From Archangium sp. (lineage in GTDB: Bacteria; Myxococcota; Myxococcia; Myxococcales; Myxococcaceae), in contig JASGKS010000001.1 of assembly GCA_047600485.1 (NCBI GenBank), positions 6,848,259 through 6,912,258 of the forward strand: a stretch of DNA of 64,000 nt. The letters are read 5' to 3'. The notes beneath the pieces were generated by a model. It saw only the letters and a program-made list of their open reading frames with translations. It was not told the DNA's origin and ran no database searches. Shown here piece by piece: positions 1 to 64,000 of this stretch. The position numbers and the translations under genes are program-made. The first letter of the stretch is position 1; each line of letters starts with the position of its first letter.

Positions 1-1740
1 GGGCAACAGGGTCTCGCGCCCGAGAAACCACGAGGTGTCCATCTCGCGCAGCGTCAGCCCGTTCTGCGCGAACGCCTGCAACAGCCCCGGCACCTCGGGC
101 GACTGCATGAAGCCGAACCGCGCGACGACGCGCACGAAGCCGTGCTCCAGCGGAGTGACCGTGAGCCGCTCTTCCTGCGCGACGTGCGGCGTATCGGTGG
201 TCTGCACCGTGAGCAGCACCACGCGCTCGTGCACCACCTTGTTGTGTTTGAAGTTGTGCAAGAGCGCCGGCGGCGTGCCGCTCGCGTTGCCCGTCATGAA
301 CACCGACGTGCCCGGCACGCGCAGCACCTTCGTCACCGTGAAGCTCTCGAGAAACGAGTCGAGCGGCAGTGACGTTTCCTGCAGCCGTTCGTTGAGCACC
401 ACGCGGCCCCGGCTCCACGTCGTCATCAACAGGAAGATGCCCACCGCGAGCGCGAGCGGAAACCAGCCGCCGTCGAGAATCTTCACGGTGTTCGCCACGA
501 GGAACGAGGTGTCGATGACGAAGAAGCCGCCGAACACGAAGAGCGCGAGGCCGAGGCTCCACTTCCACATTTCACGCGCCACGAGGAAGGCGAGCAGCGC
601 GGTGATGACCATCGTGCTCGACACCGCGATGCCGTACGCCGCGGCGAGGTTGCTCGAGGTCTTGAAGCCCAGCACCAGCGCCATCACCGCGAGCATCAGC
701 GCCCAGTTCACGCCGGGCACGTAGATCTGCCCAATCTGCGTCGCGCTGGTGTGGACGATTTCGAGTCGCGGGCAGAAGCCCAGCTGCACCGCCTGCCGCG
801 TCAGCGAGAACGCTCCTGAGATGACGGCCTGCGAGGCGATGCACGCCGCCGCGGTCGAGAGCGCCACCAGCGGCAACACGGCCCACGAAGGCGCGAGCAG
901 GAAGAACGGGTTCTCCACCGCCTTCGGGTTCTCGAGCACCAGCGCGCCCTGGCCGAAGTAGTTGAGCAACAGCGCCGGCAACACCAACGCAAACCACGAC
1001 ACACGAATGGGCTTCACGCCGAAGTGACCCATGTCTGCGTAGAGCGCCTCGCCGCCCGTCACCGCGAGGAACACGCCGCCCAGCACCAGCGAGCCGCCGA
1101 CGCCGTGCGCGAGGAAGAACGACACGCCGTGCATCGGGTTGAGCGCCGCGAGCACCGCGGGGTGTTGCATGATGCCCTTCATGCCAAGCGCGGCGAGCGC
1201 GAGGAACCACAGGAAGGTGACGGGACCGAAGAGCGCTCCGACGCCGCCGGTGCCGAAGCGTTGAATCGCGAAGAGCAGCACCAGCACCACGATGCTGAGC
1301 GGAAGAATGAAGGGCGTGAAGCCGGGCTTCACCACCGCGATGCCTTCCAGCGCGCTCAGCACCGAAATCGCAGGCGTGATGATGCCGTCACCGTAGAGCA
1401 GCGCCGCGCCGAAGATGCCGAGGCCGACCACCACCCAGCGCGCGCGCCCGCCCTTGCGCATCACCAGCGCCATCAACGCCAGAATGCCGCCCTCGCCGTG
1501 GTTGTCGGCGCGCAGCACCAGCGCGAGGTACTTCACCGAGACGACCAGCACGAGCGCCCAGGTGATGAGCGAGAGCACTCCCAACACGTTGGTGTCGTTC
1601 ACCTGCAGCGGCTCGTGGCCGCCGAAACATTCGCGAAAGGCGTAGAGCGGGCTGGTGCCGATGTCGCCGTAGACGACGCCGAGCGCCGCGATGCACAGGG
1701 TCACCAGTTCCCGACCCGTCGGCTGCGTCCGTGGACTCAT
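1..1740 (-). CDS. kup: K+ uptake transporter Kup (KUP/HAK/KT family), 3'-partial: C-terminus runs off the window start
   Basis: Minus-strand translation from the ATG at 1740 gives MSPRTQPTGRELVTLCIAALGVVYGDIGTSPLYAFRECFGG... The GVVYGDIGTSPLY block is the Kup signature. The frame stays open to position 1 through multiple TM segments and a Kup-like C-terminal region (..GFMQSPEVPGLL..). It is absent from the ORF track only because no stop lies inside the window. Confidence 0.85.
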   Translation of the reverse strand, partial: MSPRTQPTGRELVTLCIAALGVVYGDIGTSPLYAFRECFGGHEPLQVNDTNVLGVLSLITWALVLVVSVKYLALVLRADNHGEGGILALMALVMRKGGRARWVVVGLGIFGAALLYGDGIITPAISVLSALEGIAVVKPGFTPFILPLSIVVLVLLFAIQRFGTGGVGALFGPVTFLWFLALAALGMKGIMQHPAVLAALNPMHGVSFFLAHGVGGSLVLGGVFLAVTGGEALYADMGHFGVKPIRVSWFALVLPALLLNYFGQGALVLENPKAVENPFFLLAPSWAVLPLVALSTAAACIASQAVISGAFSLTRQAVQLGFCPRLEIVHTSATQIGQIYVPGVNWALMLAVMALVLGFKTSSNLAAAYGIAVSSTMVITALLAFLVAREMWKWSLGLALFVFGGFFVIDTSFLVANTVKILDGGWFPLALAVGIFLLMTTWSRGRVVLNERLQETSLPLDSFLESFTVTKVLRVPGTSVFMTGNASGTPPALLHNFKHNKVVHERVVLLTVQTTDTPHVAQEERLTVTPLEHGFVRVVARFGFMQSPEVPGLLQAFAQNGLTLREMDTSWFLGRETLLP

Positions 1741-1866
1741 GCCCCCGGGGTTACTGAGCAGGGCCTCAAGGAGACGTAGGAAGCCGCGCACCGCGCATCA
1801 AGGAAACATCAAGATGAACGGCGAACCGCGCGGTTACGAGGCGACGGGAGTATCAACACCAGCGTC

Positions 1867-2910
1867 ATGGCCTACCTGCTGACTGCTGGCCTCATCGCCC
1901 TCGCCACCACCGTCGGGCTCTTTGCGCGAGGCCACTTCGCCGAGCCCGATGTGGTGATGCTGTACCTGCTGGTGGTGGTGGTGGCCGCCACGCGCTTCGG
2001 TCGCGGGCCCGCGCTGGTCGCCTCAGCCTTGTCGGTGCTGGCGTACGACTTCTTCTTCGTCACTCCGAACTTCACCTTCGCGGTGGCGGACGAGCGGCAC
2101 CTGGTCACCTTCGCCACGCTGTTCATCGTCGGCCTGAGCATCAGCGCGCTCGCCGACGCCGCGCGAGCGCACGCGTTGAAGGCGCACACCGAGGAGCTCA
2201 AGTCGTCGCTGTTGTCTTCCGTTTCGCACGACCTGCGCACTCCGCTCGCGGCCATCACCGGAGCGGCCACCACGCTGCGCGACCGCGGCAACGACTTGCA
2301 GCCCGGGCAACGCAACGAGCTCATCGGTGCCATCTGCGACGAAGCGGAGCGGCTCGAGCGTCTGGTCGGCAATCTGCTCGACATGTCGCGGCTGCAGTCG
2401 GGCGTGCTCGAAGTGAAGCGCGAGTGGGTGCCGCTCGAAGAAGTCATCGGCGCGGCGCTGGGTCACGTCGAAGCGCAGCTCGGCGAGCGGCCGGTGCACG
2501 TGCAGTTGCCGCCGACGTTGCCGCTGGTGCCGGTCGACTCCGTGCTGCTCGAGCAGGTGTTCACCAACCTGCTCGACAACGCGTCTCGCTACACGCCGCA
2601 GAAGAGCGCGGTCACCATCTCGGCGCGACAGGTGGGCGAAGCAGTCGAGGTGAACGTCGACGACGAAGGGCCGGGGCTCGAGCCCGGGACCGAGACACGC
2701 GTGTTCGAGAAATTCTTCCGCGGAAAGAAGGTCACCAGCGCCGGGGCCGGCCTCGGCCTCGCCATCTGCCGCGGCGTCATCGAAGTGCACGGAGGCACAC
2801 TGACGGCCTCGCGCGCTCCGAGCGGTGGCGCGCGCTTCACGCTGACGTTGCCCCTGGTGGGCCAGCCGCCTCCGCCGGTTCCCAAAGAGCTGCAGGAGGC
2901 GCGGTCATGA
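1867..2910 (+). CDS. kdpD: Sensor histidine kinase of the KdpD C-terminal type (DUF4118-like membrane domain + HisKA + HATPase); lacks the N-terminal KdpD/Usp sensor domains
   Basis: 347 aa. Four TM helices (LLVVVVAATRFG.., LAYDFFFVTPNF..) are followed by an H-box SHDLRTPLAAITGAATTL and a HATPase G-box GAGLGLAICRGVIEVHGG, matching the C-terminal half of E. coli KdpD. Its stop overlaps the kdpE start (ATGA). Confidence 0.8.
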   Translation: MAYLLTAGLIALATTVGLFARGHFAEPDVVMLYLLVVVVAATRFGRGPALVASALSVLAYDFFFVTPNFTFAVADERHLVTFATLFIVGLSISALADAARAHALKAHTEELKSSLLSSVSHDLRTPLAAITGAATTLRDRGNDLQPGQRNELIGAICDEAERLERLVGNLLDMSRLQSGVLEVKREWVPLEEVIGAALGHVEAQLGERPVHVQLPPTLPLVPVDSVLLEQVFTNLLDNASRYTPQKSAVTISARQVGEAVEVNVDDEGPGLEPGTETRVFEKFFRGKKVTSAGAGLGLAICRGVIEVHGGTLTASRAPSGGARFTLTLPLVGQPPPPVPKELQEARS

Positions 2911-3611
2911 GCGTCGACCCCACGGTGTTGCTCATCGAAGACGAGCCGCAGATGCGCCGCTTCTTGCGCGCGTCGCTCGATGGAAACGGCTTCAAGCTCG
3001 TCGAGGCGAGCACCGCTGCCGAAGGGCAATCGCTCGCCGCGAGTCACAACCCGGAACTGATTCTGTTGGACCTCGGCCTGCCCGACGGCGACGGCATCAC
3101 GTTGACGAGGCAGCTGCGCGAGTGGGCGCGCATGCCCATCATCGTCATCAGCGCGCAGGGCCGCGAGGCGAACAAGGTCGAAGCGCTCGATGCCGGAGCC
3201 GACGACTACCTGACCAAGCCCTTCGGCGTGAACGAGCTGCTGGCGCGCATGCGCGTTGCGCTCCGCCACGCGGCGGCGGCAGGTGGAACGACCGAGCCGA
3301 TGTTCGAGCTGGGCAAGGTGAAGATCGATCTCCAGCGCCGCGAAGTGACGCGCGAGGGAAAAGACGTGCACCTCACGCCCATCGAATACCGGCTGCTGGT
3401 GTTGCTCGCGCAGCACGCCGGCAAGGTGCTGACGCACGGCCACATCTTGAAAGAGGTGTGGGGCCCGGGCAGCGCGCAGCAGACGCACTACCTGCGCGTG
3501 TACATGGCGCAGCTGCGACAGAAGCTCGAAGACGACCCTGCGCGACCGAAGCTGCTCATCACCGAGCCCGGCGTCGGCTACCGATTGAAGGACGGCGTGT
3601 CGCCCACTTGA
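2907..3611 (+). CDS. kdpE: OmpR-family response regulator KdpE
   Basis: 234 aa, starting MSVDPTVLLIEDEPQMRRFLRASLDG...LILLDLGLPDGDGI...DAGADDYLTKPFGVNELLARMRVALRH...HLTPIEYRLL...GYRL. This is near-collinear with E. coli KdpE (REC + winged-helix). Confidence 0.9.
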   Translation: MSVDPTVLLIEDEPQMRRFLRASLDGNGFKLVEASTAAEGQSLAASHNPELILLDLGLPDGDGITLTRQLREWARMPIIVISAQGREANKVEALDAGADDYLTKPFGVNELLARMRVALRHAAAAGGTTEPMFELGKVKIDLQRREVTREGKDVHLTPIEYRLLVLLAQHAGKVLTHGHILKEVWGPGSAQQTHYLRVYMAQLRQKLEDDPARPKLLITEPGVGYRLKDGVSPT

Positions 3612-3690
3612 GCGAGCTCTTGATGCCGCCTTGATGTGCGGCCGTCGCGTCTTGACGCTGTCCTGATCAGCCCGTCGCTACACCACGCGC

Positions 3691-4947
3691 ATGTGGTCAG
3701 CCGTCGCGTTGGTCCTGGCAGGAACGCCGCCCGACTTCTCGTGGGCGCCGGCAAACGGTGGAGCTCCCGACCGTCCGCTCACGTGGGGCCCGTTCTCGGG
3801 CGAAGTGCGCGTCGACACCGTCTACCACTACAGCTTCGCCAACCCGGTCGACGACACCATCAGCGGCTCGAGCGAAGTGTTCCGCCACGGCGAGGTGCAG
3901 GTCACCCAGCTCGGGTTCGGCGGCGATTTTCTGTACAAGAATGTGCAGGCCCGGCTGATGACGCAGTTCGGGATGTATTCGCAGACCACTCCGCGAAACG
4001 ACGCGAGCCCGTCGCGCGGTCAGTGGAACCTCGCCGACGCGTACCGCTACATCTCCGAGGCGTACGCCGGGTACCACTTCGACGTGCTCGCGGGCATCAA
4101 CGTGCAGGCCGGCATCTTCATGTCGTACATCGGCCTGTGGAGTTATTACAATTTCGACAATTGGACGTACCAACCGTCCTACGTGAGCTCGAATACGCCG
4201 TGGTTCTTCAACGGTGTTCGCGCGCAAATCTGGATCACTGACTCGCTGAAGATTGAGCCGTGGCTGGTGAACGGCTGGCAGTCGTACGGCCGCTTCAACA
4301 ACGGCCTCGGCGGCGGCGGGCAGATTCTCTGGCGGCCGACGGGCGCGCTCAGCCTCGTCAGCAACAACTACTTCGGCACCGACACGCTCGGGAACGCGAT
4401 GCGCTACCGCGTGCACACCGACGACAGCGTCTCGGTGAAGTACTTCGAGTCTCCGGGCGGCGTGCTGAGCAAGGCGGCGGTGTCGCTCACGCTCGACGCT
4501 GGCTGCGAGTTCGGCGGCGGAGTGACCTGCGGCACTCAGTATTTCCTCGGCTTCATGGCGTACCACCGCGCGTGGTTCTGGTCTGACCACCTGGCGCTCA
4601 CCGTCGGCGGCGGAGCCATCACCAACCCGGGCCGCTACCTGGTGTTGCTCCCGCCCATCAACGGCGCGAGCGCTTCATCGGGCACTCCGTATTTCACGGC
4701 GAACCCGGGCGACGGCTTCGACGCGTGGGACCTGCAGGTGACGTTCGACGTGATGCCCATCGGGTACCTCACCGCTCGCACCGAGTTCAATCACCGGGCG
4801 GCGAGCGTTCCGTATTTCACGGGGCGCGGCGGCGTGACGCCTCCGGGTGGCAATCAAGGCGGTGCGGGCTCACTGGTCGAAGGCTGGACTCCGGATCTCT
4901 CGCGCACCGAAGACCGGCTCACCTTCTCGCTCATGGTGAAATTGTGA
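3691..4947 (+). CDS. Putative outer-membrane beta-barrel porin
   Basis: 418 aa with an N-terminal hydrophobic leader (MWSAVALVLAG), many alternating aromatic/hydrophilic beta-strand-like segments, and Gly/Asn/Tyr/Trp-rich turns. No enzymatic motif is visible. It lies immediately downstream of kdpDE. Confidence 0.45.
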   Translation: MWSAVALVLAGTPPDFSWAPANGGAPDRPLTWGPFSGEVRVDTVYHYSFANPVDDTISGSSEVFRHGEVQVTQLGFGGDFLYKNVQARLMTQFGMYSQTTPRNDASPSRGQWNLADAYRYISEAYAGYHFDVLAGINVQAGIFMSYIGLWSYYNFDNWTYQPSYVSSNTPWFFNGVRAQIWITDSLKIEPWLVNGWQSYGRFNNGLGGGGQILWRPTGALSLVSNNYFGTDTLGNAMRYRVHTDDSVSVKYFESPGGVLSKAAVSLTLDAGCEFGGGVTCGTQYFLGFMAYHRAWFWSDHLALTVGGGAITNPGRYLVLLPPINGASASSGTPYFTANPGDGFDAWDLQVTFDVMPIGYLTARTEFNHRAASVPYFTGRGGVTPPGGNQGGAGSLVEGWTPDLSRTEDRLTFSLMVKL

Positions 4948-4967
4948 AGACCGACGCTCCTGGAATC

Positions 4968-5138
4968 GTGTTGCCGTTGCTGGTGCTGCTGGTGTGCGTG
5001 CCAGTCGTCTTCTTGCGCGTGAATGATCAACAGACCGCGCTCGCCACGGCGTTCTCGACCCTGGCCGTGCTCGCGCTGGCGCTCGGACGGGGAACGAACG
5101 AGCGCATCCGCCGCGTGCGTCGCCAGTGGTGGTGGTGA
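4968..5138 (+). CDS. Possible small two-helix membrane protein (56 aa, GTG start)
   Basis: It is the C-terminal in-frame part of track ORF 4725..5138. The sequence MLPLLVLLVCVPVVFLRVNDQQTALATAFSTLAVLALALGRGTNERIRRVRRQWWW starts 21 nt after the porin stop. It has two hydrophobic stretches and no homolog I recognise. Confidence 0.2.
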   Translation: MLPLLVLLVCVPVVFLRVNDQQTALATAFSTLAVLALALGRGTNERIRRVRRQWWW

Positions 5139-5150
5139 ATACTGCGGCGC

Positions 5151-5612
5151 ATGCGCGCACTCCTCTTCGTCGTGGTGTGTCTGTCGTCGGCTCTCGCGTT
5201 CGCGGGTGACCTCACGGTGCAGGACCTCGCGAAGCTGAAGGCTGATCAAAACAAAGCGCGTGACGCGGTCGCCAAGAAGTACGGCGACAAGCCGAGCGGT
5301 GAGCAGCGCCGCGCGATGGTGAAGGAACAGAACGAGGCCGCGCAGGCGGTGCTCGACAAAGCCGGAGTCGACGAGAAGGACTACGTGCGCGCCACCGCGC
5401 GGGCGAACGGCAACGACGTCGACCAGGTGATGAAGGCGATGGAGAAGGCCGAAGAGGCGAAGAAGAAGGCCGCGGCCAAGACGGGCGGCGCAGGCACCTC
5501 GGGTGACACGAGCGGTGGAGGAACCGCCGGTGACCAGGCTGCCGACGACGCCGCTGCTGCCGCCGAGATGGACAAGCAGATGAATCTCAAGAGCGGCGGC
5601 AAGAAGAAATAA
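5151..5612 (+). CDS. Hypothetical secreted protein, Lys/Ala/Glu-rich with a Gly-rich C-terminus
   Basis: 153 aa. It has a signal peptide MRALLFVVVCLSSALAFAG and charged coiled-coil-like low complexity, then GGAGTSGDTSGGGTAGD. Confidence 0.5.
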   Translation: MRALLFVVVCLSSALAFAGDLTVQDLAKLKADQNKARDAVAKKYGDKPSGEQRRAMVKEQNEAAQAVLDKAGVDEKDYVRATARANGNDVDQVMKAMEKAEEAKKKAAAKTGGAGTSGDTSGGGTAGDQAADDAAAAAEMDKQMNLKSGGKKK

Positions 5613-5613
5613 A

Positions 5614-5656
5614 TCTCCCTCTCCTTGCGAAGCGGGGAGAGGGCCGGGGTGAGGGG
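5614..5656 (+). repeat. Dispersed palindromic repeat, copy 1 (subtype with TTGCGAAGC loop), immediately after the TAA stop of the upstream + gene
   Basis: Sequence TCTCCCTCTCCTTGCGAAGCGGGGAGAGGGCCGGGGTGAGGGG. It contains the hairpin CCCTCTCC / GGAGAGGG followed by a G-tract tail, and is nearly identical to the copy at 61193. Confidence 0.7.
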
Positions 5657-5690
5657 CTGGTGCAACCTCAACCGTCGAGGGGGAACTCAC

Positions 5691-7658
5691 ATGAAGGCCG
5701 TGCTCAAGGTGTTGCTCGGGCTCACGCTCGGGCTCGTCATCGCCGAGTTCGCGTTCCGCATGCGCGACGACGGAGCGTTTCCGCATCTCAACTTCTACGT
5801 GGCCGACGAAGCGCTCGGCGCGCGGCTGCAGCCCAACGCGTCGATGAAGCTCCGCGTCGGCGAGAACAACCCGCTCACCACGGTGACGACCAATTCTCGC
5901 GGCTACCGCGGCGCGGAATGGGCGGCGCCTTCGCCGAACGACGTGCTGGTGGTCGGAGACAGCCAGACCTTCGGCCTCGGCGTGAACGACGACGAGACGT
6001 TCAGCGCGAAGCTCGCGAAGGAACTGAACGCGCCGGTCTTGAACCTCGGCGTGCCGACGTGGGGCCCGCTCGAATACTCGGCCGCGCTCGAAGAGCAGTT
6101 GAAAGACCGCAAGCCGCGCGCGTGCGTCTACGTGCTCAACCTCGCCAACGACCTGTTCGAGGCCGACCGCCCGAACTCGAAGCGCCACAAAATCTGGGAC
6201 GGCTGGGCGGTGCGCGCAGAGACCGCGCCGGCGTCGGTGACGAACTTCCCGGGCCGCTCGTGGTTCATGTCGCAGAGCCACCTGGTGTTCGGCGTTCGCA
6301 AGCTGATGCACAAGAAAGACGTGTTGGACGAGGGGTTCCGCTCGGAAGGTTCGTTCACCGACGTGGTCGCGGCGTCCGAGACGATGCGCGCCGAAGCGGC
6401 CGATGAGCCGACGAAGAAGTTCCTCGCCGCGCGCAAGGAACTCGACGACCAGCTCCGCGCCGTGAGCTCGAAGCTCGAGGAGCACTTCGAGCAGAAAATC
6501 TACGACGACGACGAGTGGGCGACGAAGTTGAGCGAGCGCGCTGGAGAGAACCCCAACGACATCTTCGACGAAGACGGTGAAGCGGGCCGCAGCGTGAACA
6601 GCACCGCGCTGCATCTGGTCACCGCGGCGATGTCCGACTCCAACAACGACGCGTGGCTCAAGAAGCTCGCTGATGAGAAGGGCGACCCGGAATTGAAGCG
6701 CATCATCGACGAGCGCAAAGAACTGCGCGCCAAGATGCTCGCGCTGCGCATCGAGTCGCAGGCCCTCAACGAGGTGCCGCTCGATCGCGTGCTCGCGCGA
6801 ACCAAGAAGGCGTGTGAAGCGGCGGGCGCGCGGCTGCTGGTGGTGACCTTGCCGCTCGACGTGATGGTCTCGCCCGACGAGTGGAAGAAGTACGGCACCA
6901 AGCCCATCGACCTCACGCCGACGGTCGCGCTGCGCCAGAGCCTCACGCGACGCATCGAAGCGCTGGGCGCCGAAGCCGTCGACCCGACGTTCGCGCTCGC
7001 GGCGGTCGAGCCCGGAGCGTTCCTCGACAAGGACCTGCACATGACTCCGAAGGGTCACGAGCAGGTCGCGGGAGTCATCGCCAACATCCTGCGCTCGCCG
7101 CCAAAGGCGCCGGTGCTGCAGCTGCCTGCCGGGCGTTCGTGGCTGCCAACGCAGGCGGAGTGCGAGGCCGCTCCGGAGTGCACGGTGAAGGGCAGCTCGA
7201 AGGCGAAGTGTTCGACCAAGTTGATTCGCGAGTGGCTGTTCGTCGACTGCGAGCTGTCACCCGATGGGCCGCACCTCAAGCTGGTGAACGTCACGAGCGG
7301 CGGTCACGGCGACGCGTACAGCGCGAGCAACGGGCGTTTCTACGTGCCGATTCTCGAGGGCGACTCGGTGCGCGCGACGTTCTCGTGGTTCATGGAAGAG
7401 CGAGAGCTGCAGCTCGATTTCCCCAAGGGCGGGAAGCTGGCGATGTCGTTCACCGACGCGAAGAAAGCGTCGCCTCCCGCAAGCTCGAACGTCGCTACGC
7501 CCGCCGCGTTCCCCGAGACCGACGTGTCGTGCCCCGCGGGCGAGCTGGTCTCGGGCGCGACGCGGCGGTGCGCGAAGCCGTGCTCGGCTGATCATCGCTG
7601 CGCCGAAGGGCAGCATTGCGAGCCGTGGCCGACCGGAGAGTTCTGCGCAACGCCTTGA
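5691..7658 (+). CDS. SGNH/GDSL-hydrolase-family protein with an N-terminal TM anchor, a coiled-coil insert and a Cys-rich C-terminal domain
   Basis: The start MKAVLKVLLGLTLGLVIAEF is preferred over the upstream TTG of the track ORF. A GDS block VLVVGDSQTFGLGV and a block V DLHMTPKGHEQVA are present. The C-terminus has about 14 Cys. A paralog lies at 15843..17873 on the opposite strand. Confidence 0.6.
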   Translation: MKAVLKVLLGLTLGLVIAEFAFRMRDDGAFPHLNFYVADEALGARLQPNASMKLRVGENNPLTTVTTNSRGYRGAEWAAPSPNDVLVVGDSQTFGLGVNDDETFSAKLAKELNAPVLNLGVPTWGPLEYSAALEEQLKDRKPRACVYVLNLANDLFEADRPNSKRHKIWDGWAVRAETAPASVTNFPGRSWFMSQSHLVFGVRKLMHKKDVLDEGFRSEGSFTDVVAASETMRAEAADEPTKKFLAARKELDDQLRAVSSKLEEHFEQKIYDDDEWATKLSERAGENPNDIFDEDGEAGRSVNSTALHLVTAAMSDSNNDAWLKKLADEKGDPELKRIIDERKELRAKMLALRIESQALNEVPLDRVLARTKKACEAAGARLLVVTLPLDVMVSPDEWKKYGTKPIDLTPTVALRQSLTRRIEALGAEAVDPTFALAAVEPGAFLDKDLHMTPKGHEQVAGVIANILRSPPKAPVLQLPAGRSWLPTQAECEAAPECTVKGSSKAKCSTKLIREWLFVDCELSPDGPHLKLVNVTSGGHGDAYSASNGRFYVPILEGDSVRATFSWFMEERELQLDFPKGGKLAMSFTDAKKASPPASSNVATPAAFPETDVSCPAGELVSGATRRCAKPCSADHRCAEGQHCEPWPTGEFCATP

Positions 7659-7703
7659 TCCGCCTCGGGCGAAACGGGAATTACCGGGCCGAATATGTAG
7701 GGC

Positions 7704-8594
7704 ATGGCTCCAGTTACGAACCGACCTGCTCCGCGAATCCCACCTCCCCCGCCTCGCCCTGCGCCGGCGCCAATCCGCCCTCAGGCCCCCGCTCGTAGTG
7801 CTCCGCCGCAGACGCTGACTCAGCGGGGCGTCAGCTTCTTCGAGCGCAACCGCACCAACCTGCAGCAGACCGGAGCGGCCGTCATGCGCGCGCGGACGCA
7901 GCTCACCGACGCCGCCAACGCTGCGCGTCGCCTGCAAGGAAATCCGGTCGTCAACGCGCGCAACACGACGTCGACGTTCGGTCGCGCGATGCGCCCGCTG
8001 CGCATCGGTGGCTCGGTGTTCGGTATGGCGAACAACGTGCGTCGTCTGCCGGGTCAGATGGCGACGGCGTTCACCGACATTCGCCGCGCGTTTCGCACCG
8101 GCTCGGCCGCCGACCGCATTCAGGCCGAGCGTTCGTCGCGCACCGCGCTGAGCACGTATTCCACCATCGGCGACACGGCCGCCGCGTTCCGTCGCAACGC
8201 GCGGGCCGCGACGTACGGCGTGACGCGCACCATTCAGCAGCGTGCTCCGCAGCTCGCCGCGCGTGTCGGTGAGACCGCGACGCGGCTGGCTGAATCGAGC
8301 GCGGCGCGCATCGCGACCCGCGTCATCTCCAACCCCGCGGTGCGCGCGACGGCTTCGGTCGCTGGCCGCTCGCTCGCGCGCTTCGTACCTGCCGCCAACG
8401 TGGCCATCGCCGCGCTCGACATTCGCGAAGCGCGCCGCGCGCTGGCCGACCCGAACGCCAGCACCGGCCGTCGCGTGACGTCGGTCATCACCGCGATTGG
8501 CTCGACTGTCGCGGCCTCCAACATCCCCGTCGTGTCGCAAATCGGCGCGGCGGTCTCGACCATCTCGTCGGCGATCGGCTGGTTGTTCTCATGA
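7704..8594 (+). CDS. Hypothetical protein: Pro-rich N-terminus, Ala/Arg/Thr/Ser-rich body, hydrophobic C-terminal segment
   Basis: 296 aa. It starts MAPVTNRPAPRIPPPPPRPAPAPIRPQAP... and ends AIGSTVAASNIPVVSQIGAAVSTISSAIGWLFS. GC3 is lower over the first ~40 codons. Its stop overlaps the start of the downstream gene (ATGA). Confidence 0.45.
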   Translation: MAPVTNRPAPRIPPPPPRPAPAPIRPQAPARSAPPQTLTQRGVSFFERNRTNLQQTGAAVMRARTQLTDAANAARRLQGNPVVNARNTTSTFGRAMRPLRIGGSVFGMANNVRRLPGQMATAFTDIRRAFRTGSAADRIQAERSSRTALSTYSTIGDTAAAFRRNARAATYGVTRTIQQRAPQLAARVGETATRLAESSAARIATRVISNPAVRATASVAGRSLARFVPAANVAIAALDIREARRALADPNASTGRRVTSVITAIGSTVAASNIPVVSQIGAAVSTISSAIGWLFS

Positions 8595-9613
8595 TTCGTC
8601 ACAAGCTCGCGGCGATTCCCGAGAAGGCTCAGCTGCAGTTGCCGGTGGCGATTGCTCCGTCGCTCGACGCGTTGGTGGTGAAGGCTCCGAAGGTCGTGCC
8701 GTTCACCGCCGAAGACCTGATGCTCTTCGCGGATCAGCTCGCTCGTGAGCGCGCGCCGAAGATGAAACGGAAGTACGGAGAGAAGCTGCAGCTCGGAGAC
8801 GTCGCCGTCATCGACGTGCTGGCGTACCACCAGGGCAAGCTGCTCCCGTTCAGCGCGCGTCAGGGCATGGAGATTGAAGTCGGCGCCGGCGATTCGCTGC
8901 CGTGGCTCGACGAGTCGCTGCTCGAGTGCGCGGTCGGTGACGGGCTCGAGCTGCCGGTCACGTTGCCGAACGACGAGCTGGTCGAGGCGATGCGCGGAGC
9001 CGAGGTCACGTATCTGGTCGACGTCGTGTCGGCGTACCGCGTCGAGCTGCCGTCGGTGGACAGTGCGGACTTCTTGTCTCTGCTGAGCCGCAAGGCCACG
9101 ACGCTCGACGGCGCGATGGAAGAACTGTCGGAGCAGCTCGAAGCGCAGCGCATCGCCGAAGCGTGGGAAGAAGCGCGCGAGTGCGTCATCGACGAGCTCG
9201 TTCGTCGCACCGAGGTAACGCTCTCGCCCGAGCTGGTCGACGAAGAAATCAAGCGCGCGTGGATGCGCGTCGAGCTGCCGCTGCTCGAGTCGAAGGGCTT
9301 CGAGCCCGATGAACTTCGTGAAGCGCTGAGCGGTTGGCTCGGTGATGGCCCCACGCGCACCGACGCCGAGCGCAGACTGCGGCTCGCGCTCGGAGTGAAG
9401 GCCTTCGCCGAGAAGGAACAGCTCACCTTCGACAAGGACGCGATGAAGTTGATGGTCGACGACGCGAAGGCGCGCTTCGGAATCAACAAGGAAGAGGTGC
9501 GCAAGGCGCTGAAGGACCCGCGCGCTCCGGCGCACGACCAGATGGTCGCGGTCGGAATTCAGATGCGCGTGCTCGAGCTGGCGATGAGCGCTGCGAAGAT
9601 CGACTGGGTGTGA
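8591..9613 (+). CDS. Trigger-factor-like protein (PPIase-like plus TF C-terminal domain) lacking the N-terminal ribosome-binding domain
   Basis: 340 aa. The stretch GDVAVIDVLAYHQGKLLPFSARQGMEIEVGAGDSLPWLDESL...VTLPNDELVEAMRGAEVTYLVDVVSAYRVELPSVDSADF parallels the E. coli Tig segment GDRVTIDFTGSVDGEEF...MIPGFEDGI...[36 protein letters not shown]. The C-terminal helical arm begins TLSPELVDEEIKRA. There is no GFRxGKVP-type N-domain. Confidence 0.55.
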   Translation: MIRHKLAAIPEKAQLQLPVAIAPSLDALVVKAPKVVPFTAEDLMLFADQLARERAPKMKRKYGEKLQLGDVAVIDVLAYHQGKLLPFSARQGMEIEVGAGDSLPWLDESLLECAVGDGLELPVTLPNDELVEAMRGAEVTYLVDVVSAYRVELPSVDSADFLSLLSRKATTLDGAMEELSEQLEAQRIAEAWEEARECVIDELVRRTEVTLSPELVDEEIKRAWMRVELPLLESKGFEPDELREALSGWLGDGPTRTDAERRLRLALGVKAFAEKEQLTFDKDAMKLMVDDAKARFGINKEEVRKALKDPRAPAHDQMVAVGIQMRVLELAMSAAKIDWV

Positions 9614-9614
9614 A

Positions 9615-10028
9615 TCAGCGCGGCGTGATGGGCGCCTTCTTGAACCGGCCCCACGCGACGAACGCCGCGAGACCACCCATCACGAAGTTGGGCACCAGGC
9701 CGCCGTACTCTCCACGCGAGACGTGGAAGCCGGCGGCGAGAATCATCACCACGACGAGCCCGGCGGCGGCGAGCGCGGTGAGCTTCGGCTGAATGCGCGT
9801 GAGCGACGGGAGCAGCAGCCCGATTCCTCCGAGCAGCTCGCTGACGCCGATGAAGCGCACCAGCGCGGGTGGAACGGCGCCGGGCCACACCATCTGCTTC
9901 GCGAGCTCTTCGATGGGCGCGGTCGACTTCATGAGACCCGCCATTCCGAACGCGAGCGCGAGCAGGACCTGAACGATCCACAGCGCGATGTTGAGACCCT
10001 TCGAGGGCTGGGTGGTTTCGGTCGACAT
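9615..10028 (-). CDS. DoxX-family membrane protein
   Basis: 137 aa with four TM helices. The LALAFGMAGLMK and LLGGIGLLLP motifs are typical of DoxX. It is divergent from an HxlR regulator, the classic pairing. Confidence 0.8.
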   Translation of the reverse strand: MSTETTQPSKGLNIALWIVQVLLALAFGMAGLMKSTAPIEELAKQMVWPGAVPPALVRFIGVSELLGGIGLLLPSLTRIQPKLTALAAAGLVVVMILAAGFHVSRGEYGGLVPNFVMGGLAAFVAWGRFKKAPITPR

Positions 10029-10092
10029 GACGTGGTTCCTGTTCGTGCTCCCGGTGCCTGCATGGCCCGTTGGTACCTGTTAGTAACTGGCC

Positions 10093-10536
10093 ATGCCGAG
10101 AGCGCAAGAAGGCACATTGATGTCACCGGGTCTGAAGAAGGTGGCGGTTCCAGTTCGCGCGGTCGACCCGGCGTGCATGGCGGTGCGCGACGTGCTCTCG
10201 CTGGTCGGCGACAAGTGGAGCGTGCTGGTGGTCGGCATTCTCGGCAACGGCACGCAGCGGTTCAGCGAGTTGAAGCGCTCCATCGAGGGCATCTCGCAGC
10301 GCATGCTGACGCTCACGCTGCGCGGGCTCGAGCGCGATGGCTTGGTGAAGCGCACGGTGTTTCCGACCGTGCCTCCGCGGGTGGAATACGAGCTGACGAA
10401 GCTCGGCCGCACGTTGCTCGGGCCGGTGAGCGCGCTCGCGAGCTGGGCGAACGAGAATCACGAAGAGCTCACGGCGGCGCGGAAGAAATACGAGCTCAAG
10501 AATCCCCCTCTCCCGCGAGGGAGAGGGTTGGGGTGA
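10093..10536 (+). CDS. HxlR-family (MarR-like winged-helix) transcriptional regulator; C-terminus extended by the dispersed repeat
   Basis: The core [75 protein letters not shown] is canonical HxlR. The likely start is MSPGLKK (about 10120). The last 10 aa ([10 protein letters not shown]) are encoded by repeat copy 2. Confidence 0.8.
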
Positions 10537-10539
10537 GGG
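10503..10539 (+). repeat. Dispersed palindromic repeat, copy 2 (GCGA-loop subtype), forming the 3' end of the HxlR ORF and lying between convergent genes
   Basis: CCCCCTCTCCCGCGAGGGAGAGGGTTGGGGTGAGGGT. Coordinates are corrected by -1 for the label drift in this zone. Confidence 0.7.
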
Positions 10540-10547
10540 TCGAAGAC

Positions 10548-11447
10548 TCAGCGAAGTCTGGCTTGCGTCTGCACGTCAGCGAACTCAGCAACCGCTGAGA
10601 GCACCGCCTTCAGCACCGGGCTCGCGCGTCGCTCCGGCAGATAGAGCACGAAGATGTCGATGCTCTGCCCCACGTGCGTCGGCAGCACGCGCACCAATCG
10701 CTCGTCGGCGACTTCCGAGAACACGACGTGAAAGGGCAGCAGCGCAATGCCCACGCCCGCGACCGCGGCCTCACGCAGCGCCGAGAGATCATTCGTCACC
10801 AACCGCGTCGCCACCGGAAACGAACCGCCCTTCAGCCTCGGCCACGCGGGCGCGCTGCCTGGCGTCGCCATCGTCAGCAGCGCATGGCCCTGCAGCTCAT
10901 CGATGTTCTGCGGCGTGCCGTGCGCCTTCAGATAGTCGGGTGACGCCACGGCGATGAGCTCGGCTTCCGCGAGGCGCCGCCGCAACCAGCCGCTCGGCTC
11001 CGGAGTACCCATCACCAACACCGCGTCGAACCCGTCTTCCAGCCGCAGCGACTGCCGGTCGGTCACGGTGAGCTCGAGGTCGATGAGCGGGTGACGCGAG
11101 TGCAGGAACGCGAAGAACCAACCGATGAACGCGCCGCTCACGCCGGCCGGCATCGCGAGGCGAAGTACCCCTCGTACTTCGTTGCCGGTGGCGAGCACTT
11201 CTTCCCGCACCGTTTCCAACTGTGCCAACGACGCAACGGCGCCCTCGACCAGCCGACGCCCGGCGGTGGTGAGCACGAAGCGATGCGTGGTGCGCTCGGC
11301 AATCTTCAACCCGAGAATTTCTTCCACGCGCGCGAGGCGACGACTCACGGTACTGCGCGGAACTCCGAGCTCGCGGGCGCTCTGACTCACCGAGCCGGTG
11401 CGGGCGAGATTCACCACCGTTGGAAGCAGCGGGAGGAGTTCTTCCAT
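10548..11447 (-). CDS. LysR-family transcriptional regulator
   Basis: 299 aa. The HTH is MEELLPLLPTVVNLARTGSVSQSARELGVPRSTVSRRLARVEEILGLKIAERTTHRFVLTTAGRRL, followed by a LysR substrate-binding domain. The track ORF 10548..12194 fuses it to a wrong-frame N-terminal extension that is antisense to the divergent + gene. Confidence 0.85.
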   Translation of the reverse strand: MEELLPLLPTVVNLARTGSVSQSARELGVPRSTVSRRLARVEEILGLKIAERTTHRFVLTTAGRRLVEGAVASLAQLETVREEVLATGNEVRGVLRLAMPAGVSGAFIGWFFAFLHSRHPLIDLELTVTDRQSLRLEDGFDAVLVMGTPEPSGWLRRRLAEAELIAVASPDYLKAHGTPQNIDELQGHALLTMATPGSAPAWPRLKGGSFPVATRLVTNDLSALREAAVAGVGIALLPFHVVFSEVADERLVRVLPTHVGQSIDIFVLYLPERRASPVLKAVLSAVAEFADVQTQARLR

Positions 11448-11525
11448 GCCCCGGGCCCTGTAGCACCAACGCACCACCAGATGGCATGCATGAGGCATCG
11501 ACGAGACACCCCTTTCCGGTGCCTC

Positions 11526-12395
11526 ATGCGTCGCATGCTTGGTTTCTACGACGCCGCTCCGAAGTTGCAGTCCAGCGAACAGGTGCTCGGCGCGTACAAG
11601 TCGTTCCTCGTCGCGCGCAACGGAGAAGGCTTCTCCGCGCGCGAGCAGAAGATGCACGAGGTCTTCGACGCCACGCGCGCTCCCACGGCGCGGAGCATCG
11701 ACGGCACGCACTTCAATCAGGTGTACCTGGGCGCTCCGGTGACCGGCATGAGCTCCGACGAACTCGCGCTGCTGGCCTTCGTGAAGATGAACGCCGGCGA
11801 AGCGTACGGCGTGGAGTGCGTGGCGAAGGCGCGCGAGCAGGAAGTCGAGAAGCCCGGCGTGGCGAGCGACGTGGAAAAGCTCATCACCCACGAGGAGATG
11901 TTCCACACGCGAATCCTCCTCGGCGCGGCGGGCCACTTCGACGGCGGTGATGGTCAGCGGCTCACGGTGCGCGGCGCGTGGACGCCGTCGGTGATGGTGC
12001 GCACGCTCATCGGAGCGCTGGTGCACGCGCCGCGGTCGCTGTTCCACCCGGTGCTGCTGGGCGCGGAAATCGCGGGCGTGTTCGCTTTCAACTGGATGCT
12101 CGAGCGGCTCTCGTCGCTGTTCCCCGAAGCGCCCGCAGTGCGGGAGTCGATGGAGCAGCGGCTGCACGAAGTACTCGTCGACGAGGTCGGTCACATCGCG
12201 TTCAATCGCGTGCTCGTCGGAGCGCCGGGCCGAGCGGTCGCTCGCAGCATCGCGTCGCAGGTCGTGTGGGCGCAGCAGCTCACGTCGCCGGAATTGAAGG
12301 CGCTTGGTTTTGATTCATCGGTGCTCAGCCGGATGAGCACCTTCGACCTCAGCTCGTTGCCAGCCGAGGTCCAACGTCGCGCGTTCTTCGCGTGA
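11526..12395 (+). CDS. Ferritin-like / diiron-carboxylate family protein (two E-x2-H motifs)
   Basis: 289 aa, divergent from LysR. The two motifs are ITHEEMFHTRI and VDEVGHIAFNRV. The first 145 codons of track ORF 11091..12395 are antisense to LysR and are rejected. Confidence 0.45.
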   Translation: MRRMLGFYDAAPKLQSSEQVLGAYKSFLVARNGEGFSAREQKMHEVFDATRAPTARSIDGTHFNQVYLGAPVTGMSSDELALLAFVKMNAGEAYGVECVAKAREQEVEKPGVASDVEKLITHEEMFHTRILLGAAGHFDGGDGQRLTVRGAWTPSVMVRTLIGALVHAPRSLFHPVLLGAEIAGVFAFNWMLERLSSLFPEAPAVRESMEQRLHEVLVDEVGHIAFNRVLVGAPGRAVARSIASQVVWAQQLTSPELKALGFDSSVLSRMSTFDLSSLPAEVQRRAFFA

Positions 12396-12413
12396 CGGTC
12401 TGGGGGTGGAGTC

Positions 12414-12998
12414 GTGATTTCTCTCGTGCTCGTGGTGCTGGCCGCGCCTCCTGAGGACGCGCCGTTCAAGTTCGTCGAAGAGGTCGGTGACATTCGCGTC
12501 GAAGCGCGCCCGCGTGAGGGTTCTGACTTCAGTGAGCTGCGATTGAGCACGGTGACCAACGTAACGGTCGACGCGCTGTGCACCGCGGCGTTCGGTGATG
12601 GCTCGATTCCGCCCGGAGATCCGTACGTGCGTGAGCGCAGGGTGTTGCGCGAGGTCTCGCGTGATGAGCGCATCATGTACGACCGCGTGGTGCCGCCGCT
12701 CGTCTCGGAGCGCGACTACGCGGTGCGCGTGAAGCGTGAACGCGGGCAGACGAACTGCGTGGTGAAGTTCGATTTGGCGAACGAAGCGGCGCCGCCGCCG
12801 GTCGCAGATCGCGTGCGCTTGCCGCGGCTGACCATCACCTGGCGCTTCGAGAAGAACGCCGAAGGGAAGACGACGGTCGTCTACACCGCGCACTCCGAGC
12901 CGGGCGGGAGCGTGACCGCGTTCATCTCAGAGGGGCCGCGACGAAAGACCGAGATCGACGTGGTGCGGCGCACGCTGAAGCGAGCCTCCGGAATCTAA
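12414..12998 (+). CDS. START/SRPBCC-like lipid-binding-fold protein (tentative)
   Basis: 194 aa, 18 nt downstream of the diiron gene (probable operon). It has a beta-rich pattern containing TITWRFEKNAEGKTTVVYTAHSEPGG. The family assignment comes from motif resemblance only. Confidence 0.35.
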   Translation: MISLVLVVLAAPPEDAPFKFVEEVGDIRVEARPREGSDFSELRLSTVTNVTVDALCTAAFGDGSIPPGDPYVRERRVLREVSRDERIMYDRVVPPLVSERDYAVRVKRERGQTNCVVKFDLANEAAPPPVADRVRLPRLTITWRFEKNAEGKTTVVYTAHSEPGGSVTAFISEGPRRKTEIDVVRRTLKRASGI

Positions 12999-13086
12999 GT
13001 CTCCTCTGGAGAGGCGGCCATGAGTTGGGCGGCGCCCAAACGAACTCACGCTGCCTCACCTGCGTGCACGCTCGCGGCGTGGCACG

Positions 13087-15090
13087 GTGGCACGCATGCG
13101 TTGGTCGCTCCTCTGTTTCACGCTCGTAGCGTGCGCCCCACCCGACCCTGACTCGGCTCGCATCTACGCCTTCGAAGAAGACCGCGAATCGGTTCGCTCC
13201 GCGCTGCATGGCCTGAGCACCGCCGCACGCTTCACGCAGGACACCGACCTCGAGCGCGCTGCCGCCGAGCTCGGGCTGGGGCTCGTCCTCATCCGCGATG
13301 GGCAGACGTGCCCCGGGTGTTACGAGCTGATTCCCCGCAACGAGCGTGTCGTCGAGCTGCATGCGTCGACCGAGCTGGGCGTGCAGTACGGCCTCGCGCA
13401 CTGGCTCGAGTCACTCGGTTACGGCTTCTTTCACCCGAACCACACGCGCGAGCCCGAGCACTTCCCGAAGAAGCTCTCGCTCACGGCGGCGAAGTACGTG
13501 CCCGAGATTCCGCGGCGAGGACTGCACCTGCACACGCTCCACCCCATCGAGCCGATGTTCGATTTCTGGGTGCCGTCGGACGAACACTTCGAAGGCGCGA
13601 AGGCGACCATCGACTGGCTGATTCGCAATCGCGGCAACTACATCCAATGGGCGGCGCTCGACGACATTCGCAAGGACCCGGCGAAGGCCGCGCAGTGGCG
13701 CGTGCACACCAACCGCATTCTCTCCTACGCGAGCGAGCGCGGCGTTGAGACCGGGCTCACCGTGCAGCTCTTCGACAACGCGTCGCTGCAGCAGTCGTAC
13801 ACGCTCATCGATTCGGCGCGCCCTGATGACGAGGCGGCGTTGACCGAGCGGCTGCGCACCGTGGTCGACGGCGTTCCGTTCGGAAATCTCAACGTGTCGT
13901 TCGGCGAGTTCTTCGGCGCCGACCCGCAGGCCTTCATCGACAAGGTCGACACCACCGAGCGATTGCTGAGCGCCATTCGTCCTGACGCGTCGATGTCGGC
14001 GGTGGTGCACGTTGGCGACACGCCAGAGCTGCGCGTCACGTACCAGGGCCGCGAGCAGCTCTATTACTTCCTCGTGCGGTACGTGAACCCGCGCATCATC
14101 CCGCGCGTGCACACGGTGATGTTCTACAACTTGTTCGATTCCGCGGGCGGCGCGTACCAGCACCGTGACTTCTCGGAGCACCGCGAGTTCCTGCGCGAGC
14201 GCATCGAGCGCGGAGTTCCCGCGAGCTACTACCCGGAGTCGGCGTATTGGGTCGCGTTCGACAACTCGGTGCCGACGTATTTGCCGGTGTACCTGCGCTC
14301 GCGCTTCACCGACCTCGCGGGCATTCGCGCGCTGGCAGACACCGGCTTCGCCAACCTCGATGAGCACCTGGTGTTCAGCAGCGGTTGGGAATGGGGCTAC
14401 TGGCAGAACGACGCGATGACGCTGCGCATGTCGTACGCGCTGCCGTCGAAGTGGAGTGACGGGCTCGACGCTGCGCTCGGCCCGACGGCGGGCGACATCG
14501 CGCGACGGCTCGGTGAGGTGCAGCACCGCGCGCTCATCGTCGAAGAGCTCGCTCCGTGGTTGGCGGGGAGAGATCAGGTCATCGACGCTGCGGCCACGCT
14601 CGGCCACATCGCCGCGCCGGATCGCCTGGCGTTCTCCGCGTTGGGTGCGGACTTCGGCGCGACGCTGCAGAAGCTCGAGACGCACGCGCTCGAGGTCGAA
14701 GCGCTCGCGAGCGAGGCGTCGCCGCTGCGAGGTGACGATGCGTTCTTGAACGAGTTCGTCGACGGCGTGGAAATCACCGCGGCGCGCACGCGCTTCATCT
14801 GGGCAGTGGCTTCCGCGGCGCGCGCCTTCAATCTGGGTCAGCCGCACGACGCGTTCCTGCAGCAAGCGCAGGATGCCTTCGCGCGCGGCACGCGACTCGC
14901 CGGACAGCGGCGCGTTGGGTTTCACCACCCGAACCCGTCACTGCTCGTCTCCGACGGGAGCAACCCGACGTTCTACGACTACGGCTATCTGCGCGACGCG
15001 AACACGCTGTGCTTCTGGAAACGCGAGCTCGCGCAGGTTCGCAACCTCGTCGAGAACGCCGGGCTCACGGTGCCCGGCTGCGTCCTCTGA
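13087..15090 (+). CDS. Large hypothetical lipoprotein (667 aa); a TIM-barrel glycosidase-like fold is possible but unproven
   Basis: Lipobox LVACAPP. There is no clear catalytic motif. The stop is followed 3 nt later by repeat copy 3. Confidence 0.5.
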   Translation: MARMRWSLLCFTLVACAPPDPDSARIYAFEEDRESVRSALHGLSTAARFTQDTDLERAAAELGLGLVLIRDGQTCPGCYELIPRNERVVELHASTELGVQYGLAHWLESLGYGFFHPNHTREPEHFPKKLSLTAAKYVPEIPRRGLHLHTLHPIEPMFDFWVPSDEHFEGAKATIDWLIRNRGNYIQWAALDDIRKDPAKAAQWRVHTNRILSYASERGVETGLTVQLFDNASLQQSYTLIDSARPDDEAALTERLRTVVDGVPFGNLNVSFGEFFGADPQAFIDKVDTTERLLSAIRPDASMSAVVHVGDTPELRVTYQGREQLYYFLVRYVNPRIIPRVHTVMFYNLFDSAGGAYQHRDFSEHREFLRERIERGVPASYYPESAYWVAFDNSVPTYLPVYLRSRFTDLAGIRALADTGFANLDEHLVFSSGWEWGYWQNDAMTLRMSYALPSKWSDGLDAALGPTAGDIARRLGEVQHRALIVEELAPWLAGRDQVIDAAATLGHIAAPDRLAFSALGADFGATLQKLETHALEVEALASEASPLRGDDAFLNEFVDGVEITAARTRFIWAVASAARAFNLGQPHDAFLQQAQDAFARGTRLAGQRRVGFHHPNPSLLVSDGSNPTFYDYGYLRDANTLCFWKRELAQVRNLVENAGLTVPGCVL

Positions 15091-15093
15091 ACT

Positions 15094-15132
15094 CCCCCTC
15101 TCCCGCGAGGGAGAGGGTCGGGGTGAGGGTGG
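15094..15132 (+). repeat. Dispersed palindromic repeat, copy 3, between convergent genes
   Basis: CCCCCTCTCCCGCGAGGGAGAGGGTCGGGGTGAGGGTGG, starting 4 nt after the TGA at 15088-15090. Confidence 0.75.
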
Positions 15133-15144
15133 ACCGAAAGAAGT

Positions 15145-15846
15145 TCACTTCGGGAGTCGGAGGTCGTTGAGCACTCGCCGAGACTGATCACGGCGGATTG
15201 GCGGGAGACTCTCGTCGTTCGCGAGTTGCTCCAGCCCGTCGAGCAACTTCCACTTCCGCCCACCAGGCGGCAGGCGATGCAGCTCGAGTGACGGTCCCGG
15301 CACGCGACAGACGCGATCGACTCGCACCAGCGCCTGCGAGCCTTGCGCGGCATCGATGACTCCGAAGATGACGACGCCCGTCTGCGCGAGCAGTGAATCG
15401 AAGAGCAGCGCGTCGTTCTCGCGCCACACGCGACGCGGCTCGAACGGATTTTCGATACCGAGCTCGACACTCCCGCCGCGAAGCCCGAGGAACGAGCCGC
15501 ACGTCACTCGCGTCGAGCGCGCGACCTCTTCTTCGATTTCCGCGAGCGTCAGCTCGGCGTCAACCGATGGGAGATACCGACCGACGAGCCGGTACTCGGT
15601 GATCATCTGACTGCAGTCGAGCTCGAGCACGCCGAGCTGGCCGCGCACGTGAATGGTCTGCCCCGGCTCGAAAGACTCGCCGCTCGCGACGCTCGGAGCG
15701 TCAGCCCATTCCTGCGGCAAACACGGAGGCAACGCCTCGACGCGCGCACTCCATTCGCGCCAGGTCTGTGCGCGCACGTCAACCGCAACCGGTTCGGGGC
15801 GGTGCGCACAGCTCATCGCGAAGACGGCGAAGAGAAGAAATCTCAC
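15145..15846 (-). CDS. Hypothetical secreted protein or lipoprotein
   Basis: A GTG start gives MRFLLFAVFAMSCAHRP.. (signal peptide with a Cys). The start overlaps the stop of the upstream SGNH paralog by 4 nt. The upstream part of track ORF 15145..16017 is rejected as an antisense extension. Confidence 0.4.
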   Translation of the reverse strand: MRFLLFAVFAMSCAHRPEPVAVDVRAQTWREWSARVEALPPCLPQEWADAPSVASGESFEPGQTIHVRGQLGVLELDCSQMITEYRLVGRYLPSVDAELTLAEIEEEVARSTRVTCGSFLGLRGGSVELGIENPFEPRRVWRENDALLFDSLLAQTGVVIFGVIDAAQGSQALVRVDRVCRVPGPSLELHRLPPGGRKWKLLDGLEQLANDESLPPIRRDQSRRVLNDLRLPK

Positions 15847-17873
15847 TGGCGGCAGCGCCCCGCACGGCCCGCGCCGTTCGCGCACTTCGGTCGAAACCCG
15901 GGATGTCCCTGCGCACACGCCATCAGCGCGACGCAGTCGGCTGCGTACTGCTGGATGCACGGCATGCTCGTCTCTCCCCACACTTCCGTCTTGTCCTCGA
16001 GCAACTGCTGCGCGCACCGCGAGTACTGACTCAGCGCGTCCTGATGCGGCAACGGCGGGTCATCTTCGAACTCGTTCACCGGATGGAAGACGATCTTCTC
16101 GAGCGGGCCGTTCACCGTGAATTGTTCATCGAGCCCCTCGAAGTCGAAGGTGATGACGAATTCCTGCGGAGGCTCGAGGGGAATCACCGCGCTCACGGCT
16201 CCGACACCACCACCGCTCAGCGCGAGCTCGTTCGCATCACCCTTCGTCACCATCACCGAGCGGCCGGACCGACAGAACACGCGCAGCCACGACTTCGCGA
16301 TGCGCGCCTCGCATTCATCGAGAGTGGTTTCGATCGGAATCTGCGGAGCCTCGTCCCACTCCAGCGGCGTCGGCAGCTCGGCCAGCTCACTTCGCGGCGG
16401 AGCCGGCTCGCGCAACGTCTCCGCGATGACCTTCGCAACGACACCCTGCCCCTTCGGCGTGAGGTGAAGATCTCCGTCGAGAAACGCTCCCGGTTCCGTG
16501 GCGCGCAGCGGCTCGAGCAGATCGACCGCACGCATTCCCGCGGCGCGCGTCACCTCGACGAGCTGACGATTCAAGGTGAGCGTGCCCTCGAGATCGATCG
16601 GCTCCGCTCCGTACTTCTTCCACTCGTCACGCGAGACCTGCACGTCGAGCGGCAGCACGACGAGCGTCACCTGCACACCCGGGTGCGAACGCTCGAACTC
16701 CGAAAGCAAGTCACGCACGCTCGTGACCAGCGCCGGAGGCAGCGGCTCGGCCGAAGGCATCGACCACCGCAAATTCTGAATTCGCGCGCGCGCTTCCTTC
16801 TTCTCGGCCTCGAGCGCGAGCCGCTTCGCCCGGGCGTTCTCGATCGCCTTCAGTTGCTGCTCACGAAACACCGCGCGCTTCTTCACGTCTTCGATGCGGG
16901 CATTCTCGAGCTGCTCAGCGGCGAGCCGAATCATGTCCGCGGTGATGGTCACGCGGCGCGACATCTCGAAGCCGCCTTGCCACACGATGTCTCCGGGGTT
17001 CGCGTTCGCCGTCTTCTCGAGCCGGAAGCCACGCAGCGGGCCGGTGCCGATGTGCTGCTCGGGGCCTTCCCACGCCTCGGCCTGCTCCGGCTCGGGCGGC
17101 TGCTTCTCGAGCGTGCGTTTCTCTTTGAGCAGCTCTTCATTCACCGCGCTACGCGCGCTCTTGTCGGCGACTTCATCGCGCGGCGCAGGCTGAAGCTCGA
17201 CCAAATCCTTCCAGTGCCCTTCTGACTTCAGCGACTCACTGATGTCCTTCCCCGCGAGCCAGCGTCGCAGCGCGTAGACCAGATGGGACTTCGCCATCAG
17301 CGCGTGGCGGAACGGAAACTGCGTCACCTCGCCCGGAGCGTTCTCCTTCCGCACCGCCCAGCCGTCCCACACCGCGTGCCGCGTGGTGTTCGGCCGCGTG
17401 AGCTCGAAGAAGTCGTTGCTCGCGTTGAGTACGAACACGACATGCTTCGCCTTGCGCGTCTTCAGAAGCTCGTCGGCGGTCGCCAGGTATTCGCGCGGGC
17501 CGTACGTGGGAACGCCAGCGTTCAGAACCGGAACCTTCAGCTCGGCCGCGAGCACCGCCGACGCAGTCTCACCATCTTCCACGCCCAGCCCGAAGACCTG
17601 GGAGTCACCGACCACGATGACGTCTTCTCCCGTCGTCGCTGGCCATTCACCGCCTCGGAAGCCGAGCGAGTTGGTGCGCGCCGTCGTGATGGGGTTGACG
17701 CCGAGCTTCAGACTTTCGCTCGCGTTCGACTCGAGACGAACCGCGCGCTCGGCATCGGGCACGTAGAAATTCACATGCGGGAACGACGCATCGTCTCGTG
17801 CGCGGAAGAGGAACTCCGCCGCGACGAGACCGATGGTGAGGCCCACGAAAATCTGCAGCGCCTTCTTGATCAC
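15843..17873 (-). CDS. SGNH/GDSL-hydrolase-family protein, paralog of 5691..7658
   Basis: Same architecture as the paralog: TM anchor IFVGLTIGLVAAEF, GDS block VIVVGDSQVFGLGV, DLHLTPKGQGVVA, and a Cys-rich C-terminus. The GTG start at 17873 overlaps the upstream gene's stop as GTGA. The alternative ATG at 17957 would overlap the upstream gene by 88 nt. Confidence 0.6.
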   Translation of the reverse strand: MIKKALQIFVGLTIGLVAAEFLFRARDDASFPHVNFYVPDAERAVRLESNASESLKLGVNPITTARTNSLGFRGGEWPATTGEDVIVVGDSQVFGLGVEDGETASAVLAAELKVPVLNAGVPTYGPREYLATADELLKTRKAKHVVFVLNASNDFFELTRPNTTRHAVWDGWAVRKENAPGEVTQFPFRHALMAKSHLVYALRRWLAGKDISESLKSEGHWKDLVELQPAPRDEVADKSARSAVNEELLKEKRTLEKQPPEPEQAEAWEGPEQHIGTGPLRGFRLEKTANANPGDIVWQGGFEMSRRVTITADMIRLAAEQLENARIEDVKKRAVFREQQLKAIENARAKRLALEAEKKEARARIQNLRWSMPSAEPLPPALVTSVRDLLSEFERSHPGVQVTLVVLPLDVQVSRDEWKKYGAEPIDLEGTLTLNRQLVEVTRAAGMRAVDLLEPLRATEPGAFLDGDLHLTPKGQGVVAKVIAETLREPAPPRSELAELPTPLEWDEAPQIPIETTLDECEARIAKSWLRVFCRSGRSVMVTKGDANELALSGGGVGAVSAVIPLEPPQEFVITFDFEGLDEQFTVNGPLEKIVFHPVNEFEDDPPLPHQDALSQYSRCAQQLLEDKTEVWGETSMPCIQQYAADCVALMACAQGHPGFRPKCANGAGRAGRCRQ

Positions 17874-19435
17874 ATTCCCTGCACGCCGGGCGCGGTGGCG
17901 ACGTCGTACGCGAACGTGATCTGCGACTGCGCGCGCGGCTCCAGCTCGACCACCCACGTCGCGAAGCCGTTCTCGTCGACCTTCGGCTTGGGCGTGGTGC
18001 GCTTCGCGCCGAGCGTGATTTTCACCTGCTCGATTTCCGAGACGGGCATGCGCTCGATGACTTCGATCTTCTTCGGCTCGTCACCGAGGCTCGACACGTA
18101 GAGCCACACCGTCTTCGTCATCGTCTTCCAGTCGGTCGACGTCGCGTCCTGCGTGCGGTCTCGCTCGGTGCGGGCGAGGCGCAGCGTCGAGTCGGGCCCG
18201 AACGACAGCTTGAACTCCTCACCCGGAGCGACGAACAGGACCTTCGTCCAACCCACGAAGCCGTTCTGCAAGAGCAGCTCGACCGGCCCCGCGAGAATCG
18301 GGAACTTCGCTTCGTTCTTCTGCAGCGACGTGAGGAACACGCGCAGCTCGACCTCGGGGTACGCGACGAGCTTCTGCTGGGGCGTCGCGCTGAACTCGAA
18401 GAGCGGCACGGTGTTCGGCCGGCCATCGCTCGGCACGGTGCACGGACCCTTCGCCTCGAGGTTGCGAATTTCACCGCCGTCGTCGACGCCCGGCAGCTCG
18501 ACGGTCGAAGGCGGAGGCGCACCACCGGGCCCACCGCTCGCCTTCGCTTTCTGAATCACGACCTCGCGCGCGGCGACCACCAGCTTCTCGTTCTTCTTCT
18601 GCGCGGCGAGCAGGTCGTCGGACAACAGCGGCGGCTCGATGCCGAGCGACGCGCGCGCGGTGGAGAACACGAGCTTGCAGTTCGCCCAGTCCTCTCCGGT
18701 GTTCTGCCAGACGCACGCGCGGCTCTCGAAGCTGAACTTGCCGTCGGCCAGTCGCGCGGTGTGCAGCGGGCGCCACAGCGCGTTGGGCACCGTGTACTCG
18801 AAGGTGATTTCCACGTTCGCGTCGGCGGTGGTCACCACGTCGGCCTCGAGCCACGTCACGAAGCGCGAGTCGGGCCGGTCGAACGCCTGACGCTGATTCA
18901 CCAGGCGCTGACGGTCTTCGACCAGGTCGCGCTGCTGGTGCTGCAGCTCGAGGTGCTTCGCGCGCAGCCCGCGAATCTTCTCGAACAGCCCTTCGAGCAA
19001 GTCCTTCCACGGCGACTGCGGCTGGCCCCACGACACGTCTTCGGGCAATTCGGTGAACGCGCGGGTGAGCACCTGCTCGAGCCGTTCCTTGCGGCCGTCG
19101 ACGAGGCCCGCGTCTTCCACCAGGCGACGCCACTGCTCGGTGAGCTTCTCGATCTCGAGCTCGAGGTTCTTCAACGCCTCGGGCTTCTCGCGTGGAGCCA
19201 CCTTCATCGCGCGGCGCACGCGCACGTCGCTGACCTTCGCTCCATTGGAAGCGACGGCGCGCAGCGACAGGTCCTGCAGCACGGGCGCGACCTCGGGCAC
19301 CAGCACCAGGTGTTGCCCCGCGCTCAACTTCACGCTGCCCACGCGCTGCACCTGCGCGCGGTCTTCGAGCAGCGTCACCTTCTTCACCGGCGCCTCGAAC
19401 GTCACGGCCTTCTCGGGAAAGAGACTCATGTTCAC
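17870..19435 (-). CDS. DUF4139/DUF4140-like protein (mucoidy-inhibitor MuiA-like family, tentative)
   Basis: 521 aa. The layout is an N-terminal beta-rich region, a central coiled coil (LELEIEKLTEQWRRLVEDAGL..), and a C-terminal beta-rich domain. Its start overlaps the upstream paralog's stop by 4 nt. Confidence 0.45.
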   Translation of the reverse strand: MNMSLFPEKAVTFEAPVKKVTLLEDRAQVQRVGSVKLSAGQHLVLVPEVAPVLQDLSLRAVASNGAKVSDVRVRRAMKVAPREKPEALKNLELEIEKLTEQWRRLVEDAGLVDGRKERLEQVLTRAFTELPEDVSWGQPQSPWKDLLEGLFEKIRGLRAKHLELQHQQRDLVEDRQRLVNQRQAFDRPDSRFVTWLEADVVTTADANVEITFEYTVPNALWRPLHTARLADGKFSFESRACVWQNTGEDWANCKLVFSTARASLGIEPPLLSDDLLAAQKKNEKLVVAAREVVIQKAKASGGPGGAPPPSTVELPGVDDGGEIRNLEAKGPCTVPSDGRPNTVPLFEFSATPQQKLVAYPEVELRVFLTSLQKNEAKFPILAGPVELLLQNGFVGWTKVLFVAPGEEFKLSFGPDSTLRLARTERDRTQDATSTDWKTMTKTVWLYVSSLGDEPKKIEVIERMPVSEIEQVKITLGAKRTTPKPKVDENGFATWVVELEPRAQSQITFAYDVATAPGVQGM

Positions 19436-21663
19436 GCCTCCCTTCGGTTGCCGCCGACGAGTTCATTGTTCGCGTAGAGCTTCACGCGGTACTGCGCGCT
19501 CAACTTCTGCGTCGCGCCCGGCTTCACGGTGAACGTCCACTTGCGGCCGCCTTCGATGACGCGCCCGCGCTCTTCTTGTTTGTACGGCTCCCACGGCGGT
19601 TTGACCGTGCCCTCGTCGACCACCACTTCGGCGTCGGGTGCGGGCTGCGGCACGCGCTCGCGGATTTCGCAGTTCGCCGCGCGCTCGAGGTTGTTCACCA
19701 CGTCGAAGCTCAGGTCGTGAATCAGCTCGTTGGTCGCGACCACCTTGTCGCCCGAGCGCTGCTCGACGTACTTCGTGTTGCGCGCGACCTTGATGCCCTG
19801 CTCCACGCCGAGCGAGAGCTTGAAGTCACCGCCCGGAGCGACCGACGGCAGCCGTGTGGTGAGCACGTATTCTCCGCCGACGCTCACCTCGACCGGCCCG
19901 GGCAGCAGCGGAATCGAGATGGGGTTGCGCACCAGCGCCTGGCGGTAGACCGACGTGTCTTCACGCGGCACGCAGACGTAGAGCACTTCGCTCGTCGCGG
20001 TGCGCGTGCCCACGGGAACCGAGTGGAACGTGCCATCGCTCGGCACGTCGACCGCCGCGTCGGTGTCGTAGACGTAGTCGTACCAACCGGCCTCGGAGCG
20101 CACGTCGACGGTTCCGTTCGGCGCCGCGAGGTTGAACAGTTCGTGACCCTGGCGCTCGGCGTTCTCCACCAAAGACAACACATCGAAGGTGACGACCAGG
20201 CCGAGCGCAGAGAGTGAGTCGGTCAGTGATTGACGGCGATCGACTGGCGTGAGGCTCCCGCGGGTGTGGGCGCCCGACGCGCTCAGTCGCAGCGACGCGT
20301 AGAGCATCACGTCGAGCTGCGCCTCGACCTCACCGCCGCCGCCGAACTCGTCGCTCTCTTCCTTCATCATGTCGCGCGCCGCGGCCTTCTTGGCCTTCAT
20401 CGGCGGACCACCGCGACCGCCCGGCGCCGGAGCCGGAGCAGCCATCGCCGGCGGAGGCGCGGGAGGCGGCATGGCACCCGCCGACGCGCCCATGCTCATG
20501 GTCAGCGTGCGCATCGACACCGACTTCTCGCGGCGCACTGAGCGCTCCTCTTCCATCGAATCGTCGAGTGACGCTTCGGCGGCCGGCGCCATGTCGGGCT
20601 CGGGCGGCTGGAGCATCGGAGGCGCGGCGACCACGATGCCTCCCGAGAGCGCAGGCGGCTGCCACGAGGGAATCACCGGCACTGCCGCGCGCGCCGAAGC
20701 GAGCCCACGGTCGTAGTCGAGGAACAGCGAGCTCGCGCCCTGCGGCGGAGGGCGGAAGCCGCGCTGCGACGGCGGAGGCGGCTGCGCGCGACCGATGCGA
20801 ATCGCTCCCAGCTCGGGGAGCTCGGTCCAGCTCATGGGAGACGCGGTGGAGAGACGCAGCGTCACACCGCGCCAGTCTTCACCGGTGCGCTGCGCGACGA
20901 CGGCGCGCATCTGCAGGTCGGCCTGCGTGCAGTCGCGCGTCATGCGGCACTGGTAGGCAGGCGCCCAACGCGCGCCGAGCACGAAGTACTCGAGCACCAG
21001 GCGCGCCTTCTTCGCCTTGTCGGTGGTGACGAGCGTGGCGGTGACCGACTTCTGCAGCTCGTCGGGCTTCACGTGCCACGCGGTCGAGGCGAGCGAGATT
21101 TGCCGCTGCAGCTCGCGCTGTTTTTCTTCGAGCTGCTTCACCTCGTCACGCGCACTGCGCATCAACGCGATGCGGGCGGCGACGGAGTCTTCGTAGAGCT
21201 GCTCCATCGCCACGCGCGCGCCCATCGGAGCGGGCGGCGGCATCTTTCCCTCTTCACCATCGGGGCGCGGGAGCACGTTGAGCGCGCTCAGGCGATCGAG
21301 CTCGGCCTGCAACTGCGCGAGGCGGTCGTGTTGCACGCTGAGCGCGTCTTGCACCTCGCGCAGGGCCTTCGCTTCGGGAGCGACGGGCGGCGTGCCCCGC
21401 GGCGGCGCGAACAAACCGACGCGCACGTTGGACAGCAGGAGCATCTGACCTTCGGCTTCCAGGCGAACGCGCACCGTGTGGTCGGCGAGCGCGAGCGGGA
21501 GGCCGGTGACGAAGACCTCGGGCGGTGTCCCTCCCGAGAAGTCGAGCTCGGCGGTCCGGCGAACGGTGGCTCCGCGGTGGTACAGCGTGACTGATTCGAC
21601 GCGCGTCTCGATGGGCTTCACGTGGGTGGTTCCCTCCGGGCGTGGAGAAACCCACGCCCTCAT
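19432..21663 (-). CDS. DUF4139-like paralog with a Pro/Ala/Met-rich low-complexity insertion
   Basis: The start is taken as MRAWVSPRPEG.. (ATG at 21663), leaving a 100-nt divergent region with parD. The insertion is PPPAPPPAMAAPAPAPGGRGGPPMKAKK. The terminal domains are collinear with 17870..19435. Confidence 0.45.
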   Translation of the reverse strand: MRAWVSPRPEGTTHVKPIETRVESVTLYHRGATVRRTAELDFSGGTPPEVFVTGLPLALADHTVRVRLEAEGQMLLLSNVRVGLFAPPRGTPPVAPEAKALREVQDALSVQHDRLAQLQAELDRLSALNVLPRPDGEEGKMPPPAPMGARVAMEQLYEDSVAARIALMRSARDEVKQLEEKQRELQRQISLASTAWHVKPDELQKSVTATLVTTDKAKKARLVLEYFVLGARWAPAYQCRMTRDCTQADLQMRAVVAQRTGEDWRGVTLRLSTASPMSWTELPELGAIRIGRAQPPPPSQRGFRPPPQGASSLFLDYDRGLASARAAVPVIPSWQPPALSGGIVVAAPPMLQPPEPDMAPAAEASLDDSMEEERSVRREKSVSMRTLTMSMGASAGAMPPPAPPPAMAAPAPAPGGRGGPPMKAKKAAARDMMKEESDEFGGGGEVEAQLDVMLYASLRLSASGAHTRGSLTPVDRRQSLTDSLSALGLVVTFDVLSLVENAERQGHELFNLAAPNGTVDVRSEAGWYDYVYDTDAAVDVPSDGTFHSVPVGTRTATSEVLYVCVPREDTSVYRQALVRNPISIPLLPGPVEVSVGGEYVLTTRLPSVAPGGDFKLSLGVEQGIKVARNTKYVEQRSGDKVVATNELIHDLSFDVVNNLERAANCEIRERVPQPAPDAEVVVDEGTVKPPWEPYKQEERGRVIEGGRKWTFTVKPGATQKLSAQYRVKLYANNELVGGNRREA

Positions 21664-21730
21664 CGAAGGTTCCAACGAAAACGCACGTGTTCTTGTGACA
21701 GCCCAGCGGCCCACCAGCTCGGGGAGGCCC

Positions 21731-21763
21731 TTGACGGTGTGGTGCACTACAAATGTAATGCAC
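21731..21763 (+). promoter_or_regulatory. Sigma-70-like promoter TTGACG-N17-TGTAAT with an overlapping near-perfect palindrome (GTGCACTACA aa TGTAATGCAC), immediately upstream of parD; the transcript may be leaderless
   Basis: The -35 TTGACG is at 21731-21736 and the -10 TGTAAT at 21754-21759, with the ATG at 21766. The palindrome 21742-21763 is a 9/10 inverted repeat covering the -10. This is the classic autoregulated toxin-antitoxin promoter layout. Confidence 0.45.
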
Positions 21764-21765
21764 GC

Positions 21766-22023
21766 ATGAAGACGTCGCTGCTGCCAGCCACGCGGGTCGA
21801 CCCGAAGTTGCGGGTTCGCATCGAGGCGCTCTTGAGCGAAGGGGAGACGCTCTCTTCCTTCATCGAGTCGGCGGTCCTGAATCAGGCGAACTGGCGTGAC
21901 GAGCAGCGTGCCTTCGTTGCTCGAGGTCTCGAGGCCGAGGCGTCGGGCGACTGGGTGGAGCCGGCTGCCGTGTTCAAAGCGGTGCGCACCGCCGCAGGGA
22001 AGAAGCGCCGCAAGAATCCATGA
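21766..22023 (+). CDS. Ribbon-helix-helix antitoxin (ParD-like)
   Basis: 85 aa, MKTSLLPATRVDPKLRVRIEALLSEGETLSSFIESAVLNQ... It has an RHH-like N-terminus and an acidic C-terminus, and overlaps the toxin start by 4 nt (ATGA). Confidence 0.6.
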   Translation: MKTSLLPATRVDPKLRVRIEALLSEGETLSSFIESAVLNQANWRDEQRAFVARGLEAEASGDWVEPAAVFKAVRTAAGKKRRKNP

Positions 22024-22322
22024 AGCGGTATCGCGTTCTCTTCTCGCGCACCGCGAGTCGCGACCTGCAACGGCTCGCCGCGTTTCTTCGCTCTCGCGAC
22101 GCTGCCGACGCCCGGCTCGTGGAGCCGACTCTGCGTGCTGCGGTGGAGGCGCTGAAGCGCCTTCCGTTCCTCGGCCGGGTCGCGGCCAACCAGACAGACC
22201 CGACTCTGCGCGAGTTGCTCATTCCGTTCGGCGCGACCGGCTACGTGCTGCTCTATCGCGTGAGGACCGGAGAGATCAGGGTGCTGGCTGTTCGGCATCA
22301 GCTCGAAGGGCAGTACCAGTAG
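22020..22322 (+). CDS. ParE/RelE-family toxin
   Basis: 100 aa, MKRYRVLFSRTASRDLQRL...GYVLLYRVRTGEIRVLAVRHQ. This matches the ParE/RelE fold pattern. Confidence 0.7.
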   Translation: MKRYRVLFSRTASRDLQRLAAFLRSRDAADARLVEPTLRAAVEALKRLPFLGRVAANQTDPTLRELLIPFGATGYVLLYRVRTGEIRVLAVRHQLEGQYQ

Positions 22323-23157
22323 CGAGGCGCCCGTTGAGGAACGAGTCGACCTCGTCCCACGCGGCGTCGCGCAGGAGGATGTCCTGGTGGCCGACGCCTT
22401 CGAGGCGCACGAAACGGCGTGGGCCCGCGAGCGCTTCGTAGATTCGCAGCGAGTGTTTCATCGGCAGATACGCATCTTCCGAGCCGTGCAGCAGCAACAC
22501 CGGCACCGTGATTTTCGCAGCCGACTTCACCGGTGAGACATCGGCGACGTTGAAGTGCGCTTCACGCTCGGCGACCTCGACCGCGCGTGCCTGCGCCTTC
22601 GCGTCGAGGAAGAAGGGCGCCTTGTCCCGCACCACGGTCTGCAAGTCGGCGAACGGTGCGCCGGCGACCACCAGCTTGATGCGCGGGTCTTGCGCCGCGG
22701 CCTGCAGCACCACCGCTGCGCCCAGAGACTCTCCGACCACCGCGACCGGCAGCTCGCGACCGAAGCGCGCGAGCGCGGTGTCGATCACGAGACTCAAGTC
22801 GCCCGCTTCCTTCGCACCGTACGTGACGAATTCGCCCTTCGACTCGCCATGCGCGCGCTGGTCGTAGGCGACGACTGCGTAGCCCTCGGCGACGAAGCGC
22901 TCGGCGGCCGAGACGAAGTGCTGACGGTTGATGTCCTTGCCGTGCACGAAGACCACGACGGCGCGCGGCGTGTCTTTCGGAGCGAAGCGCCAACCGAACA
23001 ACGCGACGCCGTCGGTGGTGGTGACCTCGAAGTTCTCGTGCGGAATGGAGGGCTCGCCGATGACCGGGACGCGCATCGGCATTACCAACGCGCCGGAGGC
23101 GAAGTTCCCGGCGACACAGCCGGAGAGAACGAGACAGAGAAGCGGTGCAAATCGCAT
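22276..23157 (-). CDS. Alpha/beta-hydrolase-fold lipoprotein
   Basis: Start MRFAPLLCLVLSGCVAG. A nucleophile elbow GESLGAAV and the run VVFVHGKD..HGSEDAYLP are present. Its 3' end overlaps parE convergently by 47 nt. Confidence 0.75.
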   Translation of the reverse strand: MRFAPLLCLVLSGCVAGNFASGALVMPMRVPVIGEPSIPHENFEVTTTDGVALFGWRFAPKDTPRAVVVFVHGKDINRQHFVSAAERFVAEGYAVVAYDQRAHGESKGEFVTYGAKEAGDLSLVIDTALARFGRELPVAVVGESLGAAVVLQAAAQDPRIKLVVAGAPFADLQTVVRDKAPFFLDAKAQARAVEVAEREAHFNVADVSPVKSAAKITVPVLLLHGSEDAYLPMKHSLRIYEALAGPRRFVRLEGVGHQDILLRDAAWDEVDSFLNGRLATGTALRADAEQPAP

Positions 23158-23353
23158 CGCCGTGGCAGGTGCACGACGTGTGCGCGTGGCAACGGGCTGA
23201 TCATTCGCGGCCGTTGCGCAGCGTTCTGCGCAGCTCACGTCACGGAGGCGACACAGCACTGCACTGGGGAGGGCAGAGCACTCGGGTCTCGGGCCGTGCA
23301 CGACGCCAGCAGCCCCTCACGTCGAACGAATTCTGCTCACGGCACTCACCACT

Positions 23354-23371
23354 TCGTGAATTTGGCTGTGC
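23354..23371. promoter_or_regulatory. Perfect 8-bp-arm palindrome TGGCTGTG-cc-CACAGCCA in a locally lower-GC intergenic region
   Basis: It lies about 200 nt upstream of the hydrolase start and about 170 nt downstream of the 23543 gene's stop. It is a candidate operator or terminator stem. Confidence 0.25.
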
Positions 23372-23542
23372 CCACAGCCACTTTCACGTACTGGTGAAAA
23401 GTGAGACAAATTCCCCTCAAATTGAGGAGCACCCGCGCTTTCTGGCACGGCCGAGAACTAGAAACAACGACCCACCCCAATGCAGTTGATCGATCGGTCC
23501 GCTCGGAGCGAACAGCCATTTTTACGAAATCGTGCGCCGTCA

Positions 23543-25351
23543 TCAGCGATACGTGACCGGGCCGTCGTTGCCGTTGCGACCGTTCGAGCCGTCCCAGCCG
23601 TTCGAGCCGTCGTTGCCTCGGTAACCATCTGACGCGCTCGGCAAGGTGGTCGTCACCGCCGACGTGCCGCTTCCCGTAGTGCACGTCGTTCCCGAGCCAC
23701 CGCGACCCCCATCTCCGCCGCGGCCGCCGCGACCACCGTCACCGCCGCGACCGCCCGTTCCTCCGCGCGAGACGATGATGCGACGCACGAGCTCGGTGTC
23801 TTGCTGCGGACACGGCCCCGGGCACCGCAGCTCGACCTGCACCGGACCGCCATCTCCCGCAGGCCCACCATCGGTGCCGTTGCCGCCGGAGCTCCCGTTG
23901 CCGCCGCTGCCGCCTGAAGTCGCCGGAGACGAAGGGCACGTCGCGCTGCTGCCGCTCACTCCGCGCGAGCCGTCGCTGCCGCGGTAGCCGTCAGTGCCGT
24001 TCTGCCCATCACCACCGCGACTGCCGAACTCGAACGCGCGGCTCGTCATCTTCGGCACCACGACGAAGCGTCGCTCGGCCGACTGGCTCACGCCCTCGAG
24101 CAGCAGGTAGTCACCCGCGCTGGTCGCCATCACATTCACTGCGGGCCCGACCTGGCCCGTGCTGCCCGAGAAATACGAAGCGCTCGGCTCGAGGAACTGC
24201 ACCGGCACCGAGAGTGACGTCACCAGCTTTCCCGACAGGCGCACGGCGACGAGCAGCCCTTCACCCGAGCGCGCGAGCTCGAACACCTGCTGCATCGGCA
24301 TCGAGTCAGGCAATCGCGCCACGCCCTCGCCGTCGACTCGCATCGCTCCCGCGAACTCGACCTCGCGCGCATCGATGCACGGCTCGACGCGCATCGCCTC
24401 GGCCGCCTCACAGAGCGCGAGCGGCTTGCTGTACTTCACCGCGAAGCGCAGGTGCGGCTTCAAGTCGAACGCCGGCATCACCTCGTCGTGTTCCGGACCC
24501 GGAGCGACGAGCGCGGCGACCTGCTTGTACGTGTTCTGTCGAATCTTCACGTTGAAGGGCAACGGCATCGGCAGCTCCGGCCGCTCGAGCGCGAGTGACT
24601 TCACCGGCTGCGCCCAGCGCCCCGTCGCCATCAGCGCCTTCTCGACTTCATCGGCCCTCGCCTTCACCTCCGGCCAATCGCTGCGCTCGATGCGCAAGCG
24701 CACCAGCCGCCGCTTCGCGTCTTCACGCAACGACGCGCTCGGCACGCGCGAGGCCATGCGCGTCAAAACCAGATCGTCCTGCGCCGTGTTGATGAGCTCG
24801 GTGGTGAGCGGCTGGCCTCCGTACTGACCGTGGTCGAGCTCGAGCGTGGTCATCAACGCGTAGAAGACCGGCGGCGACGCGGGGTTCACTTCGTTCATGC
24901 GCTTCATCAACACGTCGAGCGAGGCCGACGGTTCACGCGGGCGCGCGTCGAGCACTTCGTTCACCGCGATGAGCCGCTCGGCGCCCTTCGGGTCTTCGAG
25001 GAGCGCGAGCACCACCTTCGCCAGCCGGCCGAGCAGAAACTCTCGCGTCGCGGGTGGAATCGCGGGCACCAGCAACTTGCCGCACGCACCCCAGCGCTGC
25101 GGAGCGAGCGTGTCTTCGCGCAGCGCTTCGACGAACGGCTCGGCGAGCTGCTCATCGAGTCGCTGCAACGGACCCGAGCCGCACACCGCGACGTCGGCGT
25201 TGTCTTGCGTGAGGTAGTGCACCAGCGCGTCGCCCGGCCAGCGCGCCGAATCTTCGTTGAGCTGCTCGAGCGTGTACGGGAGCGGGAACTGGTGCTTGCA
25301 ACCCGCGAAGGTGAACACCGCCACCAGGGCCAGGCTCAGTCGGAGCGACAT
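23543..25351 (-). CDS. Hypothetical lipoprotein with a Gly-rich collagen-like C-terminal repeat region
   Basis: Start MSLRLSLALVAVFTFAGC. The C-terminal ~170 aa are built from DGYRG[SN]DGS.G, GGSGGNG and GGRGGDGGRGGRGGDGG repeats. Confidence 0.5.
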   Translation of the reverse strand: MSLRLSLALVAVFTFAGCKHQFPLPYTLEQLNEDSARWPGDALVHYLTQDNADVAVCGSGPLQRLDEQLAEPFVEALREDTLAPQRWGACGKLLVPAIPPATREFLLGRLAKVVLALLEDPKGAERLIAVNEVLDARPREPSASLDVLMKRMNEVNPASPPVFYALMTTLELDHGQYGGQPLTTELINTAQDDLVLTRMASRVPSASLREDAKRRLVRLRIERSDWPEVKARADEVEKALMATGRWAQPVKSLALERPELPMPLPFNVKIRQNTYKQVAALVAPGPEHDEVMPAFDLKPHLRFAVKYSKPLALCEAAEAMRVEPCIDAREVEFAGAMRVDGEGVARLPDSMPMQQVFELARSGEGLLVAVRLSGKLVTSLSVPVQFLEPSASYFSGSTGQVGPAVNVMATSAGDYLLLEGVSQSAERRFVVVPKMTSRAFEFGSRGGDGQNGTDGYRGSDGSRGVSGSSATCPSSPATSGGSGGNGSSGGNGTDGGPAGDGGPVQVELRCPGPCPQQDTELVRRIIVSRGGTGGRGGDGGRGGRGGDGGRGGSGTTCTTGSGTSAVTTTLPSASDGYRGNDGSNGWDGSNGRNGNDGPVTYR

Positions 25352-25451
25352 GTGGCGAAGCTGATCAGAGGCCCGCCAGCGCGCGCCAGTAATATGGAGT
25401 GCAGCGGATTGCGGTCCGCCCGCGAACGACCGGGTAATATGGTGTGCCGCC

Positions 25452-26198
25452 ATGACGCCCGTGCTGCTGGCCGTGCTCGCCGCAGGTCCCGCGCCCACGG
25501 GTCCGGTAGCCGGTGCGAAACACACACTGTCCATCAGCGAAGCGCGCTCCATCTCGGGCACCATCGGCGGTCGCAAAGCCGAGACGGAACCGCTGCCACA
25601 GCTCGGAAAAGTCACGGTCGCGTGCAGCATCGTCGCAGCTGACGGAATGCACCCCACTTCGCTTCAACTCACGGTGAGCTCCGGAAGTTCCGGATTGAAG
25701 GGCCGCGAGTTCACCGCCGAAGTCATGAGCGGAGAGCTGGTGTTGCGCGACAGCAAAGGTGTGCCGACGCGCGAACAACTCGACGCGACGCGGAGCTTCA
25801 AGCCGTGGATTGCGGGCCTGCTGCGCGACGACCCCATCGTGACGGCCGCGCGCAGTGGTCGTGACGGCTGCAGCGAAGACGCTCGCGCGAAAGTGCTCGA
25901 TGCGACCGCACACGAGGTGCACCGACTCGTCGGAGGCGACGGTCCCTTCGAGCTCGCGCCCGGCGGCGAAGCGACGTGCGCCAAGAAGCAGAACGGCACC
26001 TACCAGCTCAAGTTCACCCTCACGTTGAAGGGCGCCGAATACACCGCGGCGTACGCGTTCAAGGGCACCGTCGAGATCGGCCCGAAAGCGTGGCACGCCA
26101 ACCTCGACCTGAGCGGCACCGCGAAGTTCGAGATGTCTGGTTACGGCGCGAAGGGAAAGATGACGGCGACGTGGGGCGTGAAGTCGGCGCTCAAGTAG
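25452..26198 (+). CDS. Hypothetical secreted protein
   Basis: 248 aa with a hydrophobic N-terminus MTPVLLAVLAAGPA. No motif is recognised. It is divergent from the lipoprotein at 25351. Confidence 0.4.
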   Translation: MTPVLLAVLAAGPAPTGPVAGAKHTLSISEARSISGTIGGRKAETEPLPQLGKVTVACSIVAADGMHPTSLQLTVSSGSSGLKGREFTAEVMSGELVLRDSKGVPTREQLDATRSFKPWIAGLLRDDPIVTAARSGRDGCSEDARAKVLDATAHEVHRLVGGDGPFELAPGGEATCAKKQNGTYQLKFTLTLKGAEYTAAYAFKGTVEIGPKAWHANLDLSGTAKFEMSGYGAKGKMTATWGVKSALK

Positions 26199-26245
26199 CC
26201 AACTGGGCAGCGTGGCCCGAATTCGTTCGTGTTAATTCCTGACGA

Positions 26246-29200
26246 ATGCTGCGAATCGCATTCGTCGTCGCGATGGTGGCCGCGCTGATCAGCGGCTGCG
26301 CTTCGGTCACTCCCTCACTCACGCGCGTGCCGGTGCAAGACGAGCAGAAGCTGCTCGCCGCCGTCGAGGCCTACTACCGCGCGGAGACGCCGGAGCAATT
26401 GCAGGTGGCGCTCCTCGCCGCGCAGGCCGCCGGTAAAGACACTGCGCTCTTCCACGACCTCGCGGCGCGTCAGGCCCAGCTCGAAGCGCGTGACGCCGAC
26501 GTCATCGCGCACCTCGTCGCCGCGCTGCTCGACACCAACGACGACGTGGCGCTGATGCACCTGCACCAGCTCGCCGCCAACGACTTCACGTGGGAGCAAC
26601 GCCCGGTGGTGCGCGGGTTGTTCAAGGCGTTGTCGGAAAGTCACCCCGACCCCGAGGTGCGCGCGCTCGCCGCGTTCCAGCTCGCGCCGATGCTCAACGC
26701 CGAAGGAGACCTCACCGGCCGCGACACGGTCATCGGCGGCATCCCCGGTCAGCTCGACTTCTCGTTCGTCGGCACGTGGGACAACGACCAGGGCAAGGGC
26801 TTCGACCTCGAGCTCGCTCCGGAGCTGCGGCCCGACTTGAGCGAGGAATACGAAGGCCGCGCGGGCTCGCTCAAGTGGAGGCACGACGTTCCGAAAGACG
26901 GGCGCGGCCGCTACGACCTCCTGCAGCTGATGACGCCCACGCGCTGGTCGGCGGCGTTCGCGCAAGGAACGTTCGACGTCACCGCCGCGGGCAACCACGC
27001 GTTGCGCATCACCACCAATGATCCACTCAAGGTGTGGGTCGACGGCCGCCTGGTGTTCGCCGCCGCGCAATTGGAACGCAGCGTCTTCGACCAGCTCGTC
27101 ATTCCGCTCGAGCTCAAGGCCGGCAAGCACACCGTGCTCATCAAGTCCGCGCACCGCGAAGGGCTCTGGTACCTGCACGCGCGCGTCACGCCGTTCGACG
27201 GAGTTCCCTTCAAGCCCGCGCTCGAGTCGCTGCTGCAGTGGCGCGTGCGAAACCTGATGGCCACTCCGGCGCGCATGGTGTCGAACTTGGTCGGTTGGGC
27301 GCACCTCGGCGTGGGCGGAGCGACCACCGTGAAAATCGCTGACGCCGCCGCGGCGCGTCTGCCGAAGTCGCTGGTGATGCGCTCCTGGCTCATCGACGCG
27401 CTCTGGTACAACCAGGAGCGTGGTCGCACCGCCGACCTGCTCGCCGCGCTCGACACCGAGGTGGGCGACTCGCTCCCCTTCATTCGGCTGCGGCAGGCGC
27501 GCTTCCACCAGCAGCAGGGTCTGAAGCAGAAGGCGCGCGAGCGTTTGCTGCAGCTGCAGAAAGACAAGCCTCAGCTTCGCGAGGTGTGGGACCTGCTGGT
27601 CGACGTGTGGCGCGGTGAAGGTTGGACGGAAGACGAGCTGCGCACCGCGAAGGAACGCGAGCAGAAGTTCGGTAACACGCCTGATGACGACATCGAGCTC
27701 TCGCGCTCGCTGGTGCGCTACGGCAAGCGCGCCGAGGCCATCGAGGTGCTCGACAAGATGTTGCGTGCGCTGCCGTATTCGCCCGAAGCGCTGCGCCGTG
27801 AAGCCGACCTCGCGTTCGACGCTTCCGATTTCGAGGAGGCGCGCCGTCATCAGGAGGCTCGGCTCGAGTCGTGGCCCACCGACTACTCGACGTGGCTCGC
27901 GCTCGCCGAGACGCAGCGACGCCGTGGAGATTTGAAGGCCGCCGAAGAGGCGCTCTTGAAAGCCGAGGCGCTGTCACCCGAAGCGTCGATTCCGCGGCAG
28001 CGGCGCGGTGACCTCGCGTACGAGCGCGGCGACACCGCGGGAGCGATTGCGTTGTGGAAGCGCGCCGTCGAGCTCAACCCCGAGAACGAAGCGCTCGCCA
28101 ACCGCGTCGACTTCCTCTCGCCCGAGACGCGCGGCCCGTGGATGGCCGACGTGCCCGACGAGACGAAGTTGGAAGCGCTGTGGAAATCGCGCGCGGGCCT
28201 GAAGCAGGAATCCGGCGCCGACGTGGCGTATCTGCTCGACCATGAAGTGACGCTGCTCAACACCGACGGCTCGACCTCGAACGTGGTGTCGGTGGTGATT
28301 CACGCCTTCAACGCGCAGGGCCGCGACCGCATCATTCGCCAGTCGGTGGGCGGCGGACGGCTGCGCGTGCTCCACGCCTACGCAGTCGACGACAAGGGCC
28401 AGCGCTCGGAAGCGAGCAGCGAGCGCAACAAACAGATTTTCTTCCGCGGCATGCAGCCAGGCTCGACGCTGGTGTTGCAGTACCGGCTCGACTCCCCGCC
28501 GCGCGGCTATCTCGCCCGGTACTACAACGAGACGTGGAGCTTTCAGGGCGTCGGTGACCAGCGCGAAGAATCGACGCTCGTGTTGTGGGCGCCGCTGAGC
28601 GCGAAGCTGCACGAGTTCCAGGTCGGTGAAGTGCAGCACACCGAGGAGAAGCGCGGCGATTTGCTCCGCTTCACGTGGACCACGAAGAAGACGCCGCCGC
28701 TCATCAGCGAGCCGTCGATGCCCACCGTCGGAGAGCTGGCCATCAACCTCTCGCTGTCCACCGTGCCCGACTGGAAGGTCTGGCTCTCGTGGGAACAAGC
28801 GCTGCTGGAAGGCGTGTTCCGCGACAGCCCCGAGCTCGACGTCATCGCGAGCGGCTTGAATCGCGGCAACCCCGACGCGCAGGAAAAGCTCGACCGCATT
28901 CACACCTTCGTCATGGAGGAGATTCGCTACCAGCAGGACTACGAGACCTTCATCGCCGGCGTGAAGCCGCACCCCGCGTCGATGACGCTCGAGCGTCGCT
29001 ATGGCGACTGCAAGGACAAGGCGGTGCTGTTCATCGAGCTGGCGCGCAAGCTCGGCCTCGACGCGCACTTCGCGCTGGTGCGCACGCGCGACGTCGGCCC
29101 GGTGAAGAAGGACGTGCCGATGCAGCAGTTCAACCACGCCATCGTGTACGTGCCCGAGCAGCCCGGCGTGGCGGCGCGCTTCTTCGACCCCACGGCTGAA

Positions 29201-29986
29201 TTGCTCGACGTGGCCGCGGTGCGCACCGACGACGTGGGCACCATGTCGCTGGTGTTCGACCCGAAGACGAACATCCACACGTGGCGCGAGATTCCGTTCC
29301 AGGACGCGTCGTTCAACGCGGAGACCACGCGGCTCTCGCTCGATCTCGACGGCACCGGCGGCGCAAAGGGCACGCTCACGCTCGAGACCGTCGGCCGCAC
29401 CGGCTCGCTCATTCGTCGCATGGCGAAGAACGAGCAGGTCTTCTCGCAAGTCGGTCAGCGCATCGCGAGTTCGTACCTGCCCAACGCCACGATGTCTGAT
29501 CTGCGCGCGCTTGAAGTCGAGTCGCTGCGCGTGCCGGCCGCGATGCGGATGGAAGTGAAGAGCAGCACGCTGGCGCGCACCGAGGGCGACACGCTGCGGC
29601 TCAAGCTGCCGAGCGACGCCAACCCGCGAAACACGTTCTCGCTCGCGACGCGCAAGCACCCGCTGCTGCTCGGCACTCCGCAGCTGAACGCGATGGAGCT
29701 CGAGCTGACGCTGCCCGAGGGCTTCGAGGCGAAGAAGCTGCCTGCGTCGGCGACGGTGACGCTGCCGTGTCTGTCATTGAGTCGCGAGGTGAAGAGCGAA
29801 GGCCGTGTGGTGAAGAGCAAGCAGACGTGGCGCACCACCTGCGAGCGCATTCCTGCGCAGGACTACGCGGCGTACCGCGCGAAGCTCGACGACATGGTGC
29901 GGCTGCTCGACGACGAGCTGGTGTTCGGTCCCGCGGCTGCGAAGGGCGCGCCGAAGAAGCCGGTCGCTGCTCCGGCGAAGAAATAG
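26246..29986 (+). CDS. DUF3857-like / TPR-repeat / transglutaminase-like-core giant protein (1246 aa)
   Basis: Signal or lipobox LISGCAS. There are central TPR-like helical repeats (..ALLKAEALSPEAS..GDTAGAIALWKRAVELNPENEALAN..) and a C-terminal transglutaminase-like core ERRYGDCKDKAVLFIELARKLGLDAHFALVRTRD with the catalytic Cys context. Confidence 0.6.
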   Translation: MLRIAFVVAMVAALISGCASVTPSLTRVPVQDEQKLLAAVEAYYRAETPEQLQVALLAAQAAGKDTALFHDLAARQAQLEARDADVIAHLVAALLDTNDDVALMHLHQLAANDFTWEQRPVVRGLFKALSESHPDPEVRALAAFQLAPMLNAEGDLTGRDTVIGGIPGQLDFSFVGTWDNDQGKGFDLELAPELRPDLSEEYEGRAGSLKWRHDVPKDGRGRYDLLQLMTPTRWSAAFAQGTFDVTAAGNHALRITTNDPLKVWVDGRLVFAAAQLERSVFDQLVIPLELKAGKHTVLIKSAHREGLWYLHARVTPFDGVPFKPALESLLQWRVRNLMATPARMVSNLVGWAHLGVGGATTVKIADAAAARLPKSLVMRSWLIDALWYNQERGRTADLLAALDTEVGDSLPFIRLRQARFHQQQGLKQKARERLLQLQKDKPQLREVWDLLVDVWRGEGWTEDELRTAKEREQKFGNTPDDDIELSRSLVRYGKRAEAIEVLDKMLRALPYSPEALRREADLAFDASDFEEARRHQEARLESWPTDYSTWLALAETQRRRGDLKAAEEALLKAEALSPEASIPRQRRGDLAYERGDTAGAIALWKRAVELNPENEALANRVDFLSPETRGPWMADVPDETKLEALWKSRAGLKQESGADVAYLLDHEVTLLNTDGSTSNVVSVVIHAFNAQGRDRIIRQSVGGGRLRVLHAYAVDDKGQRSEASSERNKQIFFRGMQPGSTLVLQYRLDSPPRGYLARYYNETWSFQGVGDQREESTLVLWAPLSAKLHEFQVGEVQHTEEKRGDLLRFTWTTKKTPPLISEPSMPTVGELAINLSLSTVPDWKVWLSWEQALLEGVFRDSPELDVIASGLNRGNPDAQEKLDRIHTFVMEEIRYQQDYETFIAGVKPHPASMTLERRYGDCKDKAVLFIELARKLGLDAHFALVRTRDVGPVKKDVPMQQFNHAIVYVPEQPGVAARFFDPTAELLDVAAVRTDDVGTMSLVFDPKTNIHTWREIPFQDASFNAETTRLSLDLDGTGGAKGTLTLETVGRTGSLIRRMAKNEQVFSQVGQRIASSYLPNATMSDLRALEVESLRVPAAMRMEVKSSTLARTEGDTLRLKLPSDANPRNTFSLATRKHPLLLGTPQLNAMELELTLPEGFEAKKLPASATVTLPCLSLSREVKSEGRVVKSKQTWRTTCERIPAQDYAAYRAKLDDMVRLLDDELVFGPAAAKGAPKKPVAAPAKK

Positions 29987-29989
29987 CTC

Positions 29990-31177
29990 TTACGGACTCA
30001 GCGCGGGCAGCAGCTCGAAGCCGACGCGGCGGTTCTGCTCGAGGCACGCCGCGTCCTTGCCGTCCTTGCAGAGCGGCTTGCTGTCGCCCCACGACGCGCT
30101 CTCGATTCGCTCGGGGTCCATGCCGCACTTCACGAGCTGCGCGCTGACACTGCCCGCGCGCGTCGCCGAGAGTCGTGCGTTGCCCGCGCGCGTGCCTTTC
30201 TCGTCGGCGTGACCGATGACCTTCACGCGAATGTCGGAGCGCTCCGCAGCGAGCTTGCACACCTCGGCGATGGTCGCCAGGAAGCGCGACTGAATCACGT
30301 CGGAGCCCATCGCGAAGTACACCGTCTGCGGCAGCATCTCGCCGTGCCCGCGGGCGACGACGACCTTCTCCACCACTTTCTCCTTCGCAGGCTCGACGTC
30401 AGCGCAGCCGTCGTCGTCTTCGAAGCCGTTGCGCACTTCGGCGATGAGCGGGCACTTGTCGCTCGCGTCGGCCACTCCGTCACCGTCGTGGTCGTCTTCG
30501 GGGCAGCCGTCGCCGTCACCGATTCCGTCTTTGTCTTCCGCCTGCGTGACGCACTTGTCGACGTCGTCTTTGAGACCGTCGTTGTCGGTGTCGGCCACCA
30601 CCACGGGAGCGACCTCGACGGGCCGCGCCGCCGGCTTCTCGCTCGCGAAACCCTCGAGCGGCACCACGACGTTTCCGCCGAAGGTGAGCAGATGCCCGTC
30701 GTCGTTGGGCCGCAACTCGTCGGGCTGCACGATGTGCTGGTAGCGCGCCATCAAGCCGAGCCCGAGCCACTTCGCCGGGTAGAAGGTCCACCCTGCGCCC
30801 GCATCGAAGGTGAAGCGGAGGAACGGGCCGGTGAAGCCCGGGCCCACGTTGAAGTCGACGAACGGCCCGCCCGCGGTGGGATGAAATTTGAACGACGCAC
30901 GCAGGCCCACGGTCGCCGTCGCGAGATTGCCCGGCGCCTGATTCGCGACCGGGTACCACGCAGAACCGATGCCGAGCTGCGCGAACAAGGGGCCGATGAG
31001 CCGCACGCCCGCGCGCACGTTGCCGCCGCCGCCCCACGTGAAGCGATCTCGATACGTCGGCGTGAGCATCATCTGGCTCGTGCCCTCGAGACCGAACGTC
31101 AACGCACCTGGAGAACCCTGCTGCTGCGCGAACGACACGGCGCTCGACAACGCGACCACCAGAGCGAGCGCTCTCAT
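29990..31177 (-). CDS. OmpA-family outer-membrane protein with thrombospondin type 3 (TSP3) Ca-binding repeats
   Basis: The start MRALALVVALSSAVSFAQQ overlaps the upstream gene's stop as ATGA. It has an N-terminal beta-barrel, TSP3 repeats DTDNDGLKDDVDKC and DKDGIGDGDGCPEDDHDGDGVADASDKCP, and a C-terminal OmpA domain (..VIGHADEKGTRAGNARLSATRAGSV..). The first ~365 codons of track ORF 29990..32272 are wrong-frame antisense to the Cys-repeat array and are rejected. Confidence 0.8.
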   Translation of the reverse strand: MRALALVVALSSAVSFAQQQGSPGALTFGLEGTSQMMLTPTYRDRFTWGGGGNVRAGVRLIGPLFAQLGIGSAWYPVANQAPGNLATATVGLRASFKFHPTAGGPFVDFNVGPGFTGPFLRFTFDAGAGWTFYPAKWLGLGLMARYQHIVQPDELRPNDDGHLLTFGGNVVVPLEGFASEKPAARPVEVAPVVVADTDNDGLKDDVDKCVTQAEDKDGIGDGDGCPEDDHDGDGVADASDKCPLIAEVRNGFEDDDGCADVEPAKEKVVEKVVVARGHGEMLPQTVYFAMGSDVIQSRFLATIAEVCKLAAERSDIRVKVIGHADEKGTRAGNARLSATRAGSVSAQLVKCGMDPERIESASWGDSKPLCKDGKDAACLEQNRRVGFELLPALSP

Positions 31178-34100
31178 CGCGTCACCTGGATTTGGTAGCT
31201 CGCGCAGTTCACTCCGCCGGCGGGTCTCAACACGCGAATGAAGATGGTGGCGGGCCACGTCACGTTGCGCGTCTGCCAGAACGAGCCAGCGACGTTGTCG
31301 GTGAAGGCCCAGTTGGTGACGTTGATGCCGCACATCGCGCCGCTGCTGCACGTCGTCCACACCTGCATCGCGAACGCGTTGCCCGGGTTCGACGCGAACG
31401 CCACCGTCGGCGTGCCCGTGCCGTGGAGCCCCGTGTCCGGGTTGAACGGGAACTGCACCGAGTACCAATCCTCCTGGCCGTTCGCGGGAATCGAGCTCAC
31501 CGGCGTCAGCACCACCGCGCCGACCGGCAGCGAACCGAGCGACATCGCCGCGCCGCACGTCTCGCTCACCGCGTTCACGCACGAGCTGCCGCACACCGTC
31601 TGGCCCGAGGGGCACGAGAAGGTGCACGCGCTGCCGAGACAAATCTGGCCCGACGCGCAGGTGATGCCGCAGCCGCCGCAGTTGTTGCGGTCGGTCGTCG
31701 TGTCGCGACACGTGCCGGAGCAATTCTGCGTGCCCGCGGTGCACGACACCTGGCAGCTGCTCGCGGAGCAGACGCGGCCGGCGGCGCACACCACTCCGCA
31801 GCCGCCGCAGTTGTTGCGGTCGGTCGTCGTGTCGCGGCACGTGCCCGAGCAGTTCTGCTGACCCGCCGCGCAGCTGACCTGACAGGTCCCCGACGAGCAG
31901 ACCTGACCGGCGGCGCACACCACGCCGCAGCCACCGCAGTTGTTGCGGTCCGTCTGCGGGTCGCGACACGTGCCGCCGCACAACAGCTGGCCCGACGCGC
32001 AGCTCACCTGACACGTTCCGCTCGAGCACACCTGGCCCGCAGCGCACGTCACGCCGCAGCCGCCGCAGTTGTTTCTGTCGGTCTGCGTGTCGCGGCACGA
32101 GCCGCTGCAGTTGGTCTGTCCCGCTCCGCAGCTCACGGTGCACGACGCGCCGACGCACACCTGACCCGCGGAGCACATGACATTGCAGCCGCCGCAGTTG
32201 AGCCGGTCGTTCTGCAAGTCGCGGCACGTGCCGCCGCAGTTCGACAAGCCCGTGCCGCAGCTCACCTGACACGCGCTACCCGAGCAGATGGAGCCCGCGG
32301 GACACGCGTTGCCGCACGCGCCGCAGTTCAAGCGGTCGGTCGCCGTGTCGCGGCACACGCCGCCGCAGTTGGTCTGGCCACCGCCGCAGCTCACCGTGCA
32401 CGCGCTCGACTGACAGACCTGGCCCGCGGCGCACGCGCTCCCGCAGGCGTTGCAGTTCAAGCGGTCGGTGGTGAGGTCGCGACACGTGCCGCTGCAGTTG
32501 GTGAGCCCCGTTCCACAGCTGACCTGACACGAGCCGCCGCTGCACACCTGGCCCGCGGGGCACGACGTTCCACACGCTCCGCAGTTCGCGCGGTCGGTGG
32601 TGAGGTCGCGACACGTGCCGCTGCAGTTCGACAAGCCGGCGCCGCAGCTCACCGCGCAGCTTCCCGACGAGCACACCTGACCCGCGGTGCACGCCACGCC
32701 GCAGCCGCCGCAGTTCGCGTTGTCGCTGCTGACGTCGCGACACACGCCGCCACAGTTGGTCTGACCGCCGCCGCAGCTCACGGTGCACGTGCTCCCCGCG
32801 CAGACCTGCCCGGCGGGACACGACGTGCCGCACGCGCCGCAGTTCAAGCGGTCGGTGGTGAGGTCGCGACACGAGCCGCTGCAGTCGGTGAGTCCACTTC
32901 CACAGCTCGTGGTGCACGCGCTGCCGCTGCACACCTGGCCGGCCGCGCACGCGCCGTTGCACGCACCGCAGTTCAAGCGGTCGGTGGTGAGGTCGCGACA
33001 GGTGCCCGAACAATTCGTGAGGCCGGTGCCGCAGCTCACGGTGCACACGCCGCCGCTGCACACCTGACCCGCGCCGCACACGTTGCCGCACGCTCCGCAG
33101 TTCGCGCGGTCACTCGCCACGTCACGACACACGCCGGTGCAATTGGTGAGTCCACCGCCGCAGCTCAAGGTGCACGCGCTCGAGGAGCACACTTCGCCCG
33201 CGCCGCAGTTGGTGGTGCAGGTGCCGCAGTGCAGACGGTCGGTGGTGAGGTCGCGACAGGTACCGGAGCAGTTCGTCAGTCCCGCGCCACAGCTCACGGT
33301 GCACGCGGCGCTGCTGCACACCTCGCCCGCGCCGCACCCGACACCGCAGCCGCCGCAGTTCGCGCGGTCGGTCGAGAGGTCGCGGCACACGCCGGTGCAT
33401 TCGGTGAGTCCCGCGCCGCAGCTCACGGTGCACACGCCGCCGCTGCACACCTCGCCTGCGCCGCACGGAGCTCCGCACGCGCCGCAGTGCAGACGGTCGG
33501 AGCCGAGGTCTCGGCACACGCCTCCGCAGTTGGTGAGTCCACTGCCGCAGCTCACCGTGCACGCGCCGCCGGTGCACACCTGCCCCGCGGGACACGAAGC
33601 GCCGCACGCGTTGCAGTTCAAACGGTCGTTCGACAAGTCGCGGCACACGCCGGAGCAATTGGTGAGCCCCACGCCGCAGTTCACGGTGCACGAGCTCGCG
33701 CTGCACAGCTGTCCCGACGTGCACGCGTTGCCGCACGTGCCGCAGTTGGAGCGGTCGGTGACGAGGTCACGACACACGCCGCCGCAGTCGGTGAGCGACG
33801 CTCCGCACGAAGTGGTGCACACGCCGCCGCTGCACACCTGGCCCGCCGCGCACGCGTTGCCGCACATTCCACAGTTCGCGCGGTCGCTCGCCACGTCACG
33901 GCACACGCCGCCGCAATCGGTGAGCCCGCTCGAGCAGCTCACCTGACACGTTCCGCTCGAGCACACTTCACCGGCGCCGCACGTCACGCCACACGCACCG
34001 CAGTGCGCGCGATCGGTCGCGAGGTCGCGGCAGGTGCCGCCGCAGTTGGTGAAGCCCGCTCCGCAGCTGACCTGACACGCGCCGTTGCTGCACACCTGCC

Positions 34101-36153
34101 CGGCCGCGCACATCGTTCCGCACGCGCCGCAGTTGGTGCGGTCGGTGCCCAGGTCGCGACACGAGCCCATGCAGTCGGTGAGTCCCGCGCCGCACGTCGT
34201 GGTGCACGCGCTGCTGCTGCAGACCTGGCCGTTGCCGCACGGAGCACCGCACGCACCGCAGTTCGAGAAATCGGTGGCGAGGTCGCGACAGGTGCCGGAG
34301 CAATTGGTGAGCCCGGTGGTGCAGCTCACCTGGCACATGCCGGCGCTGCAGATGCTGCCCGACGCGCAGGTGATGCCGCAGCCGCCGCAGTTCAGTCGGT
34401 CGGTCGCCGTGTCACGGCACGAGCCCGAGCAGTTGGTGAGCCCCGAGCCGCAGCTCGTCGCGCACGTTCCACCGACGCACTGCGTGCCGGCGACGCACAC
34501 TGTTCCGCACGCGCCACATGCAAGTGGGTCGGTGGTGGTGTCGCGACAGATGCCGCCGCAGTCGGTGAGTCCGCTCGCGCAGGTGGTGCCGCACGTTCCG
34601 CTCGAGCACACCTGGCCCGACGCGCACGCGGTGGTGCAGTTGCCGCAGTGCAAGCGGTCGGTCGCGGTGTCTCGACACACGCCGCTGCAGTCGGTGAGCC
34701 CGGAGCCGCAGCTGACCTGACACGTTCCGCTCGAGCACACTTCGCCCGCCGCGCACGCCACGCCGCAGCCGCCGCAGTTCAAGCGGTCGGTGCCGAGGTC
34801 GCGACACACGCCGCCGCAATTGGTCGAGCCCGCTCCACAGGTCACGGTGCACGCGCCGCTGCTGCACACCTGGCCCGCGCTGCACGCGTTGCCGCACGCG
34901 TTGCAGTTCAAGCGGTCGTTCGACAGGTCGCGACACACGCCGTTGCAGTCCGACATGCCGGAGCCACAGCTCACCTGACACACGCCGTTGCTGCACACCT
35001 CTCCGGCGCCGCAGGTCGTCGCGCACGCGCCGCAGTGCAATCGGTCGGCGGACAAGTCGCGGCACACGCCGGAACATTCGGTGAGCCCCGCGCCGCAGCT
35101 CACCTCACACGCGCCCACGGTGCAGACGAGACCACTCATGCAGCTCGTGCCGCAGGTTCCACAGTTCGCGCGGTCCGTGGAGAGGTCGCGGCAGGTGCCG
35201 TTGCAGTTGGCGAGGCCGCTCGCGCAGCTGAGCTGACAGGTTCCGTTGCTGCACACCTCGCCCGCGCCGCAGGCCGTTCCGCACGCTCCGCAATTCAACC
35301 GATCAGTTGAATAATCGCGGCAGGTGCCAGCACACAGCGAGAGGCCCGCACCGCAGCTGACCTGACACGTGCCGTTGCTGCACACCTGGCCGGCGCCGCA
35401 CGACGTTCCGCACGCGCCGCAGTTGGCGAGGTCGGTCGAGGTGTCGCGGCAGGTGCCGTTGCAGTTGGTGAGGCTGCCGCCGCAGGTGACGGCGCACGTC
35501 GAGTTGCTGCACACCGTTCCCGACGGGCAGGCGTTGCCGCACGCGCCGCAGTGCAGCCGGCTCGCGGTGAGGTCGAAGCACTGACCGTTGCACTGAGTCT
35601 GGCCGCTCGGACATGCGACCTGACAGAGGCCCGCCTGACACGCTTCTCCGACGGCGCACGCGTTGCCGCACGAGCCACAGTCATCGGGGTCTCGCGTGAG
35701 GTCGGCACAGTGCGTGACGCCGCCCGAGGTGCAGGTGGCGAGCATCGCGCTGCAGGTGAGCTGGCAGGTGCCCTGGTCGCAGACGAGGCCGGGGTCGCAC
35801 GCAGTGCCGCACGCGCCGCAGTGACGCAGGTCGGTGTTGGGGTCGACGCACCGGCCTTCACACTGCAGCTGGCCCGAGGGGCACGTGAGCGAACAGCTGC
35901 CATTCACACACACTTCGCCGCTCGCGCAGGCGGTGCCGCACGCTCCGCAGTTGCGCGCGTCGACGGTCGCGTCGACACATTGATCAGTGCACCACAGCTG
36001 CGTCGCGGGACAGGACGCGAGCGGGTCGATGCCTGCGTCTTCGATGAAGCCGCCCACCAGAGGCTGGCAGACGCAACCGCTCAACGAAGACCACACGAGC
36101 ACGACGGTGAAGCGGGCGAAGCGAGTCACGGGCGCTCCAACGAGAACGTTCAC
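31174..36153 (-). CDS. Giant secreted protein or lipoprotein (1659 aa) built from ~33 tandem 43-aa, 8-Cys repeats (Myxococcus cysteine-rich repeat type) plus a ~150-aa C-terminal beta-rich domain
   Basis: Start MNVLVGAPVTRFARFTVVLVWSSLSGC. The unit is C.(A/S)GLT(N/D)C.G.CRDL.TDR.NCG.CG..C..G.VCS.G.C.VS, repeated with exact 43-aa periodicity. It resembles the TIGR02232-type Myxococcus cysteine-rich repeat. The C-terminus ends ..WQTRNVTWPATIFIRVLRPAGGVNCASYQIQVTR. Confidence 0.8.
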   Translation of the reverse strand: MNVLVGAPVTRFARFTVVLVWSSLSGCVCQPLVGGFIEDAGIDPLASCPATQLWCTDQCVDATVDARNCGACGTACASGEVCVNGSCSLTCPSGQLQCEGRCVDPNTDLRHCGACGTACDPGLVCDQGTCQLTCSAMLATCTSGGVTHCADLTRDPDDCGSCGNACAVGEACQAGLCQVACPSGQTQCNGQCFDLTASRLHCGACGNACPSGTVCSNSTCAVTCGGSLTNCNGTCRDTSTDLANCGACGTSCGAGQVCSNGTCQVSCGAGLSLCAGTCRDYSTDRLNCGACGTACGAGEVCSNGTCQLSCASGLANCNGTCRDLSTDRANCGTCGTSCMSGLVCTVGACEVSCGAGLTECSGVCRDLSADRLHCGACATTCGAGEVCSNGVCQVSCGSGMSDCNGVCRDLSNDRLNCNACGNACSAGQVCSSGACTVTCGAGSTNCGGVCRDLGTDRLNCGGCGVACAAGEVCSSGTCQVSCGSGLTDCSGVCRDTATDRLHCGNCTTACASGQVCSSGTCGTTCASGLTDCGGICRDTTTDPLACGACGTVCVAGTQCVGGTCATSCGSGLTNCSGSCRDTATDRLNCGGCGITCASGSICSAGMCQVSCTTGLTNCSGTCRDLATDFSNCGACGAPCGNGQVCSSSACTTTCGAGLTDCMGSCRDLGTDRTNCGACGTMCAAGQVCSNGACQVSCGAGFTNCGGTCRDLATDRAHCGACGVTCGAGEVCSSGTCQVSCSSGLTDCGGVCRDVASDRANCGMCGNACAAGQVCSGGVCTTSCGASLTDCGGVCRDLVTDRSNCGTCGNACTSGQLCSASSCTVNCGVGLTNCSGVCRDLSNDRLNCNACGASCPAGQVCTGGACTVSCGSGLTNCGGVCRDLGSDRLHCGACGAPCGAGEVCSGGVCTVSCGAGLTECTGVCRDLSTDRANCGGCGVGCGAGEVCSSAACTVSCGAGLTNCSGTCRDLTTDRLHCGTCTTNCGAGEVCSSSACTLSCGGGLTNCTGVCRDVASDRANCGACGNVCGAGQVCSGGVCTVSCGTGLTNCSGTCRDLTTDRLNCGACNGACAAGQVCSGSACTTSCGSGLTDCSGSCRDLTTDRLNCGACGTSCPAGQVCAGSTCTVSCGGGQTNCGGVCRDVSSDNANCGGCGVACTAGQVCSSGSCAVSCGAGLSNCSGTCRDLTTDRANCGACGTSCPAGQVCSGGSCQVSCGTGLTNCSGTCRDLTTDRLNCNACGSACAAGQVCQSSACTVSCGGGQTNCGGVCRDTATDRLNCGACGNACPAGSICSGSACQVSCGTGLSNCGGTCRDLQNDRLNCGGCNVMCSAGQVCVGASCTVSCGAGQTNCSGSCRDTQTDRNNCGGCGVTCAAGQVCSSGTCQVSCASGQLLCGGTCRDPQTDRNNCGGCGVVCAAGQVCSSGTCQVSCAAGQQNCSGTCRDTTTDRNNCGGCGVVCAAGRVCSASSCQVSCTAGTQNCSGTCRDTTTDRNNCGGCGITCASGQICLGSACTFSCPSGQTVCGSSCVNAVSETCGAAMSLGSLPVGAVVLTPVSSIPANGQEDWYSVQFPFNPDTGLHGTGTPTVAFASNPGNAFAMQVWTTCSSGAMCGINVTNWAFTDNVAGSFWQTRNVTWPATIFIRVLRPAGGVNCASYQIQVTR
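31656..35976 (-). repeat. Tandem DNA repeat array, 129-bp unit x ~33, encoding the Cys-rich repeats
   Basis: The 43-codon periodicity of the protein implies a 129-bp unit. Long spurious ORFs on the antisense strand (e.g. 31192..35310, 1372 aa) are a by-product. Confidence 0.65.
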
Positions 36154-36215
36154 AGCAGCTCACCGACGCCGACGCGGGCGCATCAGACCATGGCGGCCCG
36201 AGCGCAGCTACACGC

Positions 36216-38054
36216 TCACTCTTCTTCTTCGAGGAGATTGACGCTCAGCGTCTTCGACTCGCCGCCGACGATCTTCACCGTGCGCTTGCGAGTCTCATTC
36301 AGCCCCACGTTGTTCAGCTCGACGAAGTGTGGGCCTTCGAAGAGCCCCTTCACCGTCACCGGCGTCTGTCCGTACGTCTTGCCGTCGACCTTCACGTAGG
36401 CCCACGGGTCGGCCTTCACGACCAGCGTGCCGCGGCTCAAGGTGTTGATGGTGGTGGTCGCGCCGGCTTCGAGGTTGAGCTTCACGGTCTGCTCGAGACC
36501 CGCGGCCTTGTTGATCAACCGCAGCGTCAACGCACCCGCCGGTCGCTTGAGGGTGAGCGGCGTCGCGCCGAGGTCGTCTTTTCCTTCGAACACGTGCGCG
36601 ACGATGGGCAGGCCTTCGAACACGATGGTCGCTTCACCCGCCGCCGCCTTGCCCGGACCGTCGGAGTTGGTGGTGTTGGTCGGCAGCACGATGACCGGCT
36701 GCTGCGAGAGCTTCCACACCTGGTAGCCGACGCCGCCACCGACACCGATGACGAGCATGCCGACGATGACGAGCCACAGGCCCGGGCCCCGCTTGGCGCC
36801 CGCGGGCTTCGGCTGCGGCGGCGGAGAATCGAAGCTCAGGTTCGGAGCAATCGCCGCGGAAGGAAGCGGTGCGGGCTGCTGGAGCAACGGCGGCTCACTC
36901 ACCTGCACCACCGGCAACGCATCGCGGCTGCGGCGCGCGGTCGGTTGCAACAACGCGCGCGTCTGCTCTTCGACCGTGGGAGGCGTCGAGTGCACCACCA
37001 CGCCTCCGCCCGTCGCGCTCACGCTCTGACCAGCCCATGTACCGCTCACCACCGAGCGCAACGCGGGGCCGGAGCGCTCTTCACTCGCTCCACTCGCCAG
37101 CTCGCTCAACGCGGTGCGCTCGGGGTCACCGGGCGGCCACAGCTTCTGCATGTAGTCGCCGACTTCTTCCGGGTCCGCCGCGCGACCGACTGCTGCCTCG
37201 ACAGCCTGCCGCAAGGCGCGCGCCGATTCGAAGCGCGTGTCGGGGTTCTTCTCGAGCGCCATCATCACCACGTTCGAGAGCGCGACTGAGACCTCGTTGG
37301 TGACTTCGTGCGGAGGCACGGGCCGCTCTTGAATCACCGCGAGCGAAACCGCCGCTTCGTTCGGCCCGGAGAAGGGACGCTTGCGGGTGAGCGCGCGGTA
37401 CATCACCACGCCGAGCGCGAAGAGGTCTGCGCGCCCGTCGATGGGATTGCCGAGCAGATACTCGGGGGCGATGAAGCCGTGCTTGCCCTTCACTGTGCCG
37501 GCCGTGGTGGCGCTCGCGAGCAACGCCGGAGTGGCCGCCTTCGCGATGCCGAAGTCGACGAGCCGCGTCTGACCACTCAGGCTGACGAGCAGGTTGTCGG
37601 GCGAGACGTCGCGGTGCACGAGCCCCAGGTGCGTGCCGTCGCGGTCGCAGAGCCGGTGCGCGTAGTCGAGGCCGCTCGCCGCATCCATCGCGATGCGGGC
37701 GATGATTTTTTCTCCGGGCGGGAGGTTCTTCTCTTTCGCGCGCTTCAGCATGCGCGAGAGCGAGAAGCCCTCGATGTATTCCATCGCCAGGTAGAGGACG
37801 CCGTTCTCGTGCCCGAGGTCGAAAATCTGAACGCAGTTGGGGTGGTTGAGCCGCGCCGCGAGTCGGCCTTCGTTGACGAACATGGTCACGAACGAAGGGT
37901 CGTTCGCGAGGTTGGGAAGAATGGTCTTCACGACCACCAGTTTTTCGAAACCGGCGATGCCGAGCGCGCGCGCGAGCCACACCTCGGCCATGCCGCCCGT
38001 GGCGAGGCGACCCAGCACCTCGTAACGCGTGAGCCGAGGCAGAGGAGTGGACAC
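36216..38054 (-). CDS. Ser/Thr protein kinase with a TM segment and a C-terminal PEGA domain
   Basis: Hanks motifs are present: LGRLATGGMAEVWLA, VKTI, HRDVSPDNLLV, DFGIAK, APE. The TM segment is LWLVIVGMLVIGVGGGV. The C-terminal PEGA is ..GTLVVKADPWAYVKVDGKTYGQTPV.. Confidence 0.85.
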   Translation of the reverse strand: MSTPLPRLTRYEVLGRLATGGMAEVWLARALGIAGFEKLVVVKTILPNLANDPSFVTMFVNEGRLAARLNHPNCVQIFDLGHENGVLYLAMEYIEGFSLSRMLKRAKEKNLPPGEKIIARIAMDAASGLDYAHRLCDRDGTHLGLVHRDVSPDNLLVSLSGQTRLVDFGIAKAATPALLASATTAGTVKGKHGFIAPEYLLGNPIDGRADLFALGVVMYRALTRKRPFSGPNEAAVSLAVIQERPVPPHEVTNEVSVALSNVVMMALEKNPDTRFESARALRQAVEAAVGRAADPEEVGDYMQKLWPPGDPERTALSELASGASEERSGPALRSVVSGTWAGQSVSATGGGVVVHSTPPTVEEQTRALLQPTARRSRDALPVVQVSEPPLLQQPAPLPSAAIAPNLSFDSPPPQPKPAGAKRGPGLWLVIVGMLVIGVGGGVGYQVWKLSQQPVIVLPTNTTNSDGPGKAAAGEATIVFEGLPIVAHVFEGKDDLGATPLTLKRPAGALTLRLINKAAGLEQTVKLNLEAGATTTINTLSRGTLVVKADPWAYVKVDGKTYGQTPVTVKGLFEGPHFVELNNVGLNETRKRTVKIVGGESKTLSVNLLEEEE

Positions 38055-38895
38055 GCGCTGCAGACTCTACTCAGAGTGCCCGCGCGTGCCCCGCCCGAAG
38101 AAACCACCGCGTTGGTTGGAGGCCGCGAGGCTGCGCAACGACGGAACGCCGGCCGATTGGCTCTCCCGGGCGCTGGCGCGCTCGGGCGTGATGCCCCTCA
38201 AGGAAGCCGAAGAGGCGATTCGGGCCGGTCGCGTGGTGGTCGATTCGCGCGTCGCCACCGAGCCGCTGATGCCGGTGACGGTGGGCAAGAGCGTGGTGAA
38301 GGTCGACGACGCGAAGGTGTCGCTCGACTGGAAGACGCGCGTGCTGATGCTGCACAAGCCGGCCGGAGTGGTGACGCACGGCTCTGACCCGCAGGGAATC
38401 GGCACGGTGTTCGAGGTGCTGCTGTCGGCACTGCCCGCGGAGCTGTTGCGCTTCGGGTGGCACGCCGTGGGCCGGCTGGATCGCGACACGACGGGACTGC
38501 TGCTGTTCACCAACGACGAGAAGTTCGTCGCGCATGCGACGGCGCCGGAGACGCATCTGCCCAAGCGTTACGTCGCGCGCGTGAGCGGTGAAGTGACGGA
38601 CGAGAAGCTGCAGACGCTGCGGCGCGGCGTACAGCTCGAGGACTTCATGACGCGGCCGGCGAAGGCGACGCGGCGAGAGGCCGATGTCGTCGAGTTGGTG
38701 CTCACCGAGGGCAAGTTCCACCAGGTGAAGCGGATGCTGGGTGAGGTCGGGCTGCCGACGCTCACGCTTCATCGCGAGGCGGTGGGCACGCTGGAGCTCG
38801 ACGTGCCGGAGCGTGCACTGCGCGAGTTGAGCGACGACGAGGTCCGCGACAACCTCAGCTATCCCCCTCTCCCGCGAGGGAGAGGGTCGGGGTGA
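38029..38895 (+). CDS. RsuA/RluB-type pseudouridine synthase (S4 domain + catalytic domain); the start is uncertain and the C-terminus is extended by the dispersed repeat
   Basis: The sequence ..HAVGRLDRDTTGLLLFTNDEKFVAH..KRYVARVSG...GKFHQVKRMLGEVG..L.HREAVG is collinear with E. coli RsuA, including the catalytic Asp in RLDRDTTG. The annotated start overlaps the divergent kinase by 26 nt, and a GTG near 38086 is an alternative. The last 10 aa, [10 protein letters not shown], come from repeat copy 4. Confidence 0.75.
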   Translation: MSRGRGVDTRCRLYSECPRVPRPKKPPRWLEAARLRNDGTPADWLSRALARSGVMPLKEAEEAIRAGRVVVDSRVATEPLMPVTVGKSVVKVDDAKVSLDWKTRVLMLHKPAGVVTHGSDPQGIGTVFEVLLSALPAELLRFGWHAVGRLDRDTTGLLLFTNDEKFVAHATAPETHLPKRYVARVSGEVTDEKLQTLRRGVQLEDFMTRPAKATRREADVVELVLTEGKFHQVKRMLGEVGLPTLTLHREAVGTLELDVPERALRELSDDEVRDNLSYPPLPRGRGSG

Positions 38896-38901
38896 GGGTG
38901 G
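38863..38901 (+). repeat. Dispersed palindromic repeat, copy 4, forming the 3' end of the RsuA-like ORF
   Basis: CCCCCTCTCCCGCGAGGGAGAGGGTCGGGGTGAGGGTGG, identical to copy 3. Confidence 0.75.
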
Positions 38902-38905
38902 ACCT

Positions 38906-40015
38906 CTATTTCGCCGTCGTGGGCGGAGGCGGGTTGAGCGCCGCGGAAATCACCCGCGCCGCGCTCGGAGCCGCGAGCGTGCCGCCGCTGTAGCCAGTCG
39001 AAGTGGTCTCGATGCCCACGTAGACGACGAACGGAACGCGGTCCTGGGTGGCAGCTTCAGCGAGCGGAAACCCGGCGAAGTTCGCCCAATTCACGCCGTC
39101 TTCGATTTGCCACGTGCCGGTCTTCCCCGCGACGGCATGCAACGGCAGCCGCGCGGGTGCGCCCGTGCCGTCGTCGCGCGCCACGGTCTGCGCGAGCAAC
39201 AGCTGCATGCGCGTCGCCGTCTTCGCGGTGAACGCCTGCCGCGCCGTCTTCTCTCCCGCGCGCGTCACGGCCACCGGGTGGTACCGCCCCTCGTCGGCGA
39301 ACGCGCCGTACGCCGCCGCAATCTGCAGCGGAGAAATCTCGACGTCCGCGCCGAACGCCACGCGGTACCGCGCAGGAGGCTCGAGCGTGCGCACATTCGG
39401 CACGTGGCCCTTGCGCATCTTCGGCAGCATCGTCTGGTCGAGCTGCAGCGACTCGTACAGCGCGGCGAGCGGCTCGGCGCCCAGCTGCTCGGCGACCTTC
39501 GCGGTGCCGATGTTCGACGAGAAGACGAGCACGTCTTCCACGCTCATCTCTCCGCGCGGCACGCGGTCGTTGATGATCTCCTTCTCGCCGAGCCGCCACT
39601 TGCCGCCCTCGCCCATCACCGTGGTCGTCTCCTCGACCACGCCTTGATCGAGCGCCGCGGCGATGGTGAACGACTTCATGACCGAGCCCGGGTCGACGGC
39701 GCGCGTCGCGGCGAGCCACGGCTCGTTGACCGTGCCTTCACGCCCGCCCATCGCGAGGAGTGCTCCGGTGGACGGGTCGAGCATCACGATGACCGCCCGC
39801 TTGTTGGCCGGCTCGGCGCTGAGGCGATCGAGCTCGGCTTCGACCACGCGCTGCAACGAGAGGTCGATGGTGCAGTCCTTCGCGCCATCGCAGAGCGCAT
39901 CGCGCGCTCCTTCGGGTCCGACGACCCGCGCCTGCGAGGCACAGGCGACACACGTGGCCAGCAACACTGCGGTCGAGAACACACGAAGAGTGGGCATGTG
40001 CCCGGCGTGGAGCAA
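38906..40015 (-). CDS. Penicillin-binding-protein transpeptidase-domain lipoprotein (TP domain only)
   Basis: Lipobox LLATCVACAS. The SxxK motif is SVMK, the SxN motif is FSSNIG and the KTG motif is AGKTGT. At 369 aa it has no dimerisation or glycosyltransferase domain. Confidence 0.65.
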   Translation of the reverse strand: MLHAGHMPTLRVFSTAVLLATCVACASQARVVGPEGARDALCDGAKDCTIDLSLQRVVEAELDRLSAEPANKRAVIVMLDPSTGALLAMGGREGTVNEPWLAATRAVDPGSVMKSFTIAAALDQGVVEETTTVMGEGGKWRLGEKEIINDRVPRGEMSVEDVLVFSSNIGTAKVAEQLGAEPLAALYESLQLDQTMLPKMRKGHVPNVRTLEPPARYRVAFGADVEISPLQIAAAYGAFADEGRYHPVAVTRAGEKTARQAFTAKTATRMQLLLAQTVARDDGTGAPARLPLHAVAGKTGTWQIEDGVNWANFAGFPLAEAATQDRVPFVVYVGIETTSTGYSGGTLAAPSAARVISAALNPPPPTTAK

Positions 40016-40040
40016 CGCGAGTGCCAGCGCATGACTCAGA

Positions 40041-41201
40041 TCAGTTGCTGGGAATCACCGCGGTGTTCCCGCACTTCCCGGGCTCGCGAATCGGCGGTCT
40101 CGGCACCACGCGCGCGCTCCACACCGTGCCGGGGTCGACGAACATCGAATTCACCGCGTCGACCTCTTCCTTCTCCCACGTCACCGGCCCTTCGCAGTTC
40201 GGCGCCGAGAAGAACCACACCTTCGCCGCGGGAAATGACACGGGAATTCGCGACTCGAGCAACACGCCGTTGGCGCGCAACTCCGGAGTGGAAGGCGGCA
40301 ACGACTCGTCGACCACCAGCGTCTCCTCGCCTTCGACGCAGCGCCAGTTGCCGAGCCAGTCGTACGCGCGAATGCTCCACTGCGTCTCCGGCTCGAACAA
40401 CCGCACGACGAAGTGACACGAGCCATTCCCGAAATCACAGCCGTAGAACCCGCTGCCGAGACAGTGCGGGTGCTCGTAGAACCGCACCGTCTGCATGTCG
40501 AAGTCGCCGGTGACGTGAAGCCGCGCGGAGTTCGACGACGCGGGGTTCGGGCTCGTCACCTCGGCGCGAAAGACTCTCGGCGGGACGGTGTCGGTGAGCA
40601 ACGAAATCGTCGCGCACTGCGAGTGTTGACCCGTCACGTCGGTGCTCTGCACGGCGAAGCTGCGCGTGGTGTTTTCGGGCAGCACCACCAGCACGCCGTC
40701 TGATTCGAAGCGCTCCTTCGAGAGCACGTGCAGCACCGCTCCGCCGCAGGTGTCTTGAAACAGCGTGACGAACGCCGCGTCGGGCGCCGTGCCGCTGAGC
40801 GAGAAGCGCGGCTGCAACGAAGGGCTGGGAGGTGTCGACTTCAGCGTCGGTCTCGGCGGAGCAGTCTTCGGCTCGAAGCGCACGCGCAGCGGTGTCGAGC
40901 ATTCCGAGCGCTCACCCTTCGCGGTCACCGCGCGCGCGGAGAACACGTTGTCGAAGAGCGGCACCAGCGCCACCTCGACGCCTTCGGCCAGGGCCTCGCT
41001 CGACACTTCTTTCAAGACCGGGCCTGCGCACGCTTCGTCGACGAACAGCCGCACTCGCGCGTCCGGCGGAGCGGTGGCCTTCAACTTCACGTTCGCGAAG
41101 GGCGTTGGTGATTCCATCGATTCGAAGAGGGGCGCTTCGGGAATGCCGGGAGTCGGTGGTGGTGGTTCGCAGGCGATGAGCAGTGACGCGAACAGGAGCA
41201 T
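40041..41201 (-). CDS. Hypothetical lipoprotein with beta-sandwich (Ig-like) repeats
   Basis: The start MLLFASLLIACEPP is preferred. The upstream 18 codons of the track ORF are encoded by repeat copy 5 (..HAKRGEGRGEGLA). There are two similar ~120-aa Cys-containing modules. Confidence 0.5.
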   Translation of the reverse strand: MLLFASLLIACEPPPPTPGIPEAPLFESMESPTPFANVKLKATAPPDARVRLFVDEACAGPVLKEVSSEALAEGVEVALVPLFDNVFSARAVTAKGERSECSTPLRVRFEPKTAPPRPTLKSTPPSPSLQPRFSLSGTAPDAAFVTLFQDTCGGAVLHVLSKERFESDGVLVVLPENTTRSFAVQSTDVTGQHSQCATISLLTDTVPPRVFRAEVTSPNPASSNSARLHVTGDFDMQTVRFYEHPHCLGSGFYGCDFGNGSCHFVVRLFEPETQWSIRAYDWLGNWRCVEGEETLVVDESLPPSTPELRANGVLLESRIPVSFPAAKVWFFSAPNCEGPVTWEKEEVDAVNSMFVDPGTVWSARVVPRPPIREPGKCGNTAVIPSN

Positions 41202-41206
41202 GGCCA

Positions 41207-41252
41207 GCCCCTCTCCCCGGCCCTCTCCCCGCTTCGCATGGAGAGGGAGATT
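41207..41252 (-). repeat. Dispersed palindromic repeat, copy 5 (minus orientation), directly after the stop of the gene at 41252..42244
   Basis: The plus-strand sequence is CCCCTCTCCCCGGCCCTCTCCCCGCTTCGCATGGAGAGGGAGAT. Its reverse complement matches the TTGCGAAGC-loop subtype with a loop variant ATGCGAAGC. Confidence 0.7.
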
Positions 41253-42244
41253 CATCGCGCGGAGATCTCCGACAGCGCGGTGATGGGCACCAGCGCGCCC
41301 GCTTCGTCGACGAACGACACGCGCAACGTGAGCGCGCGCAGGTTCGGAGACTGCGAGATGAACGCGCCCGGCTCGTCACAGAACTCGCTCTCGCGGTCGA
41401 GCTTCACCGCGTCGAGCCGCGCCGTCCCACCGGGATTCCACTGGTCGTAATCAACCACGAAGTTGAATTCGTACTTCACGTTCACCGCGGCGCGCTCGAG
41501 CACCAGCCCGTGGAACAACATGGTGTGGAGGATGAAGTCCTCGCCGAAGTTGAAGACCAGCGTGCGCGTGCCGGGCGCGAACGTGTACGGGAGGAACCGC
41601 CCGTCGGTGAGCGGGCACGGCTTCACGTCGATGAACGGGCACTCACCACCACGTGAAGCGGGAGCGTCGCGCACCGTGACCTGCACCGGAGTCCAGTCGG
41701 TCTCCCGCCGCGTCTCGACCGGCACGTAGTCGACGCGACCGAGCGAATCGATGGGCACTTCCTTCCACTCGAAGGCGTGCGTGATGTTGCGGCGCCGGTA
41801 GTCGCGATTGAGCGCGTAGTCGACGTTGCTGAACTGCGGGCCACGCCACGCGATGGCTCCGTCGACCTCGAGTTCGTCGAACGATTCGTCGTTCGAGCCA
41901 CGCCACGGGCCGAGCTCCAAATCGGCGTCGGGAAACCAGAAGCGCCGCACGAGGTGGTACGACGGGTTCGGCGCGTCGGACTCGATCGAGAAGAAGCGAC
42001 GGTCGTTTTCTCCGCCCGTGATTTCCTGCCGCAGCACCGAGAACGAGAAGCGACCGTCCGCGTCGGCGGTGGTGACGTCGAGCGGCTCCAACGCCGAGCA
42101 GCGCGACTTCGAGGCGACCTTGTTGCGCAACAGCCGCACCTCGACGTTCGGCTCCGCGGTGCCTGAGACGAGGAACGTGTCTTCCGGCAGTGGGCACGCG
42201 CTCCACCCCAACCACAGACCGAGCCACGCGAGCCGTCGCAACAC
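41252..42244 (-). CDS. Hypothetical lipoprotein
   Basis: 330 aa, start MLRRLAWLGLWLGWSACP. No recognised domain. It is 1 nt downstream of the TonB-dependent receptor stop. Confidence 0.5.
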   Translation of the reverse strand: MLRRLAWLGLWLGWSACPLPEDTFLVSGTAEPNVEVRLLRNKVASKSRCSALEPLDVTTADADGRFSFSVLRQEITGGENDRRFFSIESDAPNPSYHLVRRFWFPDADLELGPWRGSNDESFDELEVDGAIAWRGPQFSNVDYALNRDYRRRNITHAFEWKEVPIDSLGRVDYVPVETRRETDWTPVQVTVRDAPASRGGECPFIDVKPCPLTDGRFLPYTFAPGTRTLVFNFGEDFILHTMLFHGLVLERAAVNVKYEFNFVVDYDQWNPGGTARLDAVKLDRESEFCDEPGAFISQSPNLRALTLRVSFVDEAGALVPITALSEISAR

Positions 42245-44571
42245 TCAGTACCTCGCCTTCGCCCCGAGGAAGGGCAGCACGGCGGGAATGGTGAACGGCG
42301 TCTTCTTCAGCACGCGCGTGTCTCCGGAAGGAAGGACCTCGTAGGTGTAGCCCAGCACTTCGCGCGTGACGCTGGCGTTGAAGACGTCGAGGAACAGCTC
42401 GAAGGTGAAGGCGCTGAAGGTCCACGTACGCGAGATGCGAGCGTCGACGCGCGCGAACGCCGGGAGCCGTGGCTCACTCGTCAAACTCTGCGGAACCCAC
42501 GTCGGCTGCAGCGTGCCCGGGTCGAGCCCTTCGGTCATCGCGCGGCTGCTGATGATGCCGCTCTCGGGCCGACCGGTGTTCACGTGCAGACCGAGGCTGA
42601 CGTGAATCGCGAACGGCAACACCACGCCGCCGGTGAGATGCAGCACGTGCGCTTGATCGAACTCGAACGGCACCCAGCGCTGCTCGGAATCGGTGACGCG
42701 CCCGCTGCCGTCGAAGTCGAAGACCGTGCGCAACCGCTCGCTGCGTTGAAACGTGTACGAGAGCCAGCCGAACCAGCGGCCCTCGGGTCGCTTGCGAATC
42801 ATCAGCTCGAGGCCCCACGCGCGGCCCTGCGTCGACGACGCTCCTCCCATGCGCGCGCGGTTCTGCAGCAGGTCTTCGAGCGAGTACTCGATGGGTCGGG
42901 TGATTTGATTCCAATACAGCGAGCCGGTGGCCTCGAAGCCGAACGGGAGCAACGCGTCCGCACCGACTTCGGTCTTCACCGCTTGCTGCAGACCATCACG
43001 CAAACCGGCGAGGTCGGTGACGGGGAGATTGAGCAACACCGTCGGCGCTTGATGCGCGAGTGACGCAGCGGCGCGGAAGCCGAGCTCGTTGCTGAACGCG
43101 TAGCGAACCAACAACCGCGGCTCCGGAGCGAACCGCATCACGTCAGGCGCGTCGACGAAGTAGCCGTCGAGTCGCAGACCGAGCTGCGTGGTGAAGTGGC
43201 CGGCCTTCCACTGCAGCTCAGCAAAGCCGCCGACGAGCGCTCCGGCGGTGGCGGGCTCGCGGAAGCTCGCTGCGGGTCCACTCATCGCCGACGGGTCACG
43301 GTCGATGTCGAACTTGGTGCTCTGCCGTTCGACGTCGAAGCCCAGACTCAGCTCGAGCGCGTCGCTGAGCGCGCCGTCCCACCGCATGCGGCCGCCGATG
43401 GATTTTCGCGCCATCAAGAATTGCCCGAAGCGCACGTCGTCGCGTTCGCCGAGGAGCCCGAGCTCTTCGATGCCCGCGGTGAGGCCGAGCTCGAGCTGAC
43501 CTCCGAGCGCGGGGCGGCGGTATGAGAGGTCGGCGCGGTGGAACTTGCTGGTGAGCAGCGCGGTGAACGTCCCGGGGCCGTTCGCTTTCACGCCCGCTTC
43601 GTCGATGACGCCGAGCACCAGCGCGCGCACTTTGCCGTCGCCCACGTTCCAGACCACGCGGCCCTGGTAGTCGCCGAAGCTCACCACCGGTGTCGGCAGC
43701 GGAGGCGTCGGTGGAAACACCGCCTTCGCAATCGCCGCGGCGAGTGGACCCGCGTAGCTCACGCGGCCCGCGACGGTGACGTGGAGATTCAATGGCTCGA
43801 TGGGCACCGCGACGAACGCGCCCGCGTTGAGCAAGTCGACGCTCGCGGTGACCTGCAGCTTCGATGATGGTTTTGCGAGGCGGCCGTCGATGGCTCCACC
43901 GAGGAGCCGGCCGAGTCGCGCGGGCAACACGCCGGGGAAGAAATCGACCTTCTCGATGAAGTCGGGGTGCACCACGCCGGGCCCGCGAGCAGGTGGTACA
44001 GCTGGGGAACCTTCACGCCGTCGACGAAGAAGCCGGTGGCCGCTGGCTGCGCGCCTCGCACCACGGGGTACGAGAGGCCCGAGGCGATGCTCGACACGCC
44101 CGGCAACAACATCGCCACGCGGAACGGATCGCCCATGGTGCCGGCGATTTCCTGCAGCTCGACGCGCGAGAGTTCGATGCGTGAAGGGCCTTCGTCGCGA
44201 CGCGCGCGCACGACGGTTTCCCAACCTTCGACTGCTCGTTCGAGGCGGTAGCGAACCTCGACGCGTTGGCGCGGAGCGAGCGTCTCGGTGACCTCGAGCG
44301 GGCGAAAGCCGGACGCGCGCACGAGCAGTTCGAGCGTGAGGCCACCGTCGGCGTTGCTCGTCTCGGTGGTGAGCTCGAAGTGGCCCTCGGCGTCGGTCTG
44401 CGCGAGCACCGTGCCTCCGTCGCGCAGCACGAGCTCCGCGAGAGGAATGGGCTCTCGCGTGCCGCGCGCTTCGACTGAGCCGATGAGCGTCGCACCCTCA
44501 CCCCGACCCTCTCCCTCGCGGGAGAGGGGGACAGTTTGTGCGAGGGTCAGGACGACGAGAAGCGCGAGCAC
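42245..44571 (-). pseudogene. TonB-dependent-receptor-like outer-membrane protein (CarboxypepD_reg-like N-domain + plug + barrel) split by a -1 frameshift near 43975; this is either a pseudogene or a sequencing error
   Basis: Track ORFs 43789..44571 (..FFVDGVKVPQLYHLLAGPAW then garbage) and 42245..44224 (garbage then VVHPDFIEKVDFFPGVLPARLGRLLGG..., ending ..LGAKARY) sit in different frames. Restoring one G in the run GGCCCGGCG(G)TGGTGCAC joins them into ..LAGPAVVHPDF... The GTG start gives a signal peptide MLALLVVLTLAQT. Confidence 0.55.
44493..44530 (-). repeat. Dispersed palindromic repeat, copy 6 (minus orientation), 40 nt after the TerB-like gene's stop and translated in-frame inside the TonB-dependent receptor N-terminus
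   Basis: The plus-strand sequence is CACCCTCACCCCGACCCTCTCCCTCGCGGGAGAGGGGG. It encodes [14 protein letters not shown] between the signal peptide and the first domain. Confidence 0.7.
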
Positions 44572-44572
44572 G

Positions 44573-44893
44573 TCACGCGAGCGACGCGACGATCTTCTTG
44601 AGCAGCGCCGACTCCTCGGGCTTCACCTTTCCATCGGCGAGCACCAGCGTCCGCGCAGCCATCACCGCATCGTCCGCTCGCGTCTTCAGCAACGCATAGT
44701 CGGGCTCCGCGGGCTTCTTCCCTTCCTTCACGTCTTCGAGCAGCTGCTGCAGCGCCGCTTCGGGAACGGTCCAGCTTCTCCCGAGCGACAGCAGCAGCTG
44801 CGATTCCTGCTGGTCCACTCCTCCGTCCACCCACGCCACGTGCACGAGGAGCTTCAGCACTTCGAGATTGAACGTGTCTTCGGAGGAGCTCAC
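44573..44893 (-). CDS. TerB-like small protein (tentative)
   Basis: 106 aa, LEVLKLLVHVAWVDGGVDQQESQLLLSLGR...RTLVLADGKVKPEESALLKKI. This is the TerB/DjlA-N-like pattern of a paired helical metal-binding module. Confidence 0.4.
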   Translation of the reverse strand: MSSSEDTFNLEVLKLLVHVAWVDGGVDQQESQLLLSLGRSWTVPEAALQQLLEDVKEGKKPAEPDYALLKTRADDAVMAARTLVLADGKVKPEESALLKKIVASLA

Positions 44894-44905
44894 AGACGCG
44901 CGACG

Positions 44906-46213
44906 CTACACCTTTCGCGCGGCCGCGCGACGACTCAGCGTCACCAACCCGCCGAGCGCCAACACGGCCAGCGAGAGATCGAAGCCCGACGCCGAGCACC
45001 CACTCGCGCCGCGGTCCGGCGAAGCGCTCAGCTTCAGCGATGACGTCGCCTCACGGTTGTTCGGGTACGAGCGGTCGGCGAACGCCAGGTGCGCCTGCAG
45101 CTGAATGTCGTACTCACCATCGACATCGGCCGTGAAGCTCGGCACCGAGCCGTCGAGGTACGCGTACTGCCAGTGGCGCGACGTGCTCACCACGCCCTCG
45201 GGGTTCACCACCGCCGCCTTCGAACCCTGCGGCCGCGACTTCACGGTCCACGCGTATTCGATGGCCGCGCCGTTGCGATTGGCGAACAGCGGCAGACGGA
45301 ACTTCTCACCAGCCTTCAGCACAATCGAACCACCGGCGTGCACGCGGAACGGCCCGTTCGGGTCGAGGCAGTCCTCTTTGTTGTTCGGGTCGACCACCAC
45401 GCAGTACTTCGCATCGCAGCCATCACCGAGGCCGTCGCCGTCGTCGTCGAGCTGCAAGCGATTGCGCAAGAGCGTGCAGTTGTCCGCCGTGTTGAGGATG
45501 CCGTCGTTGTCCATGTCGAGGTCGCACACGTCACCCATGCCGTCGAGGTCGGTGTCGAGCTGCGAGGCGTTCACGGTCGCGAGGCAGTTGTCGAAGGTGT
45601 CACTCACGTTGTCGCCGTCGACGTCGGCGTTGCAGCGCGCGTCGGCGATGGGCGTGTTGCCCGGGTTCGGCAACAGCGGGCACACGTCGAGCGTGTCGGG
45701 AATTCCGTCCGCGTCGTCGTCGGGGTTGCACACGTTGCCGAGCGAAGCGCTGGCGCTCGTCTTCAGCTGGTCGCGGTTCGGAATGCTCGGGCAGTTGTCG
45801 ACGAGGTTGTCGACGCCGTCTCCGTCCATGTCGGCGTCGCAGCCGTCTCCGCTGCCGTCGCCGTCGGTGTCGAGCTGACCGAAGTTCGAAGCGGCCGCGC
45901 AGTTGTCGCACGCGTCGCCGATGCCATCGCCATCACCGTCGAGCTGGTCGCGGTTGCTCGCGAACGCGCAGTTGTCGGCGTCGTCCGACTTGCCGTCACC
46001 GTCGGCGTCGTCGGTGTACGCGAGCGTCTTGCCGTCGTCCGTCATCGCGACCCACACCGAGCAACCGCAGCCACACCCGCAGCCGCAGCCGCCGCCCTCT
46101 TCCTTCGGCTTACCGCACATCGAGCCGAGACACTCCGGGTTGTCCTGGCTCTGCGCGAACGCGGGCAGCGCAGTGAGACAGGCGAGCGCAAGAACGATTG
46201 GGAGTGTCTTCAT
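44906..46213 (-). CDS. Secreted TSP3-repeat protein with a (GC)4 Cys run and a MYXO-CTERM-like C-terminal sorting signal
   Basis: Signal peptide MKTLPIVLALACLTALPAFA, then EEGGGCGCGCGCGCS. More than 8 TSP3 repeats follow (DDADGDGKSDDADNC, DGDGDGIGDACDNC, DTDGDGSGDGCD..). The tail is GCSASGFDLSLAVLALGGLVTLSRRAAARKV, i.e. Gly-Cys, a hydrophobic span, then an Arg-rich end. Confidence 0.75.
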   Translation of the reverse strand: MKTLPIVLALACLTALPAFAQSQDNPECLGSMCGKPKEEGGGCGCGCGCGCSVWVAMTDDGKTLAYTDDADGDGKSDDADNCAFASNRDQLDGDGDGIGDACDNCAAASNFGQLDTDGDGSGDGCDADMDGDGVDNLVDNCPSIPNRDQLKTSASASLGNVCNPDDDADGIPDTLDVCPLLPNPGNTPIADARCNADVDGDNVSDTFDNCLATVNASQLDTDLDGMGDVCDLDMDNDGILNTADNCTLLRNRLQLDDDGDGLGDGCDAKYCVVVDPNNKEDCLDPNGPFRVHAGGSIVLKAGEKFRLPLFANRNGAAIEYAWTVKSRPQGSKAAVVNPEGVVSTSRHWQYAYLDGSVPSFTADVDGEYDIQLQAHLAFADRSYPNNREATSSLKLSASPDRGASGCSASGFDLSLAVLALGGLVTLSRRAAARKV

Positions 46214-46281
46214 CGGGCTTCTCCTTGTGGTGAGCCCGACTCGTGAACTGTCGTACTTCCCGCGGTTCAACCGCTCGAAGA

Positions 46282-48123
46282 TCAGCTGGTTGCGTCAGGT
46301 CGCAGCAGCAATTTGAACTCCGCCTCGAGGGCGTCGGCGGTGAACGGCTTGTTGAGCCGGCCGGTGAGCGGCTGCGCGAGCAACGTCGCCAACAAATCTT
46401 CGGGAGCGAACCCCGAGCAGAACACCACCGGCTGCTCCGGGAGAATCTGACGAATGGCGAAGAACGTGTCGCGCGCCGAGAGCCCGGGCATCATCAAGTC
46501 GAGCACCACCAGCGCGGGTTTTTCTTTCGCGGTGGCGAGCAGCTCGAGCGCCTTCGCGCCGTCGCTGGCTTCCATCACCCGGTAGCCGAGGCGCTCCAGC
46601 AGCCGGCCCATCGAGCGACGCACGAGGTCTTCGTCGTCGATGACGAGAATCAACTCGTGCCCGCCGCCCGGAGCCGCCTGCGCCGCGCTCGACTCGACGC
46701 TCGGCGCGTCTCCCGCGACGACCGGGAAGCGCAGCTGAAAACGCGTGCCCTCACCGACTTCGCTGTGCACCGTGATGTCGCCGTCGTGACCGCGCACCGC
46801 CGAGTCGACGGTGGCGAGCCCGAGGCCCGTGCCGCGCCCGCGTTCCTTGGTGGTGAAGAACGGGTCGAAGATGTGCGCCATCACCTCGGGCGCCATGCCC
46901 ATGCCGGTGTCGATGACGTCGAGCCGCACGAGCCCGGGTTGATCATCGCTGGTGCGGAAGGTGAGCGTGCCGCCGTCGGGCATCGCGTCGCGCGCGTTGA
47001 GCGCGAGGTTGATGAACGCGTTCGAGAGCTGCGCGGAATCGGCGAGGAGCCGCGAGTGCTTCGCGTTGCGCTCGACCACCAGCGTGATGCGCCGGTCGAG
47101 CGTGCGCTGGAGAATGGTGAGCGCGTCGTCGAGCACGAAATGCAAATCGGTCGGCACGCGGTGCGAGTGGTCCTTGCGGCTGAACTGCAGCAACTGCCGC
47201 GTGAGGCTCGCGGCCTGTGACGCGGCGGACAAGATGGTGCCCACCGACTCCTGACCCGACGCGCTGAGCGGTTCCAGCTTGAGCAACTCGGACGCGGCCA
47301 TGATGGCGCCCAGCATGTTGTTGAAGTCGTGCGCCACGCCGCCGGCGAGCTGGCCCACCGCGTCCATTCGGCTGGAGTGACGCAGCCGTTCCTCGATGTG
47401 CCGTTCTTCGGTGACGTCCTGAATCGCGCCCGAGAGACGACGCGGCTCGCCTTCGGGAATGCCGTGCAGCCGCACGCGGCGTCGCTTGCCGCCCGGCCGC
47501 TCGAGCTCGACCTCGAGTCGAAACGGAGCGCCGCGCTGCAACCCCTGCTCGTGCGCGACCCGCACCGCCTCGCGGTGTTCGGGCACGAAGCGCGCGAGCG
47601 CACCGTCGAGCGTCGGAGTGAACTCGCGCTCACTCACGCCGAAGATGCGGAAGGTCTCCGAGGTCCACACGAGCGTCCTGGTGCGCCCGTCGTATTCCCA
47701 ACCGCCGACGTCGGTGACCGCCTGCGTTCGCTCGAGGAAACGCTTCTGGCGTTCCAGGTCTTTCACCACGCTCTGCTGCTCGGTGACGTCGAGCGCGAAG
47801 CCGGCCACGCCCATCACCTGACCGTCGGTCGAATAGACCGGGAACTTCGTCGAGAAGAACGTGCGCACGTCGGGCGGCACCTGCACTTCTTCGAAGCGCC
47901 GACTCGGCATGCGCGAGGCGAGCACCTCGCGGTCGTTGTTCACGAAGGCGTCAGCCTGTTCTTTGGCGAACAGCTCGTGGTCGGTCTTGCCCTCGACGGT
48001 CTCGCGCGAGGTGCGGAACGCGTTGACCCACGCGTTGCTGATCAACATGTACCGGCCATCGAGGTCCTTGATGAACGCGATGACCGGAGAGTTGCGGATG
48101 AATTGAGTCAGCAGGTCGAGCAC
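46282..48123 (-). CDS. Hybrid sensor histidine kinase: two PAS domains + HisKA + HATPase + C-terminal receiver
   Basis: H-box HDFNNMLGAI and the N/G boxes are present. The receiver is ILVIDDEDLVRRSMGRLLERLGYRVMEASDGAKALELL...VVLDLMMPG. Confidence 0.85.
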   Translation of the reverse strand: MLDLLTQFIRNSPVIAFIKDLDGRYMLISNAWVNAFRTSRETVEGKTDHELFAKEQADAFVNNDREVLASRMPSRRFEEVQVPPDVRTFFSTKFPVYSTDGQVMGVAGFALDVTEQQSVVKDLERQKRFLERTQAVTDVGGWEYDGRTRTLVWTSETFRIFGVSEREFTPTLDGALARFVPEHREAVRVAHEQGLQRGAPFRLEVELERPGGKRRRVRLHGIPEGEPRRLSGAIQDVTEERHIEERLRHSSRMDAVGQLAGGVAHDFNNMLGAIMAASELLKLEPLSASGQESVGTILSAASQAASLTRQLLQFSRKDHSHRVPTDLHFVLDDALTILQRTLDRRITLVVERNAKHSRLLADSAQLSNAFINLALNARDAMPDGGTLTFRTSDDQPGLVRLDVIDTGMGMAPEVMAHIFDPFFTTKERGRGTGLGLATVDSAVRGHDGDITVHSEVGEGTRFQLRFPVVAGDAPSVESSAAQAAPGGGHELILVIDDEDLVRRSMGRLLERLGYRVMEASDGAKALELLATAKEKPALVVLDLMMPGLSARDTFFAIRQILPEQPVVFCSGFAPEDLLATLLAQPLTGRLNKPFTADALEAEFKLLLRPDATS

Positions 48124-48136
48124 GGGCGCTGTCCTC

Positions 48137-49591
48137 TTACTCCACCCACGAGAGCGGGCTCGACGGCGTGTGCAGCCGCGTGACCGTCACGTCGCGCACG
48201 TGCTTCTGCCCGTCGGGCGTGACGACCTCGAGCTTGTGCGGCCCGACGCTCACTTCGAAGCGCCCCGGAGCAAACCCCACCGACTTGCCGTCGACCTTCA
48301 CCTCGCCGCGCAGCAGGGCTTCGCCGCCGATGCTGATCAGTCCCGTGCCGGTCTCGACCACGACCGCGGGAATCACCTTCGTCGGGACCTTCGGTCGCAC
48401 GACACCTTCAGTGGGCGCCGGAGTGGACGCGTCGGGCACGAACGACTTCTCGGGAGCCGGCACTTCCGCTTCCACTTTCGGTTGCGTGTCGACGACAGGC
48501 TTGAGCACCACCGGAGGTGGAGGCAACGGCTGCGGCTCACTGAAGAGCACCGACACGCCGACGCCCGTCACGCCCGCCAGACCGACGACGAGAAATGGAA
48601 CCCACGCGCGACGCGTCGGCTTCGGCGAGCTCGCGACGACCGGCTTCGACGGCACCATCGGCGTCGCCTGCTCGATGAACGCGTCACGCGACGGAGCGAC
48701 CGACGCGACCCACTCCGCCAACGCCTTGCGCGGCTCGGCACCGGCGGCTTCTCTGACCGCGATGGCCGAGCACGCGAGCGCGAACGCCTCGGCGCTCTCG
48801 TAGCGTTCGGCTTTGTTCCGCCGCGTGGCGCGCGCAATTACGTCGCGCAGCTCGGGGTGCACGTCGAACGACAGCGTGAGTTCCTGGCCCGCGAGCAAGT
48901 CGACCAGCGCGTTCTCGTCGCGCAGCGCGCTCTCTCCGGTGAGCAGCGCGTGCAGCACGCAGCCGAGCGCGAACACGTCGGTGCGCGCGTCGAGCGAGCC
49001 GCGAATCGCCTGCTCCGGAGCCATGTACGCCGGCTTCCCGCGCGCCACGCCACCGACGGTCTTCTCGGTGCGCCCTTCAGCGAGCGCGATGCCGAAGTCG
49101 GAAAGCTTCACGTCACCGCCGCGCGAGACGAGGACGTTCTGTGGGCTCACGTCGCGGTGCACGATGTTGAGTGGCTTGCCGTCGTCCGACGTCGCGGCGT
49201 GCGCGAAGTGCAGCGCGTGACCGACCGTCGCGCACACGTGCAGCGCGAGCGCGACCGGCATGGGTTTGCTCATCGCCCGGCCCCACTTCGCGAGGCGCCA
49301 CACGTCGAAGCCGTCGATCAACTCCAGCACCTGAAACGCGCGGCCCGCTTCGACGCCGAAGTCGAGAATCGAGACGATGCCCGCGTGGTGCAGGCGGCTG
49401 GTGATGCGCGCCTCGTCGAGGAACATGCGCTCGAACGCGCCACCATCTTCTTCCTGCCGCGCGAAGAGCTGCTTGATGGCGACGCGCCGTGTGAAGCCCG
49501 CGTCACCGTGCGCGACCGCGAGCCACACCTCGGCCATGCCGCCTTCCGCGAGACGGCGCTGCAGCTCGTAGCGGCCAGCGAGGCGCGTCAT
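48137..49591 (-). CDS. Ser/Thr protein kinase with a TM segment and a C-terminal PEGA domain
   Basis: Kinase motifs LAEGGMAEVWLA, HRDVSPQNVLV, DFGIA, APEQ. The TM segment is WVPFLVVGLAGVTGVGVSVL and the PEGA is ..LLRGEVKVDGKSVGFAPGRFEVSVGPHKLEV.. Confidence 0.85.
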   Translation of the reverse strand: MTRLAGRYELQRRLAEGGMAEVWLAVAHGDAGFTRRVAIKQLFARQEEDGGAFERMFLDEARITSRLHHAGIVSILDFGVEAGRAFQVLELIDGFDVWRLAKWGRAMSKPMPVALALHVCATVGHALHFAHAATSDDGKPLNIVHRDVSPQNVLVSRGGDVKLSDFGIALAEGRTEKTVGGVARGKPAYMAPEQAIRGSLDARTDVFALGCVLHALLTGESALRDENALVDLLAGQELTLSFDVHPELRDVIARATRRNKAERYESAEAFALACSAIAVREAAGAEPRKALAEWVASVAPSRDAFIEQATPMVPSKPVVASSPKPTRRAWVPFLVVGLAGVTGVGVSVLFSEPQPLPPPPVVLKPVVDTQPKVEAEVPAPEKSFVPDASTPAPTEGVVRPKVPTKVIPAVVVETGTGLISIGGEALLRGEVKVDGKSVGFAPGRFEVSVGPHKLEVVTPDGQKHVRDVTVTRLHTPSSPLSWVE

Positions 49592-49609
49592 GGGTTGAGC
49601 TCTTGACGA

Positions 49610-51196
49610 CTACGCGAACAAGTCTTTCACGACATCGGTCAGCTGCTTCGGCGCGCGCACCGGGTGGTAGTGCACCGTCAACGCCGAGGCGAAGTCCTTC
49701 GCGGTCGCCGGCCGCTGCGTGCGTTCCTTCTCGAGCGCCGAGCGCACCAGCGCTTCGAGCGGCCCCGAAATCTCGTCGCGCCGCTCGCGCACCGAGACCT
49801 CTTTCTTCGCGCGAATCGCTTCCGTCAATTCTTCGAGCGTGTTGCCGACGAAGGGCTGCTCGAGGGTGAGCAGCTCGTAGAGCGTCACGCCCGCGGCCCA
49901 CAAATCGACCGACGGCGTGTGCGAGCCCATCAGCGCTTCCGGAGCGAGGTACGTCGGCCGCCCTTCCTTCAACGCGCGGCGCGCATCGCCCGAGCGGCGC
50001 GCGGTGCCGAAGTCGCCGAGCTTGATGGCTCCCGACTTCGCGATGAAGACGTTGTGCGGAGAGACGTCGCCGTGCACCAGTTCCCACGGCGCGCCGGTCT
50101 CGTCTTTCACGCCGTGCACCGCCGAGAGCGCGTCGAGCAGCACCTTCACCAGGTAGCAGGCGACGTCGATGGGCAGCTTCTTCTTGCGAGAGCGCGCGCG
50201 GCGGAGAATTTGCGAGAGGTCGTGGCCCTCGACGAGCTCCATCGCGAGGTAGTGCTGACCGTCGACCACGCCCGAGTCGACGAGCTTCACGATGTTGGCG
50301 TGCTTGAGCAGCGAGAGCGTCCTCGCTTCTTGCTCGAAGGCCTTCACCGCCTTCGCGTCACTCGCGCGGCGAGCGTGGAGCCGCTTGAGCGCCACCTGGT
50401 CGCCCTTGCGCGGCCCCTCGAAACCGCGCGCGGCGTGCACCACACTGGTGCCTCCGGTGCCGAGCAGCGTCATCACTTCCCACGGGCCGATGCGCTCGGG
50501 GCCTCCGTCACCTTTCGCAGCGGGAGGCGCGAGCGCGTCGACCTTTTCCTTCACGCCGGGCTTGGAGTCGGAAGAGAACTGCACCGACACGCCCTGCTCG
50601 GAGACGTTCACCACCGTCGCCGGCGCAGTCACTTCGCCGGTCGGCAGCCGAATCTCGACCTCGACCTTTTCGCGCAGCACCGGCGGCGGCGTCAGCGTGC
50701 GAAGCAGCGCGCCACCGGCCGACACGTTCTGCACCACCGCTTCGATTTTCTTGTCGCCGACCAGCACCGTGGCGGGCGCGATGACGGGCAGACGCGGCTC
50801 GGAGCGACGCTCGGGACTCTGCGCGAGCACCTCGTCGAGCACCTTGAGCACTTCGTCGGGCAACAGGCCGAGCCGCTGCACGCCGCACTGCTCGAAGCGG
50901 GACAGGAACTCGGCGCGCGCGCGGAAGTCGTCGCTGAGTTCCCACACCTTTCCGCCTGCGTGCTCACCTGCGTTGGTGATGGCGGCCTGGGTGCCCTCAC
51001 TGAAACGGTCTTCGCGGAAGCGGAGAATGACGAAGAGCTCCGGGCCGCCGAGGCGCAGACCGAGGTCGACCTGCAACAACGCCTCATCGAGGGCAGACAG
51101 CCAGATGTCGACGCAGCGGATGGCGCTCTGCCGGCGGTGACCTGATGCGTTCTCGAAGACGATCGCGCGCTCGACCGTCTCAACTCCGGCGCTCAC
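49610..51196 (-). CDS. PilZ-domain / Ser/Thr-kinase fusion protein
   Basis: The central PilZ signature is ERRSEPRLPV...QNVSAGGALLRT (RxxxR ... N.S.GG). It is followed by a Hanks kinase (LGTGGTSVVHAA, HGDVSPHNVFI, DFGTAR, APE). Confidence 0.7.
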   Translation of the reverse strand: MSAGVETVERAIVFENASGHRRQSAIRCVDIWLSALDEALLQVDLGLRLGGPELFVILRFREDRFSEGTQAAITNAGEHAGGKVWELSDDFRARAEFLSRFEQCGVQRLGLLPDEVLKVLDEVLAQSPERRSEPRLPVIAPATVLVGDKKIEAVVQNVSAGGALLRTLTPPPVLREKVEVEIRLPTGEVTAPATVVNVSEQGVSVQFSSDSKPGVKEKVDALAPPAAKGDGGPERIGPWEVMTLLGTGGTSVVHAARGFEGPRKGDQVALKRLHARRASDAKAVKAFEQEARTLSLLKHANIVKLVDSGVVDGQHYLAMELVEGHDLSQILRRARSRKKKLPIDVACYLVKVLLDALSAVHGVKDETGAPWELVHGDVSPHNVFIAKSGAIKLGDFGTARRSGDARRALKEGRPTYLAPEALMGSHTPSVDLWAAGVTLYELLTLEQPFVGNTLEELTEAIRAKKEVSVRERRDEISGPLEALVRSALEKERTQRPATAKDFASALTVHYHPVRAPKQLTDVVKDLFA

Positions 51197-51258
51197 ATCG
51201 ACAAGTGTAGCCCGGAAACACGCGCTCGCCTTTCACCTCGTGCGATGATGCGTGCGCG

Positions 51259-52371
51259 ATGTCCGGTGATCGTCGTTTTACCGTGGCTCAACTCCGCGCC
51301 CACGAAGACGCGAACGAGTTGAACTTGCGACCGCCGGACGGAATTTCACGCGCATTCAACGTGGCCATTGGTGACCCGCAGGCCTCGCTGGCGATGTTCC
51401 TGCGGGTACTCGATTTGAACGGGCTCCTCGGAGAGAACGGCCGAATTCGCCCGGAAGTGGGCCTCGTCTCGCTGGGAGATCATTTCGACTGGGGCCGGCC
51501 CGAAGACCGCGAGAGCGCGACCGAAGACGGCACGCGCATTCTGGCGTGGCTCGCCGCGCACCCGCCTGATCAGGTGCAGATCATCGTGGGCAACCACGAC
51601 CTCGTTCGCGTGGGAGAGCTCTCGAGCTTCACCGACGCGCAATACGTGGAAGCACGGCAGCTCGCCGAGATGGCCATCAGCCCCAACCGCGTCGCCGAGT
51701 TCAAGGAGCGCTACCCGATGCTCGCCAGCCCGGCGGTCATCTCGCGCGACTACTCGTGCTTCGACACACGGCAGCGTTCGCTCGTCTCGCGGTTGTTGAA
51801 GAAGAAGCGGCTGCGGCTGGCGGTTGCTCCGTCGAGTGACCTGCTGCTGGTGCACGCCGGAGTGACCACCGAAGACCTCGAGGTGTTCGGCCCGCTGCCG
51901 GTCTACGACGCGCCGACCATCGCCGCGACGCTCAACAACTTCCTCGATGCGCGCGTGGCGAAGTGGAAGGGCGATGGGCCGCTCGACCTCGCGCCGCTGC
52001 ACGAGCTCGGTTCGGCCGAAGGTGGAGAAGCGCGCGGAATTCTCGCGCACCGCCCGGCGAACCCCGAGTTGAAGAAGACCGACCGCGCCGCGCGACGCTA
52101 CGACCCGCGGCTGTTGCCCAGCGGCGTGACGCAGGTCATCGGCCACATCAACGACAAGAAGTGCCGCGAGCTGATGGGAAGCTGGGCCGAGACGCCGAAG
52201 CACGAATTCGGTGTGCTGCGCGGCCTGAAGCTCGGCATGAAGCCGAAGTACCACGCGCGCTGCGATGACGAAGACCGCCTGGTGTTCGTCGACGGCGCGA
52301 TGAACATGGTGGCGCCGTTCGAGTACGAGCTGTTCGACCTGGAATTGCGGCAGCGGTTGATTCTGCGCTGA
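51259..52371 (+). CDS. Calcineurin-like metallophosphoesterase; PPP-like Ser/Thr phosphatase candidate
   Basis: The motifs GDHFDWGRP (GDxxDRG-like) and GNHD are in PPP order. 370 aa. Confidence 0.55.
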   Translation: MSGDRRFTVAQLRAHEDANELNLRPPDGISRAFNVAIGDPQASLAMFLRVLDLNGLLGENGRIRPEVGLVSLGDHFDWGRPEDRESATEDGTRILAWLAAHPPDQVQIIVGNHDLVRVGELSSFTDAQYVEARQLAEMAISPNRVAEFKERYPMLASPAVISRDYSCFDTRQRSLVSRLLKKKRLRLAVAPSSDLLLVHAGVTTEDLEVFGPLPVYDAPTIAATLNNFLDARVAKWKGDGPLDLAPLHELGSAEGGEARGILAHRPANPELKKTDRAARRYDPRLLPSGVTQVIGHINDKKCRELMGSWAETPKHEFGVLRGLKLGMKPKYHARCDDEDRLVFVDGAMNMVAPFEYELFDLELRQRLILR

Positions 52372-55300
52372 CTACTTCGCGACCGGCTTCAACGACTGCC
52401 GCTGCAGGAAGCGCACGAAGAGCTGCACCACCTCGGGGCGGAAGCGATGCGCGACCTTGGACCCGATGAGCTCGACGATTTGGTCCTTGGGCATCGCCTC
52501 GCGTGAAGCGGTCGCGGTGCTGAGCGACTCGTACGCCCGCGCGAGCGCCACGATGCTGCCCATCAAGCCAATCGACGCCATCGCGCCGAGGCTGCCGGGC
52601 CGTTCGCGCGTGCCCCAGTCGAGGTCCTGCTCGACGAGAATCGACGACCACGACGCCGCGGCTGGAGCATCACCCAGCTTCACGAACGGGAAGCGCACCG
52701 AAGTCTTCCGCGCAGCCGCGATGGCTTGTTGATCAGCCTCGGTCAGCTTCCCCGCGCGCTCGAGCATCTCGTCCTTCAAGTCGAAGTTGCCCACCTCGCT
52801 GAAGAACGACACCTGCGCCAAATCCATCAGCTGTTGATGCTCGAGGCCCAGCTCTCCGCCGAACATCACCGCGAGCATCATCACGTTCGCCGCGTGGAAC
52901 ACCTCGGCTTCGGCGTTGCGCTTGCGCGGCGTGAGGCCCGCGAAACGCACCATGCGTGAGTGCGCGGCCGTCGCCACCTCGTGGAAGACCTGCCGCACGT
53001 CGGGCATCTCGGCGCGCGGGTTCATCTTCCGCTCCGTCATCCACGCGCGGAACCCGAGCACCAGGTCGACGTACCGAATCATCGCTTCGCGCGAGAAGTC
53101 GGTCATCGGCGACGGGCGGATGTCGGGCTTCGCCGGCTTCGGCTGCTGGTTGTTCGCCGACACCAGCGTGATGGACGAGGTCTCGATGCCTTCGGCGTTC
53201 GCGCCCGCAGCGAGCCAGCGCACCAGCAATTCCAATTCAGCGCGCGGAGGCTGGCGCGTGAACGTGAAGCCCGCCACGCCGCGGCTCTCGAACGCCTTCT
53301 TCACGCGCTCGACCGCGCCGTCGTTGCCTTCGCCGACGGGCGCTCCATTCACGGTGAGCGAAGGAGAGGTCGTCACGCTCGCCTGCGCGCCCGCCGGCAG
53401 CAGCGCCGCGAGCGTCTTGCTGATGCGGGTGAACGCGGTGTCGAACAATTCGCTGTCGAGCTCGACGAGGCGCGAGGCCTGAGAGAGCGCGTGCAGGTCC
53501 ATCAACACGTCGCGCCACGCGGGCGGGTTGCGGTCCCACCTCCGAAGCTCGCCGACGTGCGACGTGGTCTCGGCAATCAACGCCGCCGAGCGCAGATGCC
53601 GGTCGGCCGCCGCGCGCACCGAATCGCCCTGCGACGAATCGTCGTTCACGCGCTGCATGAGCGAGGCCGCGTCGTCGCCCTTCATCACCGCGAGGCCTTC
53701 GAGCACCTCGACCTTGCGGCCTTCCGACTTGGCGCGACCGAGCAGCGGGCGCTGTGCGAGCTCGCTGGCCATCATCGACAGCGCCTCGGGCGAGTTCGAC
53801 TGGCCGATGGAAATCCACAGCGCGCGGCGTTCCTGGTCGGTGCGGGTGCTCGCGTTGTTGGGCTCGACCACGCCCTTGAGCGCCGCCAACACGCGCTCGG
53901 GGAAGTGCTTTCCGAGGAGCTGAATCGAGTGCAGCCGCGTCTCCGATTCCTCGTCGGTGACGCCCTGGCACACCAGCTTGTACGCGTCGTCCGAGCCCGC
54001 GCGCGCGAGGCCGGTCAACACCTCGCGACGGCGTGCGGGGTCGAGCCGGGCGAGCAGCTCACGCACGATGCGCGAGCGGTCTCCGACGCGGCCCTTCTCG
54101 AGGCAGTACACCAATTCCATGATGCGCCGCGGCCGCTTGGGCGCGAGCAAGTCGATGAACGGCTGCGGGCTGAGCGCGCACAACGACGCGAGGCCGGGGA
54201 GCAGCGCATCACGCGACGCAGCGAGGTCGATGTTCTCGAACAGCGAAATCCACGTCGGGCCGAACGCGGGGCCAAAGAAGGCGATGAGCTTGCCGAGCCC
54301 TTCAGCATCGGCCGGCTTGTTCTCGCGCAACCGCAGCGAGATGCGACGCGCGTTCTCGGTGGTCGCGAACTGCGAGATGGCGAAGTCGTACGCCCACTTG
54401 TGCAGCGCGTCGGCCTCGCCGTGGAACTTGAGGCGCTCGAGCAACGTCGCGAGCGTGCCCCACGCTTCCGCCATGAAGAGACCGTCGATGGCGCCGGCCA
54501 GCCGCTCGGAGACGAGTGATTCGGGCTCGACGTACTTGAGCAGCCGCGCGGCGTGGTCGGCGTAGCGCACCAGCAGGTGCAGCCCTTCGTCGCGCGCGAG
54601 TTCCTTGCGCACGCTCTCGAGCTCGACGGCGGTGCCCAGACCCGGGCCCGTGTCGTAGAGCCGCATGGTCGTCGCGTCGGCCATCACCACCGCGGCGCGA
54701 ACTTCAGGCGTGCTCGCGACTGGATTTGGCGGTTGCTGCTGCGCGGGAACGTGCGCGGCGAAACCGCCCGAGCGCGACGGCGGCGGAGCGAGCGGCAAGC
54801 CCTGACCGGGACCCGGCGTCGGCGGGCGTGAAATCGGCAAGCCGCGGCCCGGCCCCGGCGTGTGCGGAGAAATCGCGGGCGGCGGTGGCGCGCTCGCGAC
54901 GGACATTGGCAGCCCGCGGCCCGGCCCCGGCGTGTTGAGCGGCAGACCCTTGCCCGGCCCCGGCGTGAGCGACGACGGCGCGTGCTGAGGGAACGAGCCG
55001 GAGCTGCGCGACTTCGTGCCCGGCGTCAGCGGACCCGCGGTGCCGCGCGCGTTGAACGCTTCGATGGGCACAGCCGCGGCAGTCGAGCCGACGGTGATGC
55101 GCATGCCGCCGCCATCATCGTCATCGTCGTCTTTCTTCGCAGCGGGCGGCGGCGGAGGCGGCGGAAGCTTCTGCGTCGACGGGCGCGCGACGGCCGCGGT
55201 GGCGATGGGCGTGAGCCCCGACATGTCGACGTCGGAGAAGAATTGATCGAACAGCTCCTCGCTGTGCTTCTTCGCGGCGGCGCTCTGCAGCGGAGGCACG

Positions 55301-56451
55301 ACGGGCTTCGCGGCAACGGGCGTGGGCGGTGAAACAGCCGGCGGCGGCGGCAGCGGCTGCGTGGTGCGGGCCATCGGCGCACCGAACGCGGCGAACGGGT
55401 CACCTCCCGCAGCGGGAACTCCGCTGGGCGGAGAGATGCGTGAAGGCGAGAGCTGCTTGGCGACGTACGGCGTGGCGACGGACGCGGGCGTGGGCGACGT
55501 GCCGGGCTTGTTCGGAGAAGAGGCCGGCTCTTCCTGGTACTGCGTGGCGAGCGAGGCGAGCTGGCGAGTGCCGACGCGCACGCCGCTCCCGGCGACGAAT
55601 TCTTCGAGGGCCGAAGCGAGCTCGCGGCAATTCTGGAAGCGAACGTTGAGGTTCTTCGCCATCGCCTTGGCGACGATGTTGGCGTACTCGCGCGGCACGT
55701 CAGGAACGCGGCGCGTGAGCGGCACCGGGTCGGTCTTGATGATGTCGGCGATGAGCTGTTGATCAGGTACCTGCTCGTACGGCCGCGTGCCGGCAGCGAA
55801 CTCGTAGAGGATGACGCCGAGCGCGTAGACGTCGGCGCGCAGGTCGGCCTCTCCGATGATCTGCTCGGGAGGCATGTACGCAATCTTCCCCTTCACCGTG
55901 CCGTCGAAGGTCGCGGCCTGCGCACCGGTCTTCGCGATGCCGAAGTCGACGACCTTCACCGCGCCGTTGCGCGCAATGAGCATGTTGTCGGTGCTCACGT
56001 CGCAGTGAATGAGGCCCATCGGCTTGCCCGACGCGTCGGCGAACTCGTGCACGTACGCGAGGCCTTCACAGGCTTCTTCGATGACGCGCGCGCCGACGGC
56101 GAGTGGAATTCGGCGGTCGGGCGAGGCGCGCAGAATCGAGCGCAGGTTCGGACCGTCGACGAATTCCATCGCGAGGAAGTACGTGCCGTTCACTTCACCG
56201 AAGTCGAAGATTTGAACGACTGCGGGGTGCGCGAACTGCGCGGCGATGCGCGCTTCCTGCAGGAACATCGAGACGAACGATTCGTCCTTCGCGAGCGTCG
56301 GCAGAATGCGTTTGATGACGAGTGATTTCTCGAACCCGCCGGGTCCGATGACTTTCGCCAGAAACACCTCGGCCATGCCGCCCGTGGCCAGCTTCCGAAC
56401 CAGGTGGTACCGACCGAGCTGTTCCCCTTCGCTCGCCATCGCCGGGCGCAT
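52372..56451 (-). CDS. Large Ser/Thr protein kinase (1359 aa): N-terminal kinase, Pro-rich linker with tandem TPGPG(R/K/Q)GLP motifs, ~800-aa helical C-terminal domain of unknown function
   Basis: Kinase motifs LATGGMAEVFLA, HCDVSTDNMLI, DFGIAK, PPE. The linker contains LTPGPGKGLPLN/TPGPGRGLPMS/..TPGPGRGLPIS/..TPGPGQGLPLA. The stop abuts the phosphatase stop (52371/52372). Confidence 0.8.
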   Translation of the reverse strand: MRPAMASEGEQLGRYHLVRKLATGGMAEVFLAKVIGPGGFEKSLVIKRILPTLAKDESFVSMFLQEARIAAQFAHPAVVQIFDFGEVNGTYFLAMEFVDGPNLRSILRASPDRRIPLAVGARVIEEACEGLAYVHEFADASGKPMGLIHCDVSTDNMLIARNGAVKVVDFGIAKTGAQAATFDGTVKGKIAYMPPEQIIGEADLRADVYALGVILYEFAAGTRPYEQVPDQQLIADIIKTDPVPLTRRVPDVPREYANIVAKAMAKNLNVRFQNCRELASALEEFVAGSGVRVGTRQLASLATQYQEEPASSPNKPGTSPTPASVATPYVAKQLSPSRISPPSGVPAAGGDPFAAFGAPMARTTQPLPPPPAVSPPTPVAAKPVVPPLQSAAAKKHSEELFDQFFSDVDMSGLTPIATAAVARPSTQKLPPPPPPPAAKKDDDDDDGGGMRITVGSTAAAVPIEAFNARGTAGPLTPGTKSRSSGSFPQHAPSSLTPGPGKGLPLNTPGPGRGLPMSVASAPPPPAISPHTPGPGRGLPISRPPTPGPGQGLPLAPPPSRSGGFAAHVPAQQQPPNPVASTPEVRAAVVMADATTMRLYDTGPGLGTAVELESVRKELARDEGLHLLVRYADHAARLLKYVEPESLVSERLAGAIDGLFMAEAWGTLATLLERLKFHGEADALHKWAYDFAISQFATTENARRISLRLRENKPADAEGLGKLIAFFGPAFGPTWISLFENIDLAASRDALLPGLASLCALSPQPFIDLLAPKRPRRIMELVYCLEKGRVGDRSRIVRELLARLDPARRREVLTGLARAGSDDAYKLVCQGVTDEESETRLHSIQLLGKHFPERVLAALKGVVEPNNASTRTDQERRALWISIGQSNSPEALSMMASELAQRPLLGRAKSEGRKVEVLEGLAVMKGDDAASLMQRVNDDSSQGDSVRAAADRHLRSAALIAETTSHVGELRRWDRNPPAWRDVLMDLHALSQASRLVELDSELFDTAFTRISKTLAALLPAGAQASVTTSPSLTVNGAPVGEGNDGAVERVKKAFESRGVAGFTFTRQPPRAELELLVRWLAAGANAEGIETSSITLVSANNQQPKPAKPDIRPSPMTDFSREAMIRYVDLVLGFRAWMTERKMNPRAEMPDVRQVFHEVATAAHSRMVRFAGLTPRKRNAEAEVFHAANVMMLAVMFGGELGLEHQQLMDLAQVSFFSEVGNFDLKDEMLERAGKLTEADQQAIAAARKTSVRFPFVKLGDAPAAASWSSILVEQDLDWGTRERPGSLGAMASIGLMGSIVALARAYESLSTATASREAMPKDQIVELIGSKVAHRFRPEVVQLFVRFLQRQSLKPVAK

Positions 56452-56485
56452 CGTAGCGACGCAACCACCTGAAACACACGCGAGT

Positions 56486-58021
56486 TCAGTCAGCCTGCAT
56501 GCCCGGCCAGGAGACCTCGCGCGCTCGGAAGAATTCGACTTGCGAACGGGTGAGCCGCGGGCCTTGTGAGCTGAGTCGGCGGAGGTAGTCCTTCAGGTCG
56601 CGAGAGGCGGGCCGGGACCAGCCAAGCTCTGCGACTCCCAGCAATCGCGGGAAGATCATCGACTCGAGCTCTGCATCGGAGTCGATGAACTCGGTCCACG
56701 CCGCACCCTCCACACCTACGATCGACGACTCAGGCACACCTTCGAGCAGATCGACCGGTTCCCAATCGTAGGAATGGGAAACGCTGACGAAGCCGGCCCA
56801 GAAGGTGCCCACGTCCTTCGGCGTGTCGAGCGCGTACTGCATGTCGAAGTAGAGCCGCCTGGCGGGCGACAGCAGGATCAGCGCTCCCTGATCAGCGGCC
56901 TGCTTCGCGAGTGCCGGGTTCACCCAGTGCTGCACGATGGTGTTCGAGTCTGCACCGGCGCGCGCGAGCTCTTCCCAGCCGATGACGTGTTTGCCGTTCG
57001 CTTCGATGGCGGTGCGGGCGCGGTTGATCATCGCGCGGTAGTCGTCGAGCGTCGTCTGCTGCGCTTCGTCGCCGCCCAGATGAATCCACGGCCCCGGAGT
57101 GAGTGACGCGACCTCGCCGATGACGTCGTCGATGAAGGTGAAGGTCTCGGGCCGCGAGGCGCAGAGCGAGCTGAAGCCGACCATCGTGCCGGTGTAGGGC
57201 GCGGGCGACACGCCGTCGCAGTTGAGTTCGGGAAGTGAAGCGAGCGCGGCGGTGGTGTGGCCGGGCAGATCGATTTCCGGAACGACGACGATGAAGCGCG
57301 CCGCCGCGTAGTCGACGAGCTCGGTGTAGTCGTTGCGGGTGAGGAAGCCGCCCTGTCCTCCGCCGACTGCCGTCGAGGCGCCGATGGTGGTGAGCGTCGG
57401 GCGCGTCTGCAGCTCGAGCCGCCAGCCCTGATCATCGGTGAGGTGCAGGTGGAGGCGGTTCAACTTGTAGCGAGCCATCACGTCGATGAGCTTCTTCAGC
57501 TCGGCGACCGAGAAGAAGTGGCGCGCGAGGTCGACCATCAGCCCCCGCCAAGGGAAACGTGGGCCGTCGTGAAGCTCGCCGGTGAGGAGCGCGAAGGAGC
57601 CCGGCGTGTCGTACGCAGGCAACAGCTGCAGCAGCGTCTGCGTGCCGTAGAAGATTCCCGAGAACGTCGGCGCGCTGATGGTGACGCCTCCTCGCGAGAC
57701 GCGAAGTGAATAGGCCTCGTTGCGCGCCAGCGCGTTCGGGCCGAGCTCGAGCGCCTCGAGTCGAATGGTCGCGCTCGACGCGGTGCTGACGGGCCATTCC
57801 CAACCGGTGCGCGCGCGAAGCTCGGTCGCGAGCAGCTCGGCCATCGGGAGGAGCTCGACGCGCGAGACGCCGATGTTGCTGCGCGGGTCGAAGGTGTGCA
57901 CTCCGGAGGCGGAGTCGACGAAGGTCTCCTCGGGCACCGGGAGAACCGTGTCCCACGTCTGCACGGGCGCGGGTGCGCACGCGGTGACGAGGAGAAGTGC
58001 GAGCCCCACGAGTCGCGTCAC
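56486..58021 (-). CDS. GH20 beta-N-acetylhexosaminidase lipoprotein
   Basis: A GTG start gives MTRLVGLALLLVTACAP and overlaps the TetR stop as GTGA. The motifs RYKLNRLHLHLTDDQGWRLE and VVVPEIDLPGH are GH20 catalytic (the D-E pair is in LPGHT..). The upstream ~175 codons of track ORF 56486..58549 are rejected. Confidence 0.8.
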   Translation of the reverse strand: MTRLVGLALLLVTACAPAPVQTWDTVLPVPEETFVDSASGVHTFDPRSNIGVSRVELLPMAELLATELRARTGWEWPVSTASSATIRLEALELGPNALARNEAYSLRVSRGGVTISAPTFSGIFYGTQTLLQLLPAYDTPGSFALLTGELHDGPRFPWRGLMVDLARHFFSVAELKKLIDVMARYKLNRLHLHLTDDQGWRLELQTRPTLTTIGASTAVGGGQGGFLTRNDYTELVDYAAARFIVVVPEIDLPGHTTAALASLPELNCDGVSPAPYTGTMVGFSSLCASRPETFTFIDDVIGEVASLTPGPWIHLGGDEAQQTTLDDYRAMINRARTAIEANGKHVIGWEELARAGADSNTIVQHWVNPALAKQAADQGALILLSPARRLYFDMQYALDTPKDVGTFWAGFVSVSHSYDWEPVDLLEGVPESSIVGVEGAAWTEFIDSDAELESMIFPRLLGVAELGWSRPASRDLKDYLRRLSSQGPRLTRSQVEFFRAREVSWPGMQAD

Positions 58022-58605
58022 GAGCGGGCTCCCAACGACTGCCACGCGAGCGCGGGGAGATTCTTGCGCAGCCAGGCGGGCGAGAAGTCCGCGCCGAGCA
58101 ACCAGCGGCGGCAGGCCTCGTGACTGGGCCCGAGGAGCACGACGTCGAGCAGCTCGGGTTCCCATCGAGGGAGTTCTTTCGCGAAGGGCTTCAGCCGACT
58201 CAGCAACGGAGCCATCGCTTCTCGCTTTCTCTTCACGATGCGCGCCTGCAACGCCGGAGCGAACCGCAGCCCGACGGCCTCGTACATCACGCGCGCTTCT
58301 CGCTCGTGGGCGAAGACCCAGTCGAGGTGTGAGCGCACCAACTCTTCGACGAGCTGGCGGGCGGTGGTGGCTCCTTCGAGCTTCGCGGTGAGCTCGGAGA
58401 AGAGGCGCGCGAAGATTCGCTCCAGCAGCGCGGCGGTGACGTCGGGAATTCCGTCGGGGAAGAGGTGGTACACGCTCGACGGGCTGGCCTTCGCCGCGGC
58501 ACGGATTTCTTCGATGCCGGCGCCGAAGACTCCGCTCTTCGCGAAGCACGACAACGCTGCGTCGAGAATGGCTTCACGGCGCGAATCGCCGTCCTTGCGT
58601 CTCAT
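58018..58605 (-). CDS. TetR-family transcriptional regulator
   Basis: 195 aa. The HTH is REAILDAALSCFAKSGVFGAGIEEIRAAAKASPSSVYHLFPDG. It is the in-frame C-terminal part of track ORF 58018..58968. Confidence 0.8.
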   Translation of the reverse strand: MRRKDGDSRREAILDAALSCFAKSGVFGAGIEEIRAAAKASPSSVYHLFPDGIPDVTAALLERIFARLFSELTAKLEGATTARQLVEELVRSHLDWVFAHEREARVMYEAVGLRFAPALQARIVKRKREAMAPLLSRLKPFAKELPRWEPELLDVVLLGPSHEACRRWLLGADFSPAWLRKNLPALAWQSLGARS

Positions 58606-58647
58606 GTGAAGGGTGGACCCTACACGAGGTGCGCGCCGATCACTGGG

Positions 58648-58685
58648 CCCTCTCCCCGACCCTCTCCCCTGTCGGGGAGAGGGAG
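58648..58685 (-). repeat. Dispersed palindromic repeat, copy 7 (minus orientation), in the TetR/SDR divergent intergenic region
   Basis: CCCTCTCCCCGACCCTCTCCCCTGTCGGGGAGAGGGAG. It is the only copy not directly 3' of a co-oriented gene. Confidence 0.65.
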
Positions 58686-58732
58686 TTTCGATTTGGAATG
58701 TTCCTCCAACTAGAGGAATACTCCAACTCAAC

Positions 58733-59467
58733 ATGGACCTCATCCTCACCGGAGCCTCGCGCGGCATCGGAGCGGCACTGACTTCGGCACTGCGCCAGCG
58801 CGACGACCTGCGGCTCTTCCTCGTCGCCCGGGACTCCAGCCGACTCGAAGCCCTCGCCGCGCAGTGCCGGAACGCGAAGGTATTCAGCGTCGATCTCGCG
58901 AGCGTGCAGGCCGCGAGTGAGCTGGGGCAACGGCTCGCGAGCGAAGTCACGAACGGAGCAACCCTCATTCACAACGCCGGCCTCTGGCCATCAAAGCTCG
59001 AGCTCACCGCCGAGGGTTTCGAGCGCGCCTACGCGGTGAACCACCTCGCACCGCTGGCGCTGCAGGAGCCCCTGCTCGAAGCGAAGCTGCTCTCGCGGGT
59101 CCTCGTCGTCGGCGCCGGCTTGATGGTGAAAGGCCGCTTCGACGCCGCGAAGACTCCGAGCGGCAAAGACTTCTCGAGCTTCCGCACCTACGCCACCACC
59201 AAGCGCTGCTTCGCCGAAGCGACCCGCGCGACGGCCGCACGACAGCCTGAAGTCGACTTCGCCGTCGTTCACCCCGGCGTCGTGAACACCGAACTCGGCG
59301 CGCGCACCGGCCCGCTCGGCTGGCTCCTCAAACTCGTGAAGCGAAACTGGGAATCCCCGCAGCTCTGCGCGGCGCGGCTCGCTCGGTTGCTCGAGCGTTC
59401 CCGCTGGTCGCAGCCCGGAACCGCCGCATGGTTCTTCGAAGAGGCGCAGCAGCCGTGGCCGATTTGA
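58733..59467 (+). CDS. Short-chain dehydrogenase/reductase (SDR) family oxidoreductase
   Basis: MDLILTGASRGIGAAL (TGxxxGxG), NAG and Y..K (YATTKRC) are present. The upstream 40 codons of track ORF 58613..59467 cover the repeat and are rejected. Confidence 0.8.
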   Translation: MDLILTGASRGIGAALTSALRQRDDLRLFLVARDSSRLEALAAQCRNAKVFSVDLASVQAASELGQRLASEVTNGATLIHNAGLWPSKLELTAEGFERAYAVNHLAPLALQEPLLEAKLLSRVLVVGAGLMVKGRFDAAKTPSGKDFSSFRTYATTKRCFAEATRATAARQPEVDFAVVHPGVVNTELGARTGPLGWLLKLVKRNWESPQLCAARLARLLERSRWSQPGTAAWFFEEAQQPWPI

Positions 59468-59479
59468 TAGACGGCGATC

Positions 59480-60559
59480 ATGTTCCCGGTCGCGGTCATG
59501 CTCGCTGTGTCGCTGCAGGCTGCACCTGACGGCCGCAGCTCGGTGACGGTGGTGGTCGACGGCCCCGCAGCGGGCGAGACGCGGCAGACGTTGAGCAGCG
59601 TCACCCTCCCGGTCGAGCTGCGGCTCGCCGATACGCCGACCGCGCTCGAAGCACCGACGCAGAGCGCATGGCCCGCGAAGCTCGCCGCCGCCCGCAAGGC
59701 CTATGTCGGCGCGCAGTTCGCCGAATGTCTCAAGCAGCTCGAAGGTGACTCCGCTGTGCCCGAGCTCCTCTCGACTGGCGAACGCGCGCTCGCGGCCCGA
59801 CTCCTCGCGTGGCGCGCCGCGTGTCACACCGGAGCCAACCAGCCGCAGCCCGCGCGCGTCGCCGCCGAAGCGCTCGCCACCTTCCAGCTCGCGGTGCCCG
59901 AAGACGTGGGCTCGATGACTCCCGACGTCGAGGCGCTGTTGGCTCGAGCCGTCACCCAGGTCGGAGCGACCCCGCTGCGAAAGCTGCGAGTCGAGAGCAC
60001 TCCGTCGGGTGCGTCGGTCGAAGTCGATGGTCGGCCCGCCGCCTGCACTACGCCCTGCACCGTGGATGTGTTGGCCGGAACGCACGTTTTGAAATTGTCG
60101 GCTGATGGCTACAGCCCGTCGTGGCAGTTGGTGGCTCGAGACGACACCACCGCCGCGACGCTGCAGGCCGCGACGCCCGAGCTCGCCGCGAGTCAGTGGC
60201 GCGCGCGCGTGCAGCGTGGAGACGCGGTCGACTCCGATGCGTCGGTGAAGTTGCTGTCGAATGCGCTGCGGGCGCCGCGTCTCGCGGTGGTGACGAGCGA
60301 CGCCGCGGCACCGAAGACCCTGCGCGGCGCGCTCGCCGTCGACGGAGTGCTCACCACCCGCGCCGAGCGCCTCGGAGACGCCGAGGGCCTGGTGCGCGAC
60401 CTGCTCGTGCGCGGGCTCATCGTCGAAGAGACGCCTCCTTTCTACAAACGCTGGCCGTTCTGGGTGGCGGTCGGTGTCGCCGCCGTCGCCGCCGGAGTGA
60501 CCACCGCCGTTCTCGTCAGCACTCGCCGCACCATCACCAGCGTGGAGCTGAAGCCGTGA
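59480..60559 (+). CDS. PEGA-domain protein with a C-terminal TM anchor
   Basis: PEGA: LRVESTPSGASVEVDGRPAACTTPCTVDVLAGTHVLKLSADGYSP. TM: WPFWVAVGVAAVAAGVTTAVLV. It lies 12 nt after the SDR gene. Confidence 0.6.
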   Translation: MFPVAVMLAVSLQAAPDGRSSVTVVVDGPAAGETRQTLSSVTLPVELRLADTPTALEAPTQSAWPAKLAAARKAYVGAQFAECLKQLEGDSAVPELLSTGERALAARLLAWRAACHTGANQPQPARVAAEALATFQLAVPEDVGSMTPDVEALLARAVTQVGATPLRKLRVESTPSGASVEVDGRPAACTTPCTVDVLAGTHVLKLSADGYSPSWQLVARDDTTAATLQAATPELAASQWRARVQRGDAVDSDASVKLLSNALRAPRLAVVTSDAAAPKTLRGALAVDGVLTTRAERLGDAEGLVRDLLVRGLIVEETPPFYKRWPFWVAVGVAAVAAGVTTAVLVSTRRTITSVELKP

Positions 60560-61191
60560 ACGCGCGCGCACTCCTCTTTACTGCGGGACTCCTGCTGCTC
60601 GGCGGTTGTGTGGAGACGCGCTCCGTCGCGTTGACCTTCGGCTCCGATGGCGAAGGCCTCGATGGCTTCATGTGCAAGGACAGCACGGACACGCAGCTCC
60701 TCTCTCGTTTGCCGAGCGGCGGAAAAGCGAGCCTGGTCATCGACTTCATTCGCCTGGGCGGCGTGCCCGGGTGCCGCACCGGTCAGCTGATGAAGTGGTG
60801 TGGCTCGCACGACTGCTCGGCGATTCAGCAGACGCGCTCGTGCGTCGAGGTGAAGTTGCCGGGCCCGAACGCGGCGCGCGAAGAGCTGCGCACGCAATTG
60901 CTCGGCGCGATTCGCGAGAGTGGTGGGTTTCAGGCGCTGGCCGATGCGCCCGATGAGTTCGTCATCGTGCGCGTGGTCGGGACGGCGCAGTCGTGTGATT
61001 CGCTCCTGCCTTCGGGTGACGCGCCGCTGCCGGCGTTCGACAAGTCACAGCTCGTCGGGTGCGCGTACAGCTGCCCGGTGTTGCTCGACAAGGTCGACCA
61101 GGACGTCTACCTCGGCTTCGAGACGCTCACCGCGTCGTGCGAGCAGGGCGTGCGCATCTGCAGCGACGGCCAGCTGCAGTGGCAGCCCTGA
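60556..61191 (+). CDS. Hypothetical Cys-rich lipoprotein
   Basis: The GTG start overlaps the PEGA gene's stop (GTGA). The sequence begins VNARALLFTAGLLLLGGCVE and has 11 Cys in the mature part. The upstream 145 codons of track ORF 60121..61191 are rejected. Confidence 0.5.
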   Translation: MNARALLFTAGLLLLGGCVETRSVALTFGSDGEGLDGFMCKDSTDTQLLSRLPSGGKASLVIDFIRLGGVPGCRTGQLMKWCGSHDCSAIQQTRSCVEVKLPGPNAAREELRTQLLGAIRESGGFQALADAPDEFVIVRVVGTAQSCDSLLPSGDAPLPAFDKSQLVGCAYSCPVLLDKVDQDVYLGFETLTASCEQGVRICSDGQLQWQP

Positions 61192-61192
61192 T

Positions 61193-61234
61193 CTCCCTCT
61201 CCTTGCGAAGCGGGGAGAGGGTCGGGGTGAGGGG
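61193..61234 (+). repeat. Dispersed palindromic repeat, copy 8 (plus orientation), immediately after the TGA of the lipoprotein gene
   Basis: TCTCCCTCTCCTTGCGAAGCGGGGAGAGGGTCGGGGTGAGGGG. It differs from copy 1 at one position. Confidence 0.75.
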
Positions 61235-61276
61235 CAGATACGAGCAGAGCCCTGATGGATGCTTCCGTCTGATCAG

Positions 61277-61319
61277 CCCCTCTCCCCAGCCCTCTCCCCG
61301 CTGTCGCAGGGAGAGGGAG
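61277..61319 (-). repeat. Dispersed palindromic repeat, copy 9 (minus orientation), abutting the stop of the sigma-54 activator gene; copies 8 and 9 form an inverted pair between convergent genes
   Basis: The plus-strand sequence is CCCCTCTCCCCAGCCCTCTCCCCGCTGTCGCAGGGAGAGGGAGT. Confidence 0.7.
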
Positions 61320-62627
61320 TCATTCGCCGCGGAGCTTGTGCCGCTGCAAGAGCTCGATGAGATGCGAGCGATCCATCTTCGCGTGACGTGACGCCGCGCT
61401 CACGTTGCCGCCCGTCACCTCGAGCAGCTTCTTCAAGTAGTGCACCTCGAACTTGTTCAGCACCTCGGCGCGCGCGTCCTTGTACGTGCGCTCGGGCCCG
61501 GGCATCGCGTTCGGGTCGGCGGTCGAAGCGCTCGTCGCATCGAGCTCCGGCGGCTCGCCCATCGCCAGCGTCGCCTCGACGAGGTTGCGCAGCTCACGCA
61601 CGTTGCCCGGCCAGGGATGCGCGCGGAGCGCAGTGAGCGCGTCCTTGTTGAACAGCGACTCCAGCTTCGCCTCGCTGCCCGCCTCGCGCAGGAAGTGAGT
61701 GATGAGCAGCTCGAGGTCTTCCGCGCGCGAACGCAGCGGCGGCACGTCGAGCTTCACCACCGCGAGCCGGAAGAACAGGTCGAGACGGAACTGCCCGCTG
61801 TTCACCGCCGCGCGCAGGTCGCGATGCGTGGCCGACACCACGCGCACGTCGACGTTCAATTCTTCCGAGCCGCCGACGCGACGAAAGCGCCGACGCTCGA
61901 GCACGCCCAGCAACGACGCCTGCAGCGTCGGCGACAGCTCACCAATCTCGTCGAGAAACACCGTGCCGCCGTTCGCGCGCTCGAAGGCGCCGGCGTGGCG
62001 GCGGTCTGCTCCCGTGAACGCGCCGCGCTCGTGACCGAACAGCTCACTCGCCACGAGCCCCGGAGAGAGCGACGCGCAGTCGACGGTGACGAACGGCTTA
62101 CCCGCGCGCGCGCCGCGCTCGTGCAGCGCCATGGCGATGAGCTCTTTGCCCGTACCCGACTCGCCCTGCAGCAGCACCGCACTGTCGCTGCGAGCCGCCT
62201 TGTCGATGCGCGCGAGCAAGGTGCGCATCACCGGCGACTGGCCCTTCAACGGCCCGAGTGAATCGTGCTCCGAGAGCTCGACGCTGCCGGTCTTGCCGCT
62301 GCCGACCTCGAGCTGCGTGTGCCCCAACTGCAACACGGTGCCCGGAGGCACGAGCGCTTCGGTCAACGCGAGGCCATGCGCGAGCGTGCCGTTGGTCGAG
62401 CTCAGGTCGCGCACCGCCACCTTGTCGCCACGGCGCGAAAGCTCGACGTGAAAACGCGAGACCGACGGGTCAGTGAGCTTGAGGGTGTTGCCTTCCGCGA
62501 TGCCGACGGTGAGCGCCTCGGTCACGTCACTCACTGCGAGGCCCAGGTCTGGTCCTGCGACGACACGCACCGACAACGTGCGCACCGGCAACCCCACGAC
62601 CGCGATGGGCAGCGTCCCTTCACTCAT
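61320..62627 (-). CDS. Sigma-54-dependent transcriptional activator with an N-terminal FHA domain (FHA + AAA+ sigma-54 interaction domain + Fis-type HTH)
   Basis: The start is MSEGTLPIAVVGL (ATG at 62627). The FHA is ..VSRFHVELSRRGDKVAVRDLSSTNGT... The AAA+ module has GESGTGKE, GAFTGA, and ESELFGHERGAFTGA followed by a GAFERANGGTVFLDEI block. The C-terminus carries an HTH. The upstream 70 codons of the track ORF are rejected. Confidence 0.85.
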   Translation of the reverse strand: MSEGTLPIAVVGLPVRTLSVRVVAGPDLGLAVSDVTEALTVGIAEGNTLKLTDPSVSRFHVELSRRGDKVAVRDLSSTNGTLAHGLALTEALVPPGTVLQLGHTQLEVGSGKTGSVELSEHDSLGPLKGQSPVMRTLLARIDKAARSDSAVLLQGESGTGKELIAMALHERGARAGKPFVTVDCASLSPGLVASELFGHERGAFTGADRRHAGAFERANGGTVFLDEIGELSPTLQASLLGVLERRRFRRVGGSEELNVDVRVVSATHRDLRAAVNSGQFRLDLFFRLAVVKLDVPPLRSRAEDLELLITHFLREAGSEAKLESLFNKDALTALRAHPWPGNVRELRNLVEATLAMGEPPELDATSASTADPNAMPGPERTYKDARAEVLNKFEVHYLKKLLEVTGGNVSAASRHAKMDRSHLIELLQRHKLRGE

Positions 62628-62662
62628 GGGTGCGCGTTGTACTTCACCCTCACGGCTCCGGG

Positions 62663-62701
62663 CTGTCGGCTGTTCCCGACAGCTGTCGGCTCGACCCGAC
62701 A
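62663..62701. promoter_or_regulatory. Two tandem 20-bp palindromes (CTGTCGG-N6-CCGACAG and CTGTCGG-N5-CCCGACA); candidate enhancer-binding-protein site (UAS) or operator in the divergent region between the sigma-54 activator and the YVTN lipoprotein gene
   Basis: The full sequence is GGCTGTCGGCTGTTCCCGACAGCTGTCGGCTCGACCCGACAAC. The central CCGACAGCTGTCGG is itself a perfect 14-bp palindrome. Confidence 0.4.
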
Positions 62702-62733
62702 ACCTTCGGGGCCTGATCCAACGGAAGGGCCGC

Positions 62734-62747
62734 GGCGCGCCGTTTGC
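62734..62747 (+). promoter_or_regulatory. Weak sigma-54 (-24/-12) promoter candidate CGGCGCG-ccgt-TTGCT (GG-N10-GC spacing) about 15 nt upstream of the lipoprotein ATG
   Basis: The spacing is exact. The -24 element matches 4 of 6 positions of TGGCAC, and the -12 TTGC is present. It is co-located with the FHA enhancer-binding protein and the tandem palindromes. Confidence 0.25.
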
Positions 62748-62761
62748 TGACGGGTCCCGGC

Positions 62762-64000
62762 ATGAACTTCCAAGCCAAAACAATCCTGGGGGCAGTCGTC
62801 GTAGCGATGCTGAGCGCGTGTCCGCCCAACCCGACACCCGATGGCGGCGCAGGCGGAGGCTCGGGCGGCGGCGGAGGCGTGACTGGCGGTGGCGGCGGCG
62901 GAGGCGATGACGCCGGCACCGGCGGCGGCGGTGGCGCTGGTGGTGGAAGCGGCGGCGGCTCGGGTGGTGGAAGCGGTGGCGGTAGCGGCGGAGGCATGGG
63001 TGGCGGCATGGGCGGCGGTATGGGTGGCAGTGGCGGCAGCGGCGGTGGCGGCGGCGTGACCGGCCCCATCCTCTCGCGCGTCTCGCGCTCGACTCCGGTG
63101 GACATCACCGAGAACGACACCCTCATCGCAATGGTGAACCAGGACAGCAACTCGCTGTCGTTCTTCTCGTCGGCGACGAAGACGCGCACCGCGTCGGTGA
63201 ACTTCGCGAACGACTCGATGCCGGTGTCGGTCGTCCTTCACCCTGACGGCACGACGGCGTTCGTCGCGCTGCGCCGCTCCGGTGAGCTGGCGAAGGTGAC
63301 GGCCATCGACACCATCAACCCGGTCGTCTCGGGCACGCGTGCGACGGTCGGCGCGGAGCCGACGGGCGTGGCGCTCACTCCGAGCGGCGCGGTCGCCGTG
63401 GTCGCGAACTTCAACGAAGGCACGCTGAGCTTCGTCGACACCGCGAGCATGAGCGTGATGGGCACGGCGAACGTCGGCGGCAACCCGCGCGCGCTGGTCA
63501 TCAGCAACGACGGCGACACCGACGACTTCGACGAGAAAATCTACGTGACGCAGTTCTACGGCGAGGCCACCGCTGAGATGAGCGACAGCGGCCGCGTCGG
63601 AAAGGTGCAGGTGGTCGACGTCAACACCCGCTCCGTCACCGCCACCATTTCACTGCAGCCCATCGCGGACACCGGCTTCAACGTCGCCCTCCCCGACGGC
63701 GGGCCGGGAACCAACGTGGGCTGCGGCATCAACCAGCTGTTCTCCATCACGCTCAACAACGGCAAGGGCTACGTGACGAGCGTGTGCGCCGCGCCGCAGG
63801 GCCCGGTGTTCAAGTTCACCAACGTGTTCGCCGCGGTGTCGGTGTTCGACACGGCGACCAACACCGAAGACACGGGCATCGCGGGCACGGCGGCGTTGAG
63901 CAAGCTCGTCGCGGCGCAGGGCACCTCGACCTCGAACCTCCTCGGCGTTCCCATCGGCATCGACTTCAAGCCGAACAGCAACGTGGCGTACGTCATCTCG
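62762..64000 (+). CDS. Lipoprotein with a long Gly-rich linker and YVTN-family beta-propeller repeats; 3'-partial at window end
   Basis: MNFQAKTILGAVVVAMLSACPPNP, then about 70 aa of GGGSGGG/GGGMGGG, then repeats such as ..VVLHPDGTTAFVALRRSGELAKV.., ..VALTPSGAVAVVANFNEGTLSFVD.. and ..RALVISNDGD... There is no stop in the window, so it is absent from the ORF track. Confidence 0.65.
   Translation, partial: MNFQAKTILGAVVVAMLSACPPNPTPDGGAGGGSGGGGGVTGGGGGGGDDAGTGGGGGAGGGSGGGSGGGSGGGSGGGMGGGMGGGMGGSGGSGGGGGVTGPILSRVSRSTPVDITENDTLIAMVNQDSNSLSFFSSATKTRTASVNFANDSMPVSVVLHPDGTTAFVALRRSGELAKVTAIDTINPVVSGTRATVGAEPTGVALTPSGAVAVVANFNEGTLSFVDTASMSVMGTANVGGNPRALVISNDGDTDDFDEKIYVTQFYGEATAEMSDSGRVGKVQVVDVNTRSVTATISLQPIADTGFNVALPDGGPGTNVGCGINQLFSITLNNGKGYVTSVCAAPQGPVFKFTNVFAAVSVFDTATNTEDTGIAGTAALSKLVAAQGTSTSNLLGVPIGIDFKPNSNVAYVIS

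Follow-up and report, generated by a model that had tools for sequence, protein, structure and literature searches.

The window, that is, the whole 64,000-nt stretch of DNA that was analysed, has a gene content typical of Myxococcota. The best relatives of its RluA-like gene were found in Archangium and Myxococcaceae genomes, at no more than 76% amino-acid identity. Exactly nine copies of a short repeat, and no more, were located in the window by a motif search (about 0.14 per kb, or 1 per 7 kb); their positions, variants and gene contexts can be found in Table 1.

Table 1. Copies of the repeat in the 64,000-nt window, with the variant and gene context of each.
Copy	Position	Strand	Variant	Gene context
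E1	5617..5655	+	Long-loop variant, loop TTGCGAAGCG	Tandem spacer: TAA of ORF 5151-5612, 4 nt, E1, 35 nt, ATG of SGNH/AlgX-like gene
E2	10506..10539	+	Exact TM-ECO pattern, loop GCGA	In-frame fusion to HxlR-family gene 10093-10536 (10-residue tail; stop is the TGA of GGGTGAGGG); stop of convergent LysR-family gene 8 nt past E2
E3	15096..15129	+	Exact TM-ECO pattern	Begins 5 nt past TGA of ORF 13087-15090; gene-like minus-strand ORF terminates 15 nt past E3
E4	38865..38898	+	Exact TM-ECO pattern	In-frame fusion to RluA-type pseudouridine synthase gene 38029-38895 (stop is the TGA of GGGTGAGGG); encoded 10-residue tail in place of the ancestral xPRxx* tail of relatives; stop of convergent PBP transpeptidase gene 7 nt past E4
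E5	41209..41247	-	Long-loop variant	Operon-like spacer: TGA of ORF 41252-42244, 4 nt, E5, 7 nt, ATG (41201) of lipoprotein-like gene
E6	44495..44528	-	Exact TM-ECO pattern	In frame within 5' part of TonB-dependent receptor ORF (GTG at 44571), 44 nt past TerB stop; encodes 12 residues between the receptor's signal peptide and CarboxypepD_reg-like domain
E7	58648..58683	-	Loop CGACAG; matches published pattern	126-nt divergent spacer: TetR-family gene (-, ATG 58605) / SDR gene (+, ATG 58733)
E8	61195..61233	+	Long-loop variant; left half of inverted doublet	Begins 3 nt past TGA of ORF ~60562-61191
E9	61278..61317	-	Long-loop variant, loop CTGCGACAGCG; right half of inverted doublet	Begins 2 nt past TGA of FHA/sigma-54 activator gene 61320-62837

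Make-up of the copies

The unit is 33-40 nt long and has the architecture CCCTCTCC(C)-loop-GGGAGAGGG-NNN-GGG(T/A)GAGGG, in which a C-block (CCCTCTCCC) is followed by a complementary G-block (GGGAGAGGG) and by a second G-block, the near-duplicate third block (GGGTGAGGG). The blocks are joined by two loops, which are hypervariable here and family-wide. Two loop subtypes had been claimed in a reading of the sequence alone (hereafter the sequence-only reading); five loop variants were counted among the nine copies, three of which have an identical 34-mer in common. The long-loop variant (4 of 9 copies) combines an 8-nt C-block with a loop of 10-11 nt that forms a GCGAAGC-type mini-hairpin. As had been described, every copy contains a perfect hairpin (8-12 bp; RNA folding energy -20 to -30 kcal/mol) and four G-tracts of at least three in the canonical G4 pattern; apart from these nine, the 64 kb contain no canonical G4 motif, against about 19 expected from mononucleotide shuffles. 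The proposed hairpin-or-G4 duality is permitted by the sequence and had already been published for the motif (PMC5100583, PMC4666352). The two halves of the E8/E9 doublet are unlike each other in the third block as well as in both loops; the stretch 61185-61327 forms one hairpin of about 60 bp (-104 kcal/mol, z = -10).

It is exceedingly improbable that the copies are an artefact, produced by chance or by the base composition of the genome (67% GC). Single copies were compared with dinucleotide-preserving shuffles of themselves, and the shuffles were nearly as stable (folding z = -0.2 to -2.6), so that hairpin energy alone is not exceptional for a sequence of C-runs and G-runs, a point in favour of such an artefact. 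However, dinucleotide shuffles of the window gave 0.00-0.06 motif matches against the nine real ones, all of which were found where the sequence-only reading had placed them. The shared 34-mer argues in the same direction, and the motif is also present in E. coli, in replicons of Azospirillum, Methylobacterium and Variovorax and in over 120 IMG/VR contigs. A chance origin was ruled out by the shuffle controls, and the repeats are real; the observation as a whole was confirmed in part.

Placement, orientation and transcript ends

After re-annotation of the gene context, five of the nine copies were found to lie 2-5 nt after a stop codon and two to supply the last 10 codons of a gene; one lies in frame within the TonB-receptor gene and one in a divergent promoter spacer (E7, the sole copy away from a gene end). 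Six copies are intergenic and three overlap coding sequence. Where three copies had been assigned to convergent gene pairs, five were found in four convergent spacers. On an approximate gene map, 4 of about 7 convergent spacers were occupied vs 3 of about 35 other junctions (p = 0.009). The unit lands preferentially in very short gene-end spacers, above all between convergent genes, and also in last codons, in an in-ORF linker and in a promoter spacer. Its adjacency to stop codons follows largely from the shortness of the native spacers, which measure just 0-20 nt (6-11 nt at empty sites).

The statement that all five plus-strand copies lie at or directly after co-oriented stops was borne out: E1, E3 and E8 begin 4, 5 and 3 nt past the stop, and in E2 (HxlR) and E4 (RluA-like) the stop is inside the copy. 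For the minus-strand copies, said to follow minus-strand genes directly, this was true of those at 41209 (4 nt) and 61278 (2 nt) and not of the one at 44495, which lies 44 nt past the TerB stop and inside an ORF. The apparent fixed orientation of 8/9 copies rests on about five informative ones, because in a convergent spacer any orientation is co-oriented with one neighbour. The informative copies of the window were co-oriented in 5 of 5 cases (two-sided p = 0.06), and informative contexts across Myxococcota in 9-10 cases vs 2 anti-oriented (p about 0.04-0.07). Tandem contexts in a broad high-GC sample gave 13 co-oriented vs 22 anti-oriented copies, and orientation is mixed in E. coli (Kaplan et al. 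table, PMC5100583). The orientation bias is only suggestive, since five copies occupy four convergent spacers, in which orientation carries little information. The Myxococcota counts are not predicted by pure neutrality and count against reading the unit as a tolerated repeat.

The sequence-only reading took the copies for orientation-dependent terminators or 3'-end elements. In its fullest form, a host-selected module at transcript 3' ends would consist of a stable CCCUCUCCC/GGGAGAGGG mRNA hairpin and a G-rich tail able to form an RNA G4; it would terminate without a U-tract or block 3'-to-5' exonucleases, replacing intrinsic terminators in a high-GC genome. We consider this unlikely. It is consistent with the 7/9 copies that contain a co-oriented stop or begin no more than 5 nt from one, with the hairpin energies, with the Myxococcota orientation counts, with the copies being the sole G4 motifs in 64 kb and with the invariance of all three blocks in orthologous copies (see below). 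It also agrees with the near absence of U-rich intrinsic terminators, rightly noted before, as T-tract terminator-like sites in the window were at chance level (13, 15 and 13 found vs 13.2, 11.4 and 12.1 expected). The placement of E7 in a promoter spacer and of E6 within an ORF nevertheless tells against it, and a terminator at E5 or at the L135 copy, which precede the start codon of the following gene by 7 and 4 nt, would be polar. The tail after the hairpin is G-rich in 9/9 copies and a U-tract in 0/9; among the copies, the scan for a hairpin followed by a T/U tract flagged E7 alone, on its reverse strand, where it follows no gene. Orientation bias was not seen in the broad sample or the E. 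coli table and is little informed by the five copies in convergent spacers, and short native spacers largely explain the stop-adjacency. A conserved third block is needless for a plain terminator hairpin, and Holder et al. (PMC4666352) report that in E. coli PIT elements showed neither terminator nor promoter activity. A dedicated role as a transcript-end signal is therefore not well supported; the hairpin may have a role in RNA stability.

Gain, loss and constraint at orthologous sites

The end of the RluA gene carries a copy at three different positions, depending on lineage, and is empty in most; in L125, a clean insert of about 36 nt pushes the ancestral tail (GAGCC...) downstream. At site X of Archangium, the filled and empty alleles differ by the element of about 35 nt alone, and at site Y filled, empty and third-block-deleted alleles were found. 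The E5 site is an empty spacer in L125 (TGA-gggcgctc-GTG), and the position of E6 is taken by an unrelated linker in the L125 ortholog. Copies are patchily distributed among relatives, with 24 counted over 1.3 Mb and 6 of these inside one 20.8-kb locus. At the E. coli adk-hemH locus the whole spacer was replaced, not cleanly inserted into. As judged by these sequence comparisons, the unit was shown to come and go at orthologous sites as one discrete segment of about 35 nt, in line with the earlier suggestion that it may be mobile: it appears insertion- and deletion-prone, with filled, empty and partly deleted sites in related Myxococcota.

A domain scan of the roughly 50 window ORFs detected no transposase and no Y1/HUH or Y1_Tnp domain. 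The sites examined showed neither a clear target-site duplication nor a terminal inverted repeat that would define transposition; a duplication was absent at the clean inserts of site X and of the L125 RluA gene end, and site Y showed a possible CTGA repeat only. The unit was rejected as a MITE, given that it has no clear target-site duplication and that its hairpin is internal and not terminal. The flanks of the nine window copies and of 212 copies from other loci contained no GTAG/CTAC or CGTC end tag; their consensus has C-C/T preceding the C-block and G following the third block.

At site Y in four species, variable columns made up 0/27 of the blocks, 4/6 of the loops and 21/60 of the other intergenic positions (p = 5e-5). 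Such complete invariance in retained orthologous copies points to constraint on the whole three-block structure and not on the hairpin alone. Its source might be a triplex or G4 fold, a binding protein or homogenisation among the copies. Invariant blocks are not predicted for a decaying selfish insert and leave room for a host function.

Action at the DNA level, with transiently single-stranded DNA folding into an intrastrand purine-motif triplex or a G4, or with a structure- or sequence-specific protein binding the copies, would account for conserved blocks amid varying loops and flanks; in the TM-ECO model, the fold stalls replication or repair and gives rise to local rearrangement hotspots. 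The same motif forms a triplex in vitro (CD, NMR), variability among E. coli strains is raised at the loci that contain it, and a K+/Mg2+-dependent switch between G4 and hairpin has been reported. The repeated independent changes at one RluA gene end and the loss of block 3 in deletion derivatives also agree with such action. However, a triplex was seen neither in DNA duplexes nor with in vivo footprinting (Holder et al., PMC4666352), gain and loss of the element itself explains the variability equally well, there is no known candidate binding protein, and the window sequence itself carries no test of DNA structure. We regard this explanation as quite doubtful.

Family membership and comparison with known systems

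The sequence-only reading did not recognise a named element. Judged by pattern and by similarity to E. coli sequences, the nine repeats are members of a published family, known as BoxC (under that name in PMC2267715), PIT, TM-ECO and the HPG1-HPG2 G-quadruplex-hairpin motif (Holder et al. 2015, PMC4666352; Kaplan et al. 2016, PMC5100583). The pattern published by Holder et al. (2015, PMC4666352), CCCTCNCCC-N3-6-GGGNGAGGG-N3-GGGNGAGGG, is matched exactly by 5/9 copies, and its G-part GGGNGAGGG-N3-GGGNGAGGG by 9/9 with zero mismatches; the other four copies depart from it only by the 8-nt C-block and the longer first loop. With a 42-nt window copy as query (at least 80% covered), 4531 of 5426 E. 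coli genomes gave matches at 84-90% identity; there were 32,682 places in all, a median of 7 per genome, and the matches listed lay in intergenic DNA, under no annotated feature. Published accounts place the motif in E. coli and in 262 proteobacterial genomes. E. coli Table 1 of Holder et al. (2015, PMC4666352) gives near-identical sequences and likewise shows two subtypes paired in inverted orientation, and the hairpin, triplex and G-quadruplex folds of the motif had already been examined in vitro.

We favour, with a probability of about 0.65, the explanation that the BoxC/PIT/TM-ECO family has expanded in a Myxococcota chromosome as a small insertion-prone repeat tolerated at gene ends; the interpretation first put forward is partly supported. 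The unit would spread as non-autonomous, structure-forming single-stranded DNA, moved by a trans-acting activity or by template switching during replication or repair, and selection would mainly filter where copies persist. Effects on genes would be by-products: proteins would acquire new C-terminal tails, mRNAs would carry a stable hairpin at their 3' ends, and a Shine-Dalgarno-like GGAG/GAGG would sometimes fall immediately ahead of the next start codon.

The repeats resemble intrinsic terminators in having a GC-rich hairpin just after stop codons and differ from them in the G-rich tract, in place of a U-tract, that follows it, in their additional promoter and coding contexts and in the reported lack of terminator activity of the E. 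coli homologues. They are REP-like in kind, as had been proposed, being small GC-rich dispersed repeats that form hairpins, are found mostly at the 3' ends of genes and include one inverted doublet. With the REP/REPIN-RAYT system (PMC2817692, PMC3116915, PMC3733652) they share a palindrome that is short, GC-rich, extragenic and present in many copies, the enrichment after genes, the occasional inverted doublets folding as one long hairpin and the patchy, lineage-specific expansion. Unlike REP sequences, they lack the GTAG or CGTC tag and carry an extra third G-block, no RAYT gene lies within the window, and their core is common to distant classes, whereas REP sequences are lineage-specific.

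The closest likeness is to BoxC/PIT/TM-ECO itself: the same three blocks and spacing with conserved stems and variable loops, at least two subtypes pairing as inverted doublets (here 61195+ / 61278-), a preference for gene 3' ends and convergent spacers, presence/absence and deletion polymorphism among relatives, and the same hairpin, triplex and G4 potential (for the window copies, as sequence requirements only). The window differs in its Myxococcota host, in a long-loop variant (4 copies) that exceeds the published N3-6 range, in the 3/9 copies that overlap coding sequence, those of E. coli being described as intergenic without exception, and in a suggestive sense-orientation bias in Myxococcota that is not seen in E. 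coli. Only one copy is listed for M. xanthus DK1622 (Holder et al. table, PMC4666352). The highest published number is 143 copies in one genome, that of Enterobacter asburiae, which would be about 0.03 copies per kb if the genome measures about 4.8 Mb. At about 0.14 per kb, the window is about five times denser than the published record; the repeat family was already known, and its copy density in this myxobacterial genome is new.

Detection, structure and identity of the element

The window was searched with a hairpin pattern (CCCTCTCC-N3-14-GGAGAGGG), which matched at nine places (copies E1 to E9); none was expected from 100 dinucleotide-preserving shuffles, and a compositional artefact was thereby excluded. 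The same nine places were returned by a search for the G-rich arm, and the G-part (GGGNGAGGG-N3-GGGNGAGGG) found exactly these copies even at two mismatches. Their coordinates fell within 1-3 nt of those of the earlier, sequence-only reading. The copies comprise a C-block (block 1), the complementary G-block (block 2) and a second G-block (block 3). When the copies were folded individually, every stem was perfect, with a length of 8-12 bp and an energy of -20 to -30 kcal/mol; E8 and E9 folded together as a hairpin of ~60 bp (-104 kcal/mol, z = -10). Two loop subtypes had been proposed, and five loop variants were found. The canonical G4 pattern was satisfied by all nine copies, as had been claimed. 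Canonical G4 motifs (G3+ N1-7, four tracts) were then sought on both strands of the 64 kb (GC content 66-70% throughout), and the element accounted for every one of them, a result that matters for bacterial G4 surveys; since ~19 were expected from mononucleotide shuffles, this 67% GC sequence strongly avoids G4 motifs elsewhere.

Papers on the BoxC family were reached by full-text search for the block sequences. The earlier observation was largely correct and the element is real; previously taken to be unnamed, it is a rediscovery of BoxC/PIT/TM-ECO, and as the discovery of a new element type it does not stand. To our knowledge, this family has been known for about 30 years without an established function or a known means of spread. 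The motif was noted first as BoxC in the 1990s and again in 2000 as the PIT (potential intrastrand triplex) element (PMC4666352), and BoxC is listed among E. coli stem-loop families (PMC2267715). TM-ECO is defined as 5'-CCCTCNCCC-N3-6-GGGNGAGGG-N3-GGGNGAGGG-3' (Holder et al., 2015; PMC4666352). HPG1/HPG2 are the same E. coli sequences, described as a conserved G-quadruplex/hairpin/duplex switch (Kaplan et al., 2016; PMC5100583); the hairpin/G4 duality stressed by the sequence-only reading held as sequence potential, and had already been published for this motif. The TM-ECO pattern was matched exactly by five of the nine window copies, and the other four differ from it only by an 8-nt C-block and a first loop of 10-11 nt, which adds an inner GCGAAGC-type mini-hairpin. 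Rfam, at gathering thresholds, gave no match in the window and held no model for the element.

Gene contexts and orientation

The contexts of the copies were re-annotated by frame-specific GC content, Pfam/NCBIfam and orthologs, and are listed in the table with other features of the window.

Coordinates, strand and context of the element copies and of other features of the window
Feature	Coordinates	Strand	Context or description
E1	5617-5655	+	Tandem spacer: stop, 4 nt, element, 35 nt, ATG
E2	10506-10539	+	Last ten codons of HxlR gene; stop is the TGA of GGGTGAGGG; convergent stop 8 nt away
E3	15096-15129	+	Stop 5 nt before; gene-like convergent ORF ends 15 nt beyond
E4	38865-38898	+	Last ten codons of RluA-like gene; in-element stop as in E2; convergent stop 7 nt away
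E5	41209-41247	-	Fills operon-like spacer: stop, 4 nt, element, 7 nt, ATG of lipoprotein-like gene
E6	44495-44528	-	In frame within TonB-dependent receptor ORF
E7	58648-58683	-	Divergent spacer, TetR-family gene / SDR gene
E8	61195-61233	+	Left half of inverted doublet between convergent genes; 3 nt from stop
E9	61278-61317	-	Right half of inverted doublet between convergent genes; 2 nt from stop
1659-aa ORF	31174-36153	-	MXAN_6577-like cysteine-rich repeat protein (NF041328, 1376 bits, 17 stretches)
Four Ser/Thr protein kinase genes	36216-38054, 48137-49591, 49610-51196, 52372-56451	all -	Within 20 kb
TonB-dependent receptor gene	42245-44571	-	Split over two reading frames, break near 43960
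Hybrid PAS histidine kinase	46282-48123		Beside the four Ser/Thr kinases
Divergent TetR-family/SDR pair	58605-58733		126-nt spacer; AT-rich stretch adjoining E7
GGC-rich array	62864-63056		6-nt period, ~32 copies, 24-36 nt super-periods

Of the nine copies, five closely follow stops and two are fused to the ends of genes; of the remaining two, one is intragenic and the other lies in a promoter region. Copy position is non-random in the window: on an approximate gene map, four of ~7 convergent spacers were occupied, as against three of ~35 other junctions (Fisher p = 0.009), and the three empty convergent spacers were just 0-3 nt long. The tight adjacency to stops arises largely because the native spacers are short (empty orthologous sites, 6-11 nt). 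A stop (TGA or TAA) was present 2-5 nt upstream in five copies, and the only conserved flanks were C-C/T at -2/-1 before the C-block and a G after block 3. The stop codon as a part of the element was considered and rejected, as stops had no fixed offset across 179 IMG/VR and 33 Myxococcota copies.

A fixed orientation relative to genes had been claimed. Any orientation within a convergent spacer is co-oriented with one of the neighbours, so the evidence is weaker than it looks. The informative copies (E1, E2, E4, E5 and E6) were all in the sense orientation (5/5; two-sided p = 0.06), and with independent cases, tandem or fused, added from further Myxococcota loci, 9-10 sense copies stood against 2 antisense (p ~0.04-0.07). 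To this extent the bias is suggestive; it was absent from the broader sample, where tandem contexts in high-GC IMG/VR contigs gave 13 sense and 22 antisense copies (by crude gene calls), and the table that Kaplan et al. give for E. coli shows mixed orientation (PMC5100583). A sense bias specific to the myxobacterial lineage is possible, but it is not a property of the BoxC family. A role of the G-blocks as a Shine-Dalgarno (SD) sequence setting orientation was rejected, as it fits only 2/6 tandem cases. The distance to the next gene was SD-like at E5 (7 nt) and at locus L135 of another genome (4 nt), and was 25-44 nt in the remaining cases, some of which had their own SD; such placement is an occasional by-product.

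The sequence-only reading had the copies act as transcript 3'-end elements, in a window essentially devoid of U-rich terminators. T-tract terminator-like sites were indeed at chance level, which does not imply that the repeats replace them. A sense-strand RNA 3'-end module in the form of a terminator finds no support in the contexts (the promoter and intragenic copies) or in the published tests, no promoter or terminator activity having been found for PIT in an earlier study (as told in PMC4666352).

The intragenic copy, E6, had been placed directly after a gene. A reading that placed it 3' of TerB and convergent to a 98-codon ORF was rejected on the basis of the reading frames and of the ortholog at L125 (a related Myxococcota locus), which put the copy inside the receptor ORF. 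The receptor frame starts at GTG 44571, 1 nt after the TerB stop, and crosses E6 as a 13-residue segment with a signal peptide before it and a CarboxypepD_reg-like domain after it; the L125 ortholog has a different linker at this position. From GTG 44571 onward, the first 203 codons can be aligned with the L125 ortholog as far as ...QLYHLLAGPA, after which homology resumes in the frame of ORF 42245-44224; the split points either to a pseudogene created by a frameshift or to an error in the assembly. The promoter copy, E7, lies upstream of both ATGs, at 42 nt from the TetR-family gene and 49 nt from the SDR gene. The AT-rich stretch beside it holds a possible palindromic operator (TTGGAATGTTCCTCCAA).

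The gene content of the window points to Myxococcota, with an FHA/sigma-54 activator, five Ser/Thr kinases, PEGA and thrombospondin-type repeats and the 1659-aa MXAN_6577-like protein. Among species-representative genomes, the best relatives of the RluA-like gene were in Archangium and Myxococcaceae assemblies (<=76% amino-acid identity). The density of signalling genes in the kinase region is typical of Myxococcota; one of the four kinases listed there carries a PEGA domain, one PilZ, and one (1359 aa) HEAT repeats. The 1659-aa ORF is built of ~27 tandem copies of a 129-nt unit with a 387-nt super-period, in a stretch of ~70% GC, and the long ORF opposite it gave no family match. The GGC-rich array is situated where a plus-strand ORF starting near 62717 overlaps the 5' portion of the sigma-54 activator ORF; the real frame, whichever of the two it is, presumably has a low-complexity, Gly-rich segment here.

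Gain, loss and block conservation at orthologous sites

Comparison with relatives revealed filled, empty and partly deleted alleles at orthologous loci, including the empty sites that had been suggested as a check. The 3' end of the RluA-like gene was repeatedly struck across lineages. One conserved Phe/Tyr codon precedes the element both in the window and in L125, with the frame shared between them, and the element stands in place of an ancestral xPRxx* tail; the tail that it displaced (GAGCC...) can still be made out in L125, 3' of a clean insert of ~36 nt. A hairpin-only copy lies 12 nt further along in L124, a full copy (L135) and a decayed copy (L131) lie 8 nt after the stop, and the site is empty in L121-123, L126-130 and L132. 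The spacer orthologous to that of E5 is just TGA-gggcgctc-GTG in L125. At a further Archangium locus (site X), between convergent stops 6-7 nt apart, filled (L160, L176) and empty (L172, L157) alleles differ by the ~35 nt element alone. A second such locus (site Y) is filled in four species and empty in two (TGA-GGTCCC-ATG), and in one strain the hairpin was kept and block 3 lost. The element is gained and lost as a unit, and survives mainly where insertion is harmless, that is, in gene-end spacers, C-terminal tails and flexible linkers.

No target-site duplication was found at the clean ~35 nt inserts of site X and the L125 RluA end; additional arms were seen at site Y, together with what may be a CTGA repeat. 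Neither a GTAG or CGTC tag nor a terminal inverted repeat was present in the copies examined, no duplication was consistent among them, and the window had no transposase gene. The E. coli adk-hemH locus was rejected as a clean insertion, being a replacement of the whole spacer between two non-homologous alleles. The BoxC-bearing spacer (L202, K-12) is 235 nt long and covers the query in 2917/5426 genomes; the alternative (L203, O145 RM9154), with 131 nt and a different palindrome, is found in most of the remaining genomes.

In the four filled alleles of site Y, variable columns numbered 0/27 in the blocks, 4/6 in the loops and 21/60 in the rest of the spacer (p = 5e-5). The same invariant-block pattern was seen at site X, and loops are hypervariable across the whole BoxC family. 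The variable position of block 3 was T in 181 copies, A in 26, C in 5 and G in 1 (positions of blocks 1 and 2 were fixed by the scan pattern).

With a probability of roughly 0.65, the element is a small, non-autonomous, structure-forming insertion element. Its spreading step would involve single-stranded DNA, and selection would decide which copies survive. The invariance of the blocks in retained copies argues for homogenisation between copies, or else for constraint acting either on a protein site or on the three-block structure as a whole; it is what a purely selfish reading has most difficulty in explaining, and it keeps two alternatives alive. The RNA 3'-end module, against which the contexts and published tests were set in its terminator form, is favoured by this invariance and nevertheless appears unlikely; a DNA structure or binding-site role, to which the same invariance lends support, we hold to be somewhat less likely again. 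Slightly more doubtful still is a lineage-specific role, in which at least 1000 extrapolated copies per genome would be under purifying selection on all blocks, as a sense module by stops. Such copies would act as a hairpin/G4 switch, replacing U-tract terminators or shielding mRNA 3' ends, or would be placed at stops and stop-plus-ribosome-binding-site junctions by an undiscovered installing activity; if true, this activity would explain the spread of an element shared across bacterial classes.

Distribution and comparison with the known family

A 42-nt window copy, used as query, matched 32,682 places in 4531/5426 complete E. coli genomes (84-90% identity), none under an annotated feature among the matches listed. 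Among plasmid records it matched large Azospirillum, Methylobacterium, Variovorax and enterobacterial replicons. The 55 plasmid records with the motif (hits H56-H80 among them) were mostly large, non-mobilizable replicons of the first three genera, and one Deinococcus record was present in the organism tally. A relaxed pattern matched >120 IMG/VR contigs (loci L001-L120); as only 3/50,697 curated phage records carried the motif, these matches are probably host DNA within provirus calls. A metagenome scan for the long-loop subtype returned one short contig. The range of the motif is wider than the 'proteobacterial' range of the 2015 survey.

That survey counted 3610 TM-ECO copies in Proteobacteria (262 genomes), the highest number being the 143 of Enterobacter asburiae, and its supplementary table has one copy for Myxococcus xanthus DK1622 (PMC4666352). 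The density in the window, nine copies in 64 kb (0.14 per kb), is about five times the published record density and, if the window is representative, would extrapolate to >1000 copies for a 10-Mb genome. The 80 orthologous loci (1.3 Mb) contained 24 copies, six of them in the 20.8 kb of locus L125, most loci being without any.

What is new is modest: a dense Myxococcota expansion, a long-loop variant, coding-overlapping copies and direct evidence that conservation in orthologous copies is block-specific. Annotators of high-GC genomes can attribute to the element recurrent P/G/R/E-rich protein tails (such as one of ten residues) and short, spurious ORFs. In E. coli, HPG1/HPG2 are intergenic, often between convergent genes and often in inverted pairs (PMC5100583), and loci bearing the motif are unusually variable among strains (PMC4666352). 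As a single strand in vitro, TM-ECO adopts a stable purine-motif triplex, which was detected neither in duplex DNA nor in vivo (PMC4666352). A copy-dense genome such as this would be far better suited than E. coli to charting insertion targets, to asking whether block 3 has any importance and, through copy-rich and copy-poor relatives, to the search for a possible mobilising activity.

Follow-up and report, generated by a model that had tools for sequence, protein, structure and literature searches.

Two overlapping genes in the window, as we call the 64,000-nucleotide stretch of Archangium sp. DNA that was analysed, probably form a dedicated module of a cationic, amphipathic-helical protein, encoded by orfA, and its own chaperone derived from trigger factor (TF). 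A truncated TF paralog is not new in itself (PMC11559001); what is new is its fixed upstream partner, the co-diversification of the two genes, and the absence of a third conserved gene. We infer the physical binding of the two proteins, which of them serves the other, and the destination of the partner, and in place of the client role assigned here to the orfA protein, that of an adaptor or of a neutralised toxin could fit.

The first-pass annotation had described two ORFs whose stop and start codons overlap as ATGA, and both were found on the plus strand exactly where it had placed them (Table 1). In the reading frame of the TF-like gene, the ORF list contains no alternative start further upstream. 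The same 4-nt overlap was also found in loci L006 and L007, whereas gaps of ~10 to 700 nt separate the matches to the orfA-family and TF-like profiles in other clades. The proposed ATGA coupling is thus present at the window pair but is limited to its clade. Two antisense ORFs (7257-8540 and 8234-9676) were rejected as real genes; GC3 peaks in the plus-strand frames, and the homologs and domains all lie on the plus strand. No Rfam families and no tRNAs were found within the window, and the repeats at the locus are short chance matches.

Table 1. Features of the orfA/TF-like gene pair (positions are those of the window).
Feature	Position	Strand	Description and basis
orfA	7704..8594	+	296 aa; family uncharacterised, mainly Myxococcota; NCBI: QM817_31220, from Met61
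Pro-rich N-terminal region	7704..7814	+	residues 1-37, MAPVTNRPAPRIPPPPPRPAPAP...; alignment; non-helical in AF2 model
Motif Q-R-G-V-S-F-F-E-R-N-R-T	7821..7856	+	residues 40-51; invariant in Archangium clade
Central family motif R-L-P-G-Q-x-A-T-A-x-x-D-I-R-x-A-x-R-T-G-S-x-x-D	8043..8114	+	residues 114-137; (near-)invariant columns
C-terminal conserved module	8367..8591	+	residues 222-296: GRFVPxxNVAIAALD...DPNASTGRRVTSVITAxGS..AASNIPVVSQIGAAVSTISSAIGWLFS
ATGA stop-start overlap	8591..8594	+	orfA TGA / TF-like ATG; sequence
TF-like chaperone (putative)	8591..9613	+	340 aa, pI 4.8; NCBI: QM817_31225
FKBP-like (PPIase-type) domain	8771..9055	+	about residues 61-155; profile match 1l1p, AF2 beta-strands
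Trigger_C domain	9101..9520	+	residues 171-310; PF05698, E 3.4e-14

A high-GC, Ala-rich ORF such as orfA might conceivably result from faulty annotation, which would favor the view that the upstream gene is a mere neighbour of a general chaperone. The conservation and coding signal of orfA, on which the first-pass annotation had made its proposal depend, show that it is a real gene and not a high-GC artefact. Its GC3 in its own frame is 0.815, and it has at least 25 homologs, with identities of 45-68% across the full length among them. Moreover, when the first 60 codons are compared with those of relatives, the substitutions are biased to the third position and the indels are in-frame. This coding-type evolution favors the 296-aa form over the 236-aa call in the NCBI annotation. 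The orfA family comprises 276 clusters among 1.84 billion proteins, and orfA has no match in Pfam or NCBIfam.

The downstream protein had been proposed to be a TF paralog that lacks the domain for ribosome docking, and this assignment is borne out by profile, structure, and alignment data. NCBIfam TIGR00115 matches it at E 4.4e-36, with residues 22-310 corresponding to profile positions 107-390 of 410, at a score (124.6 bits) that lies below the equivalog cutoff (180.2) and so places it outside the equivalog. The match to Pfam Trigger_C is above the gathering score, and the family profile aligns with residues 111-418 of E. coli TF (1w26) at E 1.9e-52. The AF2 model of the protein (pLDDT 87.9) retrieves the TF structures 1w26 and 2vrh in Foldseek at E ~2e-15. 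Pfam Trigger_N has no match in the protein, and when the latter is aligned with canonical TFs, the entire N-domain is seen to be missing, including the GFRxGxxP docking motif. The statement that the first ~60 residues are unrelated to this domain was too strong in its extent, since the unmatched part comprises only ~20 residues and residues 22-60 correspond to the inter-domain linker of TF. With respect to the remaining domains, Pfam identifies Trigger_C but gives no match for FKBP_C. The FKBP-like domain is recognised by the match of the family profile to the TF PPIase domain 1l1p (E 2e-25) and by the expected beta-strands in the AF2 model, and the helical arm domain is predicted to run on past the Trigger_C match to residue ~335 (AF2 helices H172-H334). 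A comparison of 73 partner chaperones showed that the aromatic pocket of the PPIase-like domain is altered in the window clade. LPWLDE stands for I-P-G-F198-E of E. coli TF, Y221 is replaced by E, and F233 by Y; most of the other paralogs have retained F, Y, and F at these three pocket positions, which in the window clade are L, E, and Y.

Canonical TF (1w26; T. maritima 3gty, with S7) and the window protein have in common the linker, the FKBP head, the C-terminal arm fold, and an acidic character. They differ in that the window protein has neither the N-domain nor its docking motif, is paired with a fixed partner, and lacks the usual housekeeping context. TF can enclose small basic proteins such as S7. 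The structure 3gty, in which TF is combined with this basic protein, is among those matched by the TF-like protein or its family. The window protein keeps the substrate cradle of TF, made of the C-terminal arms and the FKBP-like head, in the absence of the ribosome-docking domain, and the loss of this domain implies that the chaperone would have to work post-translationally and away from the ribosome.

Truncated TF paralogs of the Cystobacterineae, namely MXAN_6153 and MXAN_1178 as well as MXAN_1713 of M. xanthus, have been described and partly characterised (Wan et al. 2024, mBio, PMC11559001). The Cystobacterineae carry 1-7 copies per genome, and multi-copy TFs occur only there (PMC11559001). 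The window protein, from an Archangium sp. MAG whose canonical tig would lie outside the window, has the same architecture as these paralogs, with a PPIase-like head and C-terminal arms but no ribosome-binding domain, and comes from the same lineage. Its family groups with the paralogs of M. xanthus, Corallococcus, and Stigmatella, and the Myxococcus proteins obtained in a homology search are of the MXAN_6153 type only. MXAN_6153 adjoins an orfA-family gene, MXAN_6152, in the same way as the TF-like gene adjoins orfA in the window. However, the window protein belongs to another subfamily than the MXAN_6153 type, with about 36% identity, the altered PPIase pocket, and the ATGA overlap.

The truncated paralogs of M. 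xanthus do not co-sediment with ribosomes, are able to refold GAPDH, and have stress or sporulation phenotypes (PMC11559001); only by homology may the lack of ribosome binding and the refolding activity be carried over to the window protein. The same paralogs do not suppress GAPDH aggregation in vitro (PMC11559001), which argues against a strong general holdase activity but would still allow a specialised one. Deletion of MXAN_6153 causes sensitivity to H2O2 and NaCl; growth of the chaperone deletion mutants at 30 C is normal, and their predation is not impaired (PMC11559001). A pull-down with MXAN_6153-MBP yielded the basic ribosomal proteins S4, S2, and S7 (PMC11559001). A recognisable MXAN_6152 is absent from the pull-down table, whose entries are WP accessions, several of them given as 'hypothetical protein', and which was obtained with lysate of the chaperone-deletion strain (PMC11559001). 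Wan et al. regarded the truncated paralogs as subfunctionalised general chaperones (PMC11559001), and the upstream gene is mentioned 0 times in the text and supplements of their paper. The generic refolding of GAPDH, the stress phenotypes, and the broad, partly overlapping pull-down lists are in line with their reading, by which the upstream gene would be a mere neighbour; in view of the distribution of the two genes described below, we consider this very improbable.

A TF-like gene lies directly downstream of the orfA-family gene, on the same strand, in 83/87 loci. Among the 4 exceptions, one locus is truncated by a contig end, and three (L003, L004, and L081) have no adjacent TF-like gene. 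In the reverse direction, an orfA-family gene is present upstream in 10/10 loci from an independent TF-paralog profile scan of metagenomes, counted over the loci that retain upstream sequence, as well as in 3 further loci reached from TF paralogs. The pair first noticed in the window is therefore found in other genomes as well. Clustering of the flanking ORFs across >19 paralogous subfamilies showed that only the orfA-family and TF-like genes recur. This clustering brought out no additional conserved partner, for example a gene for a secretion or insertion machine; what looked like a third family proved to be the shadow ORF antisense to the Ala-rich gene, and the recurrence of protein kinases is due to chance. 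The flanking genes of the window pair differ from those of L006 and L007, several genomes have 2-3 orfA/TF-like pairs, and the pair is also kept in a lower-GC clade from MAGs labelled Vulcanimicrobiota. The pairing thus outlasts gene duplication and changes of the flanks and is kept in a second bacterial lineage. The pairwise distances within the orfA and TF-like families are correlated (r = 0.89, Mantel p = 0.001), and the subfamilies match one to one. The near-invariant, specific pairing is what a dedicated chaperone-partner module predicts. To regard the upstream gene as a mere neighbour is difficult to reconcile with a real, conserved gene, with a near-obligate adjacency in both directions that persists through duplication, amid new flanks, and in a second lineage that either acquired or retained the pair, and with the equally narrow phyletic range of the 276-cluster orfA family and of multi-copy TFs.

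The orfA protein is strongly basic, with a pI of ~12 and 41 Arg, 0 Lys, and 58 Ala residues. The partner proteins have a median net charge of +19, and in the window clade their pI is ~12, which is complementary to the chaperone pI of ~4.7. The first-pass annotation had called the upstream protein disordered, which fits only the Pro-rich residues 1-37, since residues 38-296 are predicted, with low confidence (AF2 mean pLDDT 60.6), to be helical. This helical part is amphipathic, having a mean muH of 0.371 compared to 0.247 +/- 0.025 in shuffles (z 4.9). At the N-terminus of orfA, no signal-like hydrophobic stretch was found. A start of the form MxP[IV]TNRP is common to some distant family members (6/157), and in L003 an ATG further upstream yields MAPAPITKRPPPPPPPPPPP. 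Within the motif at residues 40-51, the invariant alignment columns are Q40, G42, V43, S44, F46, E47, and N49. The area of the central motif (residues 120-150) has the highest pLDDT of the orfA model, and the segment with this motif is present 2-4 times in some long homologs (L012-L020 and P0114).

The C-terminal module of orfA (~75 aa) is predicted to form three short helices with many small residues. It is ~60-70% identical family-wide, compared to 25-35% for the rest of the proteins, and constitutes the extreme C-terminus in 90/115 family members, some of the others extending beyond it with amphipathic repeats. This module, which is more conserved than the chaperone itself, probably contacts something else. 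A hydrophobic C-terminal segment had been noticed at first pass, and the segment is indeed moderately hydrophobic but does not make a clear membrane anchor; its best 19-aa Kyte-Doolittle mean of 1.38 is below the usual transmembrane threshold of 1.6, and it has many Ser, Thr, Gly, and Ala residues and a conserved N-I-P break. A Foldseek search of the PDB with the orfA model gave nothing below E 0.5. The designed helical repeats and apolipophorin-III that were retrieved in a PDB profile search with the orfA family (E >= 0.004) were treated as compositional matches. An 11-residue repeat family of the apolipoprotein, synuclein, or LEA type was also rejected as a general feature of the orfA family. 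Explicit 11-mers occur only in the post-module extensions of a few members, and the pooled autocorrelation of the family shows ordinary helix periodicity at i+4, i+7, and i+11, peaks at 22 and 33 being absent.

A mechanism can be proposed in which both proteins would be made from one transcript and, in the window clade, would be translationally coupled by ATGA, an arrangement that would favor matched amounts of the two. The acidic TF-like protein (pI 4.8) would bind its pI-12 partner and might shield the amphipathic helices and the small-residue C-terminal module of the latter from aggregation or premature membrane contact. Release of the partner could follow on arrival at its target site, for which an anionic lipid surface, for example that of the cytoplasmic membrane, is the most plausible candidate; there, the conserved C-terminal module may pack or oligomerise. 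The membrane as destination is a guess, because the module is too weakly hydrophobic for a transmembrane anchor.

The same features of the partner could also be explained by a docking function. The basic protein would then be a subunit that replaces the ribosome-binding domain in trans and tethers the TF module elsewhere, which seems unlikely; equally unlikely is the extension of this idea, by which the tether site would be a membrane surface or a polyanion (rRNA or the nucleoid) and the two components would make up a relocated holdase for other clients. The loss of the N-domain coincides with the presence of a fixed partner gene, an extremely cationic and amphipathic protein suits anionic surfaces, and a C-terminal module more conserved than the chaperone is expected for contact with an invariant cellular target. 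In addition, the MXAN_6153 pull-down yielded many proteins other than the neighbour (PMC11559001). However, some members have 2-4 internal repeats or N-terminal regions that are long and variable, which is unusual for a docking subunit. Three orfA-family members occur without an adjacent chaperone, and a partner gene followed by its chaperone gene is the order typically seen in client-chaperone and toxin-immunity pairs.

This gene order also raises the idea, which we regard as rather unlikely, that membranes are made permeable by the cationic amphipathic protein, be it an effector or harmful to its own cell, and that the acidic TF-like protein, as its immunity protein or antitoxin chaperone, keeps it inert in the producer. 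Toxin-immunity pairs typically have the toxin gene first and the neutraliser gene second, with a 4-nt overlap, and the multiple diverging copies of the pair per genome, the cationic amphipathic helices, and the small-residue-rich helix-turn-helix module with its small-xxx-small stripes would suit a toxin. Myxobacteria are predators, and the H2O2 and NaCl sensitivity of the MXAN_6153 deletion mutant could reflect damage by an un-neutralised partner. On the other hand, the chaperone deletion mutants are normal in growth at 30 C with predation intact (PMC11559001), orfA lacks a signal peptide, and no gene in its vicinity is recognisable as part of a secretion system. The conserved part of the protein is C-terminal and the variable part N-terminal, which is the reverse of most polymorphic toxins. 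PADLOC gave no match for orfA, the TF-like protein, or two homologs, and no Pfam toxin domains were found in 40 diverse orfA-family members, both of which count against a toxin. The same is true of phages and plasmids, in which tblastn found no orfA match; PHROGs likewise returned nothing for orfA.

A dedicated chaperone-partner pair, which we prefer, has a counterpart in PceT/RdhT of Desulfitobacterium and Dehalobacter, a TF paralog without a ribosome-binding domain that is encoded in the operon of one specific partner and is thought to act post-translationally on this reductive dehalogenase. The client of PceT is a Tat-exported, cofactor-containing enzyme that is recognised via its twin-arginine signal peptide. 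In contrast, orfA has no twin-arginine motif, cofactor domain, or enzyme domain and belongs to an unrelated family, and the window pair, unlike PceT/RdhT, has been multiplied to several copies per genome, which diverge together. An rdhA-like gene is absent from the ORFs around the TF-like gene, which places the pair outside the PceT/RdhT type. Dedicated chaperone-partner pairs in general, such as type III secretion chaperone/effector pairs, pairs of toxin and immunity protein, and Get3/SGTA of eukaryotes, follow a similar logic. They are encoded in small operons whose stop and start codons frequently overlap, and one protein holds an aggregation-prone or membrane-active partner inert until delivery. 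They have no sequence or fold relation to the window pair, near which there is no secretion or insertion machinery. Compared to the tail-anchored proteins handled by Get3/SGTA, the C-terminal module of orfA is below the hydrophobicity expected of a tail anchor.

TF is the textbook ribosome-bound chaperone, and the sole published answer to why a few lineages possess extra, ribosome-independent copies is the subfunctionalisation of general TF duties. The present analysis ties these extra copies to one specific, uncharacterised family, with which they duplicate and diverge as pairs. It would also define a new protein family, the C-terminal module of which is unusually conserved, and correct the database gene start of orfA. 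The question has now become concrete and cheap to address in a genetically tractable organism, by the binding and epistasis of MXAN_6152 and MXAN_6153. A dedicated pair would add a second, unrelated case, after PceT/RdhT, of a TF recruited as a private chaperone. If the partner were an adaptor, the pairs would represent two-component, site-anchored chaperones independent of ATP, a class that had so far escaped recognition and has been multiplied in myxobacteria.

The genes orfA and TF-like, the latter encoding a trigger-factor (TF) paralog, lie in a window of ~67% GC and are matched exactly at the protein level by locus tags QM817_31220 and QM817_31225 of an Archangium sp. MAG. The stop-start overlap that the first-pass annotation had claimed for the pair is present in the window sequence. 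The product of the preceding gene carries a Cys-rich C-terminal tail with a weak WAP-like match, and the adjacency of this gene to the pair is not kept in relatives.

Coordinates of the gene pair and of its upstream neighbour in the window
Feature	Position	Strand	Product	Remarks
Upstream flank gene	5625-7658		677 aa	ends 45 nt before orfA; weak SGNH/GDSL hydrolase and AlgX-like matches
orfA	7704-8594	+	296 aa
TF-like	8591-9613	+	340 aa	overlaps orfA by ATGA

TF-like was proposed to be a TF paralog without the ribosome-docking domain, which is borne out by several lines of evidence. Residues 171-310 match Trigger_C of Pfam (E 3.4e-14), and the NCBIfam model TIGR00115 'trigger factor' is matched (E 4.4e-36) only at profile positions 107-390 of 410, with a score of 124.6 below the equivalog cutoff of 180.2; the protein is not a trigger factor in this strict sense. 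Aligned with canonical trigger factors, the protein lacks the complete N-terminal ribosome-binding domain with its GFRxGxxP motif, and the TF-like family profile matches residues 111-418 of E. coli TF (1w26; E 1.9e-52). AlphaFold2 gives a confident model (pLDDT 87.9, pTM 0.76), for which the top Foldseek matches are the TF structures 1w26, 2vrh, 7zgi, and 3gty (E 2e-15 to 4e-14). The unrelated N-terminal stretch is shorter than the ~60 residues stated earlier: residues 22-60 correspond to the TF inter-domain linker, which leaves no more than the first ~20 without a match. The substrate cradle is kept while the docking domain is lost; the protein is thus predicted not to bind ribosomes and to act post-translationally. 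In the FKBP-like head of the window's small clade, LPWLDE replaces I-P-G-F198-E of E. coli, and Y221 and F233 are replaced by Glu and Tyr, respectively; most other TF paralogs keep the pocket motifs LPGF, DYPVE, and RFLVD. Judged from these replacements of aromatic pocket residues, prolyl-isomerase activity of the window's protein is doubtful. TF-like also matches phrog_26774, a family of unknown function (E 1e-16; profile positions 131-421 of 435), and therefore some phages encode TF-like proteins.

The upstream partner, orfA, has no match in Pfam and NCBIfam. It is a real gene: its GC3 in its own frame (0.815) is similar to that of neighbouring genes and is not reached by long antisense ORFs at the locus, and full-length homologs with 45-68% identity are found in Archangium-like genomes, with more distantly related proteins in Corallococcus and Pyxidicoccus, among others. 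NCBI places the start of QM817_31220 at Met61, giving 236 aa. Because the first 60 codons (7704-7883) differ from those of three relatives with third-position bias (e.g., 13/16/34 at positions 1/2/3) and by indels that keep the frame, and because all compared relatives have an ATG at the same aligned start (M-x-P-[IV]-T-N-R), sequence comparison indicates that the ATG at 7704, not Met61, is the start and that the 296-aa form is correct. The N-terminus added in this way is conserved and Pro-rich, and its PPPPP tract would be expected to need EF-P. The earlier description of orfA as disordered applies to the Pro-rich residues 1-37, which look unstructured, but not to residues 38-296, which are predicted to be helical at low confidence (mean pLDDT 60.6) and have a helical hydrophobic moment of 0.371 versus 0.247 +/- 0.025 for shuffled sequences (z 4.9). 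The protein has a pI of ~12, with 41 Arg, no Lys, and 11 acidic residues. Its Archangium clade (the window's orfA and the family proteins P0002-P0012, 12/12) is essentially Lys-free, with 0 Lys against 32-46 Arg and one member having 3 Lys, whereas the Corallococcus and Myxococcus homologs are Lys-rich, with up to 42 Lys, despite similar genome GC. TF-like of the same operon shows normal Lys use (21 Lys). For the orfA family (n = 157), the median net charge is +19 and the Ala content is 21%.

Conservation in this family is concentrated in a C-terminal module comprising the last ~75 residues (GRFVPGxNVAIAALD...DPNASTGxKVTSxITAxGS..AATNIPVVSQxGAAVS...F), for which identity across the whole family is 60-70%, compared to 25-35% for the remainder. 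The module is rich in small residues, and its best 19-residue Kyte-Doolittle mean is 1.38, below the usual transmembrane threshold of 1.6, so that it does not qualify as a clear membrane anchor. A second motif, LPGQxxTAxxDIRxAxRTGSxxD, lies at residues 114-137. In long members from Archangium and Hyalangium (loci L012-L014, L017-L020, L024, and L092, and the 642-aa protein P0114), the central ~130-aa segment with the DIRxAxRxGS motif occurs in 2-4 tandem copies, followed by one module. The representative search also yielded members (P0175, P0202, P0206, P0219, and P0023) with perfect 11-residue repeats beyond the module (KDTAKKVGEGI x4, GAQWAGKKIGQ x4, GARAVGSAVAT x5, and VVRNTARRAVD x3), which end in ...FFKGW, ...FSGW, or ...LKFW. 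An 11-residue periodicity is that of amphipathic helices at lipid surfaces; these repeats are confined to some members and are not family-wide. The family is small, with 276 clusters (50% identity) in a set of 1.84 billion representatives, and is absent from the phage and plasmid collections, and 40 atypical members contain no known domain. One predicted protein, P0186 (281 aa), has the module at its start and a TF-like FKBP fragment at its end, joined by sequence that looks out-of-frame; a frameshift or gene-calling error that reads through two neighbouring genes is its most likely origin, rather than a natural fusion.

The same gene pair was sought in other genomes, as the first-pass annotation had suggested, and its adjacency holds in both directions. 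The orfA-family profile was run against a single genome of each species; 153 loci were confirmed and 80 of them fetched. Nearly all belong to Myxococcota (Archangium, Myxococcus including M. xanthus, Corallococcus, Pyxidicoccus, Cystobacter, Hyalangium, Citreicoccus, and Vitiosangium), with two or three copies in several genomes. A search of the six-frame ORFs of 87 loci, using an HMM for each family, placed a TF-like gene directly downstream on the same strand in 83. One of the four exceptions is cut by a contig end; the other three (L003, L004, and L081) truly have no adjacent TF-like gene and may be orphans that rely on a chaperone encoded elsewhere, or copies in decay. These three are divergent members, and L003 (Pyxidicoccus, 5917-7215) has a degenerate module end and, if read from an upstream ATG, a 20-residue poly-Pro N-terminus. 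In the reverse test, a TF-paralog profile retrieved 15 loci from metagenome contigs; an orfA-family gene lies directly upstream in all 10 that retain upstream sequence, and the remaining five start no more than about 100 nt from a contig edge. Three more loci reached from TF paralogs (two Myxococcus and one Stigmatella) likewise have an orfA-family gene upstream.

Clustering of all flanking ORFs showed that only the orfA family and TF-like recur across >19 paralogous subfamilies, and the orfA family is the sole conserved genomic companion of TF-like. An apparent third conserved family was an antisense shadow of the Ala-rich gene. The pair is flanked in the window by the SGNH/AlgX-like hydrolase gene upstream and DoxX downstream, and in the related loci L006/L007 by carotenoid and photolyase-type genes. 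In a myxobacterial MAG (L002; 1889-4557 and 8116-8379), it lies between Pfam matches to fvmX5, an FtsH-like AAA+/M41 protease, and an fvmX3 analog, families linked to NTP-dependent conflict systems; this context is absent at other loci and probably coincidental. Pairwise distances of the two proteins are correlated (73 pairs, r = 0.89, Mantel p = 0.001), partly through shared phylogeny, and their subfamilies match one to one. Since paralogous pairs within genomes also sort together, the correlation still shows that each pair duplicated and diverged as one unit. The proposed translational coupling stands for the window's clade, in which the ATGA overlap is found (also in L006/L007), but elsewhere the matches to the two profiles are roughly 10 to 700 nt apart, so that what holds generally is operon-like adjacency rather than translational coupling.

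Provided that the binning is correct, the pair may also occur outside Myxococcota. Five loci (L045, L075, L082, L049, and L080) on MAG contigs labelled Vulcanimicrobiota, Burkholderiales, or 'bacterium' have a GC content of 56-64% (vs. 68-73%) and form their own clade, with a common N-terminal motif (MSEIR...), the pair kept, and a nearly identical module. They represent either a real second lineage, by horizontal transfer or ancient presence, or mis-binning.

TF-like is a member of a published class of truncated myxobacterial TF paralogs and, in this respect, is already known. In a survey of 15,575 genomes, the N-domain was missing from nearly all extra TF copies, and multiple copies in Myxococcales, as many as seven, were confined to Cystobacterineae (Wan et al. 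2024, mBio, PMC11559001). In the same study, the truncated paralogs of M. xanthus improved GAPDH refolding but did not suppress GAPDH aggregation, sensitivity to H2O2 and 1% NaCl was highest in the mutant of the paralog MXAN_6153, and none of the paralog mutants had motility, predation, or fruiting-body defects. Ribosomal proteins S4, S2, and S7 were pulled down with MXAN_6153 in an MBP assay, along with a list of proteins represented by one peptide each, and the authors attributed the retention of the paralogs to subfunctionalisation (PMC11559001). MXAN_6152, directly upstream of MXAN_6153, is an orfA-family member; it is absent from the text and examined supplements of PMC11559001, and neither locus tag occurs in another paper in the literature searched, within which the fixed partnership appears previously undescribed. 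The published view, in which the paralog is a general chaperone and orfA a coincidental neighbour, is strongly opposed by the two-way adjacency statistics and is considered very improbable.

The orfA family is strongly cationic and amphipathic, has an exceptionally conserved module, and looks aggregation-prone. The most economical reading, which we regard as fairly probable, is that the pair constitutes a private chaperone-partner module. The acidic TF-like chaperone would bind the newly made orfA partner, shield it, and deliver it to where it acts; an anionic lipid surface is a plausible destination, although a guess. It seems unlikely that the partner is instead a tether relocating the chaperone. 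Neutralisation of a membrane-damaging partner by the chaperone would fit the gene order of the pair and the finding that the mutant of the chaperone is sensitive to stress, but this mutant grows and preys normally and no secretion or toxin signature is seen, making such a role quite improbable. The proposed chaperone-partner module resembles in its logic PceT/RdhT, the TF-like chaperones dedicated to reductive dehalogenases, whose defining feature is a Tat-signal enzyme client; the orfA/TF-like pair differs in having no such client. The value of the finding lies not in a new protein fold or mechanism but in reframing why truncated TF paralogs exist, and it offers a direct experiment in M. xanthus with MXAN_6152/MXAN_6153.

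Follow-up and report, generated by a model that had tools for sequence, protein, structure and literature searches.

The analyzed window, a 64-kb stretch of DNA from a MAG of Archangium sp., contains genes for an HxlR-family regulator, an RsuA-like pseudouridine synthase, a lipoprotein, and a TonB-dependent receptor, each of which is invaded or flanked by a copy of one short dispersed repeat. The 21-nt core of this repeat, GGGAGAGGGTCGGGGTGAGGG, has nine matches in the window when up to three mismatches are allowed, versus 0.01 expected from shuffled sequences. Five copies lie on the plus strand and four on the minus strand. The whole unit is about 40 nt long and consists of a 9-bp C-rich/G-rich hairpin and a third G-rich arm, arranged as CCCTCTCCC-loop-GGGAGAGGG-YCG-GGGTGAGGG. 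Two types of copies were distinguished, the B-type of 39 nt and the A-type of 44 nt; the check proposed in the initial annotation, whether the repeat length is always compatible with the reading frame, came out negative, the unit not being inherently a multiple of three. Direct reading of the B-type consensus gave five of six frames without a stop codon and a single TGA in the sixth.

Five copies lie outside the genes named above. The A-type copy 1 (5614..5657, plus strand) and the B-type copy 3 (15093..15131, plus strand) are intergenic, starting 1 nt after the TAA (5610-5612) of ORF 5151-5612 and 2 nt after the TGA (15088-15090) of ORF 13087-15090, respectively. At copy 3, the stop of this upstream ORF shares its frame with the repeat's own TGA. 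The A-type copies 8 (61192..61235, plus strand) and 9 (61276..61319, minus strand) form an inverted pair 40 nt apart, each starting directly after a TGA: that of ORF 60121-61191 (61189-61191) for copy 8 and that of a sigma-54 activator gene at 61320-62837, minus strand (61320-61322), for copy 9. Copy 7 (58646..58686, minus strand) is the only one in the window that is neither at a gene 3' end nor inside an ORF. It occupies a divergent intergenic region flanked by genes that, from reading of their translations, putatively encode a TetR-like protein (minus strand) and a short-chain dehydrogenase (plus strand).

The repeat belongs to the family of intrastrand triplex motifs named TMECO, earlier BoxC or PIT, which is already known from Escherichia coli (Holder et al., 2015, PMC4666352). 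The published pattern is CCCTCNCCC N3-6 GGGNGAGGG N3 GGGNGAGGG (Holder et al., 2015, PMC4666352). All four B-type copies fit it exactly, with GCGA in loop 1 and TCG or TTG in loop 2, and a side-by-side reading with E. coli TMECO no. 20 gave mismatches only in loop 1 and at the final base. All three arms are also preserved in the A-type copies, and their 10-nt loop 1, which lengthens the stem and exceeds the published N3-6, is a small departure from the pattern. By sequence, the arms are identical to those described as forming an intrastrand purine-motif triplex in vitro (Holder et al., 2015, PMC4666352). The family is thus not new, and the initial annotation had not recognized it. A search of the whole window against Rfam at gathering thresholds gave no match.

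Copies 2 and 4, both B-type and on the plus strand, form the 3' ends of genes. Copy 2 (10503..10541) supplies the HxlR ORF (10093-10536, plus strand) with its final 10 codons and its stop (TGA, 10534-10536); in this ORF, KKYELKN is followed by 10 repeat-coded residues. Copy 4 (38862..38900) supplies the RsuA-like ORF (38029-38895, plus strand) with its final 10 codons and its stop (38893-38895), and here 10 such residues follow DNLSY. The initial annotation had proposed that these residues are encoded by the repeat and that a new stop was captured; this stands, as both ORFs close at the repeat's TGA, within GGGGTGAGGG. The Pfam domains, HxlR at residues 37-125 of 147 and PseudoU_synth_2 at 105-237 of 288, lie outside the tails. 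Both tails are the sole possible ends of their ORFs and are present in NCBI's own proteins of this MAG, P0121 for HxlR (10120..10536, 138 aa) and P0001 for RsuA (38086..38895, 269 aa). Both genes face convergent neighbors. A putatively LysR-like gene (10548..11447, minus strand), with an HTH N-terminus by translation reading, has its stop 7-11 nt from the 3' end of copy 2, and a penicillin-binding (transpeptidase) gene (38906..40015, minus strand) has its stop 10 nt from that of RsuA.

Syntenic loci without the repeat were found in relatives. At the HxlR locus of one relative (L368), comparison with the site of copy 2 gave a clean filled-versus-empty difference of about 43 nt, and in the closest syntenic locus (L369) the sites of copies 4, 5, and 6 all lack the repeat. 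The convergent gene overlaps the HxlR ORF by 65 nt in L368, and the RsuA and penicillin-binding ORFs overlap by 31 nt in L369. These overlaps in repeat-less relatives indicate that the repeat takes the place of a tail of low conservation and is not a plain addition of 10 residues. The prediction that orthologs lacking the repeat end about 10 aa earlier held for the existence of empty sites but not for the length: RsuA orthologs end in ..xPRAG, so that the net gain is about 5 aa, and HxlR homologs carry unrelated, variable tails of 5-30 aa, the closest homolog being longer. At the RsuA 3' end of three further loci (L364, L366, and L367), repeats confirmed at the DNA level lie in two frames and at three positions; the orthologs thus show at least three independent insertions at this gene end.

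The A-type copy 5 (41207..41250, minus strand) immediately follows the ATGA in which the stop and start of two tandem genes overlap, and it shares its frame with the lipoprotein ORF downstream (40041..41255, minus strand), where MNLPLHAKRGEGRGEGLA precedes MLLFASLLIAC. This ORF has a long form starting at 41255 (404 aa) and a short form starting at 41201 (386 aa), the latter chosen by PGAP (P0361). The 18-codon N-extension had been regarded as spurious. The repeat does lie in the lipoprotein frame and NCBI does pick the short start, but the ancestral start, which overlaps the upstream stop (ATGA/GTGA in L369 and L121), is still in frame with the 54-nt block at copy 5, and for this reason the extension may be genuine. 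The claim that automated pipelines mis-call starts and stops at every copy is not supported, NCBI's pipeline having made no such mis-call at the three checkable copies (2, 4, and 5).

The B-type copy 6 (44493..44531, minus strand) is located inside the receptor gene (42245..44571, minus strand). In ORF 43789-44571 (minus strand), MLALLVVLTLAQT is followed by 14 repeat-coded residues and then by TLIGSVEARGT; the CarboxypepD_reg domain predicted by Pfam starts at residue 29-31, outside the insert. ORF reading and Pfam thus agree with the initial annotation that this copy is a 14-codon insert between the signal peptide and the first domain. In the orthologs P0245, P0247, P0251, P0254, and P0258, MLALLLTLLSGQ is joined directly to ALTGTVEARGTREP with no linker, and the L369 receptor linker holds no convincing repeat remnant. 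The L121 receptor linker carries a repeat, confirmed at the DNA level, that is inverted relative to copy 6 and sits at a different position, a second, independent insertion. Taken together, the empty sites, the linker-less receptor orthologs, and the RsuA tails of other lineages support the core of the original proposal, namely that the repeat supplies in-frame C-terminal tails and an internal insert; the proposal as a whole is partly supported.

A wider census was made in metagenome contigs. The exact B-type pattern gave 0 matches there, and the A-type loop subtype was used instead. Gene context was assigned by a GC3-phase heuristic rather than a gene finder, checked on the nine window copies alone. 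Because the heuristic failed on most low-GC loci (upstream "non-coding" in 110/172 cross-phylum and 99/163 viral loci), positional statistics were restricted to 133 A-type copies from high-GC contigs, whose myxobacterial origin was assumed from loop subtype and GC content. A co-directional gene was found upstream of 82 of these 133 copies. The gap from its stop to the repeat is 8 nt or less in 51 of 69 measurable cases, with a median of 6 nt, and the upstream ORF enters or crosses the repeat in 11/82. Eight further copies, three of them internal, overlap an ORF on the other strand, so that about 15% of the 133 overlap an ORF. Only 4/133 lie between divergent genes. A stop-like triplet near the repeat 5' end was found in 57 of the 82 copies with a co-directional upstream gene versus 9/33 without one, which argues that the stop is not part of the element. 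The stop codon was likewise rejected as a target: the gap ranges from 0 to about 12 nt, each of the three stops occurs, and there is no enrichment where a co-directional gene is lacking. In 30/62 cases, the element's TGA and the upstream stop share a frame, a weak excess that was not relied on.

We propose, with a probability of roughly 0.8, that BoxC/PIT/TMECO copies at tight gene junctions become ORF tails or linkers and are tolerated in non-conserved protein parts. In Archangium and its relatives, copies would spread and then be retained nearly exclusively at gene junctions, in most cases a few bases past a stop codon. Since these junctions are tight or overlapping, a landing copy would often fall in the last or first few codons of a neighboring ORF. 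With one TGA in one frame and five frames open, the invaded ORF would be either closed by the repeat's TGA, as at copies 2 and 4, or read straight through, as at copy 6 and possibly copy 5. The outcome would be a short tail or linker rich in Pro, Leu, Gly, Arg, and Glu. Such additions would survive because the parts replaced or extended are non-conserved termini and inter-domain linkers. ORF logic suggests in vivo translation of the tails, which are presumably neutral. [quoted passage not shown]

Several alternatives concern whether the repeat-coded segments are real and tolerated. Some sequence error is possible, as the source is a MAG represented by one 9.4-Mb contig with at least one probable homopolymer frameshift, and the tails could then be artefacts of annotation or assembly, the real proteins ending before the repeat. 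This is very improbable: there is no in-frame stop upstream of copy 2 or copy 4, the coding GC3 signal continues up to the repeat, RsuA ORFs end in or after the repeat in three other assemblies, and NCBI annotates both tails. The frameshift in question, one G in a G-run near 43980-43990, splits the receptor gene into two frames, and no intact product of this gene is on record in the protein collection; the gene may be a pseudogene. The insert of copy 6 would then be not tolerated but carried by a decaying gene, function being compatible with terminal tails only. We find this rather unlikely, because the shift is one G in what is, judging from its single contig, probably a long-read assembly; both receptor halves match orthologs strongly from end to end (78% identity, 100% coverage); and the intact orthologs P0242 (804 aa) and P0252 (782 aa) have repeat-coded segments in the same linker. 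In-frame copies were also found in long ORFs of other phyla, which by translation reading resemble a putative DNA ligase, a radical-SAM enzyme, and a U32 peptidase. Similar peptides at the same gene ends in several lineages could, in turn, suggest conserved functional Pro/Gly/Arg motifs, with the DNA likeness arising from selection on the protein; this is scarcely credible, as the same DNA, which also occurs intergenically, in every frame, and on either strand, specifies unrelated peptides, e.g., SLSLRSGERVGVRG, and close orthologs lack the segment.

A different alternative is that the repeat is a selected RNA element, a stable hairpin after the stop that protects the mRNA 3' end or slows the terminating ribosome. 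The free G-rich arm could also serve as the ribosome-binding site of the next cistron, and coding overlaps would be occasional by-products of tight placement. The gap to the co-directional stop is not only very short but asymmetric: of 24 untied pairs, 20 have the convergent stop farther away (medians 6 nt for the co-directional and 14 nt for the convergent stop). The strong bias to gene 3' ends and the depletion between divergent genes agree with this alternative, as do the predicted stability of the hairpins (the copy 8/9 pair folds at -77.5 kcal/mol, z = -6.6) and several (-,-) cases with a start codon 7-15 nt from the G-rich stem. A precedent is provided by E. coli REP elements less than 16 nt from a stop, as summarized in PMC12306157. 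On the other hand, the E. coli motif has neither promoter or terminator activity nor a consistent distance to ORFs (PMC4666352), z-scores for single copies are modest (-1.6 to -2.8, one positive), and a similar pattern could arise through survivorship where genes are densely packed. We therefore regard a selected RNA element as possible but doubtful. A stronger version is more speculative still, and we would not expect it to hold: in Myxococcota, BoxC/TM would be specifically coupled to stop sites, by targeted insertion or by selection for a post-stop hairpin, and would have two roles at once, regulating termination or mRNA 3' ends and repeatedly generating new C-terminal and linker peptides. 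If it were true, this coupling would be the first functional handle on the repeat, and near-identical sequence across phyla and viral contigs would point to conserved host machinery recognizing or making it.

On the preferred reading, that copies at tight junctions are taken into neighboring ORFs, one of the most widely distributed short bacterial repeats appears, in one lineage, to hug stop codons, to re-invade the same gene ends and linkers, and to be read into proteins. This gives testable clues to its biology, either an RNA hairpin after the stop or the mode of copy insertion, and a clean example of small repeats remodeling protein termini. Annotators gain an explanation for one class of unusual tails and linkers, rich in Pro, Gly, Arg, and Glu, that occur in database proteins.

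The study of Ogata from 2000 reportedly deals with Rickettsia palindromic elements. By RPE-like criteria, the Archangium repeat lies in frame inside ORFs, is absent from orthologs, and occupies non-conserved protein parts. Small repeats fused in frame to genes have been described several times (Ogata 2000, Delihas 2007, Croucher 2011, Hot 2011, and Fewer 2011, as cited in Delihas, 2011, PMC3184786). In the account given by that source, such families share with the present one short palindromic units with open frames, fused internally or extending ORF 3' ends. In contrast to the enterobacterial RU-1/2/3 units of 100-170 nt (Delihas, 2007, PMC2759123), the Archangium unit is about 40 nt and belongs to a different family. 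It also differs from other in-frame families in its host group, Myxococcota, in the one built-in TGA that closes invaded ORFs, and in its tight adjacency to stop codons, a feature absent from the descriptions of those families in the literature consulted. Full-text literature searches gave no papers for the repeat-coded peptides (GEGRGEG and RERVGVR among others) and only eukaryotic read-through papers for REP with stop codon and C-terminal extension. No new kind of system is revealed: alteration of protein ends by small repeats is known, and for BoxC/PIT/TMECO it was not previously reported.

REP elements of E. coli, like BoxC/TM here, are GC-rich extragenic hairpins close after stops; they are concentrated about 15 nt or less downstream of a stop codon, a spacing at which they make terminating ribosomes stall and reduce expression (Liang, Rudd and Deutscher, 2015, as summarized in PMC12306157). 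However, the REP sequence family is unrelated and is tied to the RAYT/TnpA-REP transposase. REP/REPIN elements mobilized by a RAYT are marked by an associated Y1 transposase gene and by a GTAG/CGTC terminal tag (PMC3733652), and neither GTAG nor CGTC was found at either end of the Archangium units.

With BoxC/PIT/TMECO itself, the Archangium repeat shares its dispersed, multi-copy presence on both strands and the occasional close inverted pair, here copies 8 and 9. The density of nine per 64 kb contrasts with the 143 or fewer copies per genome reported, including a single one for Myxococcus xanthus DK1622 (Holder et al., 2015, PMC4666352). The published range covers 262 proteobacterial genomes with no phage link, whereas the motif was found here in many further phyla and in at least 120 viral contigs; its role was still given as unknown (Holder et al., 2015, PMC4666352). 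E. coli K-12 copies are always intergenic, at ORF distances of 10-310 nt, none of them preferred (Holder et al., 2015, PMC4666352), unlike the Archangium window, where three of nine copies (2, 4, and 6) lie inside ORFs and five of nine abut a stop codon. The repeat is nevertheless filed under BoxC/PIT/TMECO, because intergenic location is the habit of one species and not a structural criterion of the family.

A unit of about 40 nt was found in nine copies in the window, which has a GC content of 67%. Matches to its 21-nt core (GGGAGAGGGTCGGGGTGAGGG, at most three mismatches) number nine in the window, against 0.01 expected from shuffles. In the unit, a 9-bp hairpin (CCCTCTCCC / GGGAGAGGG) precedes a G-rich third arm (YCG-GGGTGAGGG). 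The B-type (TCCCCCTCTCCCGCGAGGGAGAGGGTCGGGGTGAGGGTG, 39 nt) is represented by copies 2, 3, 4, and 6, and the A-type (TCT-CCCTCTCC-TTGCGAAGCG-GGGAGAGGG-YCG-GGGTGAGGG-GC, 44 nt) by copies 1, 5, 8, and 9; copy 7 (58646..58686, −) is a variant of the unit. By direct reading, the consensus contains no stop codon in five of the six frames and a single TGA in the sixth. The predicted hairpins are stable, although single copies score only modestly better than shuffled sequences (z-scores of −1.6 to −2.8, with one positive). Beside copy 7, at 58690-58725 (−), a short inverted repeat, TTCCTC-TAGTTG-GAGGAA, lies between divergent TetR-like and dehydrogenase genes and may be a candidate operator of the TetR-like regulator.

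The initial annotation did not recognize this repeat as a member of a known family. By its sequence, it is the BoxC / PIT / "TMECO" intrastrand triplex motif (Holder et al., 2015; PMC4666352), an identity reached through a full-text search for the core; no Rfam family matches the repeat. The published pattern is CCCTCNCCC N3-6 GGGNGAGGG N3 GGGNGAGGG, and 3610 copies were reported in 262 proteobacterial genomes, including 23 in Escherichia coli K-12, "always located intergenically" at 10-310 nt from ORFs, and one in Myxococcus xanthus (supplementary table). The motif was found to lack promoter and terminator activity and to be associated with local genome instability; its triplex is stable in vitro, with none stable seen in vivo (PMC4666352). 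Read side by side with E. coli TMECO no. 20, the B-type copies are identical to it except for loop 1 and the final base. Copies 8 (61192..61235, +) and 9 (61276..61319, −) point toward one another in the space between convergent genes, giving a joint hairpin of ~110 nt (61185-61310; paired fold −77.5 kcal/mol, z = −6.6) that resembles the inverted TMECO pairs known from E. coli.

The range observed here is far broader than the proteobacterial genomes of PMC4666352. With one genome per species scanned, the motif was found at at least 120 genome loci, including Pseudomonas, Enterobacter, Bordetella, Sphingomonas, Verrucomicrobia, Planctomycetes, Chloroflexi, Bifidobacterium, Akkermansia, Geomonas, and Archangium, as well as Omnitrophota and Caldithrix; the arms are conserved, and the loops and flanks vary. 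At least 120 viral contigs in IMG/VR also carry the motif, with identical arm sequences, whereas no phage link was reported for it in PMC4666352.

In the window, several ORFs are closed or read through by the repeat. The ORF of the HxlR regulator (10093-10536) ends in ..YELKN followed by 10 residues encoded by copy 2 (10503..10541, +), and that of the RsuA-like synthase (38029-38895) ends in ..NLSY followed by 10 residues encoded by copy 4 (38862..38900, +). Both stops are the TGA within the third arm of the repeat. Since no earlier stop exists, it follows that both copies would be translated, and the NCBI proteins P0121 (HxlR, 138 aa) and P0001 (RsuA, 269 aa), from a 9.42-Mb Archangium sp. 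MAG contig, contain the tails. At copy 6 (44493..44531, −), ORF 43789-44571 (−) reads MLALLVVLTLAQT, then 14 repeat-coded residues, then TLIGSVEARGT; at copy 5 (41207..41250, −), ORF 40041-41255 (−) reads MNLPLHAKRGEGRGEGLA, then MLLFASLLIAC. All folded domains (Pfam) lie outside the repeat-coded segments. The tails, the insert, and the N-terminal extension described in the initial annotation are thereby borne out by ORF reading.

The expectation that orthologs end about 10 aa earlier proved too simple. The 38 RsuA orthologs are conserved to ..L(N/G/S)(F/Y) and mostly end in xPR(A/S)G, and the window protein has 10 repeat-coded residues in place of roughly 5 ortholog residues. The 120 HxlR homologs are conserved to ..AAR..Y(D/E), beyond which their tails are unrelated, basic, and 5-30 aa long; the closest homolog, P0122 (88% identity), exceeds the window protein in length. 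Clean empty sites were found in the syntenic DNA of two relatives. L368, a repeat-less relative at the HxlR site, is missing a ~43-nt block that in the window separates YE.. from the convergent gene's stop; without this block, the HxlR ORF overlaps the convergent gene, in antisense, by 65 nt. L369, the closest syntenic locus, has the gene order of the window (TerB, TonB-dependent receptor, 324-aa gene, lipoprotein, penicillin-binding gene, and convergent RsuA) and no repeat at the sites of copies 4, 5, and 6; here the overlap between the penicillin-binding ORF and the RsuA ORF is 31 nt. These empty sites with overlapping convergent genes indicate that the repeat landed in overlapping convergent gene ends. 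It inserted beside the stop of one gene, within the last codons of the other, and now provides the stop of the second gene. Judged from these alignments, the event at copies 2 and 4 is a tail replacement, not a simple extension.

In the receptor orthologs P0245, P0247, P0251, P0254, and P0258, MLALLLTLLSGQ is joined to ALTGTVEARGTREP and the linker is absent; the window receptor gene (42245..44571, −) has an in-frame insertion of 14-15 codons exactly at this junction. At ~43980-43990 (−), a 1-nt frame change at a G-run gives GCGGGCCC where the orthologs imply GCGGGGCCC, which could be a homopolymer error of the assembly or a real, recent pseudogene.

The same gene places were hit independently in other lineages, as confirmed in DNA. 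In L121, a syntenic locus of another Archangium MAG, the repeat lies in the receptor linker in the opposite orientation and at a different position, encoding PHPDPLPASQGEG; the receptor P0252 contains a similar segment. At the 3' end of RsuA, L364 has the repeat at the codon and frame of the window (..HF, then PPLPLGRGSG and stop), L366 has it three codons later (..GFRGI, then PSPSGRGPG and stop), and L367 has it after ..NYEPRV in another reading frame. Because the third arm in L367 lacks the TGA, its ORF continues 15 codons past V, as far as the next gene's ATGA. In L365, which ends in ..RFEVRAG and stop, the repeat is absent.

At copy 5, where mis-called starts had been anticipated, NCBI annotates the 386-aa form of the lipoprotein and not the 404-aa form. 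The lipoproteins of L121 and L369 have basic N-termini (MRALL.., MSRRAW..), and their start codons overlap the upstream stop as GTGA/ATGA. The window keeps the overlapping ATG in frame with the 54-nt block, and the short form, MLLFASLLIAC, has zero basic residues. The extension, earlier set aside as spurious, may be genuine, the annotated form being the short one.

Other repetitive features were also found in the window. ORF 31174-36153 (−; 1659 aa) contains ~32 tandem 129-nt (43-codon) units, 60-85% alike, at 31573-35690, in which TGC/GCA codons recur, suggestive of a Cys-rich repeat domain. A repeat set rich in GAC and GTC occupies 45413-46020, inside ORF 44906-46270, whose syntenic gene in L121 has a TSP_3 Pfam match, and at 62843-63055 runs of GGC/GGT form a low-complexity, Gly-rich coding stretch. 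Three paralogous stretches alike in DNA (37386-38027, 48938-49573, and 55792-56412; families D12, D15, and D16) suggest a cluster of kinase paralogs, since the syntenic L121 and L365 have annotated Ser/Thr protein kinase (Pkinase) genes.

Five of the nine window copies, namely 1 (5614..5657, +), 3 (15093..15131, +), 5, 8, and 9, begin 0-2 nt past a stop codon; of the other four, two include the stop, one is inside an ORF, and one is placed between divergently transcribed genes. A further analysis of positions covered high-GC metagenome contigs (median GC 69%), from which 133 non-redundant A-type copies were taken; these have the loop subtype of the Archangium and Myxococcales genome matches. 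The coding strand and frame of the flanks were called from codon-position GC, a heuristic that, applied to the window copies, recovered their known context. A co-directional gene was found upstream of 82 of the 133 copies, with a gap from its stop to CCCTCTCC of at most 8 nt in 51 of 69 measurable cases (median 6 nt). For a convergent stop across the repeat, the median gap is 14.5 nt; among 24 untied convergent pairs, 20 have the shorter gap upstream (counted from the listed pairs). Gene arrangements were convergent (34), tandem (27 and 19), and divergent (4). Upstream ORFs enter or cross the repeat in 11 of 82 cases, in all three frames, and on the other strand the repeat forms a C-terminal tail in five cases and is internal and in frame in three; about 15% of the metagenome copies overlap an ORF. 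In the cross-phylum set, in-frame copies lie within long ORFs of L047, L071, and L035, which, from their translations, we take to resemble a DNA ligase, a radical-SAM enzyme, and a U32 peptidase, respectively.

The stop as a part of the element was rejected because its spacing is variable, all three stop codons are used, and stop-like triplets are frequent near the 5' end only where a co-directional gene lies upstream (57/82 vs. 9/33 without). No flanking duplications of 5 nt or more were detectable around the copies. At loci L244-L363, the TGA of the repeat shares the frame of the adjoining upstream stop in 30 of 62 cases against 21 expected, a weak excess; some upstream stops could have arisen in ORFs formerly ending at this TGA. 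At the same loci, the opposite-strand gene by the C-rich side often has its start codon 7-15 nt away, where GGGAGAGGG-AGA would fall at Shine-Dalgarno distance, and the repeat may supply ribosome-binding sites to such genes.

In the most probable mechanism, copies would accumulate at gene junctions and, where these are tight or overlapping, would land within terminal codons. The invaded ORF would then be closed by the TGA of the repeat or read through, yielding short low-complexity segments in non-conserved protein parts. The placement close to stops may reflect survivorship or targeted insertion; it may also reflect a selected RNA function, resembling the E. coli REPs located <16 nt from a stop, which a passage of PMC12306157 describes as stalling terminating ribosomes. 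The literature search returned no report of in-frame fusion for BoxC/TM or of its stop-codon adjacency in myxobacteria. For other repeat families, in-frame fusions of small repeats with ORFs, both internal and as 3' extensions, are described in passages of Delihas (2011; PMC3184786), which cite Ogata 2000, Delihas 2007, Croucher 2011, Hot 2011, and Fewer 2011. Both the kind of event and the repeat are therefore already known, and the instance in BoxC/TM is new.
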